DNA of 38,479 bases from an uncultured bacterium (GTDB taxonomy: Bacteria > Hydrothermota > UBA3072), in assembly GCA_964485935.1 (NCBI GenBank), contig CAZALG010000002.1, forward strand, positions 1 to 38,479, in the 5' to 3' direction. Both the position numbers and the translations under genes were made by a program. How positions within the stretch are numbered: position 1 is the stretch's first letter; every line of letters begins with the position of its first letter. The notes beneath the pieces were generated by a model that searched no databases, had not been told where the DNA came from, and was given only the letters and a program-made list of their open reading frames with translations. Of this stretch, positions 1 through 38,479 are shown one piece after another.

Positions 1-20
1 CCACCCACAACCCTTTTTTA

Positions 21-47
21 ACAACAAATTGCACAAATTCCACAAAT
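21..47 (+). repeat. micro-tandem array, 9 nt x3 (ACAACAAAT TGCACAAAT TCCACAAAT), CAC-form
   Basis: Direct reading; the ACAAAT core recurs at exact 9-nt spacing; intergenic. Confidence 0.7.
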
Positions 48-60
48 AACTTTTTAATTA

Positions 61-90
61 GCCACCGATTTTCACGAATTAGCACGGATT
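61..90 (+). repeat. micro-tandem array, 10 nt x3 (GCCACCGATT TTCACGAATT AGCACGGATT), CAC-form
   Basis: Direct reading; CAC..ATT recurs every 10 nt; it is the inverted partner of 151-180. Confidence 0.7.
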
Positions 91-114
91 GCTCAACTAT
101 CCATCTCTAAACAC

Positions 115-136
115 TTTTTTGTTTTTAAACAAAAAA
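115..136. repeat. AT-rich palindrome TTTTTTGTTT-tt-AAACAAAAAA
   Basis: The 10-nt arms are exact reverse complements. It sits midway between the inverted arrays 61-90 and 151-180. Confidence 0.6.
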
Positions 137-150
137 AATCGATTTTTTTG

Positions 151-180
151 ATCAGTGTTTATCTACCTTCATCCGTGGCC
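151..180 (-). repeat. micro-tandem array, 10 nt x3 (ATCAGTGTTT ATCTACCTTC ATCCGTGGCC), GTG-form
   Basis: ATC recurs with a 10-nt period, with a GTG core in the first and third units (middle unit degenerate). Shares the 13-mer ATCAGTGTTTATC with 32425-32437. Confidence 0.6.
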
Positions 181-234
181 ATTTAGTTTTTTCGTGTGTT
201 TTTTTTTAGTACAAATTTAAAAGGGGGTGTGGGG

Positions 235-262
235 TTTCGTGTATTTAGTGTGTTTCGTGGTT
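235..262 (-). repeat. micro-tandem array, 9 nt x3 ending in GTGGTT (TTTCGTG TATTTAGTG TGTTTCGTGGTT), preceded by the G-rich complement of the C-box (223-234)
   Basis: Direct reading; 242-262 matches 29248-29268 at 20/21 positions. Confidence 0.75.
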
Positions 263-280
263 AAAAAAAAACAAATAAAG

Positions 281-312
281 AATCTTACGTCAATCTTGTG
301 TAATCTGTGGTT
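281..312 (-). repeat. micro-tandem array, 10 nt x3 ending in GTGGTT (AATCTTACGT CAATCTTGTG TAATCTGTGGTT)
   Basis: Direct reading; 289-306 is the exact reverse complement of 19648-19665 (18 nt). Confidence 0.75.
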
Positions 313-332
313 AAATTTTTGCTTTAAAAAGA

Positions 333-360
333 TTGCGAATTTCGATTTATATACTATAAT
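333..360 (+). promoter_or_regulatory. sigma70-like promoter for birA (TTGCGA-N16-TATAAT)
   Basis: -35 at 333-338 and a perfect -10 at 355-360. AGGAG at 369-373 and ATG at 380 follow. Confidence 0.55.
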
Positions 361-379
361 ACTGTATTAGGAGTAATTT

Positions 380-1069
380 ATGCCAAGATTAATAAAAGCA
401 GAGGAAGTTGATTCTACAAACGAGTGGGTTAAAAGACAGTTAGAAAAACTCAACGACCTCGATAGTTTTATTGCGAAAACACAAAATTCAGGAAAAGGAA
501 GGAATTCAAAAAACTGGTTTTCTCCCAAAGGGGGGTTGTGGTTCTCAATATTACTTGAAAATTTCTCAAGGAACGAAGGAGCTCTTTCTCTACTTTGTGC
601 AACTGCCACATGCGAGGTTCTCGAAGAACACGGCCTTTTGACTAACATTAAATGGCCTAATGACATAATATTAAAAGGGAAAAAATTAGGCGGTATTCTT
701 ATCGAAAAAGTAAAGGGTAAATTCATAATAGGGATTGGGCTAAATCTTAATTTAAACAACTCTGACTTCCCAATACCTCTTAAAGATATTGTGATAACCT
801 CTAAAGAAACACTACATAAAGAAATAGATATTGAAGCAATCGCGAAAGAAATAATCAAAAGAATTGCGAAAGACAGAAACAACCTTGAAGAAGTTCATAA
901 AAAGTATCTTAAACTAAGCGGCGATTTAAACGAAAAAGTCAAAATAAATGACGGTAAAGAAACCTTCACGGGTAAAGTCGTAGCTATACAAACAGATGGA
1001 GGAATCCAAATCAAAAACGAAAACACCGAAAAGGTCTTTTATTCGGGTAGCCTTTCTTACTTAAGCTAA
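380..1069 (+). CDS. birA: biotin--[acetyl-CoA-carboxylase] ligase, group I (no N-terminal HTH)
   Basis: GKGRNSKNWFSPKGGLWFS fits the BirA GRGRxGRxWxSPxG biotin-binding loop; KWPNDI motif; AGGAG RBS. Confidence 0.85.
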   Translation: MPRLIKAEEVDSTNEWVKRQLEKLNDLDSFIAKTQNSGKGRNSKNWFSPKGGLWFSILLENFSRNEGALSLLCATATCEVLEEHGLLTNIKWPNDIILKGKKLGGILIEKVKGKFIIGIGLNLNLNNSDFPIPLKDIVITSKETLHKEIDIEAIAKEIIKRIAKDRNNLEEVHKKYLKLSGDLNEKVKINDGKETFTGKVVAIQTDGGIQIKNENTEKVFYSGSLSYLS

Positions 1070-1175
1070 GACTAAAAACAAAAACCTCCCCACCAAATTA
1101 ATCTCACACGAAGACACAAAAAAAAAGAGAAATTATGTTGTTTCCCCAACTCCACCCCAATTTTTACACATATAA

Positions 1176-1238
1176 AAAATGTAGAACCTGTAGTTCTCAT
1201 GGTTCTCACCTCTACATTAACTACATGCTCTACATTTG
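1176..1238. repeat. 63-nt block of seven 9-mers in perfect register (xxxxTGTAG x2, TTCTCAxxx x2, CTACAxxxx x3)
   Basis: Direct reading. TGTAG and CTACA are reverse complements, giving a beaded hairpin between the convergent genes birA and 1300-1878. Confidence 0.65.
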
Positions 1239-1299
1239 TAATTTTTTTGCAGTCAACCTTTAACTCTACGGCTAAAGGCTAAAAGCAAATTGCCAATAT

Positions 1300-1878
1300 T
1301 TATTCCCCTTTAAATAAGTTCTCTATCTCGCTCCTATATTTTTCTACAATTTTCCAATTTTCTTTGCAGGCTTTCCTCTCTTCGGATTCCTCAGTTTCTT
1401 TTAGGTTTTTTCTCATCTCCTCTTTTTGCTCTTCGGGCACATTGGGATTATCAAGCATCTTTTTCATCATCTCTCCGGTGGCTGCTTCCATTTGATTATA
1501 AACAATAGCACTCATAATTTTATTATGAGTTGCGCCAAAACTTTCAAGTGTAAAACCATATTTTGCTAAAGCACCTTCGATTTCTTCTGCGTATTCCCTA
1601 AACTCTTCAGCAAACTGCATACCACTTAAAAGGTTTTCCTTATCCGTTAGCGGCTCAATCTCTTTCTCTTTTTTCTTGGTAATCTCAACGAAAACCGGAT
1701 AAGCGTCAATAAAAGCTATAACTTCTTTCTCCGTCAACAAAAGATCTTCTGCTTCCTCTTTCTTTTCTATTTTTTTCTCCGCACTTGTCTCTCCTGCCTT
1801 TTCCTCTCCTTTGCCACAGCCAGCCTGTAAAAAACAAACAATCAAAAACAATACAGATAAAAACACAATCCTTTTCAT
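1300..1878 (-). CDS. hypothetical lipoprotein (Glu/Lys-rich)
   Basis: Signal peptide with lipobox LQAGC; GGAGG 7 nt upstream of ATG. Confidence 0.6.
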   Translation of the reverse strand: MKRIVFLSVLFLIVCFLQAGCGKGEEKAGETSAEKKIEKKEEAEDLLLTEKEVIAFIDAYPVFVEITKKKEKEIEPLTDKENLLSGMQFAEEFREYAEEIEGALAKYGFTLESFGATHNKIMSAIVYNQMEAATGEMMKKMLDNPNVPEEQKEEMRKNLKETEESEERKACKENWKIVEKYRSEIENLFKGE

Positions 1879-1926
1879 ACTAAACCTCCTTTTTTCTTAC
1901 GGTTTAACATAATTTTTCTGCCATTT

Positions 1927-3033
1927 CTATTTAGCTGTTAAAACAGAAATAAGCTTGCGATTGGGAGCGCCATTCCCATCTAAAACAGGGAAATCGCCTT
2001 TATAACACCAGTGACAATAAGCGATATTGTTGGAATTAAAAATATCGCAAACATCTTTATACCAGCGCAGAGCAATCTCATCAGGAATAGTAGGATAAAC
2101 ACCAAACTCTCCGCAATACAAAGGTAAATTCTTCTCCTTTGCGACTTCTATAGCGGGAGACATTATTTTTGCCAGAGTGTCTTTTGTAAAATATCCATTA
2201 GCATACTCTCTCATAGACTCAACTGTCTTTTCCGAAAACTCCTTATAATGTGCTGTATCGATAACTTGACCCGGATAATTTACTTCTCCTTTATATTCGG
2301 CTACGGGGGACCACGGTGCCAAATGATGAGTAAGCGCCATAGGATTATAAAAATGAAAACTTAGAATGATATTCCTATCATTCTCTGGAATTCTTAGATC
2401 GGGAAAAGTCGAAGCAATCTGCCATTTATTTGAGCCAACCACTATTTTCCTCTCCGGCTCATTTATTCTGACTTCCGCGACAATTTTTTCAATTATATTA
2501 TTCCAATCCTCGGGGTCATCCGCTACAGCTTCATTTAAAATTTCATAAGCTACCATGCTGTTTGGATATTCTTTCAATTCTATAGAGAGTTGTCGCCACA
2601 AATCGATTAGCTTTTCCTGTTCAGCGGGCTCGGTCCATAAAGGATTCGTTTCAGCAATAAAATGATGGGAACGGATAATATGCAAATCCACAATTACCCT
2701 CAAATTTGCCGCAAGAGCCCAATTGATTGCATTATGCAGTAGCTTGAACGCTTCTTTTTCTTTATTCCCATCTTCATCCCACATCTGTTCTTCATCGATT
2801 GGGATTCTGACATGGTCGAATCCCACGGAGGCGATTGTATCAAAATCAGCCTTTGTAATGTAATTTTTTCTTTCTTCTCCTCTCTTATCGCTCTGTGACA
2901 ACCAGTGACTGACATTAACACCTGTTCTTATTTTAAATTCTCCTGTTGTTTCATCCGCCCTAATATTTGAGGTACACATTAAAGAAAACAATCCAATAAT
3001 TACAAAAAGAATAAATTCTAAATTATTATGCAT
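1927..3033 (-). CDS. glycoside hydrolase family 5 (endoglucanase/mannanase-like), secreted
   Basis: EILNEA (acid/base NE) and CGEFG (nucleophile) motifs at GH5 spacing. Start placed at the ATG (MHNN...) 7 nt after GGGAGG rather than the TTG given in the ORF track. Confidence 0.8.
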   Translation of the reverse strand: MHNNLEFILFVIIGLFSLMCTSNIRADETTGEFKIRTGVNVSHWLSQSDKRGEERKNYITKADFDTIASVGFDHVRIPIDEEQMWDEDGNKEKEAFKLLHNAINWALAANLRVIVDLHIIRSHHFIAETNPLWTEPAEQEKLIDLWRQLSIELKEYPNSMVAYEILNEAVADDPEDWNNIIEKIVAEVRINEPERKIVVGSNKWQIASTFPDLRIPENDRNIILSFHFYNPMALTHHLAPWSPVAEYKGEVNYPGQVIDTAHYKEFSEKTVESMREYANGYFTKDTLAKIMSPAIEVAKEKNLPLYCGEFGVYPTIPDEIALRWYKDVCDIFNSNNIAYCHWCYKGDFPVLDGNGAPNRKLISVLTAK

Positions 3034-3184
3034 TATTATCCCTCCCAATATTTCTGTTTTTACAATCTGGCTAATAAAATCTATCTATAATAACCCATAT
3101 GTCAAGTTAAATTTTGTTCTGCCTACCATTATTTTATTAATTACGTCAGCAAGAATCAGAGGGGATACCTGACCAGTGAAAGTA

Positions 3185-3213
3185 TTGACAGAATTGTGCG
3201 CTATGATTATACT
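3185..3213 (+). promoter_or_regulatory. sigma70-like promoter (TTGACA-N17-TATACT)
   Basis: Perfect -35 at 3185-3190 and -10 at 3208-3213, upstream of the 3286 gene. Confidence 0.55.
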
Positions 3214-3285
3214 TTACAGGCGGATATTAAAACTGAAAAGCGTTTGAATTGCTTAAAGTACGAATACTAAAAAAAGGAGATGCAT

Positions 3286-3894
3286 ATGTCAAAGAAAAGA
3301 TTTTCCAAACTGGCTATTTTGTTCCTAACATTTCTTTTATCGAAATCTCTTTTTCTGATAGGAGGTGAACGCCAGGGGTTTATCTGCACCGTTAACCTGG
3401 GTTATGGATTTACCAAATATCCGGAGAAAATGCAGTACTGGAGTTCAGCAGAATCTTCTGAGGATAAAATCAAAGGGGGAATCTCGATGATTGGCAAAAT
3501 AGGTTATGCCCCAAATAATCATTTGATGATTCTTCTTATTTCACCTTCGGTTTACTTCAGAAAAGAAGTAGATTCTGATAAGAAAATAATAGATAATATG
3601 TTATTCGCTCTGGGTATCAGTTACTATTTGAATGAATTTCATCCCTCCGTCTATTTCGACGTAGCTGTAGGTCTCGCTATGTGGTGGTTACCTTATGAAA
3701 CTGAAGGAAATATAGAAGATTTAGATATCCATTTGGGTATGGGAGGAACTTTAGGGGTAGGCTATGAATTTACTCACAGATGGAGTATAGAAAGCAATTT
3801 TCACTATAACCGCTTCAGCTTCAATCGAAATAATGTCGATATAACAGCGAATACTCTTTCCTGTTCGATTGTATTAAGGTATATATTTTATTAA
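3286..3894 (+). CDS. outer-membrane beta-barrel (OmpA-like barrel / porin family) protein
   Basis: Signal peptide, alternating Gly/aromatic strands, C-terminal ...LRYIFY. ATG at 3286 sits 6 nt after GGAG. Confidence 0.5.
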   Translation: MSKKRFSKLAILFLTFLLSKSLFLIGGERQGFICTVNLGYGFTKYPEKMQYWSSAESSEDKIKGGISMIGKIGYAPNNHLMILLISPSVYFRKEVDSDKKIIDNMLFALGISYYLNEFHPSVYFDVAVGLAMWWLPYETEGNIEDLDIHLGMGGTLGVGYEFTHRWSIESNFHYNRFSFNRNNVDITANTLSCSIVLRYIFY

Positions 3895-3956
3895 AATGAT
3901 AATCTTAGCTTCCGTTTTTGTTTTGTGTATATAAGAAAGAGCTTTATCATTAAAAG

Positions 3957-6212
3957 ATGTTTTTGTTTATTTATTTAATCTTAAGTGCTGGTACATACAA
4001 AGTTGTAATGGGTAAAGTATTTGACGCAATCTCAAAAGAACCTCTGCCCATGGTCAACATTGTGGTTGAAGGAACCGAAATGGGTACTACTACAGACAAC
4101 GATGGATATTACAGCATAATACTCCCCGATACACTAAAAAAAGTCAAACTTGTTTACTCTATGATGGGATATAAAAAAGTTGAGAGAGAGAGATTTTTTT
4201 TCGGCAAGGATTACGTAAAGGAAGATATAGCGATGCGAATAACCACTTTGAAATCGCAGGGTATATTGGTATCCGCAAGAAAGGAAAGATTTAAGGAATC
4301 AGCAACCATTACACCCGTTTCTTTGTCAACAGAAGACCTACTAATTCTTCCTTCTCTTTATGAAGGAGATTTAATGCGTACGTTAGAGGCTCTTCCAGGA
4401 ATCACAAAAGCTTCCGATCACACAACTGAAGTGGCGGTAAGAGGAGGAAGCCCAGACCAAAATCTGATTTTACTCGATAATATACCAATATTAAAACCAT
4501 TTCATTTAGGCGGCAATTTTTCCGCTTTTAACCTTAACGCAATTAAAAACATTGAATTGTATAAAAGTGGAATTCCGGTGGAATATGACGCATCTCTTTC
4601 TTCTGTTCTAGATGTTAAAACAAAAGGAGTGAATCGAGACATAAAAGGACTTAATGGTATTTTTTCCCTGGGACTTTTATCTGCCGGAGCAACTATTGGC
4701 GGTCCTGTGCCCTATCTAAATACGAATTTTCTCTTTACCGTCAGGAGAACTTATTACGACAAAATAATCCCAGAGGAAATGCCTTACTATTTCTATGATG
4801 GATATTTACATATTGAAAGTGATATAACTGACAGGTGGAATGCTATTTTAAGTGCTTATAGTAGTAGGGATTTCTATGATTTGAGGGATGAGGAAAATGA
4901 AGAAGTACAAATTATAGGGCTGGATTGGGATAATAAGGCCTTAGGACTAAATACATTTTATGCTGGAAGTGATGAATCTTTACTTCATTTTTCAATCGGG
5001 TGGAGTAAACATAGTTTTCATTTTAGTTTGATGGATACCATTTATGTTACAAACGGTACCATCGATGCTGTAACTGTTGGGACTGACTATACTCGTGCAT
5101 TCGGAGGGCATAAAGTGAAGTCTGGATTAAAGGAAGAGTATCGCCCTTTTAAATATGACATTAGTATGGATATGGGTATAAATTATGAATACCAGAATAT
5201 ATGGAGCAACAGAGTAATGGGTTTTATCGAAGACGAATTTTCTCCTAAAAAAGACTTGCTTTTCTCCGGGGGAATATCTTTAACACATTACTATTCTCAA
5301 ATTGAAGATTTCAACCAGAGTGAAAACGAATTGTTTGTATCTTACAGGTTGTCTGCAAAATATTTTTTAAATGAAATAAAAGCTCTTACAGTCTCTTTTG
5401 GTAATTACCATCAATATGAAGTTCCTTTAATTCCCGGAGAATCAGTGAGTGGAGGTACGAGTTCTATCTTTTACTATTTAGTTCCCCTTGGTGGAGAATA
5501 CTACCCTGAAGAAGCCCAGCATGTAAATCTTGGTTACGAAGGCTGGTTGAACGAGTCCTTCTATTTTTCACTTGAAGGGTACTACAGAATTTATAATAGA
5601 TTGTATAAAATGAGAGAGGAGTCCGAAATCGAGATCGAAAACGCTAACGATTTCTACAGAACGATGTTTGATGAAAACGAAGGTGACGCCTATGGTATGG
5701 ATTTTTTGTTAAAAAAAGAGATAGGAAAAGTAAGAGGTTGGTTTTCTTACACATTCCTTAAATCGCTTATAAAATCTGACAAAGGGTATTATCCTTCGAT
5801 ATGGGACCGAACCCACAATCTGTATTTGGTACTTTTTGCTATTCTTCCTAAAGAATGGGAAATCGGTATTCAGTTTGCTTTCTCAACAGGTAATCCATTT
5901 ACCCCCACCCTTTGCAGATACCTCTATAGAAATCCAGCCACACCTCATGACAATGATGATACCGGTTGGATGGAGCTGCAAGGAGAAAAAAACTCGGTCA
6001 GGTTTCCCTCTTATCTGCGTTTAGATATCAGCGCCACCAAGACCTTTCACTTTGGTAATAATGAAGCGGATCTTAAAATTGGCTTATACAACGCCCTGAA
6101 TCGTGAAAATGTGGTATTCTATTACTATGATTATGACGAGGAACCACCTGTTAAAGAAACTGTCGGCATGGTTCCTCTTTTACCGGCTCTTGAAGTCATC
6201 TATAGATTCTAA
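3957..6212 (+). CDS. TonB-dependent receptor with N-terminal carboxypeptidase-regulatory-like domain
   Basis: GKVFD...PLPMVNIVVEGT..GTTTDNDGYYSI (CarboxypepD_reg-like), plug-like VAVRGGSPDQNLILLDNIPI, long beta-barrel, terminal aromatic ...VIYRF. Confidence 0.7.
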   Translation: MFLFIYLILSAGTYKVVMGKVFDAISKEPLPMVNIVVEGTEMGTTTDNDGYYSIILPDTLKKVKLVYSMMGYKKVERERFFFGKDYVKEDIAMRITTLKSQGILVSARKERFKESATITPVSLSTEDLLILPSLYEGDLMRTLEALPGITKASDHTTEVAVRGGSPDQNLILLDNIPILKPFHLGGNFSAFNLNAIKNIELYKSGIPVEYDASLSSVLDVKTKGVNRDIKGLNGIFSLGLLSAGATIGGPVPYLNTNFLFTVRRTYYDKIIPEEMPYYFYDGYLHIESDITDRWNAILSAYSSRDFYDLRDEENEEVQIIGLDWDNKALGLNTFYAGSDESLLHFSIGWSKHSFHFSLMDTIYVTNGTIDAVTVGTDYTRAFGGHKVKSGLKEEYRPFKYDISMDMGINYEYQNIWSNRVMGFIEDEFSPKKDLLFSGGISLTHYYSQIEDFNQSENELFVSYRLSAKYFLNEIKALTVSFGNYHQYEVPLIPGESVSGGTSSIFYYLVPLGGEYYPEEAQHVNLGYEGWLNESFYFSLEGYYRIYNRLYKMREESEIEIENANDFYRTMFDENEGDAYGMDFLLKKEIGKVRGWFSYTFLKSLIKSDKGYYPSIWDRTHNLYLVLFAILPKEWEIGIQFAFSTGNPFTPTLCRYLYRNPATPHDNDDTGWMELQGEKNSVRFPSYLRLDISATKTFHFGNNEADLKIGLYNALNRENVVFYYYDYDEEPPVKETVGMVPLLPALEVIYRF

Positions 6213-6225
6213 AGGAGGATTGGTC

Positions 6226-6969
6226 TTGAGATGTAATTTTATACTCACACTCTTTTTAACTTCCTTTTTATTTGTTTCCTGCGAAAGCGTCACGGAAGTC
6301 CCTTTCGAGCACAAGTACTTAATCTATCTGGTTCTTAGGCCGAATATGAAATTTCAAAAAGCTTATGTGGATTCAACCTATAAGTTGACATCTACTCTTT
6401 TAGAAGGCTTTAAAGGTATATCAGACGCAGAAATATTCGCAATTGATGAGGAGCAAGACACTTTTAAATTCCGTGAGTCGGATACGATCGGTTTATACTA
6501 CAGTGATGATTCCCTGTGGGTAAAATATAGTAACCAATATATTATTCAATTAAACGTTGAAGGGCATCAAATAGAAGAAGAAATAACTGTTCCAGACTCT
6601 CTTTTTATATATTCCCCTTCCAATGGAGACACAATCTCTCTGGATGATCCTGAAATTGTTTACTGGAACAGCTGTGAAGGGTTTTTTGATAACATGTATA
6701 CTGCTCGTGTTTTTTTCGAAGGAGAATTAGACTCTTTTGGTTTTTCTTTGACAACCCAAGATACGTCTCTGGACGTTTTATCAGCCAGATATCTATTCCC
6801 CAATGTTGATACTTTTTATACCTTAGCAGTCATGGCTATGGATGAAAACTGTTTCAAAGCTGATAAAGCCAACATTAACTTTGATTACGACCAGATAAGT
6901 GCGGATTTTGCAATAGGGGTAATCGGCGCAACCGTTTTCGATACGATCAAGGTCTGGGTTACCGAGTAA
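6226..6969 (+). CDS. DUF4249-like lipoprotein partner of the TonB-dependent receptor
   Basis: Lipobox FLFVSC. TTG start 7 nt after AAGGAGG (6212-6218). Placement directly after a CarboxypepD_reg-type receptor is the typical DUF4249 context. Confidence 0.45.
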   Translation: MRCNFILTLFLTSFLFVSCESVTEVPFEHKYLIYLVLRPNMKFQKAYVDSTYKLTSTLLEGFKGISDAEIFAIDEEQDTFKFRESDTIGLYYSDDSLWVKYSNQYIIQLNVEGHQIEEEITVPDSLFIYSPSNGDTISLDDPEIVYWNSCEGFFDNMYTARVFFEGELDSFGFSLTTQDTSLDVLSARYLFPNVDTFYTLAVMAMDENCFKADKANINFDYDQISADFAIGVIGATVFDTIKVWVTE

Positions 6970-7906
6970 GGTTACTTTCAATATAACCAGCCTTCATATA
7001 ACTCTTATAAATAATAAGTAAAAGAGCCAATCTTTCCTGAACCCGAAGGGTAAAAAGCGGAAGAATCTTTTGTAACCCAAGCGCATAAGGAATAAACGAA
7101 TGAGTATTTTTTACCAACAAAACCCCTTTATCTCTTAAATTAATAGTTTGGTTATAAATCTCCCTCACAAGATTTATATCGATTTTTGAGTAATTTCCGT
7201 GTCCGGGTAGAATCAACTCGGGTGAGATTTTCAAAATCTTCTTCAAGGAAGAAATTGCGTCGTCGATATCGGAAGACGGCACATTCAATACCGCCGGCCG
7301 CTTAAAAGAAAAGGTCGCTATAAGGTCGCCTGTGATAAGTGCAGAATCAAGAGAAAAGCCAACTTCATCGAGTGTATGACCGGGAAGAAAAAGAACTTTG
7401 ATTCCATATCGAATTTCCCCATCAGAAAAACAATCATCAACTCTCACAGCATGACTACCTATCGAAAGAAATTTTCCATAAAATTTAACCAGATAACGAA
7501 CCAGAGCTTCAATTCTTTTCCTTTTTTCTACATTTGCAGGATATAATCTCTTCAAGATCTCGCCATTTACCTTCTCACTTTTAATAAGACCACGAATAGG
7601 AGGCTCCATTTCAAGAAAATTTTTTGCTATTGGATGGCAAACAATTTTTATTTGTTTCTCTTGAAGCAGGTAATAAGCTAACCCCGTATGGTCAGGATGG
7701 TTATGCGTAAACCATATTTCATCGATATTTTTTACTTCTATTCCGGCTTCTCTTAACAAAGGTTTAAACGCCCTTATTTTCATAACCGGATTATAGCCAG
7801 GATCTACCAGTATATTCACCTCTCCCTTTATTAGAGTTGTGTTGGACGAGGGAACCTTCCTTGAATAGAAATATATTTTATCGTTAACTTTTGTTACTTT
7901 ATTCAC
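6959..7906 (-). CDS. MBL-fold metallo-hydrolase
   Basis: HNHPDHTG (HxHxDH) motif; GTG start; 11-nt convergent overlap with the previous gene. Confidence 0.8.
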   Translation of the reverse strand: MNKVTKVNDKIYFYSRKVPSSNTTLIKGEVNILVDPGYNPVMKIRAFKPLLREAGIEVKNIDEIWFTHNHPDHTGLAYYLLQEKQIKIVCHPIAKNFLEMEPPIRGLIKSEKVNGEILKRLYPANVEKRKRIEALVRYLVKFYGKFLSIGSHAVRVDDCFSDGEIRYGIKVLFLPGHTLDEVGFSLDSALITGDLIATFSFKRPAVLNVPSSDIDDAISSLKKILKISPELILPGHGNYSKIDINLVREIYNQTINLRDKGVLLVKNTHSFIPYALGLQKILPLFTLRVQERLALLLIIYKSYMKAGYIESNLTR

Positions 7907-7917
7907 TTCAATAAAAT

Positions 7918-7946
7918 ATCGTAGCTGTTTTTTTCTCCTTTGTCAA
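7918..7946 (-). promoter_or_regulatory. sigma70-like promoter for the MBL hydrolase (TTGACA-N17-TACGAT)
   Basis: Read on the minus strand: -35 at 7946..7941, -10 at 7923..7918. The predicted TSS lies about 5 nt before the GTG start. Confidence 0.45.
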
Positions 7947-7970
7947 CCTTCAAAAAACTAAACTGTAATT

Positions 7971-7998
7971 AACCACAAAGATCACAAAGGACACAAAG
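7971..7998 (+). repeat. micro-tandem array AACCACAAAG ATCACAAAG GACACAAAG, followed by C-box CCCCTCCACCCC (7999-8010)
   Basis: Direct reading; inverted partner at 8132-8159 (24/28 identical). Confidence 0.85.
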
Positions 7999-8131
7999 CC
8001 CCTCCACCCCAACTTTAATTTATTTCTTCAAAAACTCTTCCAAACTAAAGAAAATCCCAGAAAGGATTAAACAAGATTAACGGTATTTTTATTTAAGTAA
8101 CAAATTATTTATTTAAATAAAAAATTAAAAT

Positions 8132-8159
8132 CTTTGTGCTCTTTGTGTACTTTGTGGTT
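8132..8159 (-). repeat. micro-tandem array (reverse complement AACCACAAAG TACACAAAG AGCACAAAG)
   Basis: Direct reading; the first 19 nt are identical to 19682-19700. Confidence 0.85.
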
Positions 8160-8270
8160 CAAATTTTTTAAACTTATGCTCTTGATATTTTACATTATTT
8201 AAATAAATTTAAATATTAAATTTATTTAAAATTATCGAGTATAAATCTAACCTCAGAGGGAGATAAATAT

Positions 8271-9275
8271 ATGAAAGTCTTATTCATTGGAGGAACAGGT
8301 GTTATCAGCTCAGCATGTGCCGAACTGGCAGTCGAAAGAGGTTTTGAACTTTATCTTTTAAATCGAGGTAAAACTAAAAGACCTGTCCCAAAAAAAGCGC
8401 ATATTTTACGCGGAGACATTAGAGATAGAGCTTCAGCTGAGTCAGCTATAGGAAACAGAACATTCGATGTTGTTGTAAACTGGGTCGCTTTCACACCCGA
8501 ACACATAAAAAGAGATCTCGAGTTATTTGGCGGCAGGATAGGGCAATATATATTCATAAGTTCAGCCTCCGCCTATCAAACTCCACCCAAAAAACTTCCT
8601 GTCACCGAATTTACTCCTTTGTCAAACAATTTCTGGAAATACTCAAGGGATAAGATTGCCTGCGAAAAACATCTACTACAAGCTTACCGAAAAGGCCATT
8701 TTCCTGTAACTATCGTACGCCCATCTCACACCTACGACTGTACACTACTTCCTATGCATAACAAATACACATTGGTGGACCGTATGCGGAAAGGGGAAAA
8801 AGTCATCGTACATGGAGACGGAACTTCACTATGGGTACTAACACATCACAGGGATTTTGCAAGGGGTTTCGTAGGTCTAATTGGCGACTCACTAGCCATA
8901 GGGGAATCTTTCCACATAACTTCAGATGAACTGCTTTCATGGAACCAAATCTACGAAATACTGGCCTATGCTGCAGGAACTGAAGCCAATATAGTCCATG
9001 TACCTTCAGAGTTTATAGCCTCATTTGACCCTGAGTGGGGTGCGAACCTTCTAGGCGATAAATCTCACAGCATGATATTTGATAATTCAAAGATAAAACG
9101 GTTTGTCCCAGATTATACCGCAACTATCCCCTTCTTCACTGGAGCGCAGGAAATTATTAGTTGGTATAACGCGAATCCTTCAAGGCAAATAGTGGATGAA
9201 AAGGAAAATCAGATGATAGATAAAATAATTGCAAGGTATGAAATGGCGCTACCGCATAGAAAAAAGAAATCCTAA
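8271..9275 (+). CDS. NAD-dependent epimerase/dehydratase (extended SDR family)
   Basis: N-terminal GGTGVISS Rossmann motif, 334 aa, GAGGGAG RBS. Confidence 0.75.
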   Translation: MKVLFIGGTGVISSACAELAVERGFELYLLNRGKTKRPVPKKAHILRGDIRDRASAESAIGNRTFDVVVNWVAFTPEHIKRDLELFGGRIGQYIFISSASAYQTPPKKLPVTEFTPLSNNFWKYSRDKIACEKHLLQAYRKGHFPVTIVRPSHTYDCTLLPMHNKYTLVDRMRKGEKVIVHGDGTSLWVLTHHRDFARGFVGLIGDSLAIGESFHITSDELLSWNQIYEILAYAAGTEANIVHVPSEFIASFDPEWGANLLGDKSHSMIFDNSKIKRFVPDYTATIPFFTGAQEIISWYNANPSRQIVDEKENQMIDKIIARYEMALPHRKKKS

Positions 9276-9326
9276 CTTTATTTTTTTTCAAACTTGAAGT
9301 AAATTTACGGAACCCAGGAGGGCAAT

Positions 9327-9602
9327 ATGAAAAAATTTATAATACTAATCCCTTTTCTTCTCTCAATAATCGGTTGCAACGCACCTCAGTCTGATGAAAT
9401 TGCAAAAATACAAAATAAAATCACTGAGATAACCAATAAATTGAAAACAGTAGAAGAGGGCACCCGTTTGAAAGCCAAGGATGGAATAGAAGAATTAAAA
9501 GATAAAATGGAAAGTCTCGATGAAATTATTAAAAAACTAGATGAGATAGAAAACAAACTCGATCAAATAGATAAGAGACTTGATAAATTAGAAAAAAAAT
9601 AA
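9327..9602 (+). CDS. small coiled-coil lipoprotein
   Basis: Lipobox SIIGC, heptad-like Lys/Glu/Leu-rich body, AGGAGG RBS. Confidence 0.55.
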   Translation: MKKFIILIPFLLSIIGCNAPQSDEIAKIQNKITEITNKLKTVEEGTRLKAKDGIEELKDKMESLDEIIKKLDEIENKLDQIDKRLDKLEKK

Positions 9603-9606
9603 AAAG

Positions 9607-10356
9607 TTATTTTTGTTCAAAAAACCTCTGCAGATAAGCTTCTGCAAGCCCTCTATGCTTACCCCATAGTTTTTTACTGCTTTCTTCAAAGTTGTTAGCG
9701 ATACCATAGTTTTCTTTCATTATCTTTTCTGTCAAACAATCAATATAAAAAGAATCGTAATCTCTTTTCTGAAAAATATTGTAGAGATTTACAGAATAAT
9801 CGCCTATGCCCTTAATGTTTTTTATTCCCATTTTACCGAAATTCCTGGTTAGCTCCATAATATAAGAAATCTTATATCCTATTCGCAAATTTTTTATCTG
9901 TTTCTCTTTGTAATTCGCCGGAACGAAATTTACTTTCCTATAAACTTTTTTCATTTGTTGCCGATAATTTTTGTATGAATTATTTTGAGAAATAATAGCA
10001 CCGATCAACGCTTCAAAATCAGAAAATGCGGAAATAATTCTAGTTTTATTTATCCTCGGGAAATAACTCTTTAAAACTTTATCTTTTTTACACAGAGTAT
10101 AAAAATCTTTTAAATCTTCATCCAAACCAAAACAATTGCAAATTCTTTTCTTTAAAACCTCGACTTCATTCTCTTTCAAATAATCGGAAGAATCGATTAT
10201 TAAATCCTCGTTTTCTTGCCTAAAAACAAGCTCGATAATTCTGTTGGCAAAATATACCTCCCTTTCCGGTTCCTCTTCATAAAAGAAATAAAAAAGCCCA
10301 GAATTAAAAGTCTTTAAAAAATCAAAATCTTTTGTTTTAATCCTTATCTGGAACAT
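9607..10356 (-). CDS. HhH-GPD-type DNA glycosylase-like protein
   Basis: IKGIGDYSVNLY (helix-hairpin-helix GIG) followed about 20 aa later by an Asp (FYIDCL), as in the AlkA/Ogg superfamily. Weak assignment made by eye. Confidence 0.4.
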   Translation of the reverse strand: MFQIRIKTKDFDFLKTFNSGLFYFFYEEEPEREVYFANRIIELVFRQENEDLIIDSSDYLKENEVEVLKKRICNCFGLDEDLKDFYTLCKKDKVLKSYFPRINKTRIISAFSDFEALIGAIISQNNSYKNYRQQMKKVYRKVNFVPANYKEKQIKNLRIGYKISYIMELTRNFGKMGIKNIKGIGDYSVNLYNIFQKRDYDSFYIDCLTEKIMKENYGIANNFEESSKKLWGKHRGLAEAYLQRFFEQK

Positions 10357-10447
10357 CGAGCAGAAGATATTAATATTTTACTTACATTTGTAAATGCTAT
10401 ATTATATTTACTTTCGTTTTCTTCGATTCAACCATTCAATCATTTAA

Positions 10448-11065
10448 CTAAACCGGAGGACGCACGTCTCTCGGCAGAATCGCAGTTGCCACAACTGAGG
10501 CAAACAGAACTTTAATTATTGCACCGGGAATAAATGGGAAAAACCCCATTGCGAGAAGAGGCGTAAAGCCAGGGAAAGAACCTTTAATTAAATAAAAATA
10601 AAACCCTAATTGAATCAATCCGGGAGTATATATTAAAAAGAAATTTGCAAATAGCATCAACAAAAAAATAGAAGAAAAAGTTCGCAACTTGACATATCTA
10701 TCAACAACATATCCCAGAAAGAAAGCAGCTAAGACAAAACCAACCAAATACCCTCCTGTAGGGCCAATAACACTGCCACCTGCAAACCAACCGACACCCA
10801 ACATCCCAACACAAACATAAACCATCTGGCTTATTCCTCCCCAATTTCGCCCGAGAAGAACTCCGGCAAGGAGAACAAAAAATGTCTGTAACGTAATAGG
10901 AACAGGTGTCCAGGGAAGAGAAACTCTAATCTGAGCTGATAGCCCGGTTAAACATGCAACACCTATAGCAAAAAGACTTTTCTTTACAATTGTCAAATTA
11001 CGAGACCAGTTAAAAAACAACCAGGAAGCTCTCTTAAAATCATTTAAAACCTTTACGTTATACAT
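10448..11065 (-). CDS. bioY: biotin transporter S-component BioY
   Basis: Six-TM protein with PVPITLQTF...GPTGGYLVGF motifs typical of BioY; GGAGGG RBS. Confidence 0.75.
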   Translation of the reverse strand: MYNVKVLNDFKRASWLFFNWSRNLTIVKKSLFAIGVACLTGLSAQIRVSLPWTPVPITLQTFFVLLAGVLLGRNWGGISQMVYVCVGMLGVGWFAGGSVIGPTGGYLVGFVLAAFFLGYVVDRYVKLRTFSSIFLLMLFANFFLIYTPGLIQLGFYFYLIKGSFPGFTPLLAMGFFPFIPGAIIKVLFASVVATAILPRDVRPPV

Positions 11066-11081
11066 CTCTCCCTCCTTATAT

Positions 11082-11786
11082 TTATTGTCCTACAACAAGC
11101 TTTACATTATCTCCAAAAGTAACTTCTACACCCGGCGCTGGAAACTGTTGGATGACAACATCTATTTCCCCTTCTGTTCTCTTGACCTCTGATAATACAA
11201 GACCATACTTCAATATCTCGCCCTGAGCTTCTTCCAAGTTCATGCCATTTAGATTCAGCATCAAAAAAACCTTTCTTTTTTCGGTACCTATGAAAATGGT
11301 AAGCATACTTCCTAGAGCTATACTATCTTCAATCGAAGGTTTCGTCTTGACAACCCTGCCATCTAAACTTTTATCTCTCACGGGATAATTTATGAAAACT
11401 CTATTTGTTATCCCGTAACTATCAAGAGAATCTACAGCAATCTTCCTGGAAAGCCCAACAATGTCAGGTAAGACAATTTTTTTAGGACCCCTACTAACAA
11501 CAAGTTCAATAACACTTCCGATTTTTACATCTTCCTTTGCCGGGGGTTCGGTATTTACAATAAGACCTTTAGCCACCTCACTTGAGTAGACACTGTCCGA
11601 AACGACGTACCTTAAATCAAGTGTAGAGAGAAAACTTTTTGTCTTTTCCAGACTCATATGTTTAAGATACGGGACTTCTATGGTCTTACTGTGCTTAACT
11701 ATAACAGGCATTAAAAAATAGAAAACTATAAAACCAAAAAAGAAAGATCCTGCAACAATAGACACATAAGTGACAATTTTCTTCAT
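11082..11786 (-). CDS. membrane-anchored PASTA-domain protein (3 PASTA repeats, no kinase or PBP domain)
   Basis: N-terminal TM helix, then three ~65-aa repeats each starting (V/L)P..xG and ending ...V.L.VS.G. Confidence 0.7.
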   Translation of the reverse strand: MKKIVTYVSIVAGSFFFGFIVFYFLMPVIVKHSKTIEVPYLKHMSLEKTKSFLSTLDLRYVVSDSVYSSEVAKGLIVNTEPPAKEDVKIGSVIELVVSRGPKKIVLPDIVGLSRKIAVDSLDSYGITNRVFINYPVRDKSLDGRVVKTKPSIEDSIALGSMLTIFIGTEKRKVFLMLNLNGMNLEEAQGEILKYGLVLSEVKRTEGEIDVVIQQFPAPGVEVTFGDNVKLVVGQ

Positions 11787-12544
11787 CAGCGACCCTCACG
11801 ATTTACGGTTATATCGACCTTAGAGCCTTTTTCAATCATTACCCCAGGCTCTGGACTTTGTCTGATAATAATATCAAAAGCATGCTCTCCGCTTGTGATG
11901 TAACTCTTCCTCCCCAAGTCAAGGCCACTTTCTTCCAAGAGTATCCGGGCCCTATATTCACTCTTTCCTCTGAGGTTAGGAACAGCTACTTTACCTCCAC
12001 CCGAAGAGACAATTAATTTTATAGGAACTGCTTCCGTAACTTTCTGACCCGGTTCAGGTATCGTTTGCAAAACAACATCCTTGGCTTTTTCTGATTCTTG
12101 TCTTTCAACCACCCCCACACTGAGACCTCTCTCAGACAGATATACTTTAGCCTGGTTGACATCAAAACCAATCACAGAAGGTACAACTATTTCCTCGGTT
12201 TCGTCTATGTTCGCCTCTGGACCTTTACTCAAAACAATTCTCACAGTTGTACCTTCTTCTACTGTTTCTCCTGCAGTTGGCTTCTGGTAAATAACTCTAT
12301 TTTTCTTTGTTGTTGGATGAAATTTTTCATCCTCTACAATTATTTTTAATCCTTTCTCGTCCAGAATCATCTCGGCTTTATTTAAATCTAAATTTTCGAC
12401 ATCCGGGACTTCTACCATTTTTGATTCCCCGGATACTACGTTAGGAACAAAATACACGAAAGTAAAACAAACTAAACCGGAAACTACCATTGAAGTTAGA
12501 AAAGATATCCAAAAAACCTTTGCAGAACTCTGCTGATAATACAT
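11786..12544 (-). CDS. membrane-anchored PASTA-domain protein (3 PASTA repeats, no kinase or PBP domain)
   Basis: TM helix plus three PASTA-like repeats (VEVPDVENLDLNKA..., VVPSVIGFDVNQA..., VAVPNLRGKSEYRA...); AGGAGG RBS. Confidence 0.7.
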   Translation of the reverse strand: MYYQQSSAKVFWISFLTSMVVSGLVCFTFVYFVPNVVSGESKMVEVPDVENLDLNKAEMILDEKGLKIIVEDEKFHPTTKKNRVIYQKPTAGETVEEGTTVRIVLSKGPEANIDETEEIVVPSVIGFDVNQAKVYLSERGLSVGVVERQESEKAKDVVLQTIPEPGQKVTEAVPIKLIVSSGGGKVAVPNLRGKSEYRARILLEESGLDLGRKSYITSGEHAFDIIIRQSPEPGVMIEKGSKVDITVNREGR

Positions 12545-12549
12545 AATGA

Positions 12550-13806
12550 CTACCTCCTTATAAGTGCCGCGCCGAATCCCCCATCATAAAAGGGATAGCC
12601 GGGAAGATTCCGAATAAAGGGATCCTCCTTGCATGCGCATTTAACAATAAAATCAGGATTTTCTTCTAAAAACCATTGTACCTGTTTTTCGTTTTCCTGC
12701 GGAAGAATAGAACATGTTGAATATACCAAAACTCCGTTCTTATTCAAATTCTCAGCAGCAGATTTTAACATCTCTCTCTGTAAAGCAACAAGCCTGTTTA
12801 AAGATGTAAGGTTAAGGTTCCATCTGAGTTCGCCTTTTTTCCCCATAACACCCGTGCCAGAACAAGGTACATCCAAAAGTATCCTATCCGCTTGGGCAAC
12901 CCTAAAATATTTTACATCACCCTTAATCGGATAAACGCTCTTTATACCCAATCGCTCGGCATTGCTGACCACCATATAGAGATCTTTTTTATCAACAGAC
13001 AACACGATTCCCTTATCTCCCATAATTTCAGCTATACCGGTACTCTTTGTACCGGGAGCAGAACATAAATCGAGTATAATTTCGTCCTCTTCGGCAGAAA
13101 GAATCTCCGTGTTCATTGTCTGAGTAACACCCTGAATTTGAAAATAACCTCTTTTAAAGCTATTACTATAAACAACACCACTCTCTGTCAAGAGATTATA
13201 TTCTCTCCCCTCTATTTTTTTCGCATCAAAACCTTCTTCTTTTAAATTTTCAAGCACTTCCCCGGGTGTAGACTTCAATCTGTTAACTCGAATCGTTGTA
13301 ACAGGTGGACGGTTACTCTCTCTTAATATATTTTCCGTTTTCTCGCCATATTCATCCATCAATAGGCGAACCAAAAACTCCGGGAAAGAGTAGAACGTAG
13401 ACAAATATTTTAAAGGTTCCTCAGGATAAGTAACAGGATGGAGATTTCTAAGGACAGCATTTACAAGGGATGCAGTCCCGTTATGCCCGTATTTTTTTGC
13501 AAGATTTACAGATTCATTTACCACAGCGTGATCTGGGTCGCTACTTACGAGCAGCCCATAAGCTCCTTCTCTCAGTATATTTCTAATAGGCAAAGGCAAA
13601 CTTTTAAGTTTTTTATTCTTTAAATGTTTTTCCAGAATGTAATCAAGTCTCTTAACCATCTTAACTGTCCCATAATAATAATCATAGGCTTTCTGTATAT
13701 CCTTATCTACTTTTTCTCCTTTCCGTAATTCTGTAAAATTTTTTAAAGTCTTTCTCCCGCTTTCAAACTCGATTAAAGCCTTTAAAGCCAATTCGCGTCC
13801 ATTCAT
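12550..13806 (-). CDS. rsmB: 16S rRNA (cytosine967-C5)-methyltransferase
   Basis: NusB-like N-terminal domain, DLCSAPGTKS SAM motif, DVPCSGTG and YSTCS catalytic Cys motifs. Confidence 0.85.
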   Translation of the reverse strand: MNGRELALKALIEFESGRKTLKNFTELRKGEKVDKDIQKAYDYYYGTVKMVKRLDYILEKHLKNKKLKSLPLPIRNILREGAYGLLVSSDPDHAVVNESVNLAKKYGHNGTASLVNAVLRNLHPVTYPEEPLKYLSTFYSFPEFLVRLLMDEYGEKTENILRESNRPPVTTIRVNRLKSTPGEVLENLKEEGFDAKKIEGREYNLLTESGVVYSNSFKRGYFQIQGVTQTMNTEILSAEEDEIILDLCSAPGTKSTGIAEIMGDKGIVLSVDKKDLYMVVSNAERLGIKSVYPIKGDVKYFRVAQADRILLDVPCSGTGVMGKKGELRWNLNLTSLNRLVALQREMLKSAAENLNKNGVLVYSTCSILPQENEKQVQWFLEENPDFIVKCACKEDPFIRNLPGYPFYDGGFGAALIRR

Positions 13807-15140
13807 TTCAATCTCCAGATACTCCCTTCCGGATTGTCCTGTATCATTACCCCGCTTTCCTCGAGAACAGTCCTTATCCTGTCAGCCATATCGTAATTAC
13901 CCTCATCTCTGAGATCGTTGCGTAATTTTACAATTTCCTCAATAGCAGGGCCAAGTTCCTGCTTTCCACCTCCAAAATTAAACCCAAGAGTCTCCAGCAG
14001 AAAAGCCAAGGTTTCTCTAAAGGAACCCATATCTTTTTTATCTGCCTTAAGACCTTTGTTAACCACATCAAAAGCCAGGGCTACAGCCCCGGGAGTACCA
14101 AGATCATCATTCATTTTATCTTCAAATGATTCAATTAAATCTGAAAACAAATTACCTTTCATTCCTTTAGAAATATTCAAAAAATTAACAATCTTTTCCC
14201 AACCGGAAGCAGCCTGCTTAAGCATGTCAGTATTGTAGTCTATAGGGTTTCTATAATGCGCCTGCAACAGATATAACCGAATGGCATTCGGGTCAAATCC
14301 CGCCAAAAGCTCTCTTATTGGCACAAAATTCAACAAAGACTTTGACATCTTTTCTCCCTTTATGTTAAGCATCTCGTTATGCACCCAAAATTTTGCGAAT
14401 GCTTTACCGGTTGCAGTCTCAGACTGGGCAATTTCATTTTCATGATGAGGGAAAATCAGATCACTTCCGCCACCATGAATATCGATTGTGTCTCCCAGAT
14501 AATAATTTGCCATTGCAGAACATTCTATGTGCCAACCGGGTCTTCCTTTCCCCCAGGGAGAAAACCAGGAAGGCTCCGAAGATTTTGCTTTCTTCCACAA
14601 AACGAAATCGAGAGGGTCTTCTTTATTTTTGTTTACCTTAATCCTTGCCCCCGACCTCAAATCCTCGACTTTTTTCCTAGAGAGTTTTCCATAATCTTTA
14701 AATTTGCGAACACTAAAAAATACATCTCCATCCTTTTGATAAGCTACCCCTCTCTTTTCTAATTTTTGCACAAGACTTATTATCTCTTCAATATGCTGGG
14801 TTGCTCGCGGGTAAAAAGCAGGCTCCAAAATGTTAAGACGGCTAATTACATCTCTATATTCATTTTCAAAATAGGCGGCTATCTCCCTATAATCTTTTCC
14901 TTCTTCTTCCGCTTTCGTAATAACTTTATCGTCAATATCCGTAAAGTTAACTATTAATTTAACATCGTATCCGAGATATTTTAAATAGCGATGAAGGACA
15001 TCCGAAGTGAGAGCTGCTCTAATATGACCAATATGAGGGGATTCCTGCAAAGTCATGCCGCAATAATAAACTGAAACCTCTTTCCCTTTTAAAGGCTTAA
15101 ATTCTTCTTTCTCTCTGCTTAACGTATTGTAAAGCCTCAT
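13803..15140 (-). CDS. cysS: cysteine--tRNA ligase
   Basis: HIGH-type (PHIGH) and KMSKS motifs, CGMT.. Zn-site N-terminus; ATGA overlap with rsmB. Confidence 0.95.
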   Translation of the reverse strand: MRLYNTLSREKEEFKPLKGKEVSVYYCGMTLQESPHIGHIRAALTSDVLHRYLKYLGYDVKLIVNFTDIDDKVITKAEEEGKDYREIAAYFENEYRDVISRLNILEPAFYPRATQHIEEIISLVQKLEKRGVAYQKDGDVFFSVRKFKDYGKLSRKKVEDLRSGARIKVNKNKEDPLDFVLWKKAKSSEPSWFSPWGKGRPGWHIECSAMANYYLGDTIDIHGGGSDLIFPHHENEIAQSETATGKAFAKFWVHNEMLNIKGEKMSKSLLNFVPIRELLAGFDPNAIRLYLLQAHYRNPIDYNTDMLKQAASGWEKIVNFLNISKGMKGNLFSDLIESFEDKMNDDLGTPGAVALAFDVVNKGLKADKKDMGSFRETLAFLLETLGFNFGGGKQELGPAIEEIVKLRNDLRDEGNYDMADRIRTVLEESGVMIQDNPEGSIWRLK

Positions 15141-15754
15141 TAAAGCTTAAACCCCACTTCGATTTCCTTATCCTTAATTTCCAAAGAAACTCTTTTCCCA
15201 AAAAAGTAGGTTGTAAAAAGACTGACAACTCGATTGGCTACAGCAAGACCAATCATATTGGTAGCTCTCTGCGAAAGCCTTCTTTTATCTCGCCTCATAT
15301 CTCTATAATTGTCTTCTAATTCCCCGGATTGCCAATCCCAGGCATCGGAACCCGTATACGAATTCTCCTCAATATACTCCTTTCTCGCCTCGATTCTCTC
15401 CTGCATAACTTCAGCATCCAGAGTGTCGGGATATAATCTCCTTGCCTTTTCTTTAACCAATTCATTATAGTCAATATTTGTCAGAAAATCTTCTATTGCA
15501 TTAAAATAGTCCTCGTCTTGATTGCTAAGATTCGCGGACGCATAAAAAGCAGCAAAGTTTCGGGATATTCTATCTCTTTCATTCTCTTGTATCTTGCTGT
15601 CAAAATAAGTCAACCAAATCGCCGCTTCCGCTACCATAAAACACAACCCTCTCTCTTTGTCTCCCATCAAGTAATCTCCAGAGCCGGGAACAACAAAAGA
15701 GGAAAAAGCCGCTTTTGCCGGCGTTATTGAAAAAAGAATAGTAAGCAACAACAT
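15140..15754 (-). CDS. hypothetical secreted/membrane protein
   Basis: Signal-like N-terminus, AGGAGG RBS; its TAA stop shares one base with the cysS ATG (TAATG). Confidence 0.5.
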   Translation of the reverse strand: MLLLTILFSITPAKAAFSSFVVPGSGDYLMGDKERGLCFMVAEAAIWLTYFDSKIQENERDRISRNFAAFYASANLSNQDEDYFNAIEDFLTNIDYNELVKEKARRLYPDTLDAEVMQERIEARKEYIEENSYTGSDAWDWQSGELEDNYRDMRRDKRRLSQRATNMIGLAVANRVVSLFTTYFFGKRVSLEIKDKEIEVGFKL

Positions 15755-15778
15755 TAATGCTCCTCCTTTGTTTATCTT

Positions 15779-18700
15779 TTAAAATTTATTTAATAAACCA
15801 AATTTAAATTTATCGAAAACAACATTATCAACATCGATGGTGGCAATGTAAATACCGTTAGCTTCTCCTGCAAGATCCCCATCTATCCTGATATCATTTG
15901 GGCCAAAAAACCCGGTTACTCTTTTTTCAGTTATAAGCCTGCCAGCAAGGGAATAAACTCTTATTACAACATCCTCTGCCGAAGCGCTTAAGATAAATCT
16001 TATGGAAGCTTCATCTCCTCCTCTAACGGGAGAAGGATAAATATAAAATTCCTCAACAGCTAATTCATCTTCTTCATCAAATCTACCTGGTAGGAGGGAA
16101 TCAGGAAAAACTGATTGATGATCATTGTTATAATAAATTCTATTCCATCCATCATTTCTATGATAACCGTCGGTCTCCCAACCGTATAACCATCCGTCAC
16201 GCGAACCAATAAATAAATCCGAACGTCCATCTCCGTTTATATCGAAAACCAGCGGTGTCGAATAAGACCTCTGCCCCGTGGCGAAAGGAAATTCAACAAC
16301 TTTTTCACCCTCTCCGTTATAAGCAAGAACCCCTCCGTCGGGAGAACCAAACACTATGTCCAGCAGAGAATCTCCGCTTACGTCAGAGAGACTCACTGAA
16401 GACTGGGTCTGCTCTGACAGGTGTATTTCTATTGGGAAATTATCGAGCAGAAAACCATTTCTGTTTAAAGCAAATATATTCGAACTGTCTGCAAAAACGA
16501 CATCAAGATAACCGTCGTTGTTTATATCTCCAAGTGCCGGAGTTGAGATAAAAGTCTTCGCGGGAAGTTCCCTTTTCCACTCTATCTCTCCTGTTGTATC
16601 GACAGCAAAAATCACTTTCGAGCCTGCCGAACACAGAATTTCTTTAATTCCATCTCTGTCTATATCTCCCGCCACCGGTGAAGATAGGCTATAAGAGACA
16701 TTCTCCTCCCCTTTCCTCCAAACAATCTCGCCAGCAGTTGAAACTTTTAAAAGAGTACCATCTGCCGGTAAAACGTATATACTATTTCCAATAACAAGTG
16801 GTGTGGCGACCAGCCAATCTCCAACGTACAGCGGAAACCCATCTGCTTCGACCAGACTATCGCCGTCCCATATGAGCAGGTGTAATTCAGAAGCTGAAGT
16901 ACCAAAAAGTATTTCTTTACCTCCTCCGGGAAGAATGTCTGCTGAAGAAGCACTTCCGTATATACATCCGGTTACGGAAAGAGAATCCAATATAACATCG
17001 GAAGAGATATCGTAGAGAAAAACTCTTCCTTGTATGGTCATATCAAAAACTTCAAGATCCCCGTTCCCGGTAACGTCAGTTATAAGAGGAGAAGTGTATG
17101 TGGAATCGGAATATACAGAATCCATTAATTCAGCCATTTTGAATAGAGTTTCATCAGGATTTACTCGATAAACACCTCCCCACATATCACCCACATAAAT
17201 GGTGCTATCTACGTTCTGCGGCGAAATTACATCCATTGACCCGCCGAATTTTTTAGGAAAGTTTGCAAGACTTCTGTAAAACGAAACATCAAAATACATA
17301 ATTGTATCGGGAGAGGAAATATTTGAAATAGTTATACCCGTCCAGTTACCAAAATTATCATGCGTGCTGGGATCTGTTTCGGGTGAAAATTCGGAATTAA
17401 AACCTCCTTCGCTGAAAACATCCAACTGAGAACCAGAGGTGGCGGCAGTCCAATTTTGTATTGTATACAAATCTTTCTCGAAATCCTGAATGCCGTCGGC
17501 TTCCTCAAGGTCGACTCCCTTTGGAAATCCAACATTTATCATATTGTATAATTCCGTTTCTGCTATCTTTCTCTCGTCGATATGCCAGATTGCAAGACCA
17601 CCTGAGTTTAAGTCACAGGGAAGAGAAGATTCGTAATCATCTATATCAACAAGAATATTATCCTTCCACACCCTATACCCGTTCGAATCTACTTTACTTG
17701 TACATGGACTAACATACCGGAGAGTATCGGGATTAACATAAGCGAATTTATTCTCTATTAGAAAGTACTCATCCGCGTTAATTGGAATTTTATAAATTCT
17801 CGGAATGGTTGAATCCATACTGCCTGCCCATTTCACAGGAAGGGAAGTAGAAGCCCTATCTATTATGTGAGGATTATCGAATCCAAGCTCAATTCTATTG
17901 TAAGCGCACAACCTTGGAGGTATAAGACCATTAATATTCCAATTACCACTACCCATAAGAGCCCAACCTCCCATACCCATAGTTTCATAGGTGATATCAT
18001 ATAAATCCAGAAGTCCTAAAGCATGCCCGAATTCATGACACAATGTACCCTGAAGATAAGAGGGAAAACTATCCTGAAAACTCGTCTCAGGCATCATAAC
18101 GCCCGAATCTATCGTATCGCCGTCAGCCACAAGATAAGAGCCGAATAAGTCGTGCATACCGGAACCCTGTGCAACAATAATGTCATATGGAGAATTACCT
18201 AAAATATCAGACTGCCATCCCGATCCTGCATGAAAGACAATAACCTCATCAAAACCGGAAAAATCGGCATCGTAATCGGCTACTTCCACAGCATCCCGCA
18301 ACAATTTAAAAAACCCAAGAACGAAATTATCCAGATCCCCGTAATATTTTATCTCATGAGGTAGAGAATATCCGGAATCACCCGTAGGGGGAAGAACTTC
18401 CCACTCAATCCATAATTTTCCATAAGAAACCTTATAATAGTAATTGTGCAAAAACTCCATCAATCGATTAAAATATGTTAAATCATGCGAAGGGTCATAA
18501 CTAAGGTTTCGACTAATTGTAGTATCGATCAGAGTATCCGTTCCAACAGATGTTGTATCATACGTTGTATCACAAATAGATCCAAAACCTTCAAGATTGA
18601 ATCTGCCATTACCCGTAGTAAGAGACGTGGTATCCTCCAAGAATTCAACTCTGATAACAGCAACACGTACTGTATCAACACCATTAGCCCTCATACCGCG

Positions 18701-18907
18701 ATACGACTGCAAAATCTTCTGGTCTTCAGATTCTTCCGTTTTATACTTACGCTTAGGGCCAAAATACCTGAGATGGTCAGGATGCATTTTATAAACTTCT
18801 ATCTGCTTTTCCATCAAACGTGGTATAACAAGTTTATTCAGGGAATCGATAAGCGCTTCATTCGTTAACGGATCCTGAATGGCTATAGATAAAATTAATA
18901 AAATCAA
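15779..18907 (-). CDS. secreted M6 (immune inhibitor A-like) zinc metalloprotease with FG-GAP/VCBS repeats and a C-terminal sorting domain
   Basis: TLCHEFGHALGLLDLYD (HExxH followed by DLYD, as in InhA). Repeated Dx(D/N)xDG loops (GDIDRDG, GDINNDG, DINGDGRSD). C-terminal beta-sandwich ...VVIRVYSLAGRLI...GIYIATI. TTG start 6 nt after GGAG. Confidence 0.7.
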   Translation of the reverse strand: MILLILSIAIQDPLTNEALIDSLNKLVIPRLMEKQIEVYKMHPDHLRYFGPKRKYKTEESEDQKILQSYRGMRANGVDTVRVAVIRVEFLEDTTSLTTGNGRFNLEGFGSICDTTYDTTSVGTDTLIDTTISRNLSYDPSHDLTYFNRLMEFLHNYYYKVSYGKLWIEWEVLPPTGDSGYSLPHEIKYYGDLDNFVLGFFKLLRDAVEVADYDADFSGFDEVIVFHAGSGWQSDILGNSPYDIIVAQGSGMHDLFGSYLVADGDTIDSGVMMPETSFQDSFPSYLQGTLCHEFGHALGLLDLYDITYETMGMGGWALMGSGNWNINGLIPPRLCAYNRIELGFDNPHIIDRASTSLPVKWAGSMDSTIPRIYKIPINADEYFLIENKFAYVNPDTLRYVSPCTSKVDSNGYRVWKDNILVDIDDYESSLPCDLNSGGLAIWHIDERKIAETELYNMINVGFPKGVDLEEADGIQDFEKDLYTIQNWTAATSGSQLDVFSEGGFNSEFSPETDPSTHDNFGNWTGITISNISSPDTIMYFDVSFYRSLANFPKKFGGSMDVISPQNVDSTIYVGDMWGGVYRVNPDETLFKMAELMDSVYSDSTYTSPLITDVTGNGDLEVFDMTIQGRVFLYDISSDVILDSLSVTGCIYGSASSADILPGGGKEILFGTSASELHLLIWDGDSLVEADGFPLYVGDWLVATPLVIGNSIYVLPADGTLLKVSTAGEIVWRKGEENVSYSLSSPVAGDIDRDGIKEILCSAGSKVIFAVDTTGEIEWKRELPAKTFISTPALGDINNDGYLDVVFADSSNIFALNRNGFLLDNFPIEIHLSEQTQSSVSLSDVSGDSLLDIVFGSPDGGVLAYNGEGEKVVEFPFATGQRSYSTPLVFDINGDGRSDLFIGSRDGWLYGWETDGYHRNDGWNRIYYNNDHQSVFPDSLLPGRFDEEDELAVEEFYIYPSPVRGGDEASIRFILSASAEDVVIRVYSLAGRLITEKRVTGFFGPNDIRIDGDLAGEANGIYIATIDVDNVVFDKFKFGLLNKF

Positions 18908-18932
18908 ATTTTTCTCCTTTTATTTTCTACCA

Positions 18933-19019
18933 CGGAGGGAGAGGGATTTGAACCCCCGTTCCGCTTTCGCGGAAACACGATTTCGAATCGTGCGCTTTCA
19001 ACCGCTCAGCCATCCCTCC
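18933..19019 (-). tRNA. tRNA-Ser (anticodon CGA), class II with long variable arm, no encoded CCA
   Basis: Folded by hand: acceptor GGAGGGA/TCCCTCC, anticodon stem CACGA/TCGTG, loop TTCGAAA, variable arm TTCCGCGAAAGCGGAA, T-loop GGGGGTTCAAATCCCTC. Confidence 0.9.
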
Positions 19020-19464
19020 TCTTTTTAAAAAACTTTCTCAGCAAATTTGCAGATTCTTCCTTTAAAATACCGGATGCGACCTCAAATTTCCAGTTCCAAT
19101 CTTTATTCCTCACGTCGATCACAGAACCAAAAGCCCCGAATTTTTCGTCACTCGCCCCATACACCACCCTGCTTATTCTTGCCTGAACCACAGCACCCGC
19201 ACACATAAGGCAAGGTTCGAGTGTAGAATACAGAACACTGCCATCTAATCTCCAATCTCCAATAGAATTAGCAGCTGCAGTAATAGCTATAATTTCGGCA
19301 TGAGCAGTAGGATCTTTAAGGGTTTCTTTCCTGTTTGCTCCTCTACCAATAATAGCACCATTTTTAACAACAACAGCTCCAACGGGAACCTCCTCATTGC
19401 TAAAAGAGTTCTCTGCCTCCTTCAAAGCTTCCCGCATCCATTTTTCATCTTCCGCCTTATTCAT
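19006..19464 (-). CDS. tadA: tRNA-specific adenosine-34 deaminase
   Basis: HAE and PCLMCAGA zinc motifs. Start set at the internal ATG (MNKAEDEKWM...), because the upstream 45 codons of the tracked ORF run through tRNA-Arg. Confidence 0.9.
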   Translation of the reverse strand: MNKAEDEKWMREALKEAENSFSNEEVPVGAVVVKNGAIIGRGANRKETLKDPTAHAEIIAITAAANSIGDWRLDGSVLYSTLEPCLMCAGAVVQARISRVVYGASDEKFGAFGSVIDVRNKDWNWKFEVASGILKEESANLLRKFFKKRRDG

Positions 19465-19485
19465 ATAAATTTTTTCGTCAACAAG

Positions 19486-19559
19486 TACGCCTGAGAGGAT
19501 TCGAACCTCCAACCTGCGGATCCGTAGTCCGCCGCTCTTTCCAGTTGAGCTACAGGCGT
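19486..19559 (-). tRNA. tRNA-Arg (anticodon ACG), no encoded CCA
   Basis: Folded by hand: acceptor ACGCCTG/CAGGCGT, D arm GCTC..GAGC, anticodon stem GCGGA/TCCGC, loop CTACGGA, T arm GGAGGTTCGAATCCTCT. Confidence 0.9.
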
Positions 19560-19571
19560 AATATAATTTAA

Positions 19572-19599
19572 AATATACAATAAACCCTTTTACTGTCAA
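19572..19599 (-). promoter_or_regulatory. sigma70-like promoter for the tRNA-Arg/tadA unit (TTGACA-N16-TATATT)
   Basis: Minus strand: -35 at 19599..19594, -10 at 19577..19572, about 12 nt before the mature tRNA 5' end. Confidence 0.55.
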
Positions 19600-19640
19600 G
19601 ACTAATAAAAAGAGCCTTTTGTTCCTTATTTTTTGAAAGA

Positions 19641-19671
19641 AAACACGAGATTACACAAGATTGACACTGAT
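19641..19671 (+). repeat. micro-tandem array, 10 nt x3 (AAACACGAGATT ACACAAGATT GACACTGAT)
   Basis: Direct reading; 18-mer shared with 289-306 (reverse complement). Confidence 0.75.
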
Positions 19672-19681
19672 AAAAAATTTA

Positions 19682-19709
19682 AACCACAAAGTACACAAAG
19701 GTCAGAAAG
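19682..19709 (+). repeat. micro-tandem array AACCACAAAG TACACAAAG GTCAGAAAG
   Basis: Direct reading; 19-nt identity with the reverse complement of 8141-8159. Confidence 0.8.
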
Positions 19710-19795
19710 TTTTTATTTGTTTCTTAAGCTAATAGCAAACGGCCAGCCACTAAAAGCTATGCTTTAAAACTAATTAAACCGTCAATAAAAAGTAT

Positions 19796-21046
19796 CTAAT
19801 CAACTAAAAGAATTTTTCCTCTCGAAGGTACACTTTTATCTGCCTTTAAAACTCCAAAATACACTCCTGAAACGCATTTTTTGCCGTTATCCCCTTTCCC
19901 ATCCCAGGGAAGAGTAATCGGCGAAGCGAAGCCGTCGCCTATAGAAAAAGATTTAACAAGTGTTCCGCTCACATTATAGATTGAAAACCGGGCGCCGGTG
20001 GCACCAACAGGTACATTCAACAAAAACTCCGTACTACCGCTAAACGGGTTGGGAAAAACGCTGAATTTTAACTGGGATGGATTAAGGGGAGAAACCTCCA
20101 CTCCCCCCGTTAAATCCTCTAACACCCAAACGGTTCCTTCGTCATGACAACACACGTATATTTTACTTGTCTTAGGGTTCACGCAAATAGTACGAGGCGT
20201 ATCCCCAACTCCTATAGAACTAACAAGAGAACCGGAAGAAACGTCGATAACACTAACACTATCTACATAATAATTCGAAACATAAATCCTGTTTATCTGC
20301 GGGTATACACCGACTGCAATAGAATAGTCCACAGCCTCAAAAGTATCAATCCAGGCATTTGTTGCACCGTCAATCACATGAACCTCATCCCGAGATTGTC
20401 CTGGCACATAGATGCGGTTCGTGTTCGGGTTTACACCAATCATTCCCGGACCGATTACAGTATTAATAGAAGTTATCAAAGAATCACCTTCTCCATCAAT
20501 TACACTTACACTAAACTGTTCACTTGTATAGATACGGTTAGTTGCAGGGTTAACGGCAACAGCTAGAGGGCCGGCTCCAACCGAAATAGTATCAATAACA
20601 GAATTAGTACTGCCGTTTATAACAAAAACATTGTTGTCATAGGCATGTGCCACATATATCTTGTTTGTGACCTGGTTAACAGCAAGTCCATAAGGATAAT
20701 ACTCGACTGGAATATCGGTAACCAAAGAATTATCCGAGCAATCAATTACATAAACGCTGCTATCCGATATACTTGCTGCGTATACCCGGTTCCTTACAGT
20801 ATCCACGTCAAGATCGTTGACACCTGATGCACCCCAAATAGTATCAATCACGGCACCTGACGCGCCATCGATTTCCGTAATCCAATATCCGTTGCTTACA
20901 TATATCCTGTTTGTTGCCGGGTTTACACCGATTCCAGCGGCAATATATCCAACATCAATAGTATCAATAACAGAAACCTGCCCTGTACCTGTAATGGTAA
21001 AACACAGCACCAAACTAACAAGTATAACTCTTTGCAAGAAAGACAT
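19796..21046 (-). CDS. YVTN/YncE-like beta-propeller repeat protein with C-terminal sorting (T9SS/FlgD-Ig-like) domain
   Basis: Seven copies of an N..(R/K)(I/V)Y(V/T/A) motif about 40 aa apart. Signal peptide. C-terminus FSVFPNPFSG...FSIYNVSGTLV...GVYFGVL. Confidence 0.7.
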   Translation of the reverse strand: MSFLQRVILVSLVLCFTITGTGQVSVIDTIDVGYIAAGIGVNPATNRIYVSNGYWITEIDGASGAVIDTIWGASGVNDLDVDTVRNRVYAASISDSSVYVIDCSDNSLVTDIPVEYYPYGLAVNQVTNKIYVAHAYDNNVFVINGSTNSVIDTISVGAGPLAVAVNPATNRIYTSEQFSVSVIDGEGDSLITSINTVIGPGMIGVNPNTNRIYVPGQSRDEVHVIDGATNAWIDTFEAVDYSIAVGVYPQINRIYVSNYYVDSVSVIDVSSGSLVSSIGVGDTPRTICVNPKTSKIYVCCHDEGTVWVLEDLTGGVEVSPLNPSQLKFSVFPNPFSGSTEFLLNVPVGATGARFSIYNVSGTLVKSFSIGDGFASPITLPWDGKGDNGKKCVSGVYFGVLKADKSVPSRGKILLVD

Positions 21047-21152
21047 AACAGCCTCCTTTTAATTCAAAAATTTCAACAAAAATAAATATATTTAACTATT
21101 CTCTAATCCTCAGAAAAGAAAGAATTTACTTGGGCACATTCGCCGCCCCCAA

Positions 21153-22367
21153 CTAAGCGCCGAATTTATCCAGTCGCTCCGCGTGAGCGAGAAGTAGAGA
21201 TGTAAGGTAAAGAGAAGGGATCCGACCTATGCTTCCTCTATAACATTCTCTCTCGCTAAAGTTCGAAACACCGCTAATTCGTGCCCATTTGGAAACAATT
21301 AAAAGCGGAACAGGATGCCAGGAATGCGACTTAAAGGTAGCTGGCGTCGAATGGTCCCCGGTTACAGCCAAAACATCGGGAGAGAGATTCATTATTTCGG
21401 GAATATAGCTATCCGTTTCCTCGATTTTTTCGACTTTCGCATCAAAATTACCATCTTCTCCGTAAGAATCTACTTTTTTAATATGAATATAAAAATAATC
21501 GTAATCCTTATATGATTTTTTAAACACCTTAAATTCCTCTTCAACAGAAGTAGGTGTTCTATCAACATCCATTCCTATCAATTGCGTTAAACCTCTGTAC
21601 ATCGGATAATCGGCAATCGATTTCGCTTTGAGTTTGTAAATTTCCTGAAATTGAGGTAAATCAGGATAACCAGAAATCCCCCGAAGGACCGCAGCGTTTG
21701 GTTTTTCGTTTATTCCATCGAGCGCTTTTTGAATTTTTTCTGTTAGCTTGTTTATAATATCGGCAGTTTTTTTCGCGGATTTTGAGTCCGAAGTAGGAAC
21801 GGAATTAAGAATTTTTTCTCCAACCCTTTGAGGGTCCGTATCCGTCACCTCCCCGCAAACATCACCTCCTCTCAGCCTGACTACGAATCGATGCTCTTTG
21901 CCGCTCGTAAAAGAGACCTTAACTCCTTCTATTTTAGAAATTTCTTTATTTAAATGTTTGACTATTTTTTTATTTACTTCGGTAGCTATCCTCCCGGCTC
22001 TTCTGTCCTTAACAACACCTTTTTCAACAATACAAAAATTGCCTCTTGCAGTCAGATCCCCTTTTTTTACTTCTACCCCCACACCTAATGCTTCAAGAAT
22101 GCCCCTGCCAATTTGATATTTAACAGGATCATAACCGAAAAGAGCAAGATGAGCCGGACCACTCCCGGGAGTTATTCCGGGGAAAACAGGATCCAACAGA
22201 CCACACTCATTTTTAGAAGCAAGGTTGTCCAAATTTTTGGTTCGCGCAATCTCAAGAGCCGTTTTGCCTTTATAGGGCAACCCTCCAAGCCCATCCATAA
22301 CCAGTAAAACAATCTTTTTATCATTTTTTTTCGTAAGACTTGTAAGAATCTCAATCGTATCGTACAC
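21153..22367 (-). CDS. apgM: cofactor-independent phosphoglycerate mutase, archaeal type
   Basis: LLVMDGLGG N-terminal metal site, TGDHSTP motif, about 400 aa; AGGAGG RBS with GTG start. Confidence 0.8.
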   Translation of the reverse strand: MYDTIEILTSLTKKNDKKIVLLVMDGLGGLPYKGKTALEIARTKNLDNLASKNECGLLDPVFPGITPGSGPAHLALFGYDPVKYQIGRGILEALGVGVEVKKGDLTARGNFCIVEKGVVKDRRAGRIATEVNKKIVKHLNKEISKIEGVKVSFTSGKEHRFVVRLRGGDVCGEVTDTDPQRVGEKILNSVPTSDSKSAKKTADIINKLTEKIQKALDGINEKPNAAVLRGISGYPDLPQFQEIYKLKAKSIADYPMYRGLTQLIGMDVDRTPTSVEEEFKVFKKSYKDYDYFYIHIKKVDSYGEDGNFDAKVEKIEETDSYIPEIMNLSPDVLAVTGDHSTPATFKSHSWHPVPLLIVSKWARISGVSNFSERECYRGSIGRIPSLYLTSLLLAHAERLDKFGA

Positions 22368-22391
22368 TTAACCTCCTAAAAATTAAAATCT

Positions 22392-23834
22392 CTAAGCAGA
22401 ACCAAGATAATGGTCACTCCAAACAGGATCAGTCAGTTCATGCATTTCTTTACCGTAATTTATCAGTCCCTTATTAAACCCGTCATCTTTTAAAGCAACA
22501 GCCGCATCATCATCTGCCGGATTTACATTATGTTTTTTTATTACCTCAAGAAACTTTCCGCGATGGTCTCTAATAAAGCAGGGCATAATCCAATTCTTGT
22601 GTTCCTCAGCCGGCTGCTTATATCCGTAATTAAACTGCCATTCTCTTATATCTTTGAAAAACCCGGAATGTATTATATCGTTTAAATTGCGTCCTTCTTT
22701 AAAAGCCTCATACACGTTATCCACAGTGTAAGGAACGAATACACATGGGGTAACATTCCCATCCCAATTAATATAGAAATAACCTCCGGGTCTTGCGCCT
22801 GCGATACATCCGTCAGACCCAGTGGCCGTACTCCAGAAATCAGCCACGAAGATATCTTCTTTGCGCATAAGATGCCACTCCCATTCATACAATCTGGCTC
22901 TCTGTTTTGGTGTCGGCATTAAATCGAGAGTAAATTTTCGTCCTATCGGCATATACTGGAAAATCCAGGCATACATAGCACCAATTTCCTTAAAGAAAAA
23001 ATTCCTGAATTCATCGGAAGTAATCACATCAATATTATGACTGGTAGCAGTTACGGACAACCCAAAAGGAACTCCCGCATTCTTTAGATTACCCATGGCT
23101 TTTAATATTCTATCAAAAACCCCATTTCCTCTTCTGTCATCGGTTTCCTTTTTTAATCCTTCGACCGATATAGCCGGAGTAACGTTACCTAATTTAGCCA
23201 TCCTTTTCGCCACTTCCTCCGAAATCAAGGTACCATTTGTATACATAAGGAAATACGTGTCATCATATTTTTCATAAATATCAAGAATAGTTTTACCATA
23301 CTTATCATCCTTATACATCAGGGGCTCCCCCCCGGAAATTACGATAAATTTCACATCCCATAAATCACGCGCTTGATCTATTATTTTTGTAAAAACACCC
23401 CATTCCAATTTTTCATTAAATTCAGCACCACTCGCAGCATAGCATCCCTTACATCTTAAATTGCATTTTTTCGTCGGGGATATAGTCATAAAAACAGGCG
23501 GCCTTTCTCCATATTTTTTTAGATATTCTAACCTATTATAAAAACCACCGAAGAAAACATTTCCCAAAAAAACTCTAAGTAATCCCTCAATTGAATCTCT
23601 CGACAAATTTCCTTTTTCAACAGATCTCTCAATACTTCTAAAAATCGATCTCGCCATATAATACTTGTCTTCCTGAACTCTTAAAGGCCTATTATCCGGA
23701 TTTTCTCTTATCAAATCTGCATATATGCGCCTTTCCATACTACGCACCAACAAACCTCTTAGCTTCTCTTTGTTTATCGCAAAGTTTGCGGTCGATGAAA
23801 TTGCCTTAAAGCTCGCTCTTTTTATAAAATCCAT
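22392..23834 (-). CDS. radical SAM enzyme with ~110-aa N-terminal extension and C-terminal auxiliary-cluster (SPASM/twitch-like) region; substrate unknown
   Basis: CNLRCKGCY (Cx3Cx2C), GGEPL motif, downstream Cys in GCIAG / TPCVF / MPCF; GGAGGGAGG RBS. Confidence 0.8.
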   Translation of the reverse strand: MDFIKRASFKAISSTANFAINKEKLRGLLVRSMERRIYADLIRENPDNRPLRVQEDKYYMARSIFRSIERSVEKGNLSRDSIEGLLRVFLGNVFFGGFYNRLEYLKKYGERPPVFMTISPTKKCNLRCKGCYAASGAEFNEKLEWGVFTKIIDQARDLWDVKFIVISGGEPLMYKDDKYGKTILDIYEKYDDTYFLMYTNGTLISEEVAKRMAKLGNVTPAISVEGLKKETDDRRGNGVFDRILKAMGNLKNAGVPFGLSVTATSHNIDVITSDEFRNFFFKEIGAMYAWIFQYMPIGRKFTLDLMPTPKQRARLYEWEWHLMRKEDIFVADFWSTATGSDGCIAGARPGGYFYINWDGNVTPCVFVPYTVDNVYEAFKEGRNLNDIIHSGFFKDIREWQFNYGYKQPAEEHKNWIMPCFIRDHRGKFLEVIKKHNVNPADDDAAVALKDDGFNKGLINYGKEMHELTDPVWSDHYLGSA

Positions 23835-23869
23835 ACATACCTCCCTCCGAATTTCACGCCATAGTTTTT

Positions 23870-24133
23870 TTAAAGATCCAACTCCAAGCCAAAACTTTTA
23901 ATGAATTTTTTTAATAGACTTTTATTAAGCTGATAGAAAACCCATCTTTTATACCGCCTCTTTAAAACCAAACCCGATTCTTCAAGCCTTCTAAGATGAT
24001 GGGAAACAGTAGGCTGGGAAAGTTTTAGCGCTTCAACAATTTTAGAAACATTTTTTTCCCCTTGATTCAGTATCTTCAATATTTTCAACCTGGTACCATC
24101 CGCCAACAAATAAAGAATACTATTTATATCCAT
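23870..24133 (-). CDS. ArsR/SmtB-family transcriptional regulator
   Basis: LADGTRLKILKIL...NVSKIVEALKLSQPTVSHHLRRLEESGLV winged-HTH signature. ATG 4 nt after AGGAGG. Confidence 0.8.
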   Translation of the reverse strand: MDINSILYLLADGTRLKILKILNQGEKNVSKIVEALKLSQPTVSHHLRRLEESGLVLKRRYKRWVFYQLNKSLLKKFIKSFGLELDL

Positions 24134-24199
24134 CAAACCTCCTAATAAGCTAAATTACAAATTTAATATATAGACGACTATCTATATATCACTTTTTCC

Positions 24200-24227
24200 A
24201 CTATAATAAATTATTGAGTTTTGTCAA
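24200..24227 (-). promoter_or_regulatory. sigma70-like promoter for the ArsR / radical-SAM / apgM operon (TTGACA-N16-TATAGT)
   Basis: Minus strand: -35 at 24227..24222, -10 at 24205..24200. Confidence 0.5.
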
Positions 24228-24249
24228 GGGGGGCTACCTCCCATTTTTT

Positions 24250-24267
24250 ACCACAGCACACACAGAG
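24250..24267 (+). repeat. two-unit micro-array ACCACAGCA CACACAGAG
   Basis: CACAG at 24252 and 24261 (9-nt period). Read on the minus strand, GTGGTA lies 21 nt upstream of the ArsR -35. Confidence 0.5.
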
Positions 24268-24389
24268 CAAAAAATAGATTCTTACGTAACTTCCTTATCT
24301 TAAAAACAAAAATCCGTTGTAAATACTTGTGAATACCAGATTTGTAATGTTTGAACACAAAATTTTGGGAAGGCAAGCAACTTTGCCTC

Positions 24390-24419
24390 TTGACAAAGTT
24401 CCAAAATACTTTAATTATA
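24390..24419 (+). promoter_or_regulatory. sigma70-like promoter for the rib operon (TTGACA-N17-AATTAT)
   Basis: Perfect -35 at 24390-24395 and an AT-rich -10 around 24413-24419, immediately 5' of the riboswitch. Confidence 0.5.
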
Positions 24420-24422
24420 GAG

Positions 24423-24536
24423 TATCTCTTCGGGGTTGGGTGTAATTCCCAACCGGCGGTGAAAGCCCGCGAGGAGCAATCCTGATTCGGTGGAATTCCG
24501 AAGCCGACGGTGAAAGTCCGGATGAGAGAAGGGAAT
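24423..24536 (+). promoter_or_regulatory. FMN riboswitch (RFN element) aptamer
   Basis: CTCTTCGGGGTTGGGTGTAATTCCCAACCGGCGGTGAAAGCCCGCGAG...GGTGGAATTCCGAAGCCGACGGTGAAAGTCCGGATGAGAGAAGGG closely follows the conserved RFN core. It lies directly upstream of ribD. Confidence 0.9.
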
Positions 24537-24545
24537 TATATTCAG

Positions 24546-24568
24546 AAAACCCCGAAGAGGGGTTTTTT
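24546..24568 (+). terminator. riboswitch expression-platform terminator AAAACCCC-gaaga-GGGGTTTTTT
   Basis: 8-bp stem plus T6 run ending at the ribD ATG. The 3' arm contains the only SD-like purines (GAGGGG). Confidence 0.7.
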
Positions 24569-25633
24569 ATGAATAAATTAGATGAATATTTTTTAAAAGA
24601 AACATTTGAACTTGCGAGAACCGCTGAAGGAATTGTTTCACCCAATCCTCTTGTTGGAGCCTGTGTAGTAAAGAATGGAGTTATTGTCGGTAGAGGTTAT
24701 CATAAAGGGCCGGGAACTCCGCACGCTGAAGTCGAAGCTATCACAGAAGCCGGAGACAAAACTAAAGATGCTACTTTATATGTTTCTCTCGAACCTTGTT
24801 GTCACCACGGAAATACACCTCCATGCGTAGAACTTATCGAATCCAAAGGAATAAAAAGGGTTGTTGCCCCAATAAAAGACCCCAATCCTCTTGTCAATGG
24901 CAAAGGTTTTAAACGCCTGAGGAGTAAAGGAATCCAGGTTAAAACAGAAATTCTCGAAGAAGAAGCGAAGAAACTCAATTCTTTCTACTTAAAATATATT
25001 ACAAAGAAAACCCCTTATGTTATTTTAAAAGCGGCCATGACCCTTGACGGGAAAATCGGAGATCCTAGCAGAGGGATTTACAAAATATCAGGCGACGAGT
25101 CTCATAAGGAAGTTCACCGCCTGAGAAATAAAGTAGATGCAATTCTAATTGGTGTTGGAACTGTCTTGAGTGATAATCCAGCCCTGACAGTACGGAAAGT
25201 TAAAGCAACCAAACAACCCTACAAAATCATAATAGATCCCACTCTTAAGTGCTCTGCGGACGCAAAAATTTTCCGGGGAGGAGGTAAGGTCATTCTTGTT
25301 ACGACTAAAAAAGAAGCAAAAGAAAAATATCCTGATGCAGAAATATGGATTTTTAAAGAAAAAAACAGCTTCATAGATGTTAAAGAGATTTTGAAAAGAG
25401 CAGGCGAAGAGAACATCACTTCGATTGTGGTGGAAGGGGGCAGTAAAACTTTTACTCAATTCGTTAAATCTGAAACAGTGGATAAATATCTTCTTTTCTT
25501 TTCTCCTTCTTTTATAGGTAAAGGAGTTTCTTTAATCGATTCCCCTTTGAAAAGAGTTTTTTTAGATGCAAGTGTAGGGAAAATAGGAGAAGATATTTTA
25601 ATAGAGGCTAATAATGTTTACGGGAATAATTAA
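24569..25633 (+). CDS. ribD: bifunctional diaminohydroxyphosphoribosylaminopyrimidine deaminase / 5-amino-6-(5-phosphoribosylamino)uracil reductase
   Basis: HAEVEA and PCCHHGNTPPC deaminase motifs; C-terminal reductase domain (TLDGKI). Confidence 0.9.
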   Translation: MNKLDEYFLKETFELARTAEGIVSPNPLVGACVVKNGVIVGRGYHKGPGTPHAEVEAITEAGDKTKDATLYVSLEPCCHHGNTPPCVELIESKGIKRVVAPIKDPNPLVNGKGFKRLRSKGIQVKTEILEEEAKKLNSFYLKYITKKTPYVILKAAMTLDGKIGDPSRGIYKISGDESHKEVHRLRNKVDAILIGVGTVLSDNPALTVRKVKATKQPYKIIIDPTLKCSADAKIFRGGGKVILVTTKKEAKEKYPDAEIWIFKEKNSFIDVKEILKRAGEENITSIVVEGGSKTFTQFVKSETVDKYLLFFSPSFIGKGVSLIDSPLKRVFLDASVGKIGEDILIEANNVYGNN

Positions 25634-26195
25634 AAATGTAATCAAGCTTGATAGAGTAAAAAAGAATAAAAACGATATGGTGATTCACTTAATGCTGCCT
25701 TTCCCCGCGAACACGGGAGACAGTGTTTCTGTGAACGGTGCCTGTTTGACGGTTTCTAAAATATTGGGGAAAACCTATATCTTCGATGTTTCTTCCGAAA
25801 CTCTTTTCCGCAGCAATCTTTCTAATCTCAATGTTGGCGATTGGGTAAATGTCGAACCTTCACTCACCGCAGGGGATTTACTTCACGGACATCTTGTTTA
25901 CGGGCATATAGACGGAGTCGGTAAAATTTTGAGCATAAAGAAAACCCGGGATACCTATGAATTTATCCTTGAATATCCTTCCGAACTTTCAAAGTTTCTT
26001 GCCGAAAAAGGCAGCATTGCGCTCGATGGAGTTTCTCTTACTATTACCGAAGTAAAAGAAAAAAGTTTTAAGATTGTTATGGTTAAGCATACTTTATTAA
26101 ATACAAACTTTAAATACAAAAAAAGGGGAGATATCGTGAATATTGAAATAGATCCACTGGCAAGATATTTGCAAAGATTATTGGAGTTCAAATGA
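25614..26195 (+). CDS. ribE: riboflavin synthase
   Basis: MFTGII N-terminus, duplicated lumazine-binding repeats (SVNGACLTV / ALDGVSLTI). Confidence 0.9.
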
Positions 26196-27397
26196 AGAAG
26201 TTTAGTTCCATAGACGATATAATTGAAGACGTCAAAAAAGGTAAACCTCTTATTGTGGTAGACGATGAAGACAGAGAAAACGAAGGGGATTTTGTAGTGG
26301 TTTCAGAGAAAGTTACTCCCGAGACAATAAATTTTATGGCAAAAGAAGGTCGTGGTCTGATTTGTGTTTCTCTTACCCAGAAAAGATTAATTGAACTTGA
26401 ACTTCCCCTAATGACTACAAATATTACGGCCCGCCACGGAACGGCTTTTGCTGTTTCGGTTGATGCTAAAGATGGCACAACTACTGGCATTAGTGCGTTT
26501 GATAGAGCTGCAACCATTAAAAAACTTATTGATCCCAAAACAAAACCTTCGGACCTTTCAAGACCCGGGCATGTTTTTCCTATAATGGCAAAAGAAGGTT
26601 GCACCTTAAGAAGAGCAGGCCACACTGAAGCTTCTATAGACATTGCCAAGATAGCAGGACTATATCCTTCAGCTGTTATTTGCGAAATAATGGATGAAGA
26701 CGGAACTATGGCAAGGTTGCCGCGTCTCCTCGAGATCGCGGATAAGCATAATCTTAAAATAACTACAGTAAAAAGTCTGATAGAGTACAGACAAAAAAGA
26801 GAAAAACTAATTAACAGAGAAACAGAAGTTGCCTTTCCTACTCATCATGGAAAATTTCGGCTTATTCCTTACACAAATGTTATAGATGAGAAGGTCCATA
26901 TTGTTCTTGTCAAAGGAAAAGTAAGTAATCAAAAGGATGTTTTGGTTAGAGTTCATTCGGAATGTTTAACCGGAGACACGCTTCGTTCTCTCCGGTGTGA
27001 TTGCGGAGAACAACTTGTGAATGCCCTAAAAGCTATACAGAAAGAAGGTAGAGGCGTTTTTCTGTATATGAGACAAGAAGGAAGAGGGATAGGGCTGCTA
27101 AATAAACTTAAAGCTTATAGTCTTCAAGACGAAGGATTCGACACAGTCCAGGCAAATGAAAAGCTGGGCTTCAGGATGGACCTACGCGACTATGGAATAG
27201 GAGCTCAGATACTAAAAGATCTTGGCTTATCAACCATTCGTCTTCTAACAAATAATCCGAGAAAAATTGTGGGTTTGGAAGGTTACGGTCTCAAAGTAAC
27301 CGAAAGAGTTCCAATAGAAATCGAACCGACGGAAGAAAATATTAAATATCTAAAAACAAAGAAAAACAAATTAGGTCATACACTTAAAAATGTTTAA
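26192..27397 (+). CDS. ribBA: bifunctional 3,4-dihydroxy-2-butanone-4-phosphate synthase / GTP cyclohydrolase II
   Basis: [10 protein letters not shown] (DHBP synthase) and HSECLTGD...CDCG (GCH II zinc site). Confidence 0.95.
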
Positions 27398-27409
27398 GAA
27401 GGAGGGTTT

Positions 27410-27874
27410 ATGGAATACAAGGGTTTAATCAAAGGAAAAGGAATTAAAATAGCAATTATTGTACCCCGATTTAACTCCAGAGTAACAGGGATATTAAAAG
27501 AAGGAGCGATGGACTGTTTAAGACAGCATGAAGTAAAAGAAGAAGACATCGATACATATTGGGTCCCGGGTTCTTTCGAGCTACCTATGCTTCTTTCCAA
27601 GGTTGTAAAAATTAAAAAATATGATGGGTTTTTAGTCCTTGGAGCTTTAATCAGGGGTGAAACACCTCATTTTGATCATCTCGCGACGGAAACAACAAAA
27701 GGTATAGCCAAGATATCACTCGAGATAAAAAAGCCTGTAGGGTACGGGGTTATAACTGCCGACACAGAAGAACAAGCTTTAAGTAGAGCGGGGATGAAAG
27801 TCGGCAATAAAGGATGGGATGCGGCTTTGACAACTCTTGAAATGATAAACCTTTACAAAGAAATAGAAAAGTGA
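27410..27874 (+). CDS. ribH: 6,7-dimethyl-8-ribityllumazine synthase
   Basis: IAIIVPRFN...VPGSFELP...GETPHFD signature; GGAGGG RBS. Confidence 0.95.
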   Translation: MEYKGLIKGKGIKIAIIVPRFNSRVTGILKEGAMDCLRQHEVKEEDIDTYWVPGSFELPMLLSKVVKIKKYDGFLVLGALIRGETPHFDHLATETTKGIAKISLEIKKPVGYGVITADTEEQALSRAGMKVGNKGWDAALTTLEMINLYKEIEK

Positions 27875-28296
27875 AGAGTAAAGGATCAAGAAGACTCGGC
27901 AGGATACTTGCGGCTCAAGTCCTTTATCCCAAGAGGATAAATCTTAAGCTTTCAACCGCTCATCTCGAGAAAATTATTAGTTTAAACAGACAGGATTACG
28001 ATGAAGAAGCTTTAGCTTTCGCAAAAACCCTGTTGAATCTGGTAGAAGAACACTTAGAGGAGGCAGATAAATTAATTAAAACGGTTCTTGAAAATTGGGA
28101 ATGGGACCGACTCTGCGCTATGGATAGAGCCATTCTTGGGATAGCTGTATTGGAACTGCTATACTTGCCTGACGTTCCTGCAAGGGTAACAATTAATGAA
28201 GCAATTGAAATTGCAAAGGAATTCTCAACTGAGAAATCAGGTATATTCGTCAATGGTATACTTGATTCAATCGCGAGAGAAAAAGGACTTTTATGA
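27871..28296 (+). CDS. nusB: transcription antitermination factor NusB
   Basis: ILGIAVLELLYLPDVPARVTINEAIEIAKEF...FVNGILD. The conserved ribH-nusB adjacency is also present. Confidence 0.85.
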   Translation: MKSKGSRRLGRILAAQVLYPKRINLKLSTAHLEKIISLNRQDYDEEALAFAKTLLNLVEEHLEEADKLIKTVLENWEWDRLCAMDRAILGIAVLELLYLPDVPARVTINEAIEIAKEFSTEKSGIFVNGILDSIAREKGLL

Positions 28297-29024
28297 TATA
28301 TGGCGTAATTTCTGACATACACGGAAATTTAGAAGCGCTTCTTGCTACCTTAGAAAGCATTAAATCTTACAAAAAAAAGATAGACAAAATTATATGCCTG
28401 GGAGATATTGTGGGTTATGGAGCAGATCCGGGTGAATGTATCAGAATTACCAGGGAAATTTCTGACGTTATTCTTGCCGGCAACCACGATTTCGCGGTTT
28501 GCGAACAAACAAGCATAGAAGCTTTTAATGCGTACGCACGCGCAGCAGTTCTTTGGAGTAGAGACGCGCTGAATGAAGATGAAATTAATTTTTTGAAAGA
28601 TTTACCTCTAATATATGGAGAAAAAAGCACGGATTTTGTTCATTCTTCCCTACATCGACCGGAGTCCTGGAGATATCTTTCCGGAACTCCTGATACATAT
28701 ATAGATTTCCAGATTATGGAAAAAAATGTGCTTTTTGTAGGACATACTCACGTCCCGGTAATTTTTGAAAACGAAGGAATGGAGGTAAAAAGACTAAATT
28801 CTTCTGAGTTATTCTTGAATCCGAACAAAAAATACATTATAAATCCCGGTAGCGTGGGGCAACCGAGAGATAGGGACCAGAGAGCCTCTTTCTCTATTTT
28901 TGACTTAGAAAACAAATCTATTGAAACGATCCGTGTCGAATACGATATCAAGGAAGCACAAAGAAAAATCCTGAATGCCGGACTCCCCGAAGTCCTGGCT
29001 AATCGTTTAAGTTACGGAGGATAA
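28293..29024 (+). CDS. metallophosphoesterase family protein (YfcE/MJ0936-like)
   Basis: DIHGN, GDIVGYG, GNHD and GHTH metal-binding motifs in canonical order. Confidence 0.75.
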   Translation: MIYGVISDIHGNLEALLATLESIKSYKKKIDKIICLGDIVGYGADPGECIRITREISDVILAGNHDFAVCEQTSIEAFNAYARAAVLWSRDALNEDEINFLKDLPLIYGEKSTDFVHSSLHRPESWRYLSGTPDTYIDFQIMEKNVLFVGHTHVPVIFENEGMEVKRLNSSELFLNPNKKYIINPGSVGQPRDRDQRASFSIFDLENKSIETIRVEYDIKEAQRKILNAGLPEVLANRLSYGG

Positions 29025-29106
29025 CAGGAAGGAGAATCTTTGGATTGATACCGTTCAAATTTTTTTAAATATCTCATTTTATTTCGATTTTATGAGAAAT
29101 AAAATA

Positions 29107-29147
29107 TCAAAATTTAAAAAGCAAAATGACAGATCAAAATTCAAAAT
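29107..29147 (+). repeat. 7-nt micro-array TCAAAAT TTAAAAA GCAAAAT (gacaga) TCAAAAT TCAAAAT
   Basis: Direct reading; inverted partner at 29347-29367. Confidence 0.6.
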
Positions 29148-29178
29148 CATACTTTACTCTAACCGCTAAGTCCAAAAA

Positions 29179-29208
29179 AATCGTGTTATCAGTATTATTC
29201 GTTGTTAC
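29179..29208 (-). repeat. degenerate GTG-form micro-array (AATCGTGTT ATCAGTATT ATTCGTTGTTAC)
   Basis: Direct reading; 9-10-nt period. Confidence 0.45.
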
Positions 29209-29247
29209 TTTTTTAGCTGGGAGGTTAGGAAATTAAAAAACAAAAAA

Positions 29248-29268
29248 TATTTAGTGTATTTCGTGGTT
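29248..29268 (-). repeat. GTG-form micro-array TATTTAGTG TATTTCGTGGTT
   Basis: 20/21 identical to 242-262. Confidence 0.8.
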
Positions 29269-29282
29269 GAATAAAATGTTTT

Positions 29283-29311
29283 TTTCTGTGTGTTCTCTGT
29301 AACTTTGTGGC
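29283..29311 (-). repeat. GTG-form micro-array TTTCTGTG TGTTCTCTGT AACTTTGTGGC
   Basis: Direct reading; 10-nt period. Confidence 0.6.
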
Positions 29312-29346
29312 AAAAGAAATTTTTTAACTTTGATTTGTATTTTTTC

Positions 29347-29367
29347 ATTTTGATATTTGATTTTTAA
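29347..29367 (-). repeat. 7-nt micro-array ATTTTGA TATTTGA TTTTTAA (reverse complement of the TCAAAAT family)
   Basis: Direct reading. Confidence 0.55.
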
Positions 29368-29383
29368 TTTTTTAGAAAATACC

Positions 29384-29411
29384 TTGACAAAGAAAGCGGA
29401 TTTTCTATCAT
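29384..29411 (+). promoter_or_regulatory. sigma70-like promoter for maf (TTGACA-N16-TATCAT), predicting a leaderless mRNA
   Basis: -35 at 29384-29389 and -10 at 29406-29411. The maf ATG starts 7 nt after the -10, and no SD is present. Confidence 0.55.
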
Positions 29412-29417
29412 AAAGTT

Positions 29418-29987
29418 ATGAGGATAATTTTAGCTTCTTCCTCAGAGAGAAGGAAGGAGGTTCTTAAACAACTCGGAGTAAAAGCAGAAATTATAGTTCC
29501 AACTATTGAGGAAACTATTCAGAAGACTCCAGTAGAAACAGTGGTTAGCAATGCTACAAGAAAAGCTACCTGGGTTTTTGAAAATAAAAAAACCATTAAA
29601 AAATCAATTGTTTTAGGTTTTGACACCTTAGTCTTTCTGGGAAACAAAATAATTGGAAAACCCATAGACAGGGAAGATTCCATCAGAATGTTAAAAGAAT
29701 TATCGGGAAAGTGGCACGAGGTGTACACAGGAGTCGCTGTTTTAAAAGATGGAACTCTGTTTCAGGATTATGATAAAAGCGAAGTAAAATTTCATCAATT
29801 AACACATTCTCAAATTTCATATTATGTTAATTCGGGTCAAAATCTAGATAAGGCCGGGTCCTATGGAATTCAGGATAAGAATATGTCTTTTATTGAAAGG
29901 ATTGAAGGTAGTTTTTCCAACGTAATTGGATTTCCTTTAGAAGTTAGTAGAAATCTATTAAAGGAATCCGGCTGCAATATACTGTGA
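29418..29987 (+). CDS. maf: Maf-family nucleoside-triphosphate pyrophosphatase
   Basis: MRIILASSSERRKEVL N-terminus, GFDT, AGSYGIQD motifs. Confidence 0.9.
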   Translation: MRIILASSSERRKEVLKQLGVKAEIIVPTIEETIQKTPVETVVSNATRKATWVFENKKTIKKSIVLGFDTLVFLGNKIIGKPIDREDSIRMLKELSGKWHEVYTGVAVLKDGTLFQDYDKSEVKFHQLTHSQISYYVNSGQNLDKAGSYGIQDKNMSFIERIEGSFSNVIGFPLEVSRNLLKESGCNIL

Positions 29988-29997
29988 GAAGCAAATT

Positions 29998-31005
29998 ATG
30001 ATTTGGGCTAAAACCATTAAATGGTGTGGAGAGCATGCAAGATTAATCGATCAAAGAAAGTTACCTCATGAGGAGGTTTACGTCGAGGTCAGAACGGCTG
30101 AGGATATGTGTAAAGCAATTAAAAATATGACTATAAGAGGAGCACCAGCTATTGGTGTAGCAGCGGCCTATGGTATTGCTCTTGCTGCTTTAAACAGTAA
30201 GAATAAAGAATCTTTGGAGAAAAAGATAGACGTAATTGAATCAGCAAGGCCAACTGCTCAAAATCTTTTCTACGCGGTAAGGAGAATGAGAAAACTTCTG
30301 AAAGGTAAAGATGTTAATGCTTCTCTTTTTGTCGAGGAAGCACTTAAAATCCACGAAGAAGACAAAAGGCTCACTGAACTCCTTGGAAAAAATGGCTCCA
30401 AATTAATAAAAAACAACTCGTTATATATGACTATCTGTAATGCCGGGGCTCTTGCAACAGGTGGAATCGGTACTGCGTTGGCTGTTTTTTACAAAGCTAA
30501 AGAAGAAGGAAAAGAAATTACCGTTTTCATTCCAGAAACCAGACCTTTTCTTCAGGGAGCAAGACTTACTGCCTGGGAACTTAAAAAAAACGCTATAAAA
30601 TCTATTCTTATTGTAGACAGTGCGGTTTCACACATACTAAAGACTGAAAATATTAGCGGTATATTTACAGGGGCAGATAGAATTGCAAAAAATGGTGATA
30701 CCGCGAATAAAATAGGCACATATTCTCTCTCTTTATCTGCAAAAGAAAACGACGTTCCGTTCTATGTCGTTGCTCCCAGCACGACTTTCGATCTCGAACT
30801 AAAAGACGGGAAAGATATTCCAATAGAAGAAAGAGCAAAAGAAGAAGTAACAGAATTTATGGGATTGCCTACTGCGCCAATTGACATAGATGTAAAAAAC
30901 CCTGCCTTTGATGTTACTCCCCACAGGTTCATCAGCGGTATTGTTACTGAAAGAGGTATAATTTATCCTCCGTTTGAGGAAAATATGAGTGTAATCGAAT
31001 GTTGA
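29998..31005 (+). CDS. mtnA: S-methyl-5-thioribose-1-phosphate isomerase (eIF-2B alpha/beta/delta family; a ribose-1,5-bisphosphate isomerase role is not excluded)
   Basis: IRGAPAIGVAAAYG, TICNAGALAT, GADRIAKNGDTANKIGTY motifs. Confidence 0.8.
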   Translation: MIWAKTIKWCGEHARLIDQRKLPHEEVYVEVRTAEDMCKAIKNMTIRGAPAIGVAAAYGIALAALNSKNKESLEKKIDVIESARPTAQNLFYAVRRMRKLLKGKDVNASLFVEEALKIHEEDKRLTELLGKNGSKLIKNNSLYMTICNAGALATGGIGTALAVFYKAKEEGKEITVFIPETRPFLQGARLTAWELKKNAIKSILIVDSAVSHILKTENISGIFTGADRIAKNGDTANKIGTYSLSLSAKENDVPFYVVAPSTTFDLELKDGKDIPIEERAKEEVTEFMGLPTAPIDIDVKNPAFDVTPHRFISGIVTERGIIYPPFEENMSVIEC

Positions 31006-32024
31006 TTTTTCTTCTGCTTCTTGTTGAAGAGGATGTTTTTAATCCAGTTTTACCTCCACCGGAAATAGAGCCCGAAATAGAATGGTTTAAGCAAATAGAA
31101 AAGAGTTGGATAAATGTGGCTTTAAACAGAGAAATAGATTACAACTTTGTTGCATTTAAATTTAGGAATTTATCTCTTGAAAGCTTAAACAAAAGGGACT
31201 TTACGGATCACTATCGAATTAAAGCTTCTGCTAAATCAATATCTTATAATCTCCAGACTAATTACGTTGAATGGGATGGAATTCGATTCTCGAAGACATC
31301 GGGATGGAAATGGCTTGCAGAAGACAAGAGTTATTTCCTTGGTTGGTTTGAAGCTTTTAGCTGCCAGGACTCAGTTGCTGCCGACTTTGGGGCACGTTTT
31401 TACCCGTTGATAAGACCTTTTTTTCTGGGAGGATGGCTTAACTATAAGGAAAGTCTGGACTATGGTCTAATTCTTCAATTTCATTTTTTAAGAGGAGAAT
31501 TGGGTAAAGAAAGACAGTGTGTCGGCTTTGTGAATGATTGTGGTGAAATCAAGGTGGGCAAGTTCCGCGAGCGTTTTCCGATTATCTTTTATCCCCTCGA
31601 AGGCTTCTTCCCAAAAGTTGGAGTTTTTTATGGGACAAGAATAAATCTTTTTGATTTTAAAATTATTGGAGGTAGAAAATATTTTTATGCGGAGGGAGAT
31701 GATATTCTTAGTTGGGAAGAAGGAGAGGTTTATTTCGCGAATATCCAGTTTGAAAAGGAAAAATTCGGGATTCAGTACTTCTATCAAAATAAAGGCATGG
31801 TGAGAGAATTCGGAGAAATTCACGCAAATGGAGGGTTAGGAATTTTTGGCTCAGAGGTCAGTCTAACCGGTTATCTTACACCAAGAAAATATATTACAGG
31901 GGGATTCTCTCTATGGTTGAGGACAAAATTCTCACCCTTTTTCTCAATTAGAAATTTATCTTGGGCGCCCGAGGATAACTTCCAGGAACCAGTATATTAC
32001 CTGGGGATAAGATATGCTCAGTGA
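30999..32024 (+). CDS. hypothetical protein (aromatic/Gly-rich, possible outer-membrane barrel)
   Basis: Long ORF translationally coupled on both sides (7-nt and 11-nt overlaps). I recognise no motif. Confidence 0.45.
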   Translation: MLIFLLLLVEEDVFNPVLPPPEIEPEIEWFKQIEKSWINVALNREIDYNFVAFKFRNLSLESLNKRDFTDHYRIKASAKSISYNLQTNYVEWDGIRFSKTSGWKWLAEDKSYFLGWFEAFSCQDSVAADFGARFYPLIRPFFLGGWLNYKESLDYGLILQFHFLRGELGKERQCVGFVNDCGEIKVGKFRERFPIIFYPLEGFFPKVGVFYGTRINLFDFKIIGGRKYFYAEGDDILSWEEGEVYFANIQFEKEKFGIQYFYQNKGMVREFGEIHANGGLGIFGSEVSLTGYLTPRKYITGGFSLWLRTKFSPFFSIRNLSWAPEDNFQEPVYYLGIRYAQ

Positions 32025-32361
32025 TTCTGAAAGGAGAGTACTCTTTTTTATTATTGCTGTACTTCTTGTAGGAAGCTTAACGGGGTTTTTTCATTCTAAT
32101 CCTGAAGAAAAAACAGAAAAACTTACATCCTTCCCTATAAGTATTAATTCTGCAACCGCTGAAGAATTAGTTCTTCTTCCGGGTGTAGGAGATGTAATAG
32201 CAAAAAGAATATTGGAATATAGAAGCAAAAATAATGGTTTTAAAAGCAAAGATGAAATTATGAGAGTTAAAGGTATAGGTAAAGTTAAGTTTGAAAAAAT
32301 AAAGGACAAAATTTGTGTTGAAAATCCAGAGCAAACAAAAAAAGAAAATAGCCACAGATGA
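32014..32361 (+). CDS. comEA: ComEA-family helix-hairpin-helix DNA-binding protein
   Basis: TM anchor, then INSATAEELVLLPGVGDVIAKRILEYR...VKGIGKVKFEKIK (two HhH motifs). Confidence 0.75.
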   Translation: MLSDSERRVLFFIIAVLLVGSLTGFFHSNPEEKTEKLTSFPISINSATAEELVLLPGVGDVIAKRILEYRSKNNGFKSKDEIMRVKGIGKVKFEKIKDKICVENPEQTKKENSHR

Positions 32362-32380
32362 ACACAGATAAAAACAGATT
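32351..32380 (+). repeat. micro-tandem array GCCACAGATG AACACAGATA AAAACAGATT
   Basis: Exact 10-nt period. The comEA TGA stop (32359-32361) lies inside unit 1. Confidence 0.8.
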
Positions 32381-32424
32381 AAAAAGTTTTGTTGTTTTAA
32401 ATAAAAAAATTGGGATGGGATGGT

Positions 32425-32454
32425 ATCAGTGTTTATCAGTGAAAATCAGTGGTT
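32425..32454 (-). repeat. micro-tandem array ATCAGTGTTT ATCAGTGAAA ATCAGTGGTT
   Basis: Exact 10-nt period. It ends 7 nt before the GGAGG of the next gene. Confidence 0.85.
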
Positions 32455-32471
32455 AATTATTGGAGGTAAAT

Positions 32472-32954
32472 ATGGAAATGAAATTGATAGATATTGAGCG
32501 CCCAGAAAACGCAAATGTTATAATAGGACAAACTCATTTTATAAAAACCGTAGAAGATATCCATGAAGCTCTTGTTACTTCCCTGCCCATGATTAAATTC
32601 GGTGTAGCTTTCTGTGAAGCTTCAGGCGCCAGACTAATACGTCATAGCGGGACGGATAAGGAATTAGAAGACCTGGCGGTAAAAAATGCAGAGAAAATCG
32701 GAGCCGGGCACTCCTTTGTTCTAATTCTTGGCAACGCTTTTCCGATAAACATCATGAAATCACTAAAGGCTGTGGATGAAGTTCTATATCTCTATGCCGC
32801 AACTGCGAATCCAGTCAAAGTAATCGTCGCCTGTGAAGGTGAACAAAGAGGTATTCTTGGAGTGCTGGATGGAGAGAAGCCCCTTGGAGTCGAAGGCGAA
32901 AAAGATATTGCCGACAGAAAAGACCTGCTCAGAAAAATAGGATATAAACTTTGA
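32472..32954 (+). CDS. adenosine-specific kinase family (PF04008-like) protein
   Basis: IIGQTHFIKTVEDIHEALVTS.P.IKFGVAFCEASG resembles the small archaeal/bacterial adenosine-specific kinase family as I remember it. ATG 5 nt after GGAGG. Confidence 0.5.
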   Translation: MEMKLIDIERPENANVIIGQTHFIKTVEDIHEALVTSLPMIKFGVAFCEASGARLIRHSGTDKELEDLAVKNAEKIGAGHSFVLILGNAFPINIMKSLKAVDEVLYLYAATANPVKVIVACEGEQRGILGVLDGEKPLGVEGEKDIADRKDLLRKIGYKL

Positions 32955-32968
32955 ATGTAATATGAAAT

Positions 32969-33421
32969 ATGAAAAAAGAAAAAGGCACAGATATTTTAGA
33001 ATTTATAAGCAATATTATCTACGAAAAAAAGCAGGTTGAAGATTACGGCGTTTACCTTACAATAGGTAAGGTTTTTCGATTCACAGGTAAGGCAGATATC
33101 GACTTCGGAGACAGCGAATACAAAAAAAGCGAAATACAGAAGATAGAACCTGTGAAGCGGAAAGCGGAGGATAAATACGGTTGGTGGGAACTCACCGGTG
33201 GCGAATATTTAATAGAATTCAATGAAGAACTACAGGAAGTACTTCCTGATGCCAAATTAGTTATATTACAGCCCTCAGAAAGAATAACTTTAAACGGAGC
33301 TTTTCATGCAACGAAAGTGATCGAAAAAAAGGGGAAGATAAGATTAACTCTTTATGTGGGGAAAAACGGAATAAATATAAAAGAAAATGCGAGAATCAGC
33401 AAACTTATTGTGCTGGATTAA
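32969..33421 (+). CDS. hypothetical protein, possible degenerate dUTPase/dCTP-deaminase fold
   Basis: The overall pattern (L.IGKVF...IDF......L.GGEYLIEFNE...LP.DA...L.P...L..G......V...GKI.L.L...G.I.I..NARI..L) parallels dCTP-deaminase-like proteins, but the RSS and DxG(F/Y)xG catalytic motifs are absent. Confidence 0.3.
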   Translation: MKKEKGTDILEFISNIIYEKKQVEDYGVYLTIGKVFRFTGKADIDFGDSEYKKSEIQKIEPVKRKAEDKYGWWELTGGEYLIEFNEELQEVLPDAKLVILQPSERITLNGAFHATKVIEKKGKIRLTLYVGKNGINIKENARISKLIVLD

Positions 33422-33442
33422 CTTCAATCTTCAAGATACAGG

Positions 33443-33859
33443 ATGAAAAAAAGAGTTTTGTTTATATGTACGCACAATTCCGCTCGGTCACAAATGGCTG
33501 AAGGCTTGCTTAGTAGTTTGTTTGGTGAGCGATATGAAGTTTTCAGCGCGGGAACCGAACCCGGGGAAATTAATCCAAATTCAATAGAAGTAATGAAAGA
33601 GATAGGAATCGATATTTCTAATCATTATTCTAAAAACGTTAAAGATTTAATAAATGAAGATTTCGATTATGTTATAACTGTATGCGGCGGGGCCAAAGAA
33701 ACTTGCCCCTTTTCCCCAGGAGGAGGTCAGCAGTTACATAAAGGGTTCGAAGACTCATCCTCATTTTCGGGCAGCAAAGAAGAAGTACTGGGCAAATTCA
33801 GGAAAATTAGAGATAACTTAAAAGAATGGATCGAGGAGTTTTTCAATGGAAAAAGATAA
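33443..33859 (+). CDS. arsC: arsenate reductase, thioredoxin-coupled LMW-PTP type
   Basis: CTHNSARSQMAEG P-loop (Cx5R) plus the downstream Cys pair in VCGGAKETCP. Confidence 0.85.
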   Translation: MKKRVLFICTHNSARSQMAEGLLSSLFGERYEVFSAGTEPGEINPNSIEVMKEIGIDISNHYSKNVKDLINEDFDYVITVCGGAKETCPFSPGGGQQLHKGFEDSSSFSGSKEEVLGKFRKIRDNLKEWIEEFFNGKR

Positions 33860-34466
33860 AGCTTTAATAATAGTCGATATACAGAACGATTTCTGTCCGG
33901 GAGGAGCACTGGCAGTACCAGAAGGAGATAAAATAATACCCATAATAAATAAAATGTCCGGAAAATTTAAAAAAGCAGTTGCCACACAGGACTGGCACCC
34001 CGAAAGTCATAAGTCTTTTGCAGTAAATCATCCGGGTAACAAAGTTTACGATGTCATTGAATATAAAGGCATAGAACAGGTACTATGGCCGAAACATTGT
34101 GTGTCGGGAACTCCCGGTGCAGCATTTCATCCCGCCCTCGATACGGAAAACGTAGATTTAATTTTAAGGAAAGGAAGCAACCCCGAAATTGATTCTTATT
34201 CGGCATTCCAGGAAAATGACAAAAAAACCCTGACCGGTCTTGAAGGATATCTAAAATTTTTAAATGTAAAGAAAACTTACTTCTGCGGACTTGCCCTTGA
34301 TTACTGCGTTTTTTACTCAGCGATGGATTCAAAACGATTAGGATTCGAGACATATGTCATAATAGATGCCACAAAGGGAATCGATTCACCCGAAGGAAAT
34401 ATTGATAAAGTCTTAAGAGAAATGAAAGAATCTGATATAAAAATAATTAAATCCTCGGATTTTTAG
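33846..34466 (+). CDS. pncA: nicotinamidase/pyrazinamidase
   Basis: LIIVDIQNDFCPGGALAV, QDWHP, and catalytic Cys in GLALDYCV. Confidence 0.85.
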   Translation: MEKDKALIIVDIQNDFCPGGALAVPEGDKIIPIINKMSGKFKKAVATQDWHPESHKSFAVNHPGNKVYDVIEYKGIEQVLWPKHCVSGTPGAAFHPALDTENVDLILRKGSNPEIDSYSAFQENDKKTLTGLEGYLKFLNVKKTYFCGLALDYCVFYSAMDSKRLGFETYVIIDATKGIDSPEGNIDKVLREMKESDIKIIKSSDF

Positions 34467-34474
34467 GAGGCAGG

Positions 34475-35674
34475 ATGTTACCAGTTGAAATTAGTTCAGG
34501 TATATATTGGATAGGTGTAGACGACCGCACAACGGATTTGTTTGAAGGTCTCTGGCCTATAACAAGGGAAGGCGTCTCATATAATTCTTACCTGATAAGA
34601 GATAAGAAGAAAGCTATAATAGACATGACTAAATCTATCAAGGGAGACGAATTCTTTGACAATATTAATGAGATAGCTGCTATAAAAGATATAAATTATA
34701 TTATCATAAATCATATGGAACCCGATCACTCAGGAATACTTAGAACTTTCCGAAAAATTTCTCCTAACGTAAAAATTTTAGGCTCACAGAAAACAAAAGA
34801 AATGCTCCAAGATTTTTATGGTATAAAAGACAATGTGGAAGTCGTGAAGGACGGCGATGAAATTTCACTGGGAGAAAAGACTCTGAGATTTTTTTCTACC
34901 CCAATGGTTCACTGGCCGGAGACAATTATGACTTACGAGGTTTCTAACAAGATTCTTTTCTCCTGCGATGCCTTTGGAAGTTTTGGAGTACTTGGAGGAA
35001 GTATTTTCGACGATGAATGCAAAAATCTTAACTTTTATATGGATGAAGCAGTCCGTTATTACGTTAACATTGTTGCCAAATTCAGCAAAATGGTTCGGGG
35101 GGCCATAGATAAACTAAAAAGTGTTCCTGTCGAGGTAATCGCCCCTTCCCATGGAAGAGTATGGAGAAAAGATCCAGGCATGATAGTAGAACTATATAAG
35201 AAACTTGCGAGTCTTGAGAGTGAGCAAGCCGATTCCGGAGTTACTTTAATATACGGTTCGATGTACGGAAATACAGAAAACATGATGAACGCGGTAGCTC
35301 AAGGTATTTCCGGGGCAGGTATTCCTCTTGAAATATTCGACGTTTCCAGAACTCACGTAAGTTACATCCTACCTTCCCTATGGACAAAAAGTGGTGTAAT
35401 GATTGGGGCGCCGACTTACGAGGCAGGTCTTTTCCCAACTATGGGAGACGTACTTCGCATGGCAGAACTTAAGCGCATAACAAATAAAAAATTCGCGATG
35501 TTTGGTAGTTACGGGTGGAGTGGCGGAGCTTTAAAAGAAATAAAAAACATAGTCGAACCTGTAAAATGGGAGCTTACCGATTCTTTCGAGTTTAAAGGAG
35601 GCCCTTCAAAAGAGGAACTCAAAAAAGGAGAAGAATTCGGCAGAAAATTTGGCAAACTACTTAAAAATAATTAA
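34475..35674 (+). CDS. fprA: FprA-family A-type flavodiiron protein
   Basis: HMEPDHSG (HxExDH di-iron site) in an MBL-like domain, followed by a flavodoxin-like domain (LIYGSMYGNTE). Confidence 0.85.
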   Translation: MLPVEISSGIYWIGVDDRTTDLFEGLWPITREGVSYNSYLIRDKKKAIIDMTKSIKGDEFFDNINEIAAIKDINYIIINHMEPDHSGILRTFRKISPNVKILGSQKTKEMLQDFYGIKDNVEVVKDGDEISLGEKTLRFFSTPMVHWPETIMTYEVSNKILFSCDAFGSFGVLGGSIFDDECKNLNFYMDEAVRYYVNIVAKFSKMVRGAIDKLKSVPVEVIAPSHGRVWRKDPGMIVELYKKLASLESEQADSGVTLIYGSMYGNTENMMNAVAQGISGAGIPLEIFDVSRTHVSYILPSLWTKSGVMIGAPTYEAGLFPTMGDVLRMAELKRITNKKFAMFGSYGWSGGALKEIKNIVEPVKWELTDSFEFKGGPSKEELKKGEEFGRKFGKLLKNN

Positions 35675-35720
35675 CCACAGAGGCCACAGAGAAAAACAAA
35701 AAAACACAGAGAACACAGAG
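35673..35720 (+). repeat. micro-tandem array AACCACAGAG GCCACAGAG (A-rich linker) ACACAGAG AACACAGAG
   Basis: CACAGAG at 35676, 35685, 35705 and 35714. The fprA TAA stop (35672-35674) is part of the TTAACCAC anchor. Confidence 0.85.
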
Positions 35721-35755
35721 AAGCATTACACTTTTCCTTGTATAATTTTAAATTT

Positions 35756-35790
35756 GCAATTTACAATTTTCAATATCCAATTTACAATGA
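35756..35790 (+). repeat. strict 7-nt x5 array GCAATTT ACAATTT TCAATAT CCAATTT ACAATGA
   Basis: CAAT at 35757, 35764, 35771, 35778 and 35785. Confidence 0.8.
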
Positions 35791-35807
35791 GACATTCTTC
35801 GAATGTC
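35791..35807. repeat. perfect hairpin GACATTC-ttc-GAATGTC
   Basis: The 7-bp arms are exact reverse complements. No T-run follows, so I do not call it an intrinsic terminator. Confidence 0.6.
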
Positions 35808-35891
35808 GCTCTCACTCCACCCTTAAGCCCACGTTAATAGATATTTCGAATGTTCTATAATCAGGATTAAGGGTATTAAGAATATTCATGT

Positions 35892-37262
35892 TTATTCTCT
35901 TATTTTAAATAAAGTGAAGGACTTATTTGAAACATTTATAAGACTAACAGAGCTATGGGCCTCTCCAAGGGTTACTTTTCCCTGAGGATATTCAATTTTT
36001 TTCAAAAGATTTCCCGTTTCACCTTCAAAAACAAAAAGTGTAGAGCTTTCCCAGCCCTTTCCTTCTTTTCCAATAATAAAGACTTTATCTTCTCTAATTT
36101 CTAATTCTCTAAATCTTGGTACATCCTTGGGCCATCTTTTTTGTCTGGGTCCCGGTGCCCACGCTTCTTTATGTTTCCAAAGTATATCTCCATCTTTTGT
36201 ATTGAAACACCATAAATAACCAACTCCAGATATAACATACACTCTTAACCCATCTTCTGAAAATTTGACAACCATATCTCCTCTAATTTCAAGAGGTACT
36301 TGCCATTTTAAGTTTCCACTCCAATCGAAAAAGAACAGGTACTGCTTCCAATCTAAAGTTAATGCACCTGTGGATATTTTATCAAGAATTACAGCAAAAC
36401 CTTCATCCTCACGTTCAGCCATTTCTCCTGTTCTTGCCGAAAATCTATATTCGGGAAGGTCGCAATGTCCTAATATTTTTCCATTTTTATCGATAACATA
36501 CAGGTAAGTTGGTTCTGTCCCGGTCCCGGAAAATGATAGTATGGCAAACTGTCCATCAGGTGAAAATTTTGCGAAGAAAGCAGCTGATTTCTCTTTATCT
36601 GGGTTCTCGATTTTTTTTATTAAATACCCATTTTTATCATATAAATAAAAAGAACCTCCTGTTTGAAACGGTTCTTGCCAGTCTAAATTTGCGGCTATCA
36701 TAAGCCCTTCGTCTGAAACCGCCACCGGTGATGGGCCTTGAATCTCAACGATTTCGTTTCCTCTTGAATCGTACAATACACCGCCTGAATATTTGGGGTT
36801 ATATTCAGTCGGTTGCTTACTCACCAATAAATGTTTTTTTTGTGGAGATGAATAAATATAATCAGCCCCCTTTTCCCAACTAATTGCTATACTTTTTAAA
36901 ATTGAATTATTACTATTGTAAAACCTGAGTTCTTTAACGTAATAGGAACTATTTTTGGTTCTAGTAGCACGGGAACTAACTTTCTCCCCTCTGCGTGATA
37001 TCTTAACAATACTAGGATATTCAATCTTTAATTCACCTCTTGTTTTAACTCTATCCACATATCCTTGTTTCCATCCCAATGATTTAGCAGTTTCAATCGG
37101 CACTGTCGCCGTATCGAAAATAGCATCGACTATTACCTCATCAAGATTTTTCTCATAGATAGTAGTCAGTTCTATTTCTTGAGAATCATCCTGCGCTAAA
37201 ACTGGTAACTTTACTGAAAGTGTGAAAATAGACAAAACGATTAAATTTAATTTCCATAACAT
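35892..37262 (-). CDS. hypothetical secreted protein, probable beta-propeller
   Basis: Signal peptide (…LPVLAQD), repetitive beta-rich sequence with recurrent DG/W motifs, AGGAGG RBS. Confidence 0.5.
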   Translation of the reverse strand: MLWKLNLIVLSIFTLSVKLPVLAQDDSQEIELTTIYEKNLDEVIVDAIFDTATVPIETAKSLGWKQGYVDRVKTRGELKIEYPSIVKISRRGEKVSSRATRTKNSSYYVKELRFYNSNNSILKSIAISWEKGADYIYSSPQKKHLLVSKQPTEYNPKYSGGVLYDSRGNEIVEIQGPSPVAVSDEGLMIAANLDWQEPFQTGGSFYLYDKNGYLIKKIENPDKEKSAAFFAKFSPDGQFAILSFSGTGTEPTYLYVIDKNGKILGHCDLPEYRFSARTGEMAEREDEGFAVILDKISTGALTLDWKQYLFFFDWSGNLKWQVPLEIRGDMVVKFSEDGLRVYVISGVGYLWCFNTKDGDILWKHKEAWAPGPRQKRWPKDVPRFRELEIREDKVFIIGKEGKGWESSTLFVFEGETGNLLKKIEYPQGKVTLGEAHSSVSLINVSNKSFTLFKIRE

Positions 37263-37298
37263 TTTAAACCTCCTTAATACATATTTACTTAACTCATT

Positions 37299-38099
37299 TT
37301 AAAATCCAAAGTTTAATGAAAAAATTAAAGTAAAGTCATACGAGCTTGAGATCGCTTCTCTTACTTCCGGATAGTTGCTGTCTCCGGAATTCCAGGCAAG
37401 AGCTAATTGTAAATGCTTAAATGAAAAAACACCTTGAATAAATGAGTTCCACTCTGGATCTTTACCAAGTTTGTCTATCTCTAATCCAATGCTTATATTA
37501 TCAAGACCAAGCGGTTGTCGCAGAAAGGAATTTAATATCTTGAGCTTCTTCAAACGGGGGTAAAAGTCTATTCCGAGATAGTACCAATCAAAGGGTTTAT
37601 ATATGAAACCTCCGCGGCCGCGAATCTGTATTGGATCGTAAATTACATTACCGGAGAGAGCGACTCGAAATTTATCATTAACCACGAATAAAGTACCAAT
37701 ATTTGAACTATTTTTTCTTACTTTTATACCTGCAGCAAAAATTCCAAATCTTTTAGCAATAATTGGCATTTCTACTTCTTCCAGTGAAGTTGCGGCAAAA
37801 TAGAACCCAAAAGCGTATAAAGAGACAAATGCATTAATCCACTTAATTTGAGGGTAAGCAGAATAAGAAGGATTTCCCCCCAAAGTATCTCCTCTTGTTA
37901 TATTAAGCTCTATGTTTGTGAGTATGTTAATCTGATATTTTCCGTTTACTCTTAAGAAACCCAGAGCACCCGGATTGTTATAGACTGAAGTAGGATCATT
38001 AACTTCAGCCATCATGCCTGCTAAAGAAGGAGTATATGCTTCTTCTCCAATCGATTGAAATATAAACAAAAAACTTAAAGAATATATCAATCCAATCAT
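37299..38099 (-). CDS. hypothetical outer-membrane beta-barrel (PorV/PorP/FadL-like NPxxLG N-terminal motif)
   Basis: Signal-like N-terminus, VYNNPGALGF motif, alternating strands, terminal ...SLNFGF aromatic. Confidence 0.4.
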   Translation of the reverse strand: MIGLIYSLSFLFIFQSIGEEAYTPSLAGMMAEVNDPTSVYNNPGALGFLRVNGKYQINILTNIELNITRGDTLGGNPSYSAYPQIKWINAFVSLYAFGFYFAATSLEEVEMPIIAKRFGIFAAGIKVRKNSSNIGTLFVVNDKFRVALSGNVIYDPIQIRGRGGFIYKPFDWYYLGIDFYPRLKKLKILNSFLRQPLGLDNISIGLEIDKLGKDPEWNSFIQGVFSFKHLQLALAWNSGDSNYPEVREAISSSYDFTLIFSLNFGF

Positions 38100-38138
38100 A
38101 GTTCTCTCACATTGTTGTCCCGGTAAAATTCATAAGAT

Positions 38139-38479
38139 TCATCTAATAATCATAGTTTTATACGTTTTTCTATCTTTCCCAATTTCTACTCTTACAAAAT
38201 AAATTCCTGAATTATCGCTAATCCAGTTAACCGAATAACTGCCTGCTGATTGTATGCCATCGACCAAAAAAGCAACTTTCTGTCCCAATATATTATATAC
38301 ATTTATCTTCACTTTTTCTCTACTGACAACATTATAATTTATCTTAACATTAGAAAAATTATTTATGATTGAAGAAGTCAGTAAGACTTCCTTCTTTTCT
38401 TTAATACCTGCTCCGCCTGTATATCGTATAATGTAGAGTCCATCAGAGCAATCCGCCACATAAATTAAGTTATCCTGAG
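38139..38479 (-). CDS. C-terminal fragment of a larger secreted protein with T9SS/FlgD-Ig-like sorting domain (5' part lies off the window)
   Basis: The frame stays open to the window edge (…QDNLIYVADCSDGLYIIRY, LVIVD-like). The tail KINVYNILGQKV...SGIYFVRVE...KTMIIR is a typical sorting-domain sandwich. Confidence 0.6.
   Translation of the reverse strand, partial: QDNLIYVADCSDGLYIIRYTGGAGIKEKKEVLLTSSIINNFSNVKINYNVVSREKVKINVYNILGQKVAFLVDGIQSAGSYSVNWISDNSGIYFVRVEIGKDRKTYKTMIIR

Follow-up and report, generated by a model that had tools for sequence, protein, structure and literature searches.

Repeat arrays between the operons of the window

The window, i.e., the whole stretch of 38,479 nucleotides that was analysed, belongs to a lineage of candidate division WOR-3. 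Gene labels given to it by a sequence-only reading (birA, MBL hydrolase, epimerase, maf, a ComEA-like HHH protein and an FprA-like flavodiiron protein) agree with Pfam, and the CAC-phased intergenic repeat arrays that the same reading described are real, with every quoted example found in its place (Table 1). A fixed rule (at least two units, CAC every 9-10 nt, at least three of four identical bases after CAC, both strands) identified 12 arrays in the window. Eleven of these were intergenic (within the 3,128 nt outside genes, tRNA and riboswitch), and the twelfth (32353-32369) straddled the stop codon of the comEA-like gene. Dinucleotide shuffles of the intergenic DNA yielded 0.05 ± 0.22 arrays (maximum 1 in 300). 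Within the coding sequence of the window (35 kb), such shuffles predicted 0.58 arrays and no array was present, in line with the reported confinement to intergenic DNA. A stricter pattern, CAC-N6-7-CAC-N6-7-CAC, matched the window six times, in each case in intergenic DNA. Including about four degenerate arrays (281-312, ~1103-1122, 29285-29312 and ~24250), the total is about 16; the earlier figure of more than 20 was generous, and CAC, described as invariant in each unit, is not strictly so in distal units.

Table 1. Repeat arrays and adjoining features of the window.
Position	Strand	Feature	Basis	Context
21..47	+	CACAAAT type, one degenerate and two exact units	sequence; rule match 32-47	outer left arm of composite element upstream of birA
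61..90	+	CACGAATT type, three 10-nt units, start gCCAC	rule match 73-89	
224-236		C-rich box, + strand reading GGGGGTGTGGGG		adjoins 235..262 array
235..262	-	AACCACGAAA/CACTAAA/CACGAAA	rule match	
281..312	-	AACCACAGATTA/CACAAGATTGA and a degenerate unit	sequence; counted as degenerate	ends 20 nt upstream of birA -35 hexamer
1103..1122 (approx.)	+	decayed 2-unit array, CACACGAAGA CACAAAAA	degenerate	after birA
7969..7998	+	left arm TTAACCACAAAG-AT-CACAAAG-GA-CACAAAG	rule match	followed by C-rich box CCCCTCCACCCC
8132..8161	-	right arm AACCACAAAG-TA-CACAAAG-AG-CACAAAG	partner of 7969-7998	
19641..19671	+	CAC(G/A)AGATT type, 3 units of 10-11 nt	rule match	between T9SS-type gene and tRNA-Arg
19680..19709	+	AAACCACAAAG-TA-CACAAAG-GT-CAGAAAG, third unit degenerate	rule match	
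~24250		degenerate array	outside fixed rule	
29248..29270	-	2-unit array AACCACGAAATACACTAAA	rule match	upstream of maf
29285..29312	-	degenerate array GCCACAAAGTT ACAGAGAA CACACAGAA	sequence reading; fails formal rule	
32351..32380	+	left arm CCACAGAT-GAA-CACAGAT-AAAA-ACAGAT	rule match	begins within final codons of ComEA-like gene
32425..32456	-	right arm AACCACTGAT x3	sequence pattern match	ends 3 nt before ribosome-binding site of adenosine-kinase gene
35671..35720	+	composite array TAACCACAGAG-GC-CACAGAG, A-rich spacer, CACAGAG-AA-CACAGAG	rule match	begins at fprA stop codon

Two pairs of arms in the window form complete elements. The arms at 7969-7998 and 8132-8161 bound a 193-nt ORF-less hairpin element between divergent promoters (fold z = -6.4), and those at 32351-32380 and 32425-32456 constitute a 106-nt element that fills an entire intra-operon gap (z = -3.75). 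The sequence GATTACACAAGATTGAC is, by eye, common to the arrays at 281..312 and 19641-19671.

Architecture of the array module

The basic module of about 33 nt begins with T-K-AACCAC (terminus consensus across arrays, T-K-A-A-C-C-A-C) and usually continues with three units, each consisting of a 7-nt core and a free spacer of 2-3 nt, so that the cores recur about once per helical turn. Most phyla have CAC-N-RAG as the core; the tails vary more in the WOR-3 lineage of the window. Three units were counted in 143 arrays, four in 20, and two in nine, a distribution biased toward three because the loci were recruited by a pattern demanding three units. Period 9 was dominant, with 83 triple-CAC matches vs. 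5-23 for periods 7, 8, 11, 12, and 13. In an unbiased scan of related loci, neighboring units were identical at the four bases after CAC with frequencies of 0.60, 0.75, 0.80, and 0.78, compared with 0.39 and 0.40 in the 2-nt spacer, in line with the within-array homogeneity previously noted. The accompanying proposal of homogenisation by slippage suits the uniform cores, but not the near-random spacers or the strong preference for three units.

Generation in place, by a telomerase-like reverse transcriptase as in DRT10 or by replication slippage at a seed, with short products fixed in intergenic DNA, would likewise explain homogeneity within arrays, core differences between them, and the variable copy number among relatives. 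A precedent exists in bacteria for 9-nt tandem-repeat DNA made by reverse transcriptase: the available part of the report on DRT10 describes a telomerase-like enzyme that makes short tandem-repeat cDNA (bioRxiv 10.1101/2025.10.16.682844). However, the same part describes protein-primed products and does not report genome integration, and no RT gene was found near the arrays. Neither slippage nor precise templating predicts near-random spacers combined with exact cores, and the sharply preferred three units, the fixed outer ACCAC terminus, and the inverted partners further argue against such an origin, which we consider highly improbable.

Usually, two arms are arranged as an inverted pair around a loop of arbitrary sequence, the ACCAC ends pointing away from the loop. 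An inverted partner was present within 250 nt on the inner side of 47% of arrays and on the outer side of 12%, and the mismatch between paired arms was 9% in cores and 55% in spacers. The predicted folds of inverted pairs (z = -3.3 to -12.5) render the beaded RNA hairpins of the sequence-only reading physically possible, but not general, as about half of the arrays are partnerless, some pairs have non-matching cores that are unable to base-pair, and the spacers of paired arms are not compensatory. The orientation rule formulated earlier holds in the window, and 72 of 94 arrays from other phyla also directed their ACCAC end toward the nearer gene (p = 2e-7; 29:6 at starts, 43:16 at stops). Convergent gaps were enriched in arrays, and divergent gaps were depleted.

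Turnover among relatives and distribution across phyla

Among WOR-3 relatives with about 90% identical DNA, it is exactly the array segments that were swapped, lost, or resized. The window aligns collinearly with L123 at 89-91% nucleotide identity save for replaced array-bearing segments; the whole segment at 7949-8167 is exchanged for a different 102-nt segment in L123, and the decayed array at 1103..1122 has an ortholog with four intact units in that relative. No arrays were detected upstream of birA in L128 or upstream of the epimerase gene in L126, the fprA 3' array consists of zero to four units among relatives, and the intergenic region upstream of maf has a mosaic structure, a different one in each relative examined. 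A 157-nt segment homologous to the 235..262 region is located upstream of rtcB in another WOR-3 MAG (L084), and this homologous composite segment in a different gene context is probably a sign of dispersal. Orthologous promoters are kept in relatives with a different array or none; judging from these relatives, the flanking promoters do not need the arrays.

On the other hand, the comEA-adk site carries arrays in six of six relatives (in three to four structurally different versions), and the L043 ortholog of the 35671..35720 array is identical at 33 of 33 core positions and differs at 4 of 17 spacer positions (hand count; core conservation in orthologous arrays, P about 0.01, also by hand). 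The occupied comEA-adk site and the conserved cores hint at some in-situ constraint or host use, which counts against a mobile cassette. The arrays may instead be host-beneficial boundary elements, i.e., generic operon-edge signals (bidirectional terminators, read-in insulators, RNA-processing or stabilising stems) that are under selection in each genome, with hairpins as safe landing sites for loop genes, and with mobility and the GxxExxY genes discussed below being secondary. The orientation toward starts and stops alike, the bias toward convergent gaps, the stable folds of paired arms, the conservation of cores relative to spacers (in orthologous arrays and between arms), the high array density in a small genome, and the T-rich runs after many post-stop arrays are consistent with this proposal, and in L093 an IS66 element occupies the loop of a hairpin, as would be expected of a safe landing site. 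Nevertheless, orthologous sites of close relatives lack arrays with promoters unchanged, unrelated versions replace arrays, about half of the arrays lack a partner, base-pairing is impossible in some pairs, the array-to-promoter distance varies (13, 23, and 24 nt at the MBL promoter; hand count), the phylogenetic distribution is patchy, and a terminator scan revealed no enrichment. A boundary function is thus unlikely, albeit the most serious competitor.

The exact array AACCACAAAGNNCACAAAGNNCACAAAG, which the 7969..7998 array matches, occurred at more than 116 genome loci in approximately 15 phyla among the matches listed, with hosts including Methanothrix (Archaea), Nostocales, Planctomycetota, and Endozoicomonas. 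About 0.004 chance matches to this pattern of 24 specified bases are expected in 596 Gb, according to our arithmetic. The pattern was absent from 5,426 E. coli genomes, was not found in phages, and had one match in plasmids. In other phyla, 74% of arrays were situated outside ORFs, though ORFs cover 84% of the DNA, and the neighbors were ordinary housekeeping genes. Operator arrays, to which a global transcription factor or nucleoid protein would bind along a single DNA face ahead of promoters, would agree with the helical phasing of the cores and with three promoter-proximal arrays whose ends precede predicted -35 hexamers by 20-24 nt. However, the predicted -35/-10 hexamers lie outside the arrays, which also follow stop codons and fill intra-operon gaps, orthologous promoters do without them, cores vary between arrays of one genome, and the identical sequence adjoins unrelated genes in both domains. 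The phased sites for a global regulator or RNA polymerase factor suggested earlier are therefore unsupported as gene regulation, and we give operators very little credence.

The spread over phyla and the gain, loss, and exchange among close relatives best support the remaining suggestion of the sequence-only reading, a non-autonomous repeat family that spreads, as does the role of arrays as terminal arms of a small ORF-bearing cassette.

Association with GxxExxY nuclease genes and comparison with known elements

Around GxxExxY (PDDEXK_3) nuclease genes at 80 metagenomic loci, arrays reached a density of 3.12/kb at 0-100 nt from the gene vs. 0.00-0.09/kb beyond 250 nt; 33 of the 80 loci had an array with at least three units within 250 nt of the gene, and ACCAC-outward arrays numbered 42 vs. 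16. The gene usually lies in the loop between two inverted arms (median distances, 17.5 nt arm-to-start and 11 nt stop-to-arm). The full-length form of the family in other organisms carries a single small GxxExxY PD-(D/E)XK nuclease gene as its loop; the left arm ends a few nucleotides ahead of the start codon, and the right arm begins a few past the stop codon. At the hisH-hisF site, both arms are CACAAAG in L072 and both are CACGGAG in L214, which suggests a stable cassette whose arms change together. The D...E-x-K residues of the protein are invariant, and its model shows a confident PD-(D/E)XK fold (pLDDT 90) that weakly matched Cas4, the AdnAB nuclease domain, and lambda exonuclease as the nearest solved structures; it looks like an active nuclease, as predicted from sequence and model. 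The function of PDDEXK_3 is recorded as unknown, with multiple transfers between Bacteria and Archaea (PMC3424549).

Based on these observed associations, the window arrays are probably arms that belong to ORF-less miniatures of a "hairpin-cassette" family spread by horizontal transfer, apparently a small, selfish, gene-less DNA element of many bacterial phyla and archaea. The window contains loop-only versions alone, in dispensable DNA that separates operons, and their outer ACCAC ends abut genes for this reason. Several results count against this interpretation. Neither the window nor 283 kb of WOR-3 sequence yielded a GxxExxY gene, such a gene was present in only 2 of 116 array loci among the matches listed, and 41 of 69 evaluable GxxExxY genes lacked a strict array. 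Furthermore, no target-site duplication was seen at arrays, recent identical copies are rare because spacers differ between copies, and the loops show no relationship from copy to copy, even inside a single genome (Calothrix copies have only the ~35-nt array in common), which copy-and-paste of a master element does not predict.

The mode of movement of the hairpin cassettes is inferred. The helical phasing suggests cooperative protein binding, for which a recombination or nuclease partner is a better fit than a transcription factor. A protein acting in trans would bind the phased cores, the likeliest candidates being the nuclease of the cassette itself or a recombinase. It may pair the arms and favor insertion, replacement, or homing of the DNA between them. 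Transcribed matching arms could form an interrupted stem bracketing the loop, as in rRNA intervening sequences (IVS), and any influence on neighboring genes, be it termination, insulation, or RNA processing, would be a by-product. [quoted passage not shown] IS607 TnpA binds cooperatively to two to five helically phased 9-bp direct repeats per end, the filaments on the two ends pair, classical terminal inverted repeats and target duplication are absent, and the family is found in Bacteria and Archaea (PMC6188088). In contrast, no serine-recombinase tnpA or tnpB was found beside arrays in approximately 0.9 Mb of array-bearing loci, nor was any linked mobility gene found among the neighbors.

REP/REPIN sequences are also short extragenic repeats in hundreds of copies, with frequent inverted doublets able to form hairpins, a bias toward gene 3' ends, and, as is thought, mobilisation in trans by a single-copy gene (RAYT). 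CAC arrays differ in having no GTAG/CGTC-tagged palindrome, an arm that is a direct-repeat array, non-conserved loops, a candidate PD-(D/E)XK partner instead of an HUH Y1 enzyme, and a distribution that reaches Archaea. MITEs (Correia, Nezha, Chunjie) are similarly small non-coding elements between genes, with inverted repeats at their ends and variable presence among strains, whereas CAC elements have no observed target-site duplication, conserved internal sequence, or cognate IS found. Cyanobacterial STRR heptamers and the TAACTGA direct repeats of Beggiatoaceae, Cyanobacteria, and Bacteroidetes (PMC4679880) are likewise short intergenic tandem repeats (2-6 copies) that distant phyla share without a known transfer mechanism; unlike them, CAC arrays combine a 9-10-nt unit of conserved core and free spacer with a fixed outer terminus, inverted pairing, and a specific gene-family association.

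The closest known analogue appears to be the rRNA IVS, such as the 428-nt IVS of Coxiella burnetii with its S23p ORF and 28-bp stem (PMC4990558). Both are small selfish elements with two terminal inverted repeats (arms of ~27-33 nt in the cassettes) that bracket one small ORF or nothing, and both are sporadic, horizontally transferred, and encode no obvious transposase. However, hairpin cassettes are found between protein-coding genes, whereas IVS occupy rRNA helices; each cassette arm consists of phased nonamers that include free spacers, and the cassette ORF encodes a PD-(D/E)XK nuclease in place of S23p. In the WOR-3 locus L132, an IVS-type four-helix-bundle gene (23S_rRNA_IVP/bAvd) is itself flanked by inverted micro-tandem arrays, and CAC arrays occupy the same position in the relative L133.

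Arrays in the window and anatomy of the repeat module

Arrays were called on both strands of the window as at least two units with a CAC every 9-10 nt and at least three of four identical bases after the CAC, and were placed on a gene map that comprised long ORFs, an FMN riboswitch, a small gene resembling arsR, and two tRNAs with tadA between them. This rule yielded 12 arrays. Intergenic DNA, 3,128 nt in total, held 11 of them, and the twelfth extended across the end of the ComEA-like gene at its stop codon. In dinucleotide shuffles, 0.05 intergenic arrays were obtained (maximum 1 in 300), and the 35 kb of coding DNA contained none against a shuffle expectation of 0.58, which confirmed the intergenic enrichment proposed by the sequence-only reading. 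The example arrays of that reading were all recovered in place, and its gene labels agreed with Pfam; its count of more than 20 arrays came down to roughly 16, namely the 12 called by the rule and about four degenerate ones. The main window arrays were also reported independently by Tandem Repeats Finder. The arrays fill most long intergenic gaps of this streamlined WOR-3 genome and are dispersed over about 10 gaps, each adjoining unrelated genes; the one long gap that had been named as arrayless, at the left edge of a 3.9-kb insertion, did lack them. ORF-less forms, in which two inverted arms (single arrays) enclose a loop, are present in the window, where two inverted-partner pairs were found (table). 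Among the other features mapped, a mechanical ORF call over-extends the tadA-like gene and overlaps both tRNAs. A change of gene orientation from the - to the + strand, together with the minimum of the cumulative GC skew, may reflect only coding-strand bias, although an origin-like switch is conceivable there.

The consensus across loci was T-K-A-A-C-C-A-C-A-A-A-G-R-R-(CACAAAG-R-R)n. When only three phased CACs were required and the arrays that had recruited the loci were left out, period 9 gave 83 hits compared with 5-23 at control periods. Three units were found in 143 arrays, four in 20, and two in nine, a count that is biased towards three because recruitment of the loci used a pattern of three units. 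Two higher-order expansions departed from this norm, namely an entire 33-nt arm tandemly repeated three times in a Bacteroidales MAG (L030) and nine units in a single array of Endozoicomonas atrinae (L081). Neighbouring units within an array were 60-80% identical in the four bases after CAC and about 40% identical in the two spacer bases, and the outer triplet was, by falling frequency, AAC, CAC, or TAC. It is very improbable that arrays are made in situ by a templated or slippage process, for which DRT10 provides an RT precedent as far as the preprint describing it indicates (bioRxiv 10.1101/2025.10.16.682844).

Within 250 nt, 47% of the arrays had an inverted partner on the inner side, 12% had one on the outer side, and 8% had a direct copy, with loops between paired arms mostly of 60 nt or less. 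The two arms of a pair differed at 9% of core positions and 55% of spacer positions. Thus, the arms are not recent fold-back copies, fold-back duplication was rejected as the origin of most pairs, and spacer complementarity is not under selection. Pairs with matching cores folded as "beaded" hairpins (z = -3.3 to -12.5), as the sequence-only reading had suggested, whereas pairs with differing cores did not fold (z = -1.0). A strict RNA hairpin was rejected as a general model, given that the two arms of a pair can differ and their spacers do not compensate for each other. Directly past the inner end of many WOR-3 arrays lies a C-rich box (CCCCTCCACCCC / CCCCACACCCC-like), in most cases with a T/A-rich run behind it. 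The box was not seen with arrays of other phyla and looks like an addition to the arm that is specific to this lineage.

Coordinates of features in the window and in other array-bearing loci
Feature	Locus	Coordinates	Strand	Remarks
C-rich box	window	1-13		
C-rich box	window	224-236		G-rich on + strand
C-rich box	window	1086-1100		
C-rich box	window	1147-1160		
C-rich box	window	7999-8010		
C-rich box	L040, L044, L051, L069, L084, L092			
Long gap without arrays	window	3049-3279		
3.9-kb insertion	window	3115-6991		between GH5 cellulase and MBL hydrolase genes
Inverted array pair	window	7969-8161		
tadA-like deaminase gene	window	19020-19484	-	PCxxC motif; between tRNA-Ser and tRNA-Arg
Mechanical ORF	window	19006-19599		
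Strand switch and skew minimum	window	~23.8-24.6 kb		
arsR-like gene	window	~23880-24133	-	
FMN riboswitch	window	24422-24537		ahead of rib operon
Inverted array pair	window	32351-32456		
7-nt/21-nt tandem repeat	window	35744-35788		upstream of unannotated gene 35892-37262
Extra 2-kb block	L132	11476-13131		downstream of fprA
8-nt micro-arrays	L132	15340-15390		
8-nt micro-arrays	L132	18600-19130		
8-nt micro-arrays	L043	7590-7640		
8-nt micro-arrays	L123	6735-6775		
IS66-family element	L093	2500-4090		in CAC-array hairpin loop
In-frame arrays	L093	5230-5290; 5480-5530		within ManC-like ORF
Triplicated 33-nt arm	L030	3670-3780		
Nine-unit array	L081	4269-4360		

Position relative to genes and turnover among WOR-3 relatives

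In other phyla, 74% of the arrays lay outside ORFs, which make up 84% of the DNA. The ACCAC end pointed towards the nearer gene in 72 of 94 arrays (p = 2e-7), including 47 of 59 solitary arrays, with ratios of 29:6 at starts and 43:16 at stops. The orientation rule first noticed in the window is thus general, because it holds in other phyla, in solitary arrays, and at both starts and stops; this mirror symmetry about genes is what one expects of an intergenic element with ACCAC outer ends. Convergent gaps were over-represented and divergent gaps under-represented among array sites. Predicted -35 hexamers lay outside the arrays, and at each of the array-bearing breaks between the window and relative L123 (below) the conserved flanks began at these hexamers. 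A fixed geometry between array and promoter was rejected, since distances of 13, 23, and 24 nt were found and arrays were missing in relatives. It is very improbable that the arrays, despite their phased cores, are transcription-factor sites.

Homologues of the epimerase and FprA proteins bear the name candidate division WOR-3. The orthologous loci compared, with protein identities of about 96% to 82%, were L123-L129 and L130-L133, along with L043 and L044 from the pattern matches. Four breaks interrupted the collinearity of the window and its close relative L123 (89-91% nucleotide identity): a 3.9-kb gene insertion accounted for one, and the other three coincided with array-bearing segments. 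The segment 7949-8167 of the window, which holds the CACAAAG pair, corresponded in L123 to an unrelated 102-nt segment with one CACGAAA-type array. In L123, different sequence also took the place of the 290 nt upstream of birA, and the array after birA consisted of two decayed units in the window compared with four intact units in L123. Arrays were missing ahead of birA in one relative (L128) and ahead of the epimerase gene in another (L126). The gap before maf was different in each relative, and the number of units at the fprA stop codon was 4, 4, 2, 2, 1, and 0-1. Furthermore, a 157-nt composite segment of the birA-upstream element had a second copy upstream of rtcB in another MAG. The arrays are intergenic, with ACCAC outward, dispensable, and rapidly exchanged.

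On the other hand, the orthologous fprA 3' array of the window and L043 was identical at 33 of 33 core positions and differed at 4 of 17 spacer positions (hand count), and the comEA-adk gap carried arrays in six of six relatives, in three or four structurally different mosaic versions. This core conservation and full occupancy leave room for a host function, although it is unlikely that the arrays are primarily a host-beneficial boundary element.

Other differences among these genomes involved genes. The 3.9-kb insertion encodes three products, an OMP beta-barrel, a TonB-dependent-receptor-like protein (CarboxypepD_reg + Plug), and an unannotated ORF. The WOR-3 relative L132 contained an extra 2-kb block relative to L043 and the window, with a Tricorn/PD40-like gene and a PemK-type toxin-antitoxin pair, and its edges were array-bearing DNA. 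A 7-nt/21-nt tandem repeat in the window (TTTACAA / caatttgcaatttacaatttt) was conserved in relatives L130 and L132 and, unlike the CAC arrays, behaves as a conserved regulatory region.

Distribution across organisms and comparison with described elements

The exact pattern AACCACAAAGNNCACAAAGNNCACAAAG was scanned against one genome per species (596 Gb) and matched at least 116 loci, compared with about 0.004 expected by chance on our own arithmetic. Hosts among the matches listed belonged to about 15 phyla of Bacteria and Archaea. They included Nostocales (Calothrix NIES-4105 many times), Planctomycetota, Holophagaceae, Terriglobia, Anaerolineae, Desulfobacterales and other "delta" lineages, Bacteroidales, Verrucomicrobiota, Lentisphaeraceae, Nitrospirae, Endozoicomonas, Salinisphaera, Sedimenticola, WOR-3, Stahlbacteria, Cloacimonadales, Sumerlaeota, and Desantisbacteria. 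The archaeal hosts were several Methanothrix genomes, in one of which a TBP gene adjoins an array. Complete genomes with arrays include those of Calothrix sp. NIES-4105, Nostocales HT-58-2, and Endozoicomonas elysicola DSM 22380. The G+C content of the hosts ranged from about 35% to 66%, with the A-rich cores unaltered throughout. The arrays therefore form a cross-domain repeat module of defined architecture. Because the same module of about 33 nt recurs in cyanobacteria, planctomycetes, acidobacteria, Chloroflexota, Endozoicomonas, and Methanothrix, it is among the most widely shared non-coding repeat modules of which we are aware. No arrays were found in 5,426 E. coli genomes. A set of 2.9 M viral contigs gave six matches, one of which, from a giant-virus MAG, was a coding (PQR)3 repeat, a plasmid collection gave one array match, and a phage collection gave none; phage or plasmid vectors were rejected due to this near absence.

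Rfam returned no match at any array, either at the gathering threshold or at E <= 5, and queries of the open literature with the sequence string and with nonamer or 9-bp repeat terms turned up no description of the arrays. Among mobile elements, MITEs share terminal inverted repeats with the arrays. However, MITEs have a target-site duplication, and no consistent direct repeat was present at the array junctions inspected. MITE copies also share internal sequence, whereas Calothrix array copies share only about 35 nt and loops within one planctomycete MAG were unrelated. Finally, MITEs have an autonomous IS with the same ends, and no transposase was found next to arrays. IS66 was rejected as an autonomous partner, since the IS66-family element of the Endozoicomonas sp. 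chromosome L093 (501-aa transposase) has its own terminal inverted repeats (taactattcagcacc) and interrupts the loop of a hairpin element; array loops may be places where the insertion of other mobile DNA is tolerated. REP/REPIN-RAYT elements are imperfect palindromes of 20-40 nt with a GTAG or CGTC head, whereas the arms are direct-repeat arrays with a TKAACCAC head. Such elements flank a single-copy RAYT (IS200-like Y1) gene, and none was seen in the array-bearing loci examined.

The ends of IS607-family elements are closer in geometry. They carry roughly 9-bp helically phased direct repeats near each end, four of which are bound by TnpA filaments that pair the transposon ends (PMC6188088), and the arrays likewise have 2-4 units with a 9-10-nt period. 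IS607 contains a serine-recombinase tnpA (with or without tnpB) between its ends, but none was found among 146 array-flanking ORFs, and array loops were either empty of genes or contained a GxxExxY gene. The closest described anatomy is that of the rRNA intervening sequence (IVS), a selfish element in which a 28-bp terminal stem encloses one small ORF (S23p) over a length of about 430 nt; how the element spreads is unexplained (PMC4990558). Its inverted-repeat stem of about 28 bp, with or without one small ORF, resembles the GxxExxY cassettes and their ORF-less forms. In contrast, the IVS resides in 16S or 23S rRNA helices, from which RNase III excises it, whereas array copies were seen between protein-coding or tRNA genes and none in such helices.

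STRR are tandem repeats of a heptanucleotide unit restricted to (heterocystous) cyanobacteria. They differ from the arrays, which have a 9-10-nt period and were found in about 15 phyla among the matches listed. CRISPR repeats of 24-48 nt are separated by unique spacers of similar length, compared with units of 9-10 nt and spacers of 2-3 nt here. Plasmid iterons and DnaA-box clusters lie next to a rep gene or oriC, whereas the arrays are dispersed beside unrelated genes and also occur in Archaea; only the outermost unit (TTAACCACA, one mismatch) resembles a DnaA box (TTWTNCACA). Neither the architecture nor the archaeal presence seems to fit DnaA boxes, integron attC, type III restriction sites, Rho rut sites, or consensus RNAP pauses.

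A second WOR-3 micro-array family with an 8-nt period (TCAAGGNN, TCGAACCC/TTGAACCC, and CTAAAACC/CTAAGACC) occupied the same gaps as the CAC arrays. In the tRNA-murJ gap of L132, a gene for an S23p-type four-helix bundle (23S_rRNA_IVP/bAvd; family PF05635/TIGR02436) lay between inverted 8-nt micro-arrays, and its insertion site was the position of CAC arrays in relative L133.

Cassettes with a GxxExxY nuclease gene

When the 166 small ORFs close to arrays were compared with one another by all-vs-all BLAST, no clusters emerged that would indicate a recurrent protein family. Among flanking ORFs scanned with Pfam (51 small, 95 larger), only housekeeping genes were recovered, apart from PDDEXK_3 (NCBIfam TIGR04256, "GxxExxY protein"), the sole recurrent family, at two loci. 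In L072, the gene lay in the hisH-hisF gap between two inward-facing arms, and in L018 it adjoined an array pair. Metagenome contigs were then scanned for relatives of these two proteins, and 80 loci were kept. A CAC array of at least three units was found within 250 nt of the gene in 33 of the 80, and elsewhere in one further locus. Array density fell from 3.12/kb at 0-100 nt from the gene to 0.46/kb at 100-250 nt and 0.00-0.09/kb beyond. The main layout was [ACCAC-array] - gene - [inverted array], with 42 arrays in that orientation compared with 16 in the other. The left arm ended at a median of 17.5 nt (range 4-29 nt) from the aligned start, its purine-rich tail often being readable as a ribosome-binding site, and the right arm began at a median of 11 nt (range 1-21 nt) from the stop codon. 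Where both flanks were long enough (69 loci), arrays were present on both sides in 13 and on one side in 15. The arms of ORF-bearing cassettes differed from each other by 5.6% in cores and 49% in spacers; L172 and L181 are examples in which the arms are perfect. The hisH-hisF cassette was stably inherited among planctomycetes, and its two arms had changed together, both being of the CACAAAG type in L072 and of the CACGGAG type in L214. The arrays are therefore the terminal arms of a compact cassette with a GxxExxY nuclease gene.

The catalytic triad D81, E91, and K93 (PD-(D/E)XK) and the G-x-x-E-x-x-Y motif were invariant. AlphaFold, run with database proteins, gave a confident model (pLDDT of 90.4, pTM of 0.83); no solved relative was found by sequence, and fold matches to Cas4 SSO0001, the AdnAB nuclease domain, and lambda exonuclease were weak (E ~3e-3, TM 0.4-0.5). 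The family has at least 7,960 relatives at E <= 1e-10. A superfamily survey described PDDEXK_3 as being of unknown function and as having undergone multiple transfers between Bacteria and Archaea (PMC3424549), which match the array distribution.

The arrays are probably the arms of a selfish hairpin-cassette family. The window arrays would then be ORF-less derivatives of GxxExxY cassettes, and the phased cores may be cooperative protein-binding sites, by analogy with the geometry of the IS607 TnpA repeats (PMC6188088). The GxxExxY nuclease, or another trans factor, would drive insertion or replacement. Against the selfish-cassette reading, the 283 kb of WOR-3 sequence examined yielded no GxxExxY gene, no target duplication was present at the junctions inspected, and loops were unrelated between copies. 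A bolder and rather doubtful proposal is that the tri-nonamer arm is the recognition and pairing module of an unrecognised class of mobile element that passes between Bacteria and Archaea. Its sole gene would encode the GxxExxY PD-(D/E)XK nuclease of about 130 aa. Such a minimal system, one nuclease with two phased-repeat arms, would home into intergenic hairpins or transpose between them, and would have left thousands of ORF-less arms that shape operon boundaries in many phyla. If true, the large PDDEXK_3 family would gain a function, and by extension there would be a hint as to the way in which rRNA intervening sequences with an ORF move. For this very large family of unknown function, the nuclease link provides a concrete hypothesis that can be tested, and it may bear on the spread of hairpin-bounded small-ORF elements such as these.

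The arrays also mark hypervariable intergenic cassettes, which are of use in strain typing, and they could mislead promoter or terminator prediction. They generate spurious "NHKxHK"-type ORFs and in-frame insertions in real genes. On the Endozoicomonas sp. chromosome L093, arrays lie in frame within a mannose-1-phosphate guanylyltransferase-like (ManC-like) ORF (...NHRDHKAHKEK...), and other arrays yield spurious ORFs with NHKEHKVHK-type peptides, bearing out the suspicion raised by the sequence-only reading about such "hypothetical proteins".

Follow-up and report, generated by a model that had tools for sequence, protein, structure and literature searches.

Intergenic arrays of a CAC-N-RAK unit, shared by several bacterial phyla and viral contigs, as possible repeated sites for an oligomeric factor

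Do identical short segments in tandem arrays lying kilobases apart reflect recent copying, or is the repeated unit itself held constant? The question arises from a 38,479-nt stretch of DNA of an uncultured Hydrothermota bacterium (the window), in which an earlier note had pointed out four such matches. All four were recovered: 242-262 agrees with 29248-29268 at 20 of 21 positions, the 18-mer 289-306 recurs at 19648-19665 as an exact reverse complement, the 19-mer 19682-19700 is the reverse complement of 8141-8159, and the 13-mer 151-163 equals 32425-32437. The observation is therefore confirmed; the interpretation built on it is partly supported. Chance was assessed with dinucleotide shuffles of the window, counting k-mers shared on either strand at a distance of >200 nt. 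Five shared 18-mers were observed against 0.1 expected (shuffle maximum 2) and 24 shared 15-mers against 6.2 expected, and the 18-mer, the 19-mer and the 20/21 match are above chance. The 13-mer is not significant alone, because the 135 shared 13-mers compare with a shuffle mean of 81 and maximum of 141; both of its sites fall inside arrays of one class, TGAT.

The window holds about 16 intergenic arrays of the unit CAC-N-RAK (Table 1). Each consists of a head, usually TTAACCAC and of the general form T-T-(N)-A-A/G-C-CAC, followed by two to four units (rarely eight or more), each with a C-poor spacer of 2-3 nt. All four bases are found at core position 4. The period depends on the class, being 9 bp for xAAG and xGAG and 10 bp for xGAT; 433 of 487 xAAG steps measure 9 bp and 28 of 31 xGAT steps 10 bp.

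Table 1. Arrays and associated blocks in the window
Positions	Strand	Array or block	Remarks
1..13	+	C-rich block CCACCCACAACCC	Cut by window edge; would follow an array left of the window. Similar C-blocks follow arrays at 7999-8013 and in L061, L066, L067, L078, L133 and L146
18..47	+	xAAT, period 9: TTAAC-AACAAAT-TG-CACAAAT-TC-CACAAAT	L061 and L067 repeat the order C-block, TTTTTTAAC, AACAAAT...
58..89	+	xGAT/GAAT, period 10: TTAGCCACCGAT-TTT-CACGAAT-TAG-CACGGAT	
151..180	-	Degenerate xGAT	Reverse complement GGCCACGGATGAAGGTAGATAAACACTGAT; holds 13-mer 151-163
223..264	-	G-block GGGGGTGTGGGG (223-234) and GAAA/TAAA/GAAA array, period 9, terminal head GTGGTTAA	Holds 242-262
289..314	-	Two units, AACCACAGATTA-CACAAGATTGAC (reverse complement)	Holds 18-mer; ~20 nt upstream of TTGCGA-N17-TATAAT promoter-like site of biotin ligase gene (hexamers read by eye)
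1085..1160	+	Weak, decayed CAC units and C-block (CCCCACCAAATTAATCTCACACGAAGACAC ... CTCCACCCCA)	Between convergent genes; by eye, below scanner threshold
7969..8013	+	AAAG, TTAACCACAAAG-AT-CACAAAG-GA-CACAAAG (7969-7998), and C-block CCCCTCCACCCCAAC (7999-8013)	Left arm of convergent pair; 30 nt identical to L004:2903-2932, a different locus; composite 82-91% identical to L066, L067, L133, L146, flanks non-homologous
8130..8162	-	AAAG, ATCTTTGTG-CT-CTTTGTG-TA-CTTTGTGGTTCAA	Right arm of pair; holds 19-mer 8141-8159; possible stem with left arm, three ~7-bp helices and 2x2 internal loops (DNA fold z = -4.56)
19644..19671	+	Irregular, period 10-11: CACGAGATTA-CACAAGATTGA-CACTGAT	Holds partner of 18-mer
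19682..19709	+	AAAG, AACCACAAAG-TA-CACAAAG-GT-CAGAAAG	Third unit degenerate; upstream of tRNA-Arg promoter on opposite strand
29248..29270	-	Two-unit GAAA/TAAA	Reverse complement TCAACCACGAAATACACTAAATA; 20/21 partner; 19 nt identical to array at L103:7146
29286..29311	-	Degenerate mixed	Reverse complement GCCACAAAGTTACAGAGAACACACAG
32350..32379	+	AGAT, period 10: AGCCACAGAT-GAA-CACAGAT-AAA-AACAGAT	Contains stop codon (32359-32361) of comEA-like ORF
32412..32457	-	G-block GGGATGGGATGG and TGAT array, period 10, ATCAGTG x3, terminal GTGGTTAA	Ends 5 nt short of ribosome-binding site of adenosine-kinase gene
35671..35720	+	Two AGAG arrays, period 9: TTAACCACAGAG-GC-CACAGAG and CACAGAG-AA-CACAGAG	Begins 1 nt past stop codon of ODP-family (flavodiiron-like) gene

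Such arrays are strongly non-random. The window's 3.7 kb of intergenic DNA holds 11 chains of at least two units (0.12 in shuffles), and the window as a whole four chains of at least three units at 9-11 nt spacing with at most one mismatch, against 0.00 in 200 shuffles. Intergenic calls cover 9% of the sequence of the window and 12 relatives together, and 49 of the 61 chains fall there, an enrichment of more than 40-fold; of the 12 remaining chains, several are placed within spurious ORFs. Among intergenic CAC triplets, spacings of 9 nt (42) and 10 nt (21) stand out as peaks from a background of about 7, and no peak at either spacing was present for CAC triplets in coding DNA.

The arrays are confined neither to this genome nor to its phylum, and this is the main point beyond the single sequence: the motif recurs in the intergenic DNA of viral contigs and of bacteria from several phyla. 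Metagenome contigs with the exact pattern AACCACAAAG-NN-CACAAAG-NN-CACAAAG, which specifies 24 bases, number at least 120 and range over 35-72% GC; related arrays were found in records of Bacteroides (B. finegoldii), Runella, Nostoc, Anabaena, Gloeothece and Ca. Thiodictyon. The xGAT pattern occurs in at least 120 viral stretches, where by our estimate about 0.4 would be expected. The range thus covers WOR-3-like MAGs, Bacteroidota, Cyanobacteriota, a Chromatiaceae plasmid, unidentified high-GC contigs and viral contigs. A literature search for a published description of this family found none. Replication slippage in AT-rich intergenic DNA, leaving short tandem duplications of no function, would fit the near-identical units within an array, the growth of arrays to 7-8 or more units in some contigs, and the other short tandem arrays, of period 7-9 and with unrelated units, that occupy the same intergenic regions. 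As an explanation of the family it is extremely improbable, since the recurrence of 24 specified bases over such a range of GC and several phyla largely refutes it; invariant cores stand alongside diverging spacers, and the distinct, non-repeated head is conserved. The arrays, with the same unit throughout, are one sequence family and not independent slippage products of unrelated sequence, as had been proposed.

The 7-nt cores are invariant over orthologous arrays, non-orthologous arrays and genomes of 35-72% GC, and the spacers vary freely. In the orthologous AAAG arrays of four relatives (L002, L004, L005 and L007) a hand count found 1 difference among 24 core positions and 3 among 4 spacer positions, with most of the flanking positions changed as well. 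Likewise, the AGAG cores are unchanged in the window, L002, L006 and L009, with GC, GT, AT and GT as spacers. Spacer composition moves from T to G with rising genome GC, and C is avoided. These comparisons indicate purifying selection that acts on the core and leaves the spacers free. Because the cores are fixed, a coincidence of the first spacer is enough to give two AAAG arrays a common 19-mer, and this happens with a probability of 0.106 per pair among 123 unrelated arrays and of 0.29 across the window's three AAAG arrays. Long identities need only a common spacer and are therefore no proof of recent copying, although the earlier note had taken them to mark the arrays as homologous copies; those of 18-21 nt reflect mainly fixed cores with an occasional spacer coincidence. 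Copy-level homology is nevertheless genuine for the 18-mer, which lies in an irregular 10-11-nt array, and for the composite of array, C-block and TTAATTTATT, over 55-92 nt.

Uniform tails within arrays had been taken to suggest either concerted evolution or selection on the repeated unit. The uniformity is borne out by a mean 7-nt core distance of 0.25 within arrays and 1.85 between them, but not in every array, as 235-259 alternates GAAA/TAAA/GAAA. Orthologous sites speak against concerted evolution. The site behind the ODP-family gene is occupied by AGAG arrays in four genomes (window, L002, L006, L009), but by GGAT/TGAT in L001, the closest relative. At the site following the comEA-like gene, different relatives have AAAG, AGAT or GAAT arrays and L001 has none. 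Single loci turn over fast between genomes that are 92% identical. Since classes are swapped or arrays lost while occupancy of the sites is kept, the pattern indicates wholesale replacement or loss rather than homogenisation by degrees. The uniform units of an array are best explained by local duplication with purifying selection on each unit, and selection as if one factor read all units is the proposal that fits best.

In the window's lineage the arrays lie within longer composites (array, C/G-rich block and T-rich linker) that occupy most operon boundaries and recur at non-orthologous loci in many copies per genome; L118 has one at each operon boundary. The turnover of these composites, through replacement and deletion, is quick. 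Neighbouring arrays mostly form convergent pairs, with 80 heads-outward pairs against 18 heads-inward (10:0, 42:16 and 28:2 in three sets), and the inverted symmetry reaches into TTAAC / GTTAA. Spacers in one arm do not complement those in the other (46 matches of 136, against 43.4 +/- 5.4 expected), which argues against selection for a perfect hairpin.

This arrangement could be that of miniature mobile elements of a selfish kind, each convergent pair being a tiny non-autonomous transposon served by an enzyme in trans. The heads would be its terminal inverted repeats and the units subterminal sites for a transposase or recombinase; mobility would conserve the cores, and element and enzyme would spread horizontally, phages included. 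The dominant heads-outward pairs, their extended symmetry, the dispersed composites, the rapid turnover with empty sites in the closest relative, the persistence of unchanged AT-rich sequence in contigs of 72% GC, the arrays in viral contigs and the patchy distribution over phyla all agree with it. We consider it rather unlikely nonetheless. A search for target-site duplications, one of the checks that had been proposed, gave none at any length of 2-9 and any offset. Filled and empty sites differ without clean breakpoints, many arrays are solo or tandem, and L118-type elements have their heads inward. No transposase was found within the window and no protein family is common to the array-rich viral stretches, and a single genome holds several classes with different periods.

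Relative to the flanking genes the arrays show no strand bias (57 vs 42 and 59 vs 40, with 8 vs 16 in co-directional gaps, by hand count), which argues against reading at the RNA level. A post-transcriptional role has been proposed for the TAACTGA heptamer repeats (PMC4679880), whose taxon range is similar, and the arrays could by analogy be signals in mRNA leaders or trailers, bound by S1, cold-shock or CsrA-like proteins. The purine-rich CAC strand and C-avoiding spacers would suit this, as would some arrays set against a ribosome-binding site or a stop codon (the one at 32425-32457 stops 5 nt short of GGAGG; 35671 lies 1 nt after a stop). We regard it as very improbable: several arrays precede promoter-like -35 boxes, which would place them outside the gene's transcript, one phage has sense arrays in one block and antisense in another, and Rfam has no family matching CAC-N-RAK arrays.

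In five viral stretches all arrays lie on one strand: L179 (10/10), L183 (8/8), L185 (8/8), L202 (8/8) and L204 (7/7). Two of these, L183 and L204, come from a single Mu-like phage contig, in which the genes switch strand and the 15 arrays do not, provided that each locus follows the orientation of the contig. This would be accounted for if the arrays were polar signals, read when DNA is single-stranded or being translocated in replication, recombination or packaging, whether Chi-like, KOPS-like or arrays of DnaA boxes with the head as the strong box, and the variable 9-11-nt spacing would be easier to read on a single strand. The DnaA box consensus is TTATCCACA; the head TTAACCACA matches it at 8 of 9 positions, and that of Thiodictyon exactly. 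This explanation too is improbable, given that cellular contigs have both orientations inside one intergenic region and that coding DNA excludes the arrays, unlike Chi or KOPS. The distance from TT to CAC is not fixed, TTAAC occurs in only 55 of 262 heads, and the internal units lack the TTAT half of the box.

We tentatively read the arrays as repeated cis-sites for a putative oligomeric sequence-specific factor, situated within REP/BIME-like elements and being local copies of a widespread cis-element, although we give this slightly less than an even chance. Each unit would be the contact site for one subunit; binding, most likely to double-stranded DNA, would be nucleated at the head and spread cooperatively along the units. 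A convergent pair would form a symmetric site at operon boundaries. Whole-unit slippage may lengthen or shorten arrays, and recombination with other copies may exchange them between loci. Several points tell against cis-sites: the fast turnover per locus would sooner be expected of selfish repeats than of regulatory sites, the one-strand viral arrays are not predicted by a symmetric duplex-binding model, and distances to promoters and to start and stop codons are variable. Moreover, three sites cannot stay on the same face of B-DNA at both a 9-bp and a 10-bp period, so that a single rigid oligomer on duplex is awkward; flexible linkers, several paralogous readers or single-strand reading are favoured instead.

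As a working analogy for the mechanism, MraZ boxes, OmpR/PhoB-type repeats and omega/ParR heptad or iteron centromeres are direct-repeat operators in which an oligomer reads at least three short repeats, about one helical turn apart, cooperatively. Unlike the CAC arrays they are confined to one or a few loci on a replicon, with sequences particular to each family, and none is known to have a CAC-N-RAK core or such a genome-wide distribution. In the E. coli oriC, arrays of low-affinity DnaA sites are reportedly anchored by the strong outer boxes R1 and R4 (work of Rozgaja et al. in 2011). There too, a strong outer head (which in our arrays resembles TTATCCACA) precedes weaker sites of the same orientation at roughly one-turn spacing, and two arrays face each other; however, CAC arrays number hundreds per genome and not one locus, their period is 9-10 bp and not 11 bp, and their internal units share only CAC(A) with the DnaA box. 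MITEs such as the Correia element of Neisseria are similarly small (65-200 bp), intergenic and numerous, with inverted termini whose most conserved bases are outermost. CAC arrays differ in having neither target-site duplications nor a defined internal sequence, in that the arms of a pair differ in class and unit number, and in being commonly solo or tandem.

The REP/BIME/REPIN elements of Proteobacteria (PMC2817692, PMC3733652) resemble the composites in being high-copy, intergenic and at operon boundaries, in their alternating or inverted arrangement within lineage-specific mosaics with linkers, and in rapid turnover between relatives; REP elements are also known to serve as protein-binding sites (PMC2817692). 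Unlike these, a single CAC array is not palindromic and lacks a GTAG or CGTC tag, its cores are identical across phyla while REP sequences are species-specific, and no RAYT gene was seen. TAACTGA heptamer direct repeats are known from Beggiatoaceae, Cyanobacteria and Bacteroidetes (MacGregor 2015, PMC4679880, which also cites the cyanobacterial STRR heptamers and the 'long simple sequence repeats' of Mrazek et al.). They too are short direct repeats, in 2-6 copies per set, almost only intergenic, often near start or stop codons, patchily spread over Cyanobacteria, Bacteroidetes and sulfur-oxidising Gammaproteobacteria, and gained or lost at orthologous regions. CAC units, in contrast, are not identical head to tail: they combine a 7-nt core with free spacers at a period of 9 or 10 bp, follow a distinct non-repeated head, fall into several classes that share CAC-N-RAK, stand as a rule in convergent pairs, and are also frequent in viral contigs. 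The relative L007 carries CGGACTAACTGACTAAC, which we note beside this likeness.

Read on the strand that carries CAC, each array opens with a head, usually TTAACCAC and with the variants TTAGCCAC, TGAACCAC and GGCCAC, followed by 2-4 units made of a 7-nt core and a 2-3-nt spacer. The cores found in the window are CACAAAG, CACAGAG, CACAGAT, CACTGAT, CACGAAA/CACTAAA and CACAAAT/CACGAAT, and the arrays are named here by the core tail. The consensus over all collected arrays is CAC-N-R-A-K with position 4 free (CACAAAG, CACGAAG, CACCAAG and CACTAAG were all seen). The step from unit to unit is 9 bp in 433 of 487 cases for the xAAG arrays and 10 bp in 28 of 31 for the xGAT arrays. Cores are far more alike within an array than between arrays (mean core distance 0.25 vs 1.85), and match rates in TRF were only 70-93%. 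The spacers are non-random though free: C is avoided, T shifts to G as genome GC rises, and A is usual before the next CAC. In the WOR-3-like lineage the last unit often precedes a C-rich block (CCCCTCCACCCCAAC and similar) and then a T-rich linker. C- or G-rich blocks of the CCCCNCCACCCC type stand at the tail ends of many arrays, in WOR-3-like genomes only, and intergenic DNA is enriched 46-fold in the related 8-mer CACCCAAC. Since each xGAT unit holds TGA or TAA and the period is 10 nt, three such units place a stop codon in all three CAC-strand frames. A comEA-like ORF of the window ends within an xGAT array, and its C-terminus varies among relatives.

Four long identities between arrays of the window had been described in the earlier note, and all of them were found again. 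Compared with dinucleotide shuffles of the window, shared 18-mers (5 observed, 0.1 expected) and 15-mers (24 observed, 6.2 expected) were above chance. Shared 13-mers were at chance level (135 observed, 81 expected, shuffle maximum 141), so that the 13-mer common to 151-163 and 32425-32437 is not significant by itself. The window has 4 chains of at least three CAC-anchored units spaced by 9-11 nt, and 200 shuffles gave none; its 3.7 kb of intergenic DNA has 11 chains of at least two units, where 0.12 were expected.

The earlier note had taken the identities to show homologous copies, with dispersal as one of two readings. Because the cores are fixed, agreement in the first spacer is enough to give two AAAG arrays a common 19-mer; the probability of this is 0.106 per pair (estimated from 123 unrelated arrays) and 0.29 for the three AAAG arrays of the window. 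Fixed cores and chance agreement of spacers thus yield 19-mers, and the long identities are not evidence of recent dispersal. The first of these AAAG arrays is identical over 30 nt to an array at a different locus of another species, which fits this account. Copy-level homology of some arrays is real. From position 7971 on, the composite of array, C-block and TTAATTTATT is 82-91% identical over 55-92 nt to four comparison loci (L066, L067, L133 and L146) with unrelated flanks. The 18-mer AGATTACACAAGATTGAC is counted here as well, since it belongs to an irregular array of 10-11-nt units and fixed cores alone would not give the match.

Orthologous sites were compared in the closest genomes, which were recognised through relatives of the Maf protein and are uncultured MAGs labelled WOR-3, TA06 and Stahlbacteria. 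Synteny with these genomes is kept and is broken only at the intergenic regions that hold arrays, which are the fastest-changing DNA of the neighbourhood. The genes of the closest relative, L001, are ~92% identical in DNA to those of the window, and its intergenic array sites are much shorter or wholly different at the three places listed in the table. Most relatives have a region of 313-406 nt upstream of maf; that of L001 measures 88 nt. After the gene of the ODP family (flavodiiron-like), AGAG arrays start 1 nt past the stop codon in the window, L002, L006 and L009; L001 has GGAT/TGAT instead. The gap between the comEA-like and adenosine kinase genes likewise differs in array class from genome to genome. 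Occupancy of a site is therefore kept while its occupant is replaced or lost, which is not the gradual homogenisation of concerted evolution. Where arrays are truly orthologous, the cores are invariant and the spacers and flanks have diverged. For the AAAG arrays of L002, L004, L005 and L007, a hand count gave differences at 1 position out of 24 in the cores and at 3 out of 4 in the spacers, and the orthologous AGAG arrays have invariant cores with the spacers GC, GT, AT and GT. Of the inference drawn in the earlier note, a single family and selection on the repeated unit are thus borne out; recent dispersal and concerted evolution are not.

Coordinates of arrays and neighbouring features (positions in the window unless a locus is named)
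Feature	Location	Remarks
AAAG arrays	7969-7998, 8130-8162, 19682-19709	first identical to L004:2903-2932
Irregular array	19644-19671	10-11-nt units
xGAT array	32350-32379 (+)	contains end of comEA-like ORF
C-/G-rich blocks	1-13, 223-234, 7999-8013, 32412-32423	array tail ends
Array sites altered in L001	29027-29374, 32316-32460, 19627-19706
comEA-like/adenosine kinase gap	window	AGAT array + TGAT array
comEA-like/adenosine kinase gap	L002, L004, L005, L007	AAAG array, then CTCTGTG arrays
comEA-like/adenosine kinase gap	L003, L006, L009	GAAT arrays
comEA-like/adenosine kinase gap	L001	only 11 nt
Composites at operon boundaries	L118:4900-14300	also L075
xGAT pair	L160, ~1000-1180	plasmid pTs485
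maf promoter-like site	29384-29420	orthologous sites in L001-L012
FMN riboswitch	24422-24537 (+)	113.8 bits
ribD-ribE-ribBA operon	24569-27874
197-aa ORF	19006-19599 (-)	overlaps both tRNA genes below
tRNA-Ser	18933-19019
tRNA-Arg	19485-19559
Hairpin GACATTC-TTCG-GAATGTC	35792-35808 (+)	convergent gap after AGAG arrays
Non-CAC tandem arrays	35744-35788; L002:7590-7730; L009:14300-14360; L007:13060-13100	period 7-9

The window and 12 relatives together make up 227 kb, of which 9% is intergenic; this part holds 49 of the 61 chains. There, and not in coding DNA, the distances between CAC triplets peaked at 9 nt (42) and 10 nt (21), where the background was ~7. The genes of the window are ordinary housekeeping genes (biotin ligase, TonB-dependent receptor, CysRS, RsmB, the riboflavin operon, Maf and adenosine kinase), and no transposase is encoded in its 38 kb. 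The arrays have no consistent direction relative to the flanking genes; some lie upstream of promoter-like -35 boxes and others adjoin ribosome-binding sites or stop codons. A promoter-upstream element at fixed distance was rejected: GTGGTT lies 20-24 nt from the -35 box at three genes and 11-70 nt or more elsewhere, and there is no promoter at the adenosine kinase gene or at convergent gene ends. The Bacteroidetes-type promoter (TTTG / TAnnTTTG) did not fit in register, the lineage using TTGACA. CTTGACA is its most enriched intergenic 7-mer (21-fold). The promoter-like site of maf is conserved as TTGACA-N17-TATCAT followed after 6-7 nt by ATG, a short distance which suggests that the maf mRNA is leaderless or near-leaderless.

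At least 120 metagenome contigs, with a GC content from 0.35 to 0.72, contain the exact query AACCACAAAG-NN-CACAAAG-NN-CACAAAG (24 specified bases); among them we did not observe any conservation outside the array except T-T before the head. A BLAST search of plasmid records, part of them apparently chromosome fragments, showed the same architecture in Runella slithyformis, Bacteroides finegoldii, Nostoc (as a CGC/CAC variant), Anabaena cylindrica, Gloeothece PCC 7424 and the purple sulfur bacterium Ca. Thiodictyon syntrophicum. In the last of these (Chromatiaceae), an xGAT pair has the head TTATCCACAGATGAA, which overlaps the stop codon of a hydrolase gene. Array density varies from ~16 in 38 kb in the WOR-3-like window to two paired sites in 50 kb in B. 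finegoldii. Pure slippage, ranked fifth among the explanations considered and very improbable, is contradicted by this conservation across phyla. In the metagenome locus L118 (GC 0.44), all operon boundaries, whether convergent or divergent, carry a near-identical composite of ~170 nt. Its 50-nt core, which may lie in one orientation or the other, is flanked on each side by a head and then by an array, so that the heads point inward, opposite to the WOR-3 arrangement. The locus encodes DUF4270, a domain associated with Bacteroidetes. Integron-like cassettes were rejected for L118, its genes being housekeeping ones (prolyl-tRNA synthetase, aminopeptidase P and RapZ).

The arrays are also present in viral contigs. 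Among the viral stretches of IMG/VR, at least 120 contain the xGAT pattern (19 specified bases), against ~0.4 estimated by chance, and 6 contain the AAAG pattern; in contrast, none of 50,697 GenBank phage records matched. In several viral contigs every array lies on one strand. The loci L183 and L204 belong to one Mu-like phage contig, IMGVR_UViG_3300031885_000054, marked by a transposase (phrog_310), a major head protein and a head-tail adaptor; the arrays of L183 lie among minus-strand genes and those of L204 among plus-strand genes, and all 15 of 15 are on the minus strand if both loci are stored in contig orientation. No protein family common to the array-rich viral stretches was found, and a phage-encoded reader was rejected on that ground.

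Neighbouring arrays at most 150 nt apart are mostly convergent, with their heads outward. Heads outward and inward were counted as 10:0, 42:16 and 28:2 in three sets, a total of 80 vs 18. The two arms of a pair are inverted and head-terminal, yet unlike in spacers, class and unit number. Their cores can base-pair in three helices of ~7 bp (z = -4.56), although spacer complementarity between arms was no higher than chance (46 of 136 matches, 43.4 +/- 5.4 expected), and a perfect hairpin, as RNA or cruciform, was rejected. In 74 heads-outward pairs (2-9 nt, offsets 0-7) there was no target-site duplication beyond that of shuffled partners, save for a palindromic GC artefact, and a MITE was discarded for lack of such duplications. 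That the arrays are selfish miniature mobile elements, the explanation ranked second, is unlikely in our judgment: rapid turnover, conserved heads in the outermost position and an array sequence unchanged in high-GC hosts would all be expected of them, but neither target-site duplications nor clean breakpoints were seen.

The explanation ranked first, which we hold tentatively, is that the arrays are cis-sites for an oligomeric binding factor in composites resembling REP/BIME elements. Each unit would be a contact site for a sequence-specific factor. Contact sites of this kind would be expected to show unvarying cores between freely varying spacers, a head that differs from the units and a repeat length close to one helical turn, as the arrays do. 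The absence of strand bias relative to transcription favours the DNA level. An RNA-level signal, as proposed for the TAACTGA repeats, is ranked fourth and seems improbable, slightly more so than the polar signal considered below. The class-specific period of 9 or 10 bp is the chief problem if one rigid reader of duplex DNA is assumed.

In their convergent pairing and in lying at operon boundaries, the arrays recall REP/BIME elements, in which each repeat is an imperfect palindrome of 20-40 bp with a cognate RAYT (IS200/IS605-like) transposase. Like them, the arrays are high-copy, extragenic and clustered in alternating orientation, with one element per operon boundary in L118. However, a single array is a direct repeat without self-complementarity, and only pairs are inverted. 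One end of REP elements bears a conserved tetranucleotide, GTAG or CGTC (PMC3733652); the arrays lack this tag and have the heads TTAAC, TGAAC or TTAGC followed by CAC.

Ranked third, and improbable, is a polar signal that would be read on DNA in single-stranded form or during translocation; DnaA-like and Chi-like signals are included here. The viral contigs with all arrays on one strand point to it, as does the DnaA-box-like head, the one in Thiodictyon being exactly TTATCCACA, the canonical DnaA-box 9-mer. Against it stand the lack of a fixed register for TT and the occurrence of both array orientations in cellular DNA. The DnaA-box consensus is TTATNCACA; a cluster of such boxes was rejected because only the head comes near it (TTAACCACA, 8/9), TT lies at variable distance and TTAAC occurs in 55 of 262 heads, and the internal units lack the TTAT half. 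Motifs of the Chi/KOPS type are polar along the replicon and occur in coding DNA. The arrays, unlike them, lie mostly outside coding DNA; their orientation is uniform in some viral contigs and mixed or paired in cellular contigs. More speculatively, and we think doubtfully, the CAC-N-RAK arrays might be orientation-sensitive docking sites of a conserved genome-level system that is common to several phyla and engaged by their phages. Cellular genomes would then keep convergent pairs at operon boundaries and some phages all copies on one strand, with parallels in Chi sites and in the single-orientation Type III restriction sites of phage T7. If so, the arrays would represent a polar signal of a new type, with a part in chromosome organisation, recombination or defence.

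CRISPR repeats of 23-50 nt alternate with unique spacers of similar length, and a CRISPR array was rejected with units of 9-10 nt and spacers of 2-3 nt. The MraZ operator lies upstream of mraZ/dcw and has at least three direct repeats with GTG(G/T), spaced by 10 bp; the array cores (TTTGTG, ATCNGTG) are presumably unlike these boxes, and the arrays are genome-wide. Resemblances to CsrA (GGA), boxA, SD-like and WhiA (GACAC) sites were set aside, each hanging on particular spacers. At the gathering threshold of Rfam the window gave only the FMN riboswitch and two tRNAs and left the arrays unmatched, and fifteen pair-bearing loci at E <= 1 gave only sub-threshold miRNA-like hairpin noise. Simple tandem repeats of the STRR or heptamer kind were rejected since variable 2-3-nt spacers split the cores and the units are not identical. 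We did not find any account of these arrays in the open literature by sequence or by description, which is not proof of absence. Of the published phenomena found, the direct repeats of the heptamer TAACTGA in Beggiatoaceae, Cyanobacteria and Bacteroidetes (PMC4679880) come nearest. The arrays are like them in being intergenic, in small copy number (2-6 per set) and in a patchy range over Cyanobacteria, Bacteroidetes and sulfur bacteria, and unlike them in the unit of core and spacer, the head, the several classes with class-specific periods, the convergent pairing and the presence in viral contigs.

The notable result is a small and sharply defined cis-element common to distant bacterial phyla and viral contigs. 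To our knowledge, short interspersed tandem repeats of Cyanobacteria, Bacteroidetes and sulfur bacteria have been described since ~1990 and have no accepted function. The arrays offer unusually sharp handles on this problem. Their bipartite 7-nt core stays the same between 35% and 72% GC, and the free spacers provide a neutral control within each array; the period goes with the class, and pairs are convergent by a strong rule. They occur in viral contigs, some of which have strict strand polarity, and in cultured, tractable hosts (Bacteroides, Runella, Anabaena). Together these make the identity of the repeat reader directly testable. The arrays are also of practical use as markers of operon boundaries in little-studied phyla, for example WOR-3. 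They account for hypervariable intergenic regions between close relatives and can yield false repeat or mobile-element signals in annotation.

Several further features were observed around the arrays. The FMN riboswitch has a terminator-like stem and lies directly upstream of the riboflavin operon. The listed 197-aa ORF is very likely spurious. Short tandem arrays of non-CAC units (TTTACAA-like, CCTAA/CTAAC-like and AGCTAA-like) occur in the same intergenic regions, and L007 bears CGGACTAACTGACTAAC, which contains the published TAACTGA heptamer. The GACATTC hairpin follows a TGTATAAT-like box and may represent a terminator or a small RNA.

Follow-up and report, generated by a model that had tools for sequence, protein, structure and literature searches.

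Bacterial MITEs such as the Correia elements of Neisseria are intergenic, non-coding sequences of 100–300 bp with terminal inverted repeats. They usually have a target-site duplication, a cognate IS transposase and near-identical copies, and elements of the Correia type lie beside promoters or in operons, alter expression and differ in presence or absence between strains. Tandem sites of the OmpR/PhoB type and UP elements are direct-repeat operators or upstream promoter parts. MraZ boxes consist of AAAGTG[T/G] repeats with a single occurrence in M. genitalium (PMC8475190). The RAYT-associated REP/BIME/REPIN repeats are abundant, palindromic, intergenic and tagged at one end with GTAG or CGTC (Di Nocera et al. 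2013, PMC3733652). They form inverted dimers with the tags outside or inside and 20–100-bp spacers, occur also as singletons and clusters, vary between strains and have been found in the PVC superphylum, Cyanobacteria, Chloroflexi and Proteobacteria; a GTGG tag variant has been reported only for the GTAG-20 elements of Opitutus terrae (PMC3733652). Sporadic intergenic tandem repeats that cross phyla have been described as TAACTGA heptamers (MacGregor 2015, PMC4679880), cyanobacterial STRR and Nostoc heptamer repeats (bioRxiv 10.1101/2022.06.06.494920). These occur in Bacteroidetes, Cyanobacteria and some Gammaproteobacteria as sets of 2–6 copies that lie mainly between genes, in many cases immediately before a start codon, and their function is unknown.

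In the window, the whole stretch of 38,479 nucleotides that was analysed, a pair of inverted arrays lies between the genes of an MBL-fold hydrolase and an epimerase:

7918..7946, minus strand: MBL-hydrolase promoter-like site TTGACA-N17-TACGAT, outside the element and kept in relatives
7947..7970, minus strand: outer flank AATTACAGTTTAGTTTTTTGAAGG, from the left arm to the MBL -35 hexamer
7971..7998, minus strand: left arm, CTTTGTG TC CTTTGTG AT CTTTGTGGTT, with the GTGGTT cap toward the MBL-fold hydrolase gene
7999..8131, no strand: AT-rich spacer of 133 nt between the arms, beginning with CCCCTCCACCCCAA beside the left arm
8088-8127, within the spacer: tandem repeat of 2 x 20 nt
8132..8159, plus strand: right arm, CTTTGTG CT CTTTGTG TA CTTTGTGGTT, with the cap toward the epimerase gene
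8160..8173, plus strand: outer flank of the right arm, CAAATTTTTTAAAC, A-rich then T-rich, copied along with the arm at 19671-19681
8182..8209, plus strand: epimerase promoter-like site TTGATA-N16-TAAATT in the conserved block TTATGCTCTTGATATTTTACA, outside the element

Each arm comprises three CTTTGTG cores with a 9-nt period and a GTGGTT cap. The two arms, 133 nt apart, are complementary at 24/28 positions (86%), differ only in two linker dinucleotides and direct their GTGGTT ends at the nearer gene, all of which agrees with the earlier note on this DNA. With up to three mismatches, the 28-nt arm pattern occurs three times in the window, the third copy being at 19682-19709 on the minus strand, and not once in 100 dinucleotide-preserving shuffles. 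A lone arm is G/T-rich and without self-complementarity, and base-pairing is possible only between paired arms; a single-strand fold prediction indeed pairs them (-45.6 kcal/mol, z = -6.4). The whole element spans 189 bp, contains no ORF or Pfam match, and its spacer (7999-8131) has no promoter-like site. It thereby shows the terminal inverted repeats and the short non-coding body of a MITE, and no target-site duplication is visible at its outer edges (TAATT/AACCAC versus GTGGTT/CAAAT). A coding repeat at 7971-8159 is ruled out, as the locus lies between genes and is bounded by stop codons on every side. An exact look-up of the window's epimerase returned no record. We interpret 7971-8159, with moderate confidence, as a member of a family of small, dispersed, non-coding repeats of MITE/REPIN-like character; it sits between two conserved promoters, and its promoter proximity seems to be a by-product of where such repeats persist rather than a built-in activator site.

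Related arrays are found at further sites of the window:

14-46 and 235..262, the latter on the plus strand: array TTTCGTGTA TTTAGTGTG TTTCGTGGTT at 235..262 with its inverted partner at 14-46, 73% complementary and 189 nt apart
290..312, plus strand: array CAATCTTGTGTAATCTGTGGTT, with 20 nt between it and the downstream -35 hexamer of birA
1100..1127, minus strand: short CACGAAG/CACAAA array downstream of birA, with 2 units here versus 4 in relative L120
19643..19667, minus strand: second array near tRNA-Arg, CAATCTTGTGTAATCTCGTGTT, a copy of the array at 290-312
19671..19732, minus strand: half-element upstream of tRNA-Arg, 82% identical to 8109-8170, comprising the array 19682-19709 with about 22 nt of sequence on its inner side and about 11 nt of flank on its outer side
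24249..24270, minus strand: array ending in CTCTGTGTGTGCTGTGGTA, with 21 nt between it and the downstream -35 hexamer of arsR
29250..29311, plus strand: two arrays upstream of maf, TTTAGTGTA TTTCGTGGTT and then TTCTGTGTG TTCTCTGTAA CTTTGTGGC
32350..32454, no strand: intercistronic inverted pair; one arm, GCCACAGATGA ACACAGATAA AAACAGATTA, overlaps the upstream gene's stop codon and the second, TATCAGTGTT TATCAGTGAA AATCAGTGGTT, leaves 7 nt to the GGAGG ribosome-binding site that follows
35673..35722, minus strand: interrupted CTCTGTG array of 4 units between convergent genes, with its AACCAC cap overlapping the TAA stop codon of fprA

Arms, arrays and the 62-nt half-element are thus repeated at unrelated loci of the window, though not the whole 189 bp. 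Unit sequences diverge greatly between arrays of the one genome (CTTTGTG, CTCTGTG, TTTCGTG, ATCAGTG), and other arrays of the lineage have periods of 8–10 nt compared with 9.0 at 7971-8159. The window holds at least 12 arrays in 38 kb; in the comparison of array density, 8 were counted in the window and 6 in 119 kb of relatives. The intergenic regions of this lineage are also rich in other short tandem repeats.

A scan of species-representative genomes for TTTGTGNNNTTTGTGGTT gave at least 140 matches at a minimum of 119 loci. Among the matches listed, about nine in ten are intergenic arrays of 2–5 units and the remainder resemble, by inspection, chance matches in coding sequence; the carriers include Bacteroidota, Acidobacteriota, Planctomycetota, Verrucomicrobiota, Chloroflexota, Desulfobacterota, Gammaproteobacteria, Cyanobacteria and Methanothrix. 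Of the matches listed, 36/140 have an inverted partner of the same type with outward caps, compared with only 5 with inward caps, and 19 of these 36 outward pairs have a spacer of 100–145 nt (full range 14–279 nt). Singletons and clusters occur beside the inverted pairs, and many arrays are solitary. Caps lie close to genes at starts and ends alike, whereas inner ends have a median distance of about 140 nt from genes. Longer copies exist as well: three copies of about 175 bp within 2.6 kb of Chryseobacterium ginsengisoli and one in another Chryseobacterium can be aligned end to end with 75% column identity and no consistent target-site duplication, and a Phycisphaerales genome has two copies 2.3 kb apart with 79% identity. 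In random metagenome loci we counted 4 arrays in 321 kb (1.2 expected), in plasmids one weak match (Calothrix) and in 5,426 E. coli genomes none. The same scan of viral contigs yielded mostly coding or chance matches, with inverted partners for only 2/122. Some of the pattern matches outside this locus, especially those in viral contigs, are codons of CxxC zinc ribbons. Neither the window nor 18 cross-phylum loci matched an Rfam family at the gathering threshold, a relaxed threshold gave only chance-level matches, and searches by sequence string and by concept retrieved no published description of CTTTGTG/GTGGTT arrays. The repeat family thus appears to be widespread and undescribed.

We compared the window with 11 relatives from candidate division WOR-3 and examined 157 kb of WOR-3 DNA in all. 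The core promoters are conserved across these relatives, whereas the arrays are replaced, altered in unit number or missing. No GTG array stands upstream of the epimerase promoter in L120, L123, L127 and L332, all of which conserve the promoter core; L332 has no array anywhere in the MBL-epimerase spacer, and L125 keeps the birA promoter without any array. Unit numbers at orthologous sites are 4, 2, 1 or 0 at fprA and 2 versus 4 downstream of birA, and at one orthologous site the unit type is swapped. The L125 sequence orthologous to the inter-arm spacer 7999-8131 is about 64% identical to it, and L125 has the decayed cores CTTGGTG and CTTAGTG. The MBL-epimerase spacer exists in two haplotypes with a mosaic distribution relative to gene identity, and a match of 198 nt, which includes the idiosyncratic arm CTTTGTGyCTTGGTGACTTAG, links the element upstream of birA in L120 with the one between MBL and epimerase in L125. 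No convincing clean empty site was found.

The earlier note had placed the GTG cores at about -59, -68 and -78, in the zone of UP elements and class I activators; under such a model the arrays would be upstream promoter elements, bound by an activator or RNA polymerase alpha-CTD, that stimulate the flanking sigma-70-type promoters. Its four spacings of 20–24 nt are accurate: GTGGTT-N24-TTGACA-N17-TACGAT for the MBL hydrolase, N22 to TTGATA with a weak -10 (TAAATT) for the epimerase, N20 to TTGCGA and then TATAAT for birA, and GTGGTA-N21-TTGACA with TATAGT for arsR. Five independent WOR-3 promoters have the anchor 20–24 nt upstream of the -35 hexamer (birA 20, epimerase 22, arsR 21, MBL 24/23, one L125 promoter 21), the AAAnTTTT flank after GTGGTT resembles the consensus of the distal UP subsite, and conserved cores with variable linkers are also typical of protein-binding sites. 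The expectation of a non-flat anchor-to--35 distance holds within the lineage (157 kb of WOR-3 DNA), but the distance is not fixed, as it varies from 13 to 29 nt in relatives (24, 23, 17, 15, 13 and 13 nt for the MBL promoter and its orthologues; 22, 23 or 29 nt for the epimerase promoter). A gap of 41 nt for tRNA-Arg could not be reproduced, since a good promoter (TTGACA 19599-19594, N16, TATATT) sits 82 nt from GTGGTT and about 43 nt from the end of the second, different array (19643-19667). Nor do the cores lie on one face of the DNA, one per helical turn: at a period of 9.0 bp versus 10.5 bp per turn each core is rotated by about -51 degrees, which leaves about 100 degrees between the first core and the third around the helix.

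Orientation and location speak in the same direction. Roughly half of the anchors point at gene 3' ends, namely 10/24 in WOR-3 and, among the cross-phylum matches listed, 64/116 (52 face starts). The A-rich then T-rich flank after GTGGTT is alike at gene starts and gene ends and is therefore part of the element rather than of the promoters. One array ends next to a ribosome-binding site, another, located between convergent genes, shares bases with a stop codon, and in Bacteroidota the arrays are only 10–25 nt away from start codons. With gaps that vary, arrays that are lost while promoters are kept and caps that so often face 3' ends, a role as dedicated UP-element or class I activator parts is unlikely, and the promoter-architecture reading as a whole is only partly supported.

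Alternatively, the arrays could bind an abundant host protein, for example of the AbrB/MraZ type or nucleoid-associated, that starts binding at GTGGTT and then spreads along the GTG repeats; they would then act as boundary insulators, roadblocks or topological barriers, and their dispersal would be secondary. Such binding would agree with the strict polarity of caps toward the adjacent gene and with a core that is conserved across phyla while linkers are free. There is also a precedent, as the passage of PMC8475190 that cites Fisunov 2016 describes MraZ as binding a direct-repeat series of AAAGTG[T/G]. However, only one site of MraZ boxes, located in the mraZ promoter, has been reported (PMC8475190), compared with many arrays per 40 kb here. 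Moreover, the arrays are patchy even among close relatives and decay at orthologous sites as seen in L125, the unit types within one genome are very heterogeneous with periods from 8 to 10 nt, and no candidate protein was identified. We consider this explanation rather improbable.

A role at the RNA level, with the arms paired in a long hairpin for transcript stability, termination or processing as in REP/BIME and Correia elements, draws on the predicted pairing of the arms, on many members that are near-perfect palindromes with short loops (L008, L109) and on pairs inside operons and right after stop codons. Yet the pair at 7971-8159 lies upstream of both promoter-like sites, so that neither transcript should contain it. 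Many other arrays are solitary or paired with a non-complementary unit type (L329, L042), no Rfam family matches and no consistent U-tract follows the hairpin, which makes this role distinctly improbable. Purely local slippage, i.e. VNTR-like filler of independent origin at each site, immobile and functionless, is strongly disfavoured and in our view highly improbable: the varying unit number at orthologous sites, arrays with identical linkers (L119, L115, L034) and the many other short tandem repeats in the lineage's intergenic regions are in its favour, but it leaves unexplained the same cap, core and flank across phyla, the conserved caps-outward pairing with 100–145-nt spacers, the non-repetitive arm variants and whole elements common to unrelated loci, and perfect cores with differing linkers.

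Several other identities were considered. The arrays are at many sites, none of which adjoins mraZ, and are not the MraZ operator. A UP element or class I site by position would have a fixed distance to -35, a promoter-only location and 10.5-bp phasing, none of which the arrays show. An oriC/DnaA-box cluster was dismissed because TTWTNCACA occurs 5 times versus 4.05 expected with none in 7918-8187, and the sign change of the GC skew near 24 kb follows gene strand. An inverton, which would share the inverted repeats, appears improbable, since 7999-8131 lacks a promoter-like site and the window proteins scanned include no invertase. Of the eukaryotic Sm site (AAUUUGUGG), Chi-like G-rich motifs, CsrA sites and Rho rut sites, none fits all data.

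Under the dispersed-repeat reading, the element would sit in DNA that can be lost, between two divergent promoters of the sigma-70 type that are conserved independently of each other, its arms being tandem 9-nt units (a YTTTGTG core plus about 2 variable linker bases) with GTGGTT outside, followed by the A-rich then T-rich flank. Units would be gained and lost, most simply via replication slippage, and whole arms or cassettes might be swapped between loci and lineages via transposition or recombination. Elements would survive wherever no function is broken, so that capped ends would be pushed against stop codons, ribosome-binding sites and upstream promoter edges; the cap would be found so often 20–24 nt from -35 because surviving elements abut functional boundaries. 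The intrinsic AAAnTTTT flank would then fall at the position of the distal UP subsite and may modestly affect transcription, a case of co-option rather than design. Some observations count against this reading. Heterogeneous unit sequences within one genome are unusual for transposase-binding ends, the conserved 7-nt core with variable linkers could reflect binding of a host protein, and the 20–24-nt clustering at five promoters would also fit a real promoter role. A transposase or RAYT gene was found neither among the window proteins scanned nor in the 157 kb of WOR-3 DNA, and the 1.1-kb arm-flanked segment of L088 contains no transposase.

In other taxa, the same capped arms, with caps outward, bracket a gene of about 125 aa for a GxxExxY (PF13366/TIGR04256) PD-(D/E)XK nuclease at an arm-to-arm distance of 388–426 nt (L069, L095, L336, L346). 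Of these loci, L336 had been picked solely for its protein homology, and a protein-based scan led to L346. The window and the 157 kb of WOR-3 DNA contain no GxxExxY gene. We know of no activity of GxxExxY proteins on such arrays, and the papers listed on GxxExxY/PF13366 proteins make no link to repeats. The family, PDDEXK_3, is of unknown function, occurs in prokaryotes and viruses and has undergone multiple transfers (Steczkiewicz et al. 2012, PMC3424549), and its reported bacterial and archaeal distribution matches that of the arrays. Since the arms bracket this gene in other organisms, the arrays are probably sites recognised by the nuclease family or by the machinery that moves the cassettes, although the link comes from a handful of loci, none of them of this lineage, and the protein is no known transposase. 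Array-only copies such as 7971-8159 would then be non-autonomous derivatives of nuclease-gene cassettes. A more far-reaching idea, which we put forward tentatively as possible rather than likely, is that GTGGTT-capped nonamer arrays are recognition or processing sites of PF13366 nucleases and that both jointly form a new class of mobile nuclease-encoding cassettes of about 0.5 kb in bacteria and some archaea, whose array-only derivatives populate and remodel intergenic regions and incidentally provide UP-like flanks, hairpins and boundaries. The other gene families that recur near arrays are ordinary abundant ones (ABC transporters, aminotransferases, LytTR two-component systems).

If the dispersed-repeat reading is correct, an apparent promoter architecture in an uncultured lineage would be the footprint of a repeat family that shapes intergenic DNA in many phyla. 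The arrays would then be liable to be mistaken for operators in Bacteroidota, Acidobacteriota, the PVC superphylum, WOR-3 and others, and would need masking or modelling in motif discovery. Elements that abut promoters with their A/T-rich flank could tune expression and create strain-level variation. In addition, the arrays would give the GxxExxY proteins, which form a very large PD-(D/E)XK family without known function, a concrete substrate to test.

Among the traits of the known systems, dispersed copies over the full length, as in MITEs, are seen in Chryseobacterium, in Phycisphaerales and between L120 and L125, while the window repeats only arms and the 62-nt half-element. An autonomous partner may be seen in the GxxExxY cassettes that share the arms, though none is present in the WOR-3 DNA. 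The arrays differ from MITEs in that no duplication or transposase was seen, the arms are composed of sub-repeats and the unit sequence varies widely between copies. MraZ, OmpR and PhoB operators are similar in that a GTG(G/T)-centred core recurs every ~10 bp directly upstream of a promoter, but such sites are one or few per genome, fixed and conserved, whereas the window has at least 12 arrays in its 38 kb, placed at both the starts and the ends of genes and not conserved. Like REP/BIME repeats, the arrays occur as inverted dimers, singletons and clusters, with spacers of 14–279 nt that are mostly 100–145 nt. However, a REP unit is a stem-loop or imperfect palindrome of 20–40 nt tagged with GTAG or CGTC, whereas an arm consists of non-palindromic tandem 9-nt units capped with GTGGTT, and no RAYT gene is among the window proteins scanned. 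The TAACTGA/STRR heptamers, finally, are contiguous, identical and uncapped, with one inverted set reported, whereas the arrays combine a 9–10-nt period, variable linkers and a GTGGTT cap with a prevalence of inverted pairs.

We find that the element at 7971-8159, between the divergent MBL hydrolase and epimerase genes, is best supported as a non-autonomous member of a family of dispersed, array-capped repeats of a MITE- or REPIN-like kind. Its two inverted arrays match at 24 of 28 positions, as the earlier note had described; they are separated by 133 nt, and a third array copy with one mismatch is located at 19682-19709 on the minus strand. The array pattern found no match in 100 shuffles of the window sequence. 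The window is from a bacterium of candidate division WOR-3 (FCB superphylum), to whose genomes the best-named homologues of its epimerase and FprA belong. The genes and arrays concerned are:

6959-7906, minus strand: MBL-fold hydrolase gene, divergent from the epimerase gene
7971-7998, minus strand: left array, CTTTGTG TC CTTTGTG AT CTTTGTGGTT
8132-8159, plus strand: right array, CTTTGTG CT CTTTGTG TA CTTTGTGGTT
8271-9275, plus strand: NAD-dependent epimerase gene, divergent from the hydrolase gene
32350-32454: intercistronic array pair; the left arm runs over a stop codon, and 7 nt separate the end of the right arm from a GGAGG ribosome-binding site
35673-35722: array in a convergent intergenic region, overlapping the stop codon of fprA

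The window holds at least 12 arrays of 8-10-nt units around an invariant GTG, capped by GTGGTT, GTGGTA or GTGGC and then A/T-rich sequence, each with its own unit prefix (CTTT, CTCT, TTTC, AATC or ATCA). Nine of the 21 GTGGTT hexamers are intergenic (9.6% of the sequence) and 12 coding; eight of the nine end an array, versus none of the 12. Some arrays lie upstream of promoters and others elsewhere, and within the window, unrelated loci carry repeated copies of a half-element (62 nt) and of a second type of array. Immediately at the inner side of arrays there is a recurring C-rich motif, CCCCnCC(A)CCCC, which is G-rich when read on the GTG strand (window 8000-8013, 1145-1160 and 223-234; relatives L120 5655-5665 and L125 9727-9733). 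Further repeats include an inverted pair with 48-nt arms of ~7-nt ATCAAAA/TTTTGAT units flanking the GTG arrays upstream of maf (29092-29139/29321-29368) and six TTTACAA heptamers downstream of fprA (35744-35788), which L327 and L329 retain in part. A GTAG/CTACA-type palindrome at 1172-1242, ATGTAGAACCTGTAG ... CTACATTAACTACATGCTCTACAT, with 24-nt arms of 83% complementarity, lies in the space between birA and a convergent 192-aa gene; it is kept in L120 and looks like a GTAG-tagged REP.

A scan for TTTGTGNNNTTTGTGGTT with one genome per species returned at least 119 loci; 140 matches were listed, roughly nine in ten of them, by inspection, intergenic arrays of 2-5 units. Among the matches listed, C or T just precedes each core and A-rich sequence follows the cap; hosts are isolates of Chryseobacterium, Flavobacterium, Pedobacter, Alkalitalea, Salinisphaera, Endozoicomonas and Calothrix, and metagenome-assembled Acidobacteriota, Planctomycetota, Verrucomicrobiota, Chloroflexota, Desulfobacterota and Methanothrix. 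Of the 140 arrays listed, 36 are paired with an inverted array of their own type, caps outward, with a spacer of 100-145 nt in 19 of these, and caps inward are seen in only five; the window's arrangement is typical for the family. The same scan of viral contigs as a control gave mostly coding or chance matches with partners in 2 of 122 and no C-bias before the core. The family is patchy in distribution: the 38-kb window has eight two-unit arrays, 119 kb from WOR-3 relatives six arrays and 321 kb of unrelated metagenome loci four (1.2 expected), the right arm with its flank had no match in 5,426 E. coli genomes, and a plasmid collection gave one weak hit.

Chryseobacterium ginsengisoli carries a ~175-bp copy in each of three consecutive intergenic regions; these can be aligned over their full length with one another and with a copy from a different Chryseobacterium, at 75% column identity, and have a conserved central hairpin in common. 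In a Phycisphaerales genome, two copies 2.3 kb apart have near-identical four-unit arms, and L120 has, ahead of birA, an element that matches the MBL hydrolase-epimerase element of L125 over 198 nt, including the non-repetitive arm variant CTTGGTGACTTAG. Copying between loci can yield such patterns, those in the window included; independent slippage cannot. Local slippage accounts for changes in unit number, as with the array after fprA, whose unit number across four genomes is 4, 2, 1 or 0, but leaves the family as a whole unexplained. In the Bacteroidales locus L042 (5199-5845), a ~126-nt block occurs in tandem, half the 252-253-nt spacing of strict matches, and CTTCGTG-type and CACAAAG-type arrays alternate head to head (GTGGTT-AT-rich-AACCAC).

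The orthologous spacers of 11 relatives (epimerase identity 80-96%) all retain both core promoters: that of the hydrolase, TTGACA-N17-TACGAT, and that of the epimerase, the block TTATGCTCTTGATATTTTACA. At least two types of DNA lie between them. In the window-like type (L125, L330/L331) the right arm reads CTTTGTGyCTTGGwGmCTTAGTGrCTAAC, and perfect CTTTGTG cores in both arms occur in the window only; the second type (L120, L335, L128, L333/L334) has a different left array and, except in L335, the palindrome TTAAGATTCGAAGAATCTTAA before the epimerase -35 hexamer. This 21-bp palindrome (L120 9876-9896), which looks like an operator, is missing in the window, where an array element holds its space. 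In L332 the spacer is 80 nt long and array-free. Types are mosaic with respect to gene identity: L120 and L330, both 96% relatives, carry different ones. Other sites are just as labile around functional cores that are conserved: at the intercistronic site, two genomes have arrays of the CACAGAT/ATCAGTG type, and another two have the CACAAAG type. Downstream of fprA, L329 carries an insertion relative to the window (12556-13131) with a PemK-family toxin gene, a small upstream ORF and a PD40/Tricorn-like gene; arrays are found at its junctions (13157-13227).

Relatives also differ from the window in gene content. At 3049-6958, between the GH5 cellulase and MBL hydrolase genes, the window has three genes, which encode an OMP beta-barrel protein, a TonB-dependent receptor (with CarboxypepD_reg domain) and a 288-aa ORF product; L120 and L125 lack them at this position, and there the cellulase and hydrolase genes are adjacent. 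The 465 nt between tRNA-Ser(CGA) and tRNA-Arg(ACG) (19020-19484) contain no credible ORF or Rfam match; in L123 and L125, the M6 peptidase gene is instead followed by one for dCMP deaminase. An FMN riboswitch (Rfam RF00050, 113.8 bits; 24422-24537, plus strand) precedes the riboflavin operon (ribD...ribH, nusB; 24569-28296), divergent from an arsR-family gene.

The earlier note read the arrays as upstream promoter parts, with caps 20-24 nt from the -35 hexamer. Its gaps of 24, 22, 20 and 21 nt at four promoters are right. The tRNA-Arg promoter, assigned a 41-nt gap, is separated from GTGGTT by 82 nt; the array ~43 nt away from it is a second, different one. A 9-bp period does not hold the cores on one helical face. 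We made the distance histogram it proposed on 157 kb of WOR-3 DNA, where 12 of 24 caps point toward gene starts and 10 toward gene ends. Five independent start-facing promoters have gaps of 20-24 nt, so the clustering is real in this lineage. The spacing is not a conserved requirement, since orthologous gaps vary (13-24 nt on the hydrolase side; 22-29 nt or array absent on the epimerase side), caps abut stop codons equally tightly (-2 to about 15 nt), and gene starts and gene ends show no difference in the flank that follows the cap, A-rich and then T-rich, which is copied along with the arm. L125 keeps the birA promoter without arrays. The promoter model is possible at lower probability, as are a model of arrays as host-protein boundaries and one in which the repeats act as RNA hairpins. 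The simplest reading of the spacing is that elements would persist up to the edge of a neighbouring function, which may be a ribosome-binding site, a stop codon or, for promoters, the UP-sized boundary on the upstream side; the post-cap flank could act as a fortuitous UP-like sequence. At the maf promoter (29385-29420, TTGACA-N16/17-TATCAT; kept in L327, L328 and L329), the -10 hexamer ends ~6 nt before the ATG, which suggests a leaderless mRNA.

When 730 ORFs near arrays were clustered and checked against Pfam and NCBIfam, the only family repeatedly enclosed by outward-facing arms was GxxExxY (PF13366 PDDEXK_3, TIGR04256), proteins of ~125 aa with a PD-(D/E)XK nuclease fold. The arms are 388-426 nt apart in four loci: L069, L095, L336, picked only via protein homology (P0313), and L346, found among viral contigs by a protein-based scan and with a high-GC host. 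L106 shows the same arrangement on the 5' side, which is all its sequence covers. In a more distant homologue (L347), flanking ATCAGCG/CGCAGAT arrays resemble the window's ATCAGTG/CACAGAT pair, and still more distant ones are flanked by other tandem repeats. No homologue was found in the window or other WOR-3 DNA examined. The family is catalogued without an assigned function, in prokaryotes and viruses, with repeated transfers among bacterial divisions and archaea (PMC3424549). As these coding cassettes have the same arms, they suggest, as a lead, that GxxExxY nucleases may be the cognate proteins of the arrays. In L336-L345, the GxxExxY gene P0313 immediately precedes a diversity-generating retroelement (bAvd, Fib_succ_major target protein, RVT_1 reverse transcriptase), a layout seen again in contigs of many samples. 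In the WOR-3 relative L329 (18723-19094), a PF05635 (23S_rRNA_IVP/bAvd-like) four-helix-bundle gene lies between inverted TCAAGG/CCTTGA arrays of 8-9-nt units, and L120 (6738-6770) and L330 have similar arrays of GAACCCT.

An origin of replication was rejected for the window arrays, and neither known RNA families nor an invertible promoter found support. The papers covered that mention GxxExxY gave no tie to repeats, and GTGGTT-capped nonamer arrays or their GxxExxY link were found nowhere in our incomplete coverage, so that an earlier description is possible. The dispersed repeat belongs formally to neither of the classes it resembles: it has no target-site duplication or known transposase as for MITEs, its arms are not stem-loops and there is no GTAG tag as for REPINs. 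Bacterial MITEs are among the closest known kinds, and STRR is near in kind as a sporadic intergenic tandem repeat. REP/BIME and other tagged palindromic repeats (PMC3733652) are also among the closest, and TAACTGA heptamers (PMC4679880) and Nostoc heptamers (bioRxiv 10.1101/2022.06.06.494920) are further sporadic intergenic tandem repeats. MraZ boxes are like the arrays in their GTG repeats (PMC8475190).
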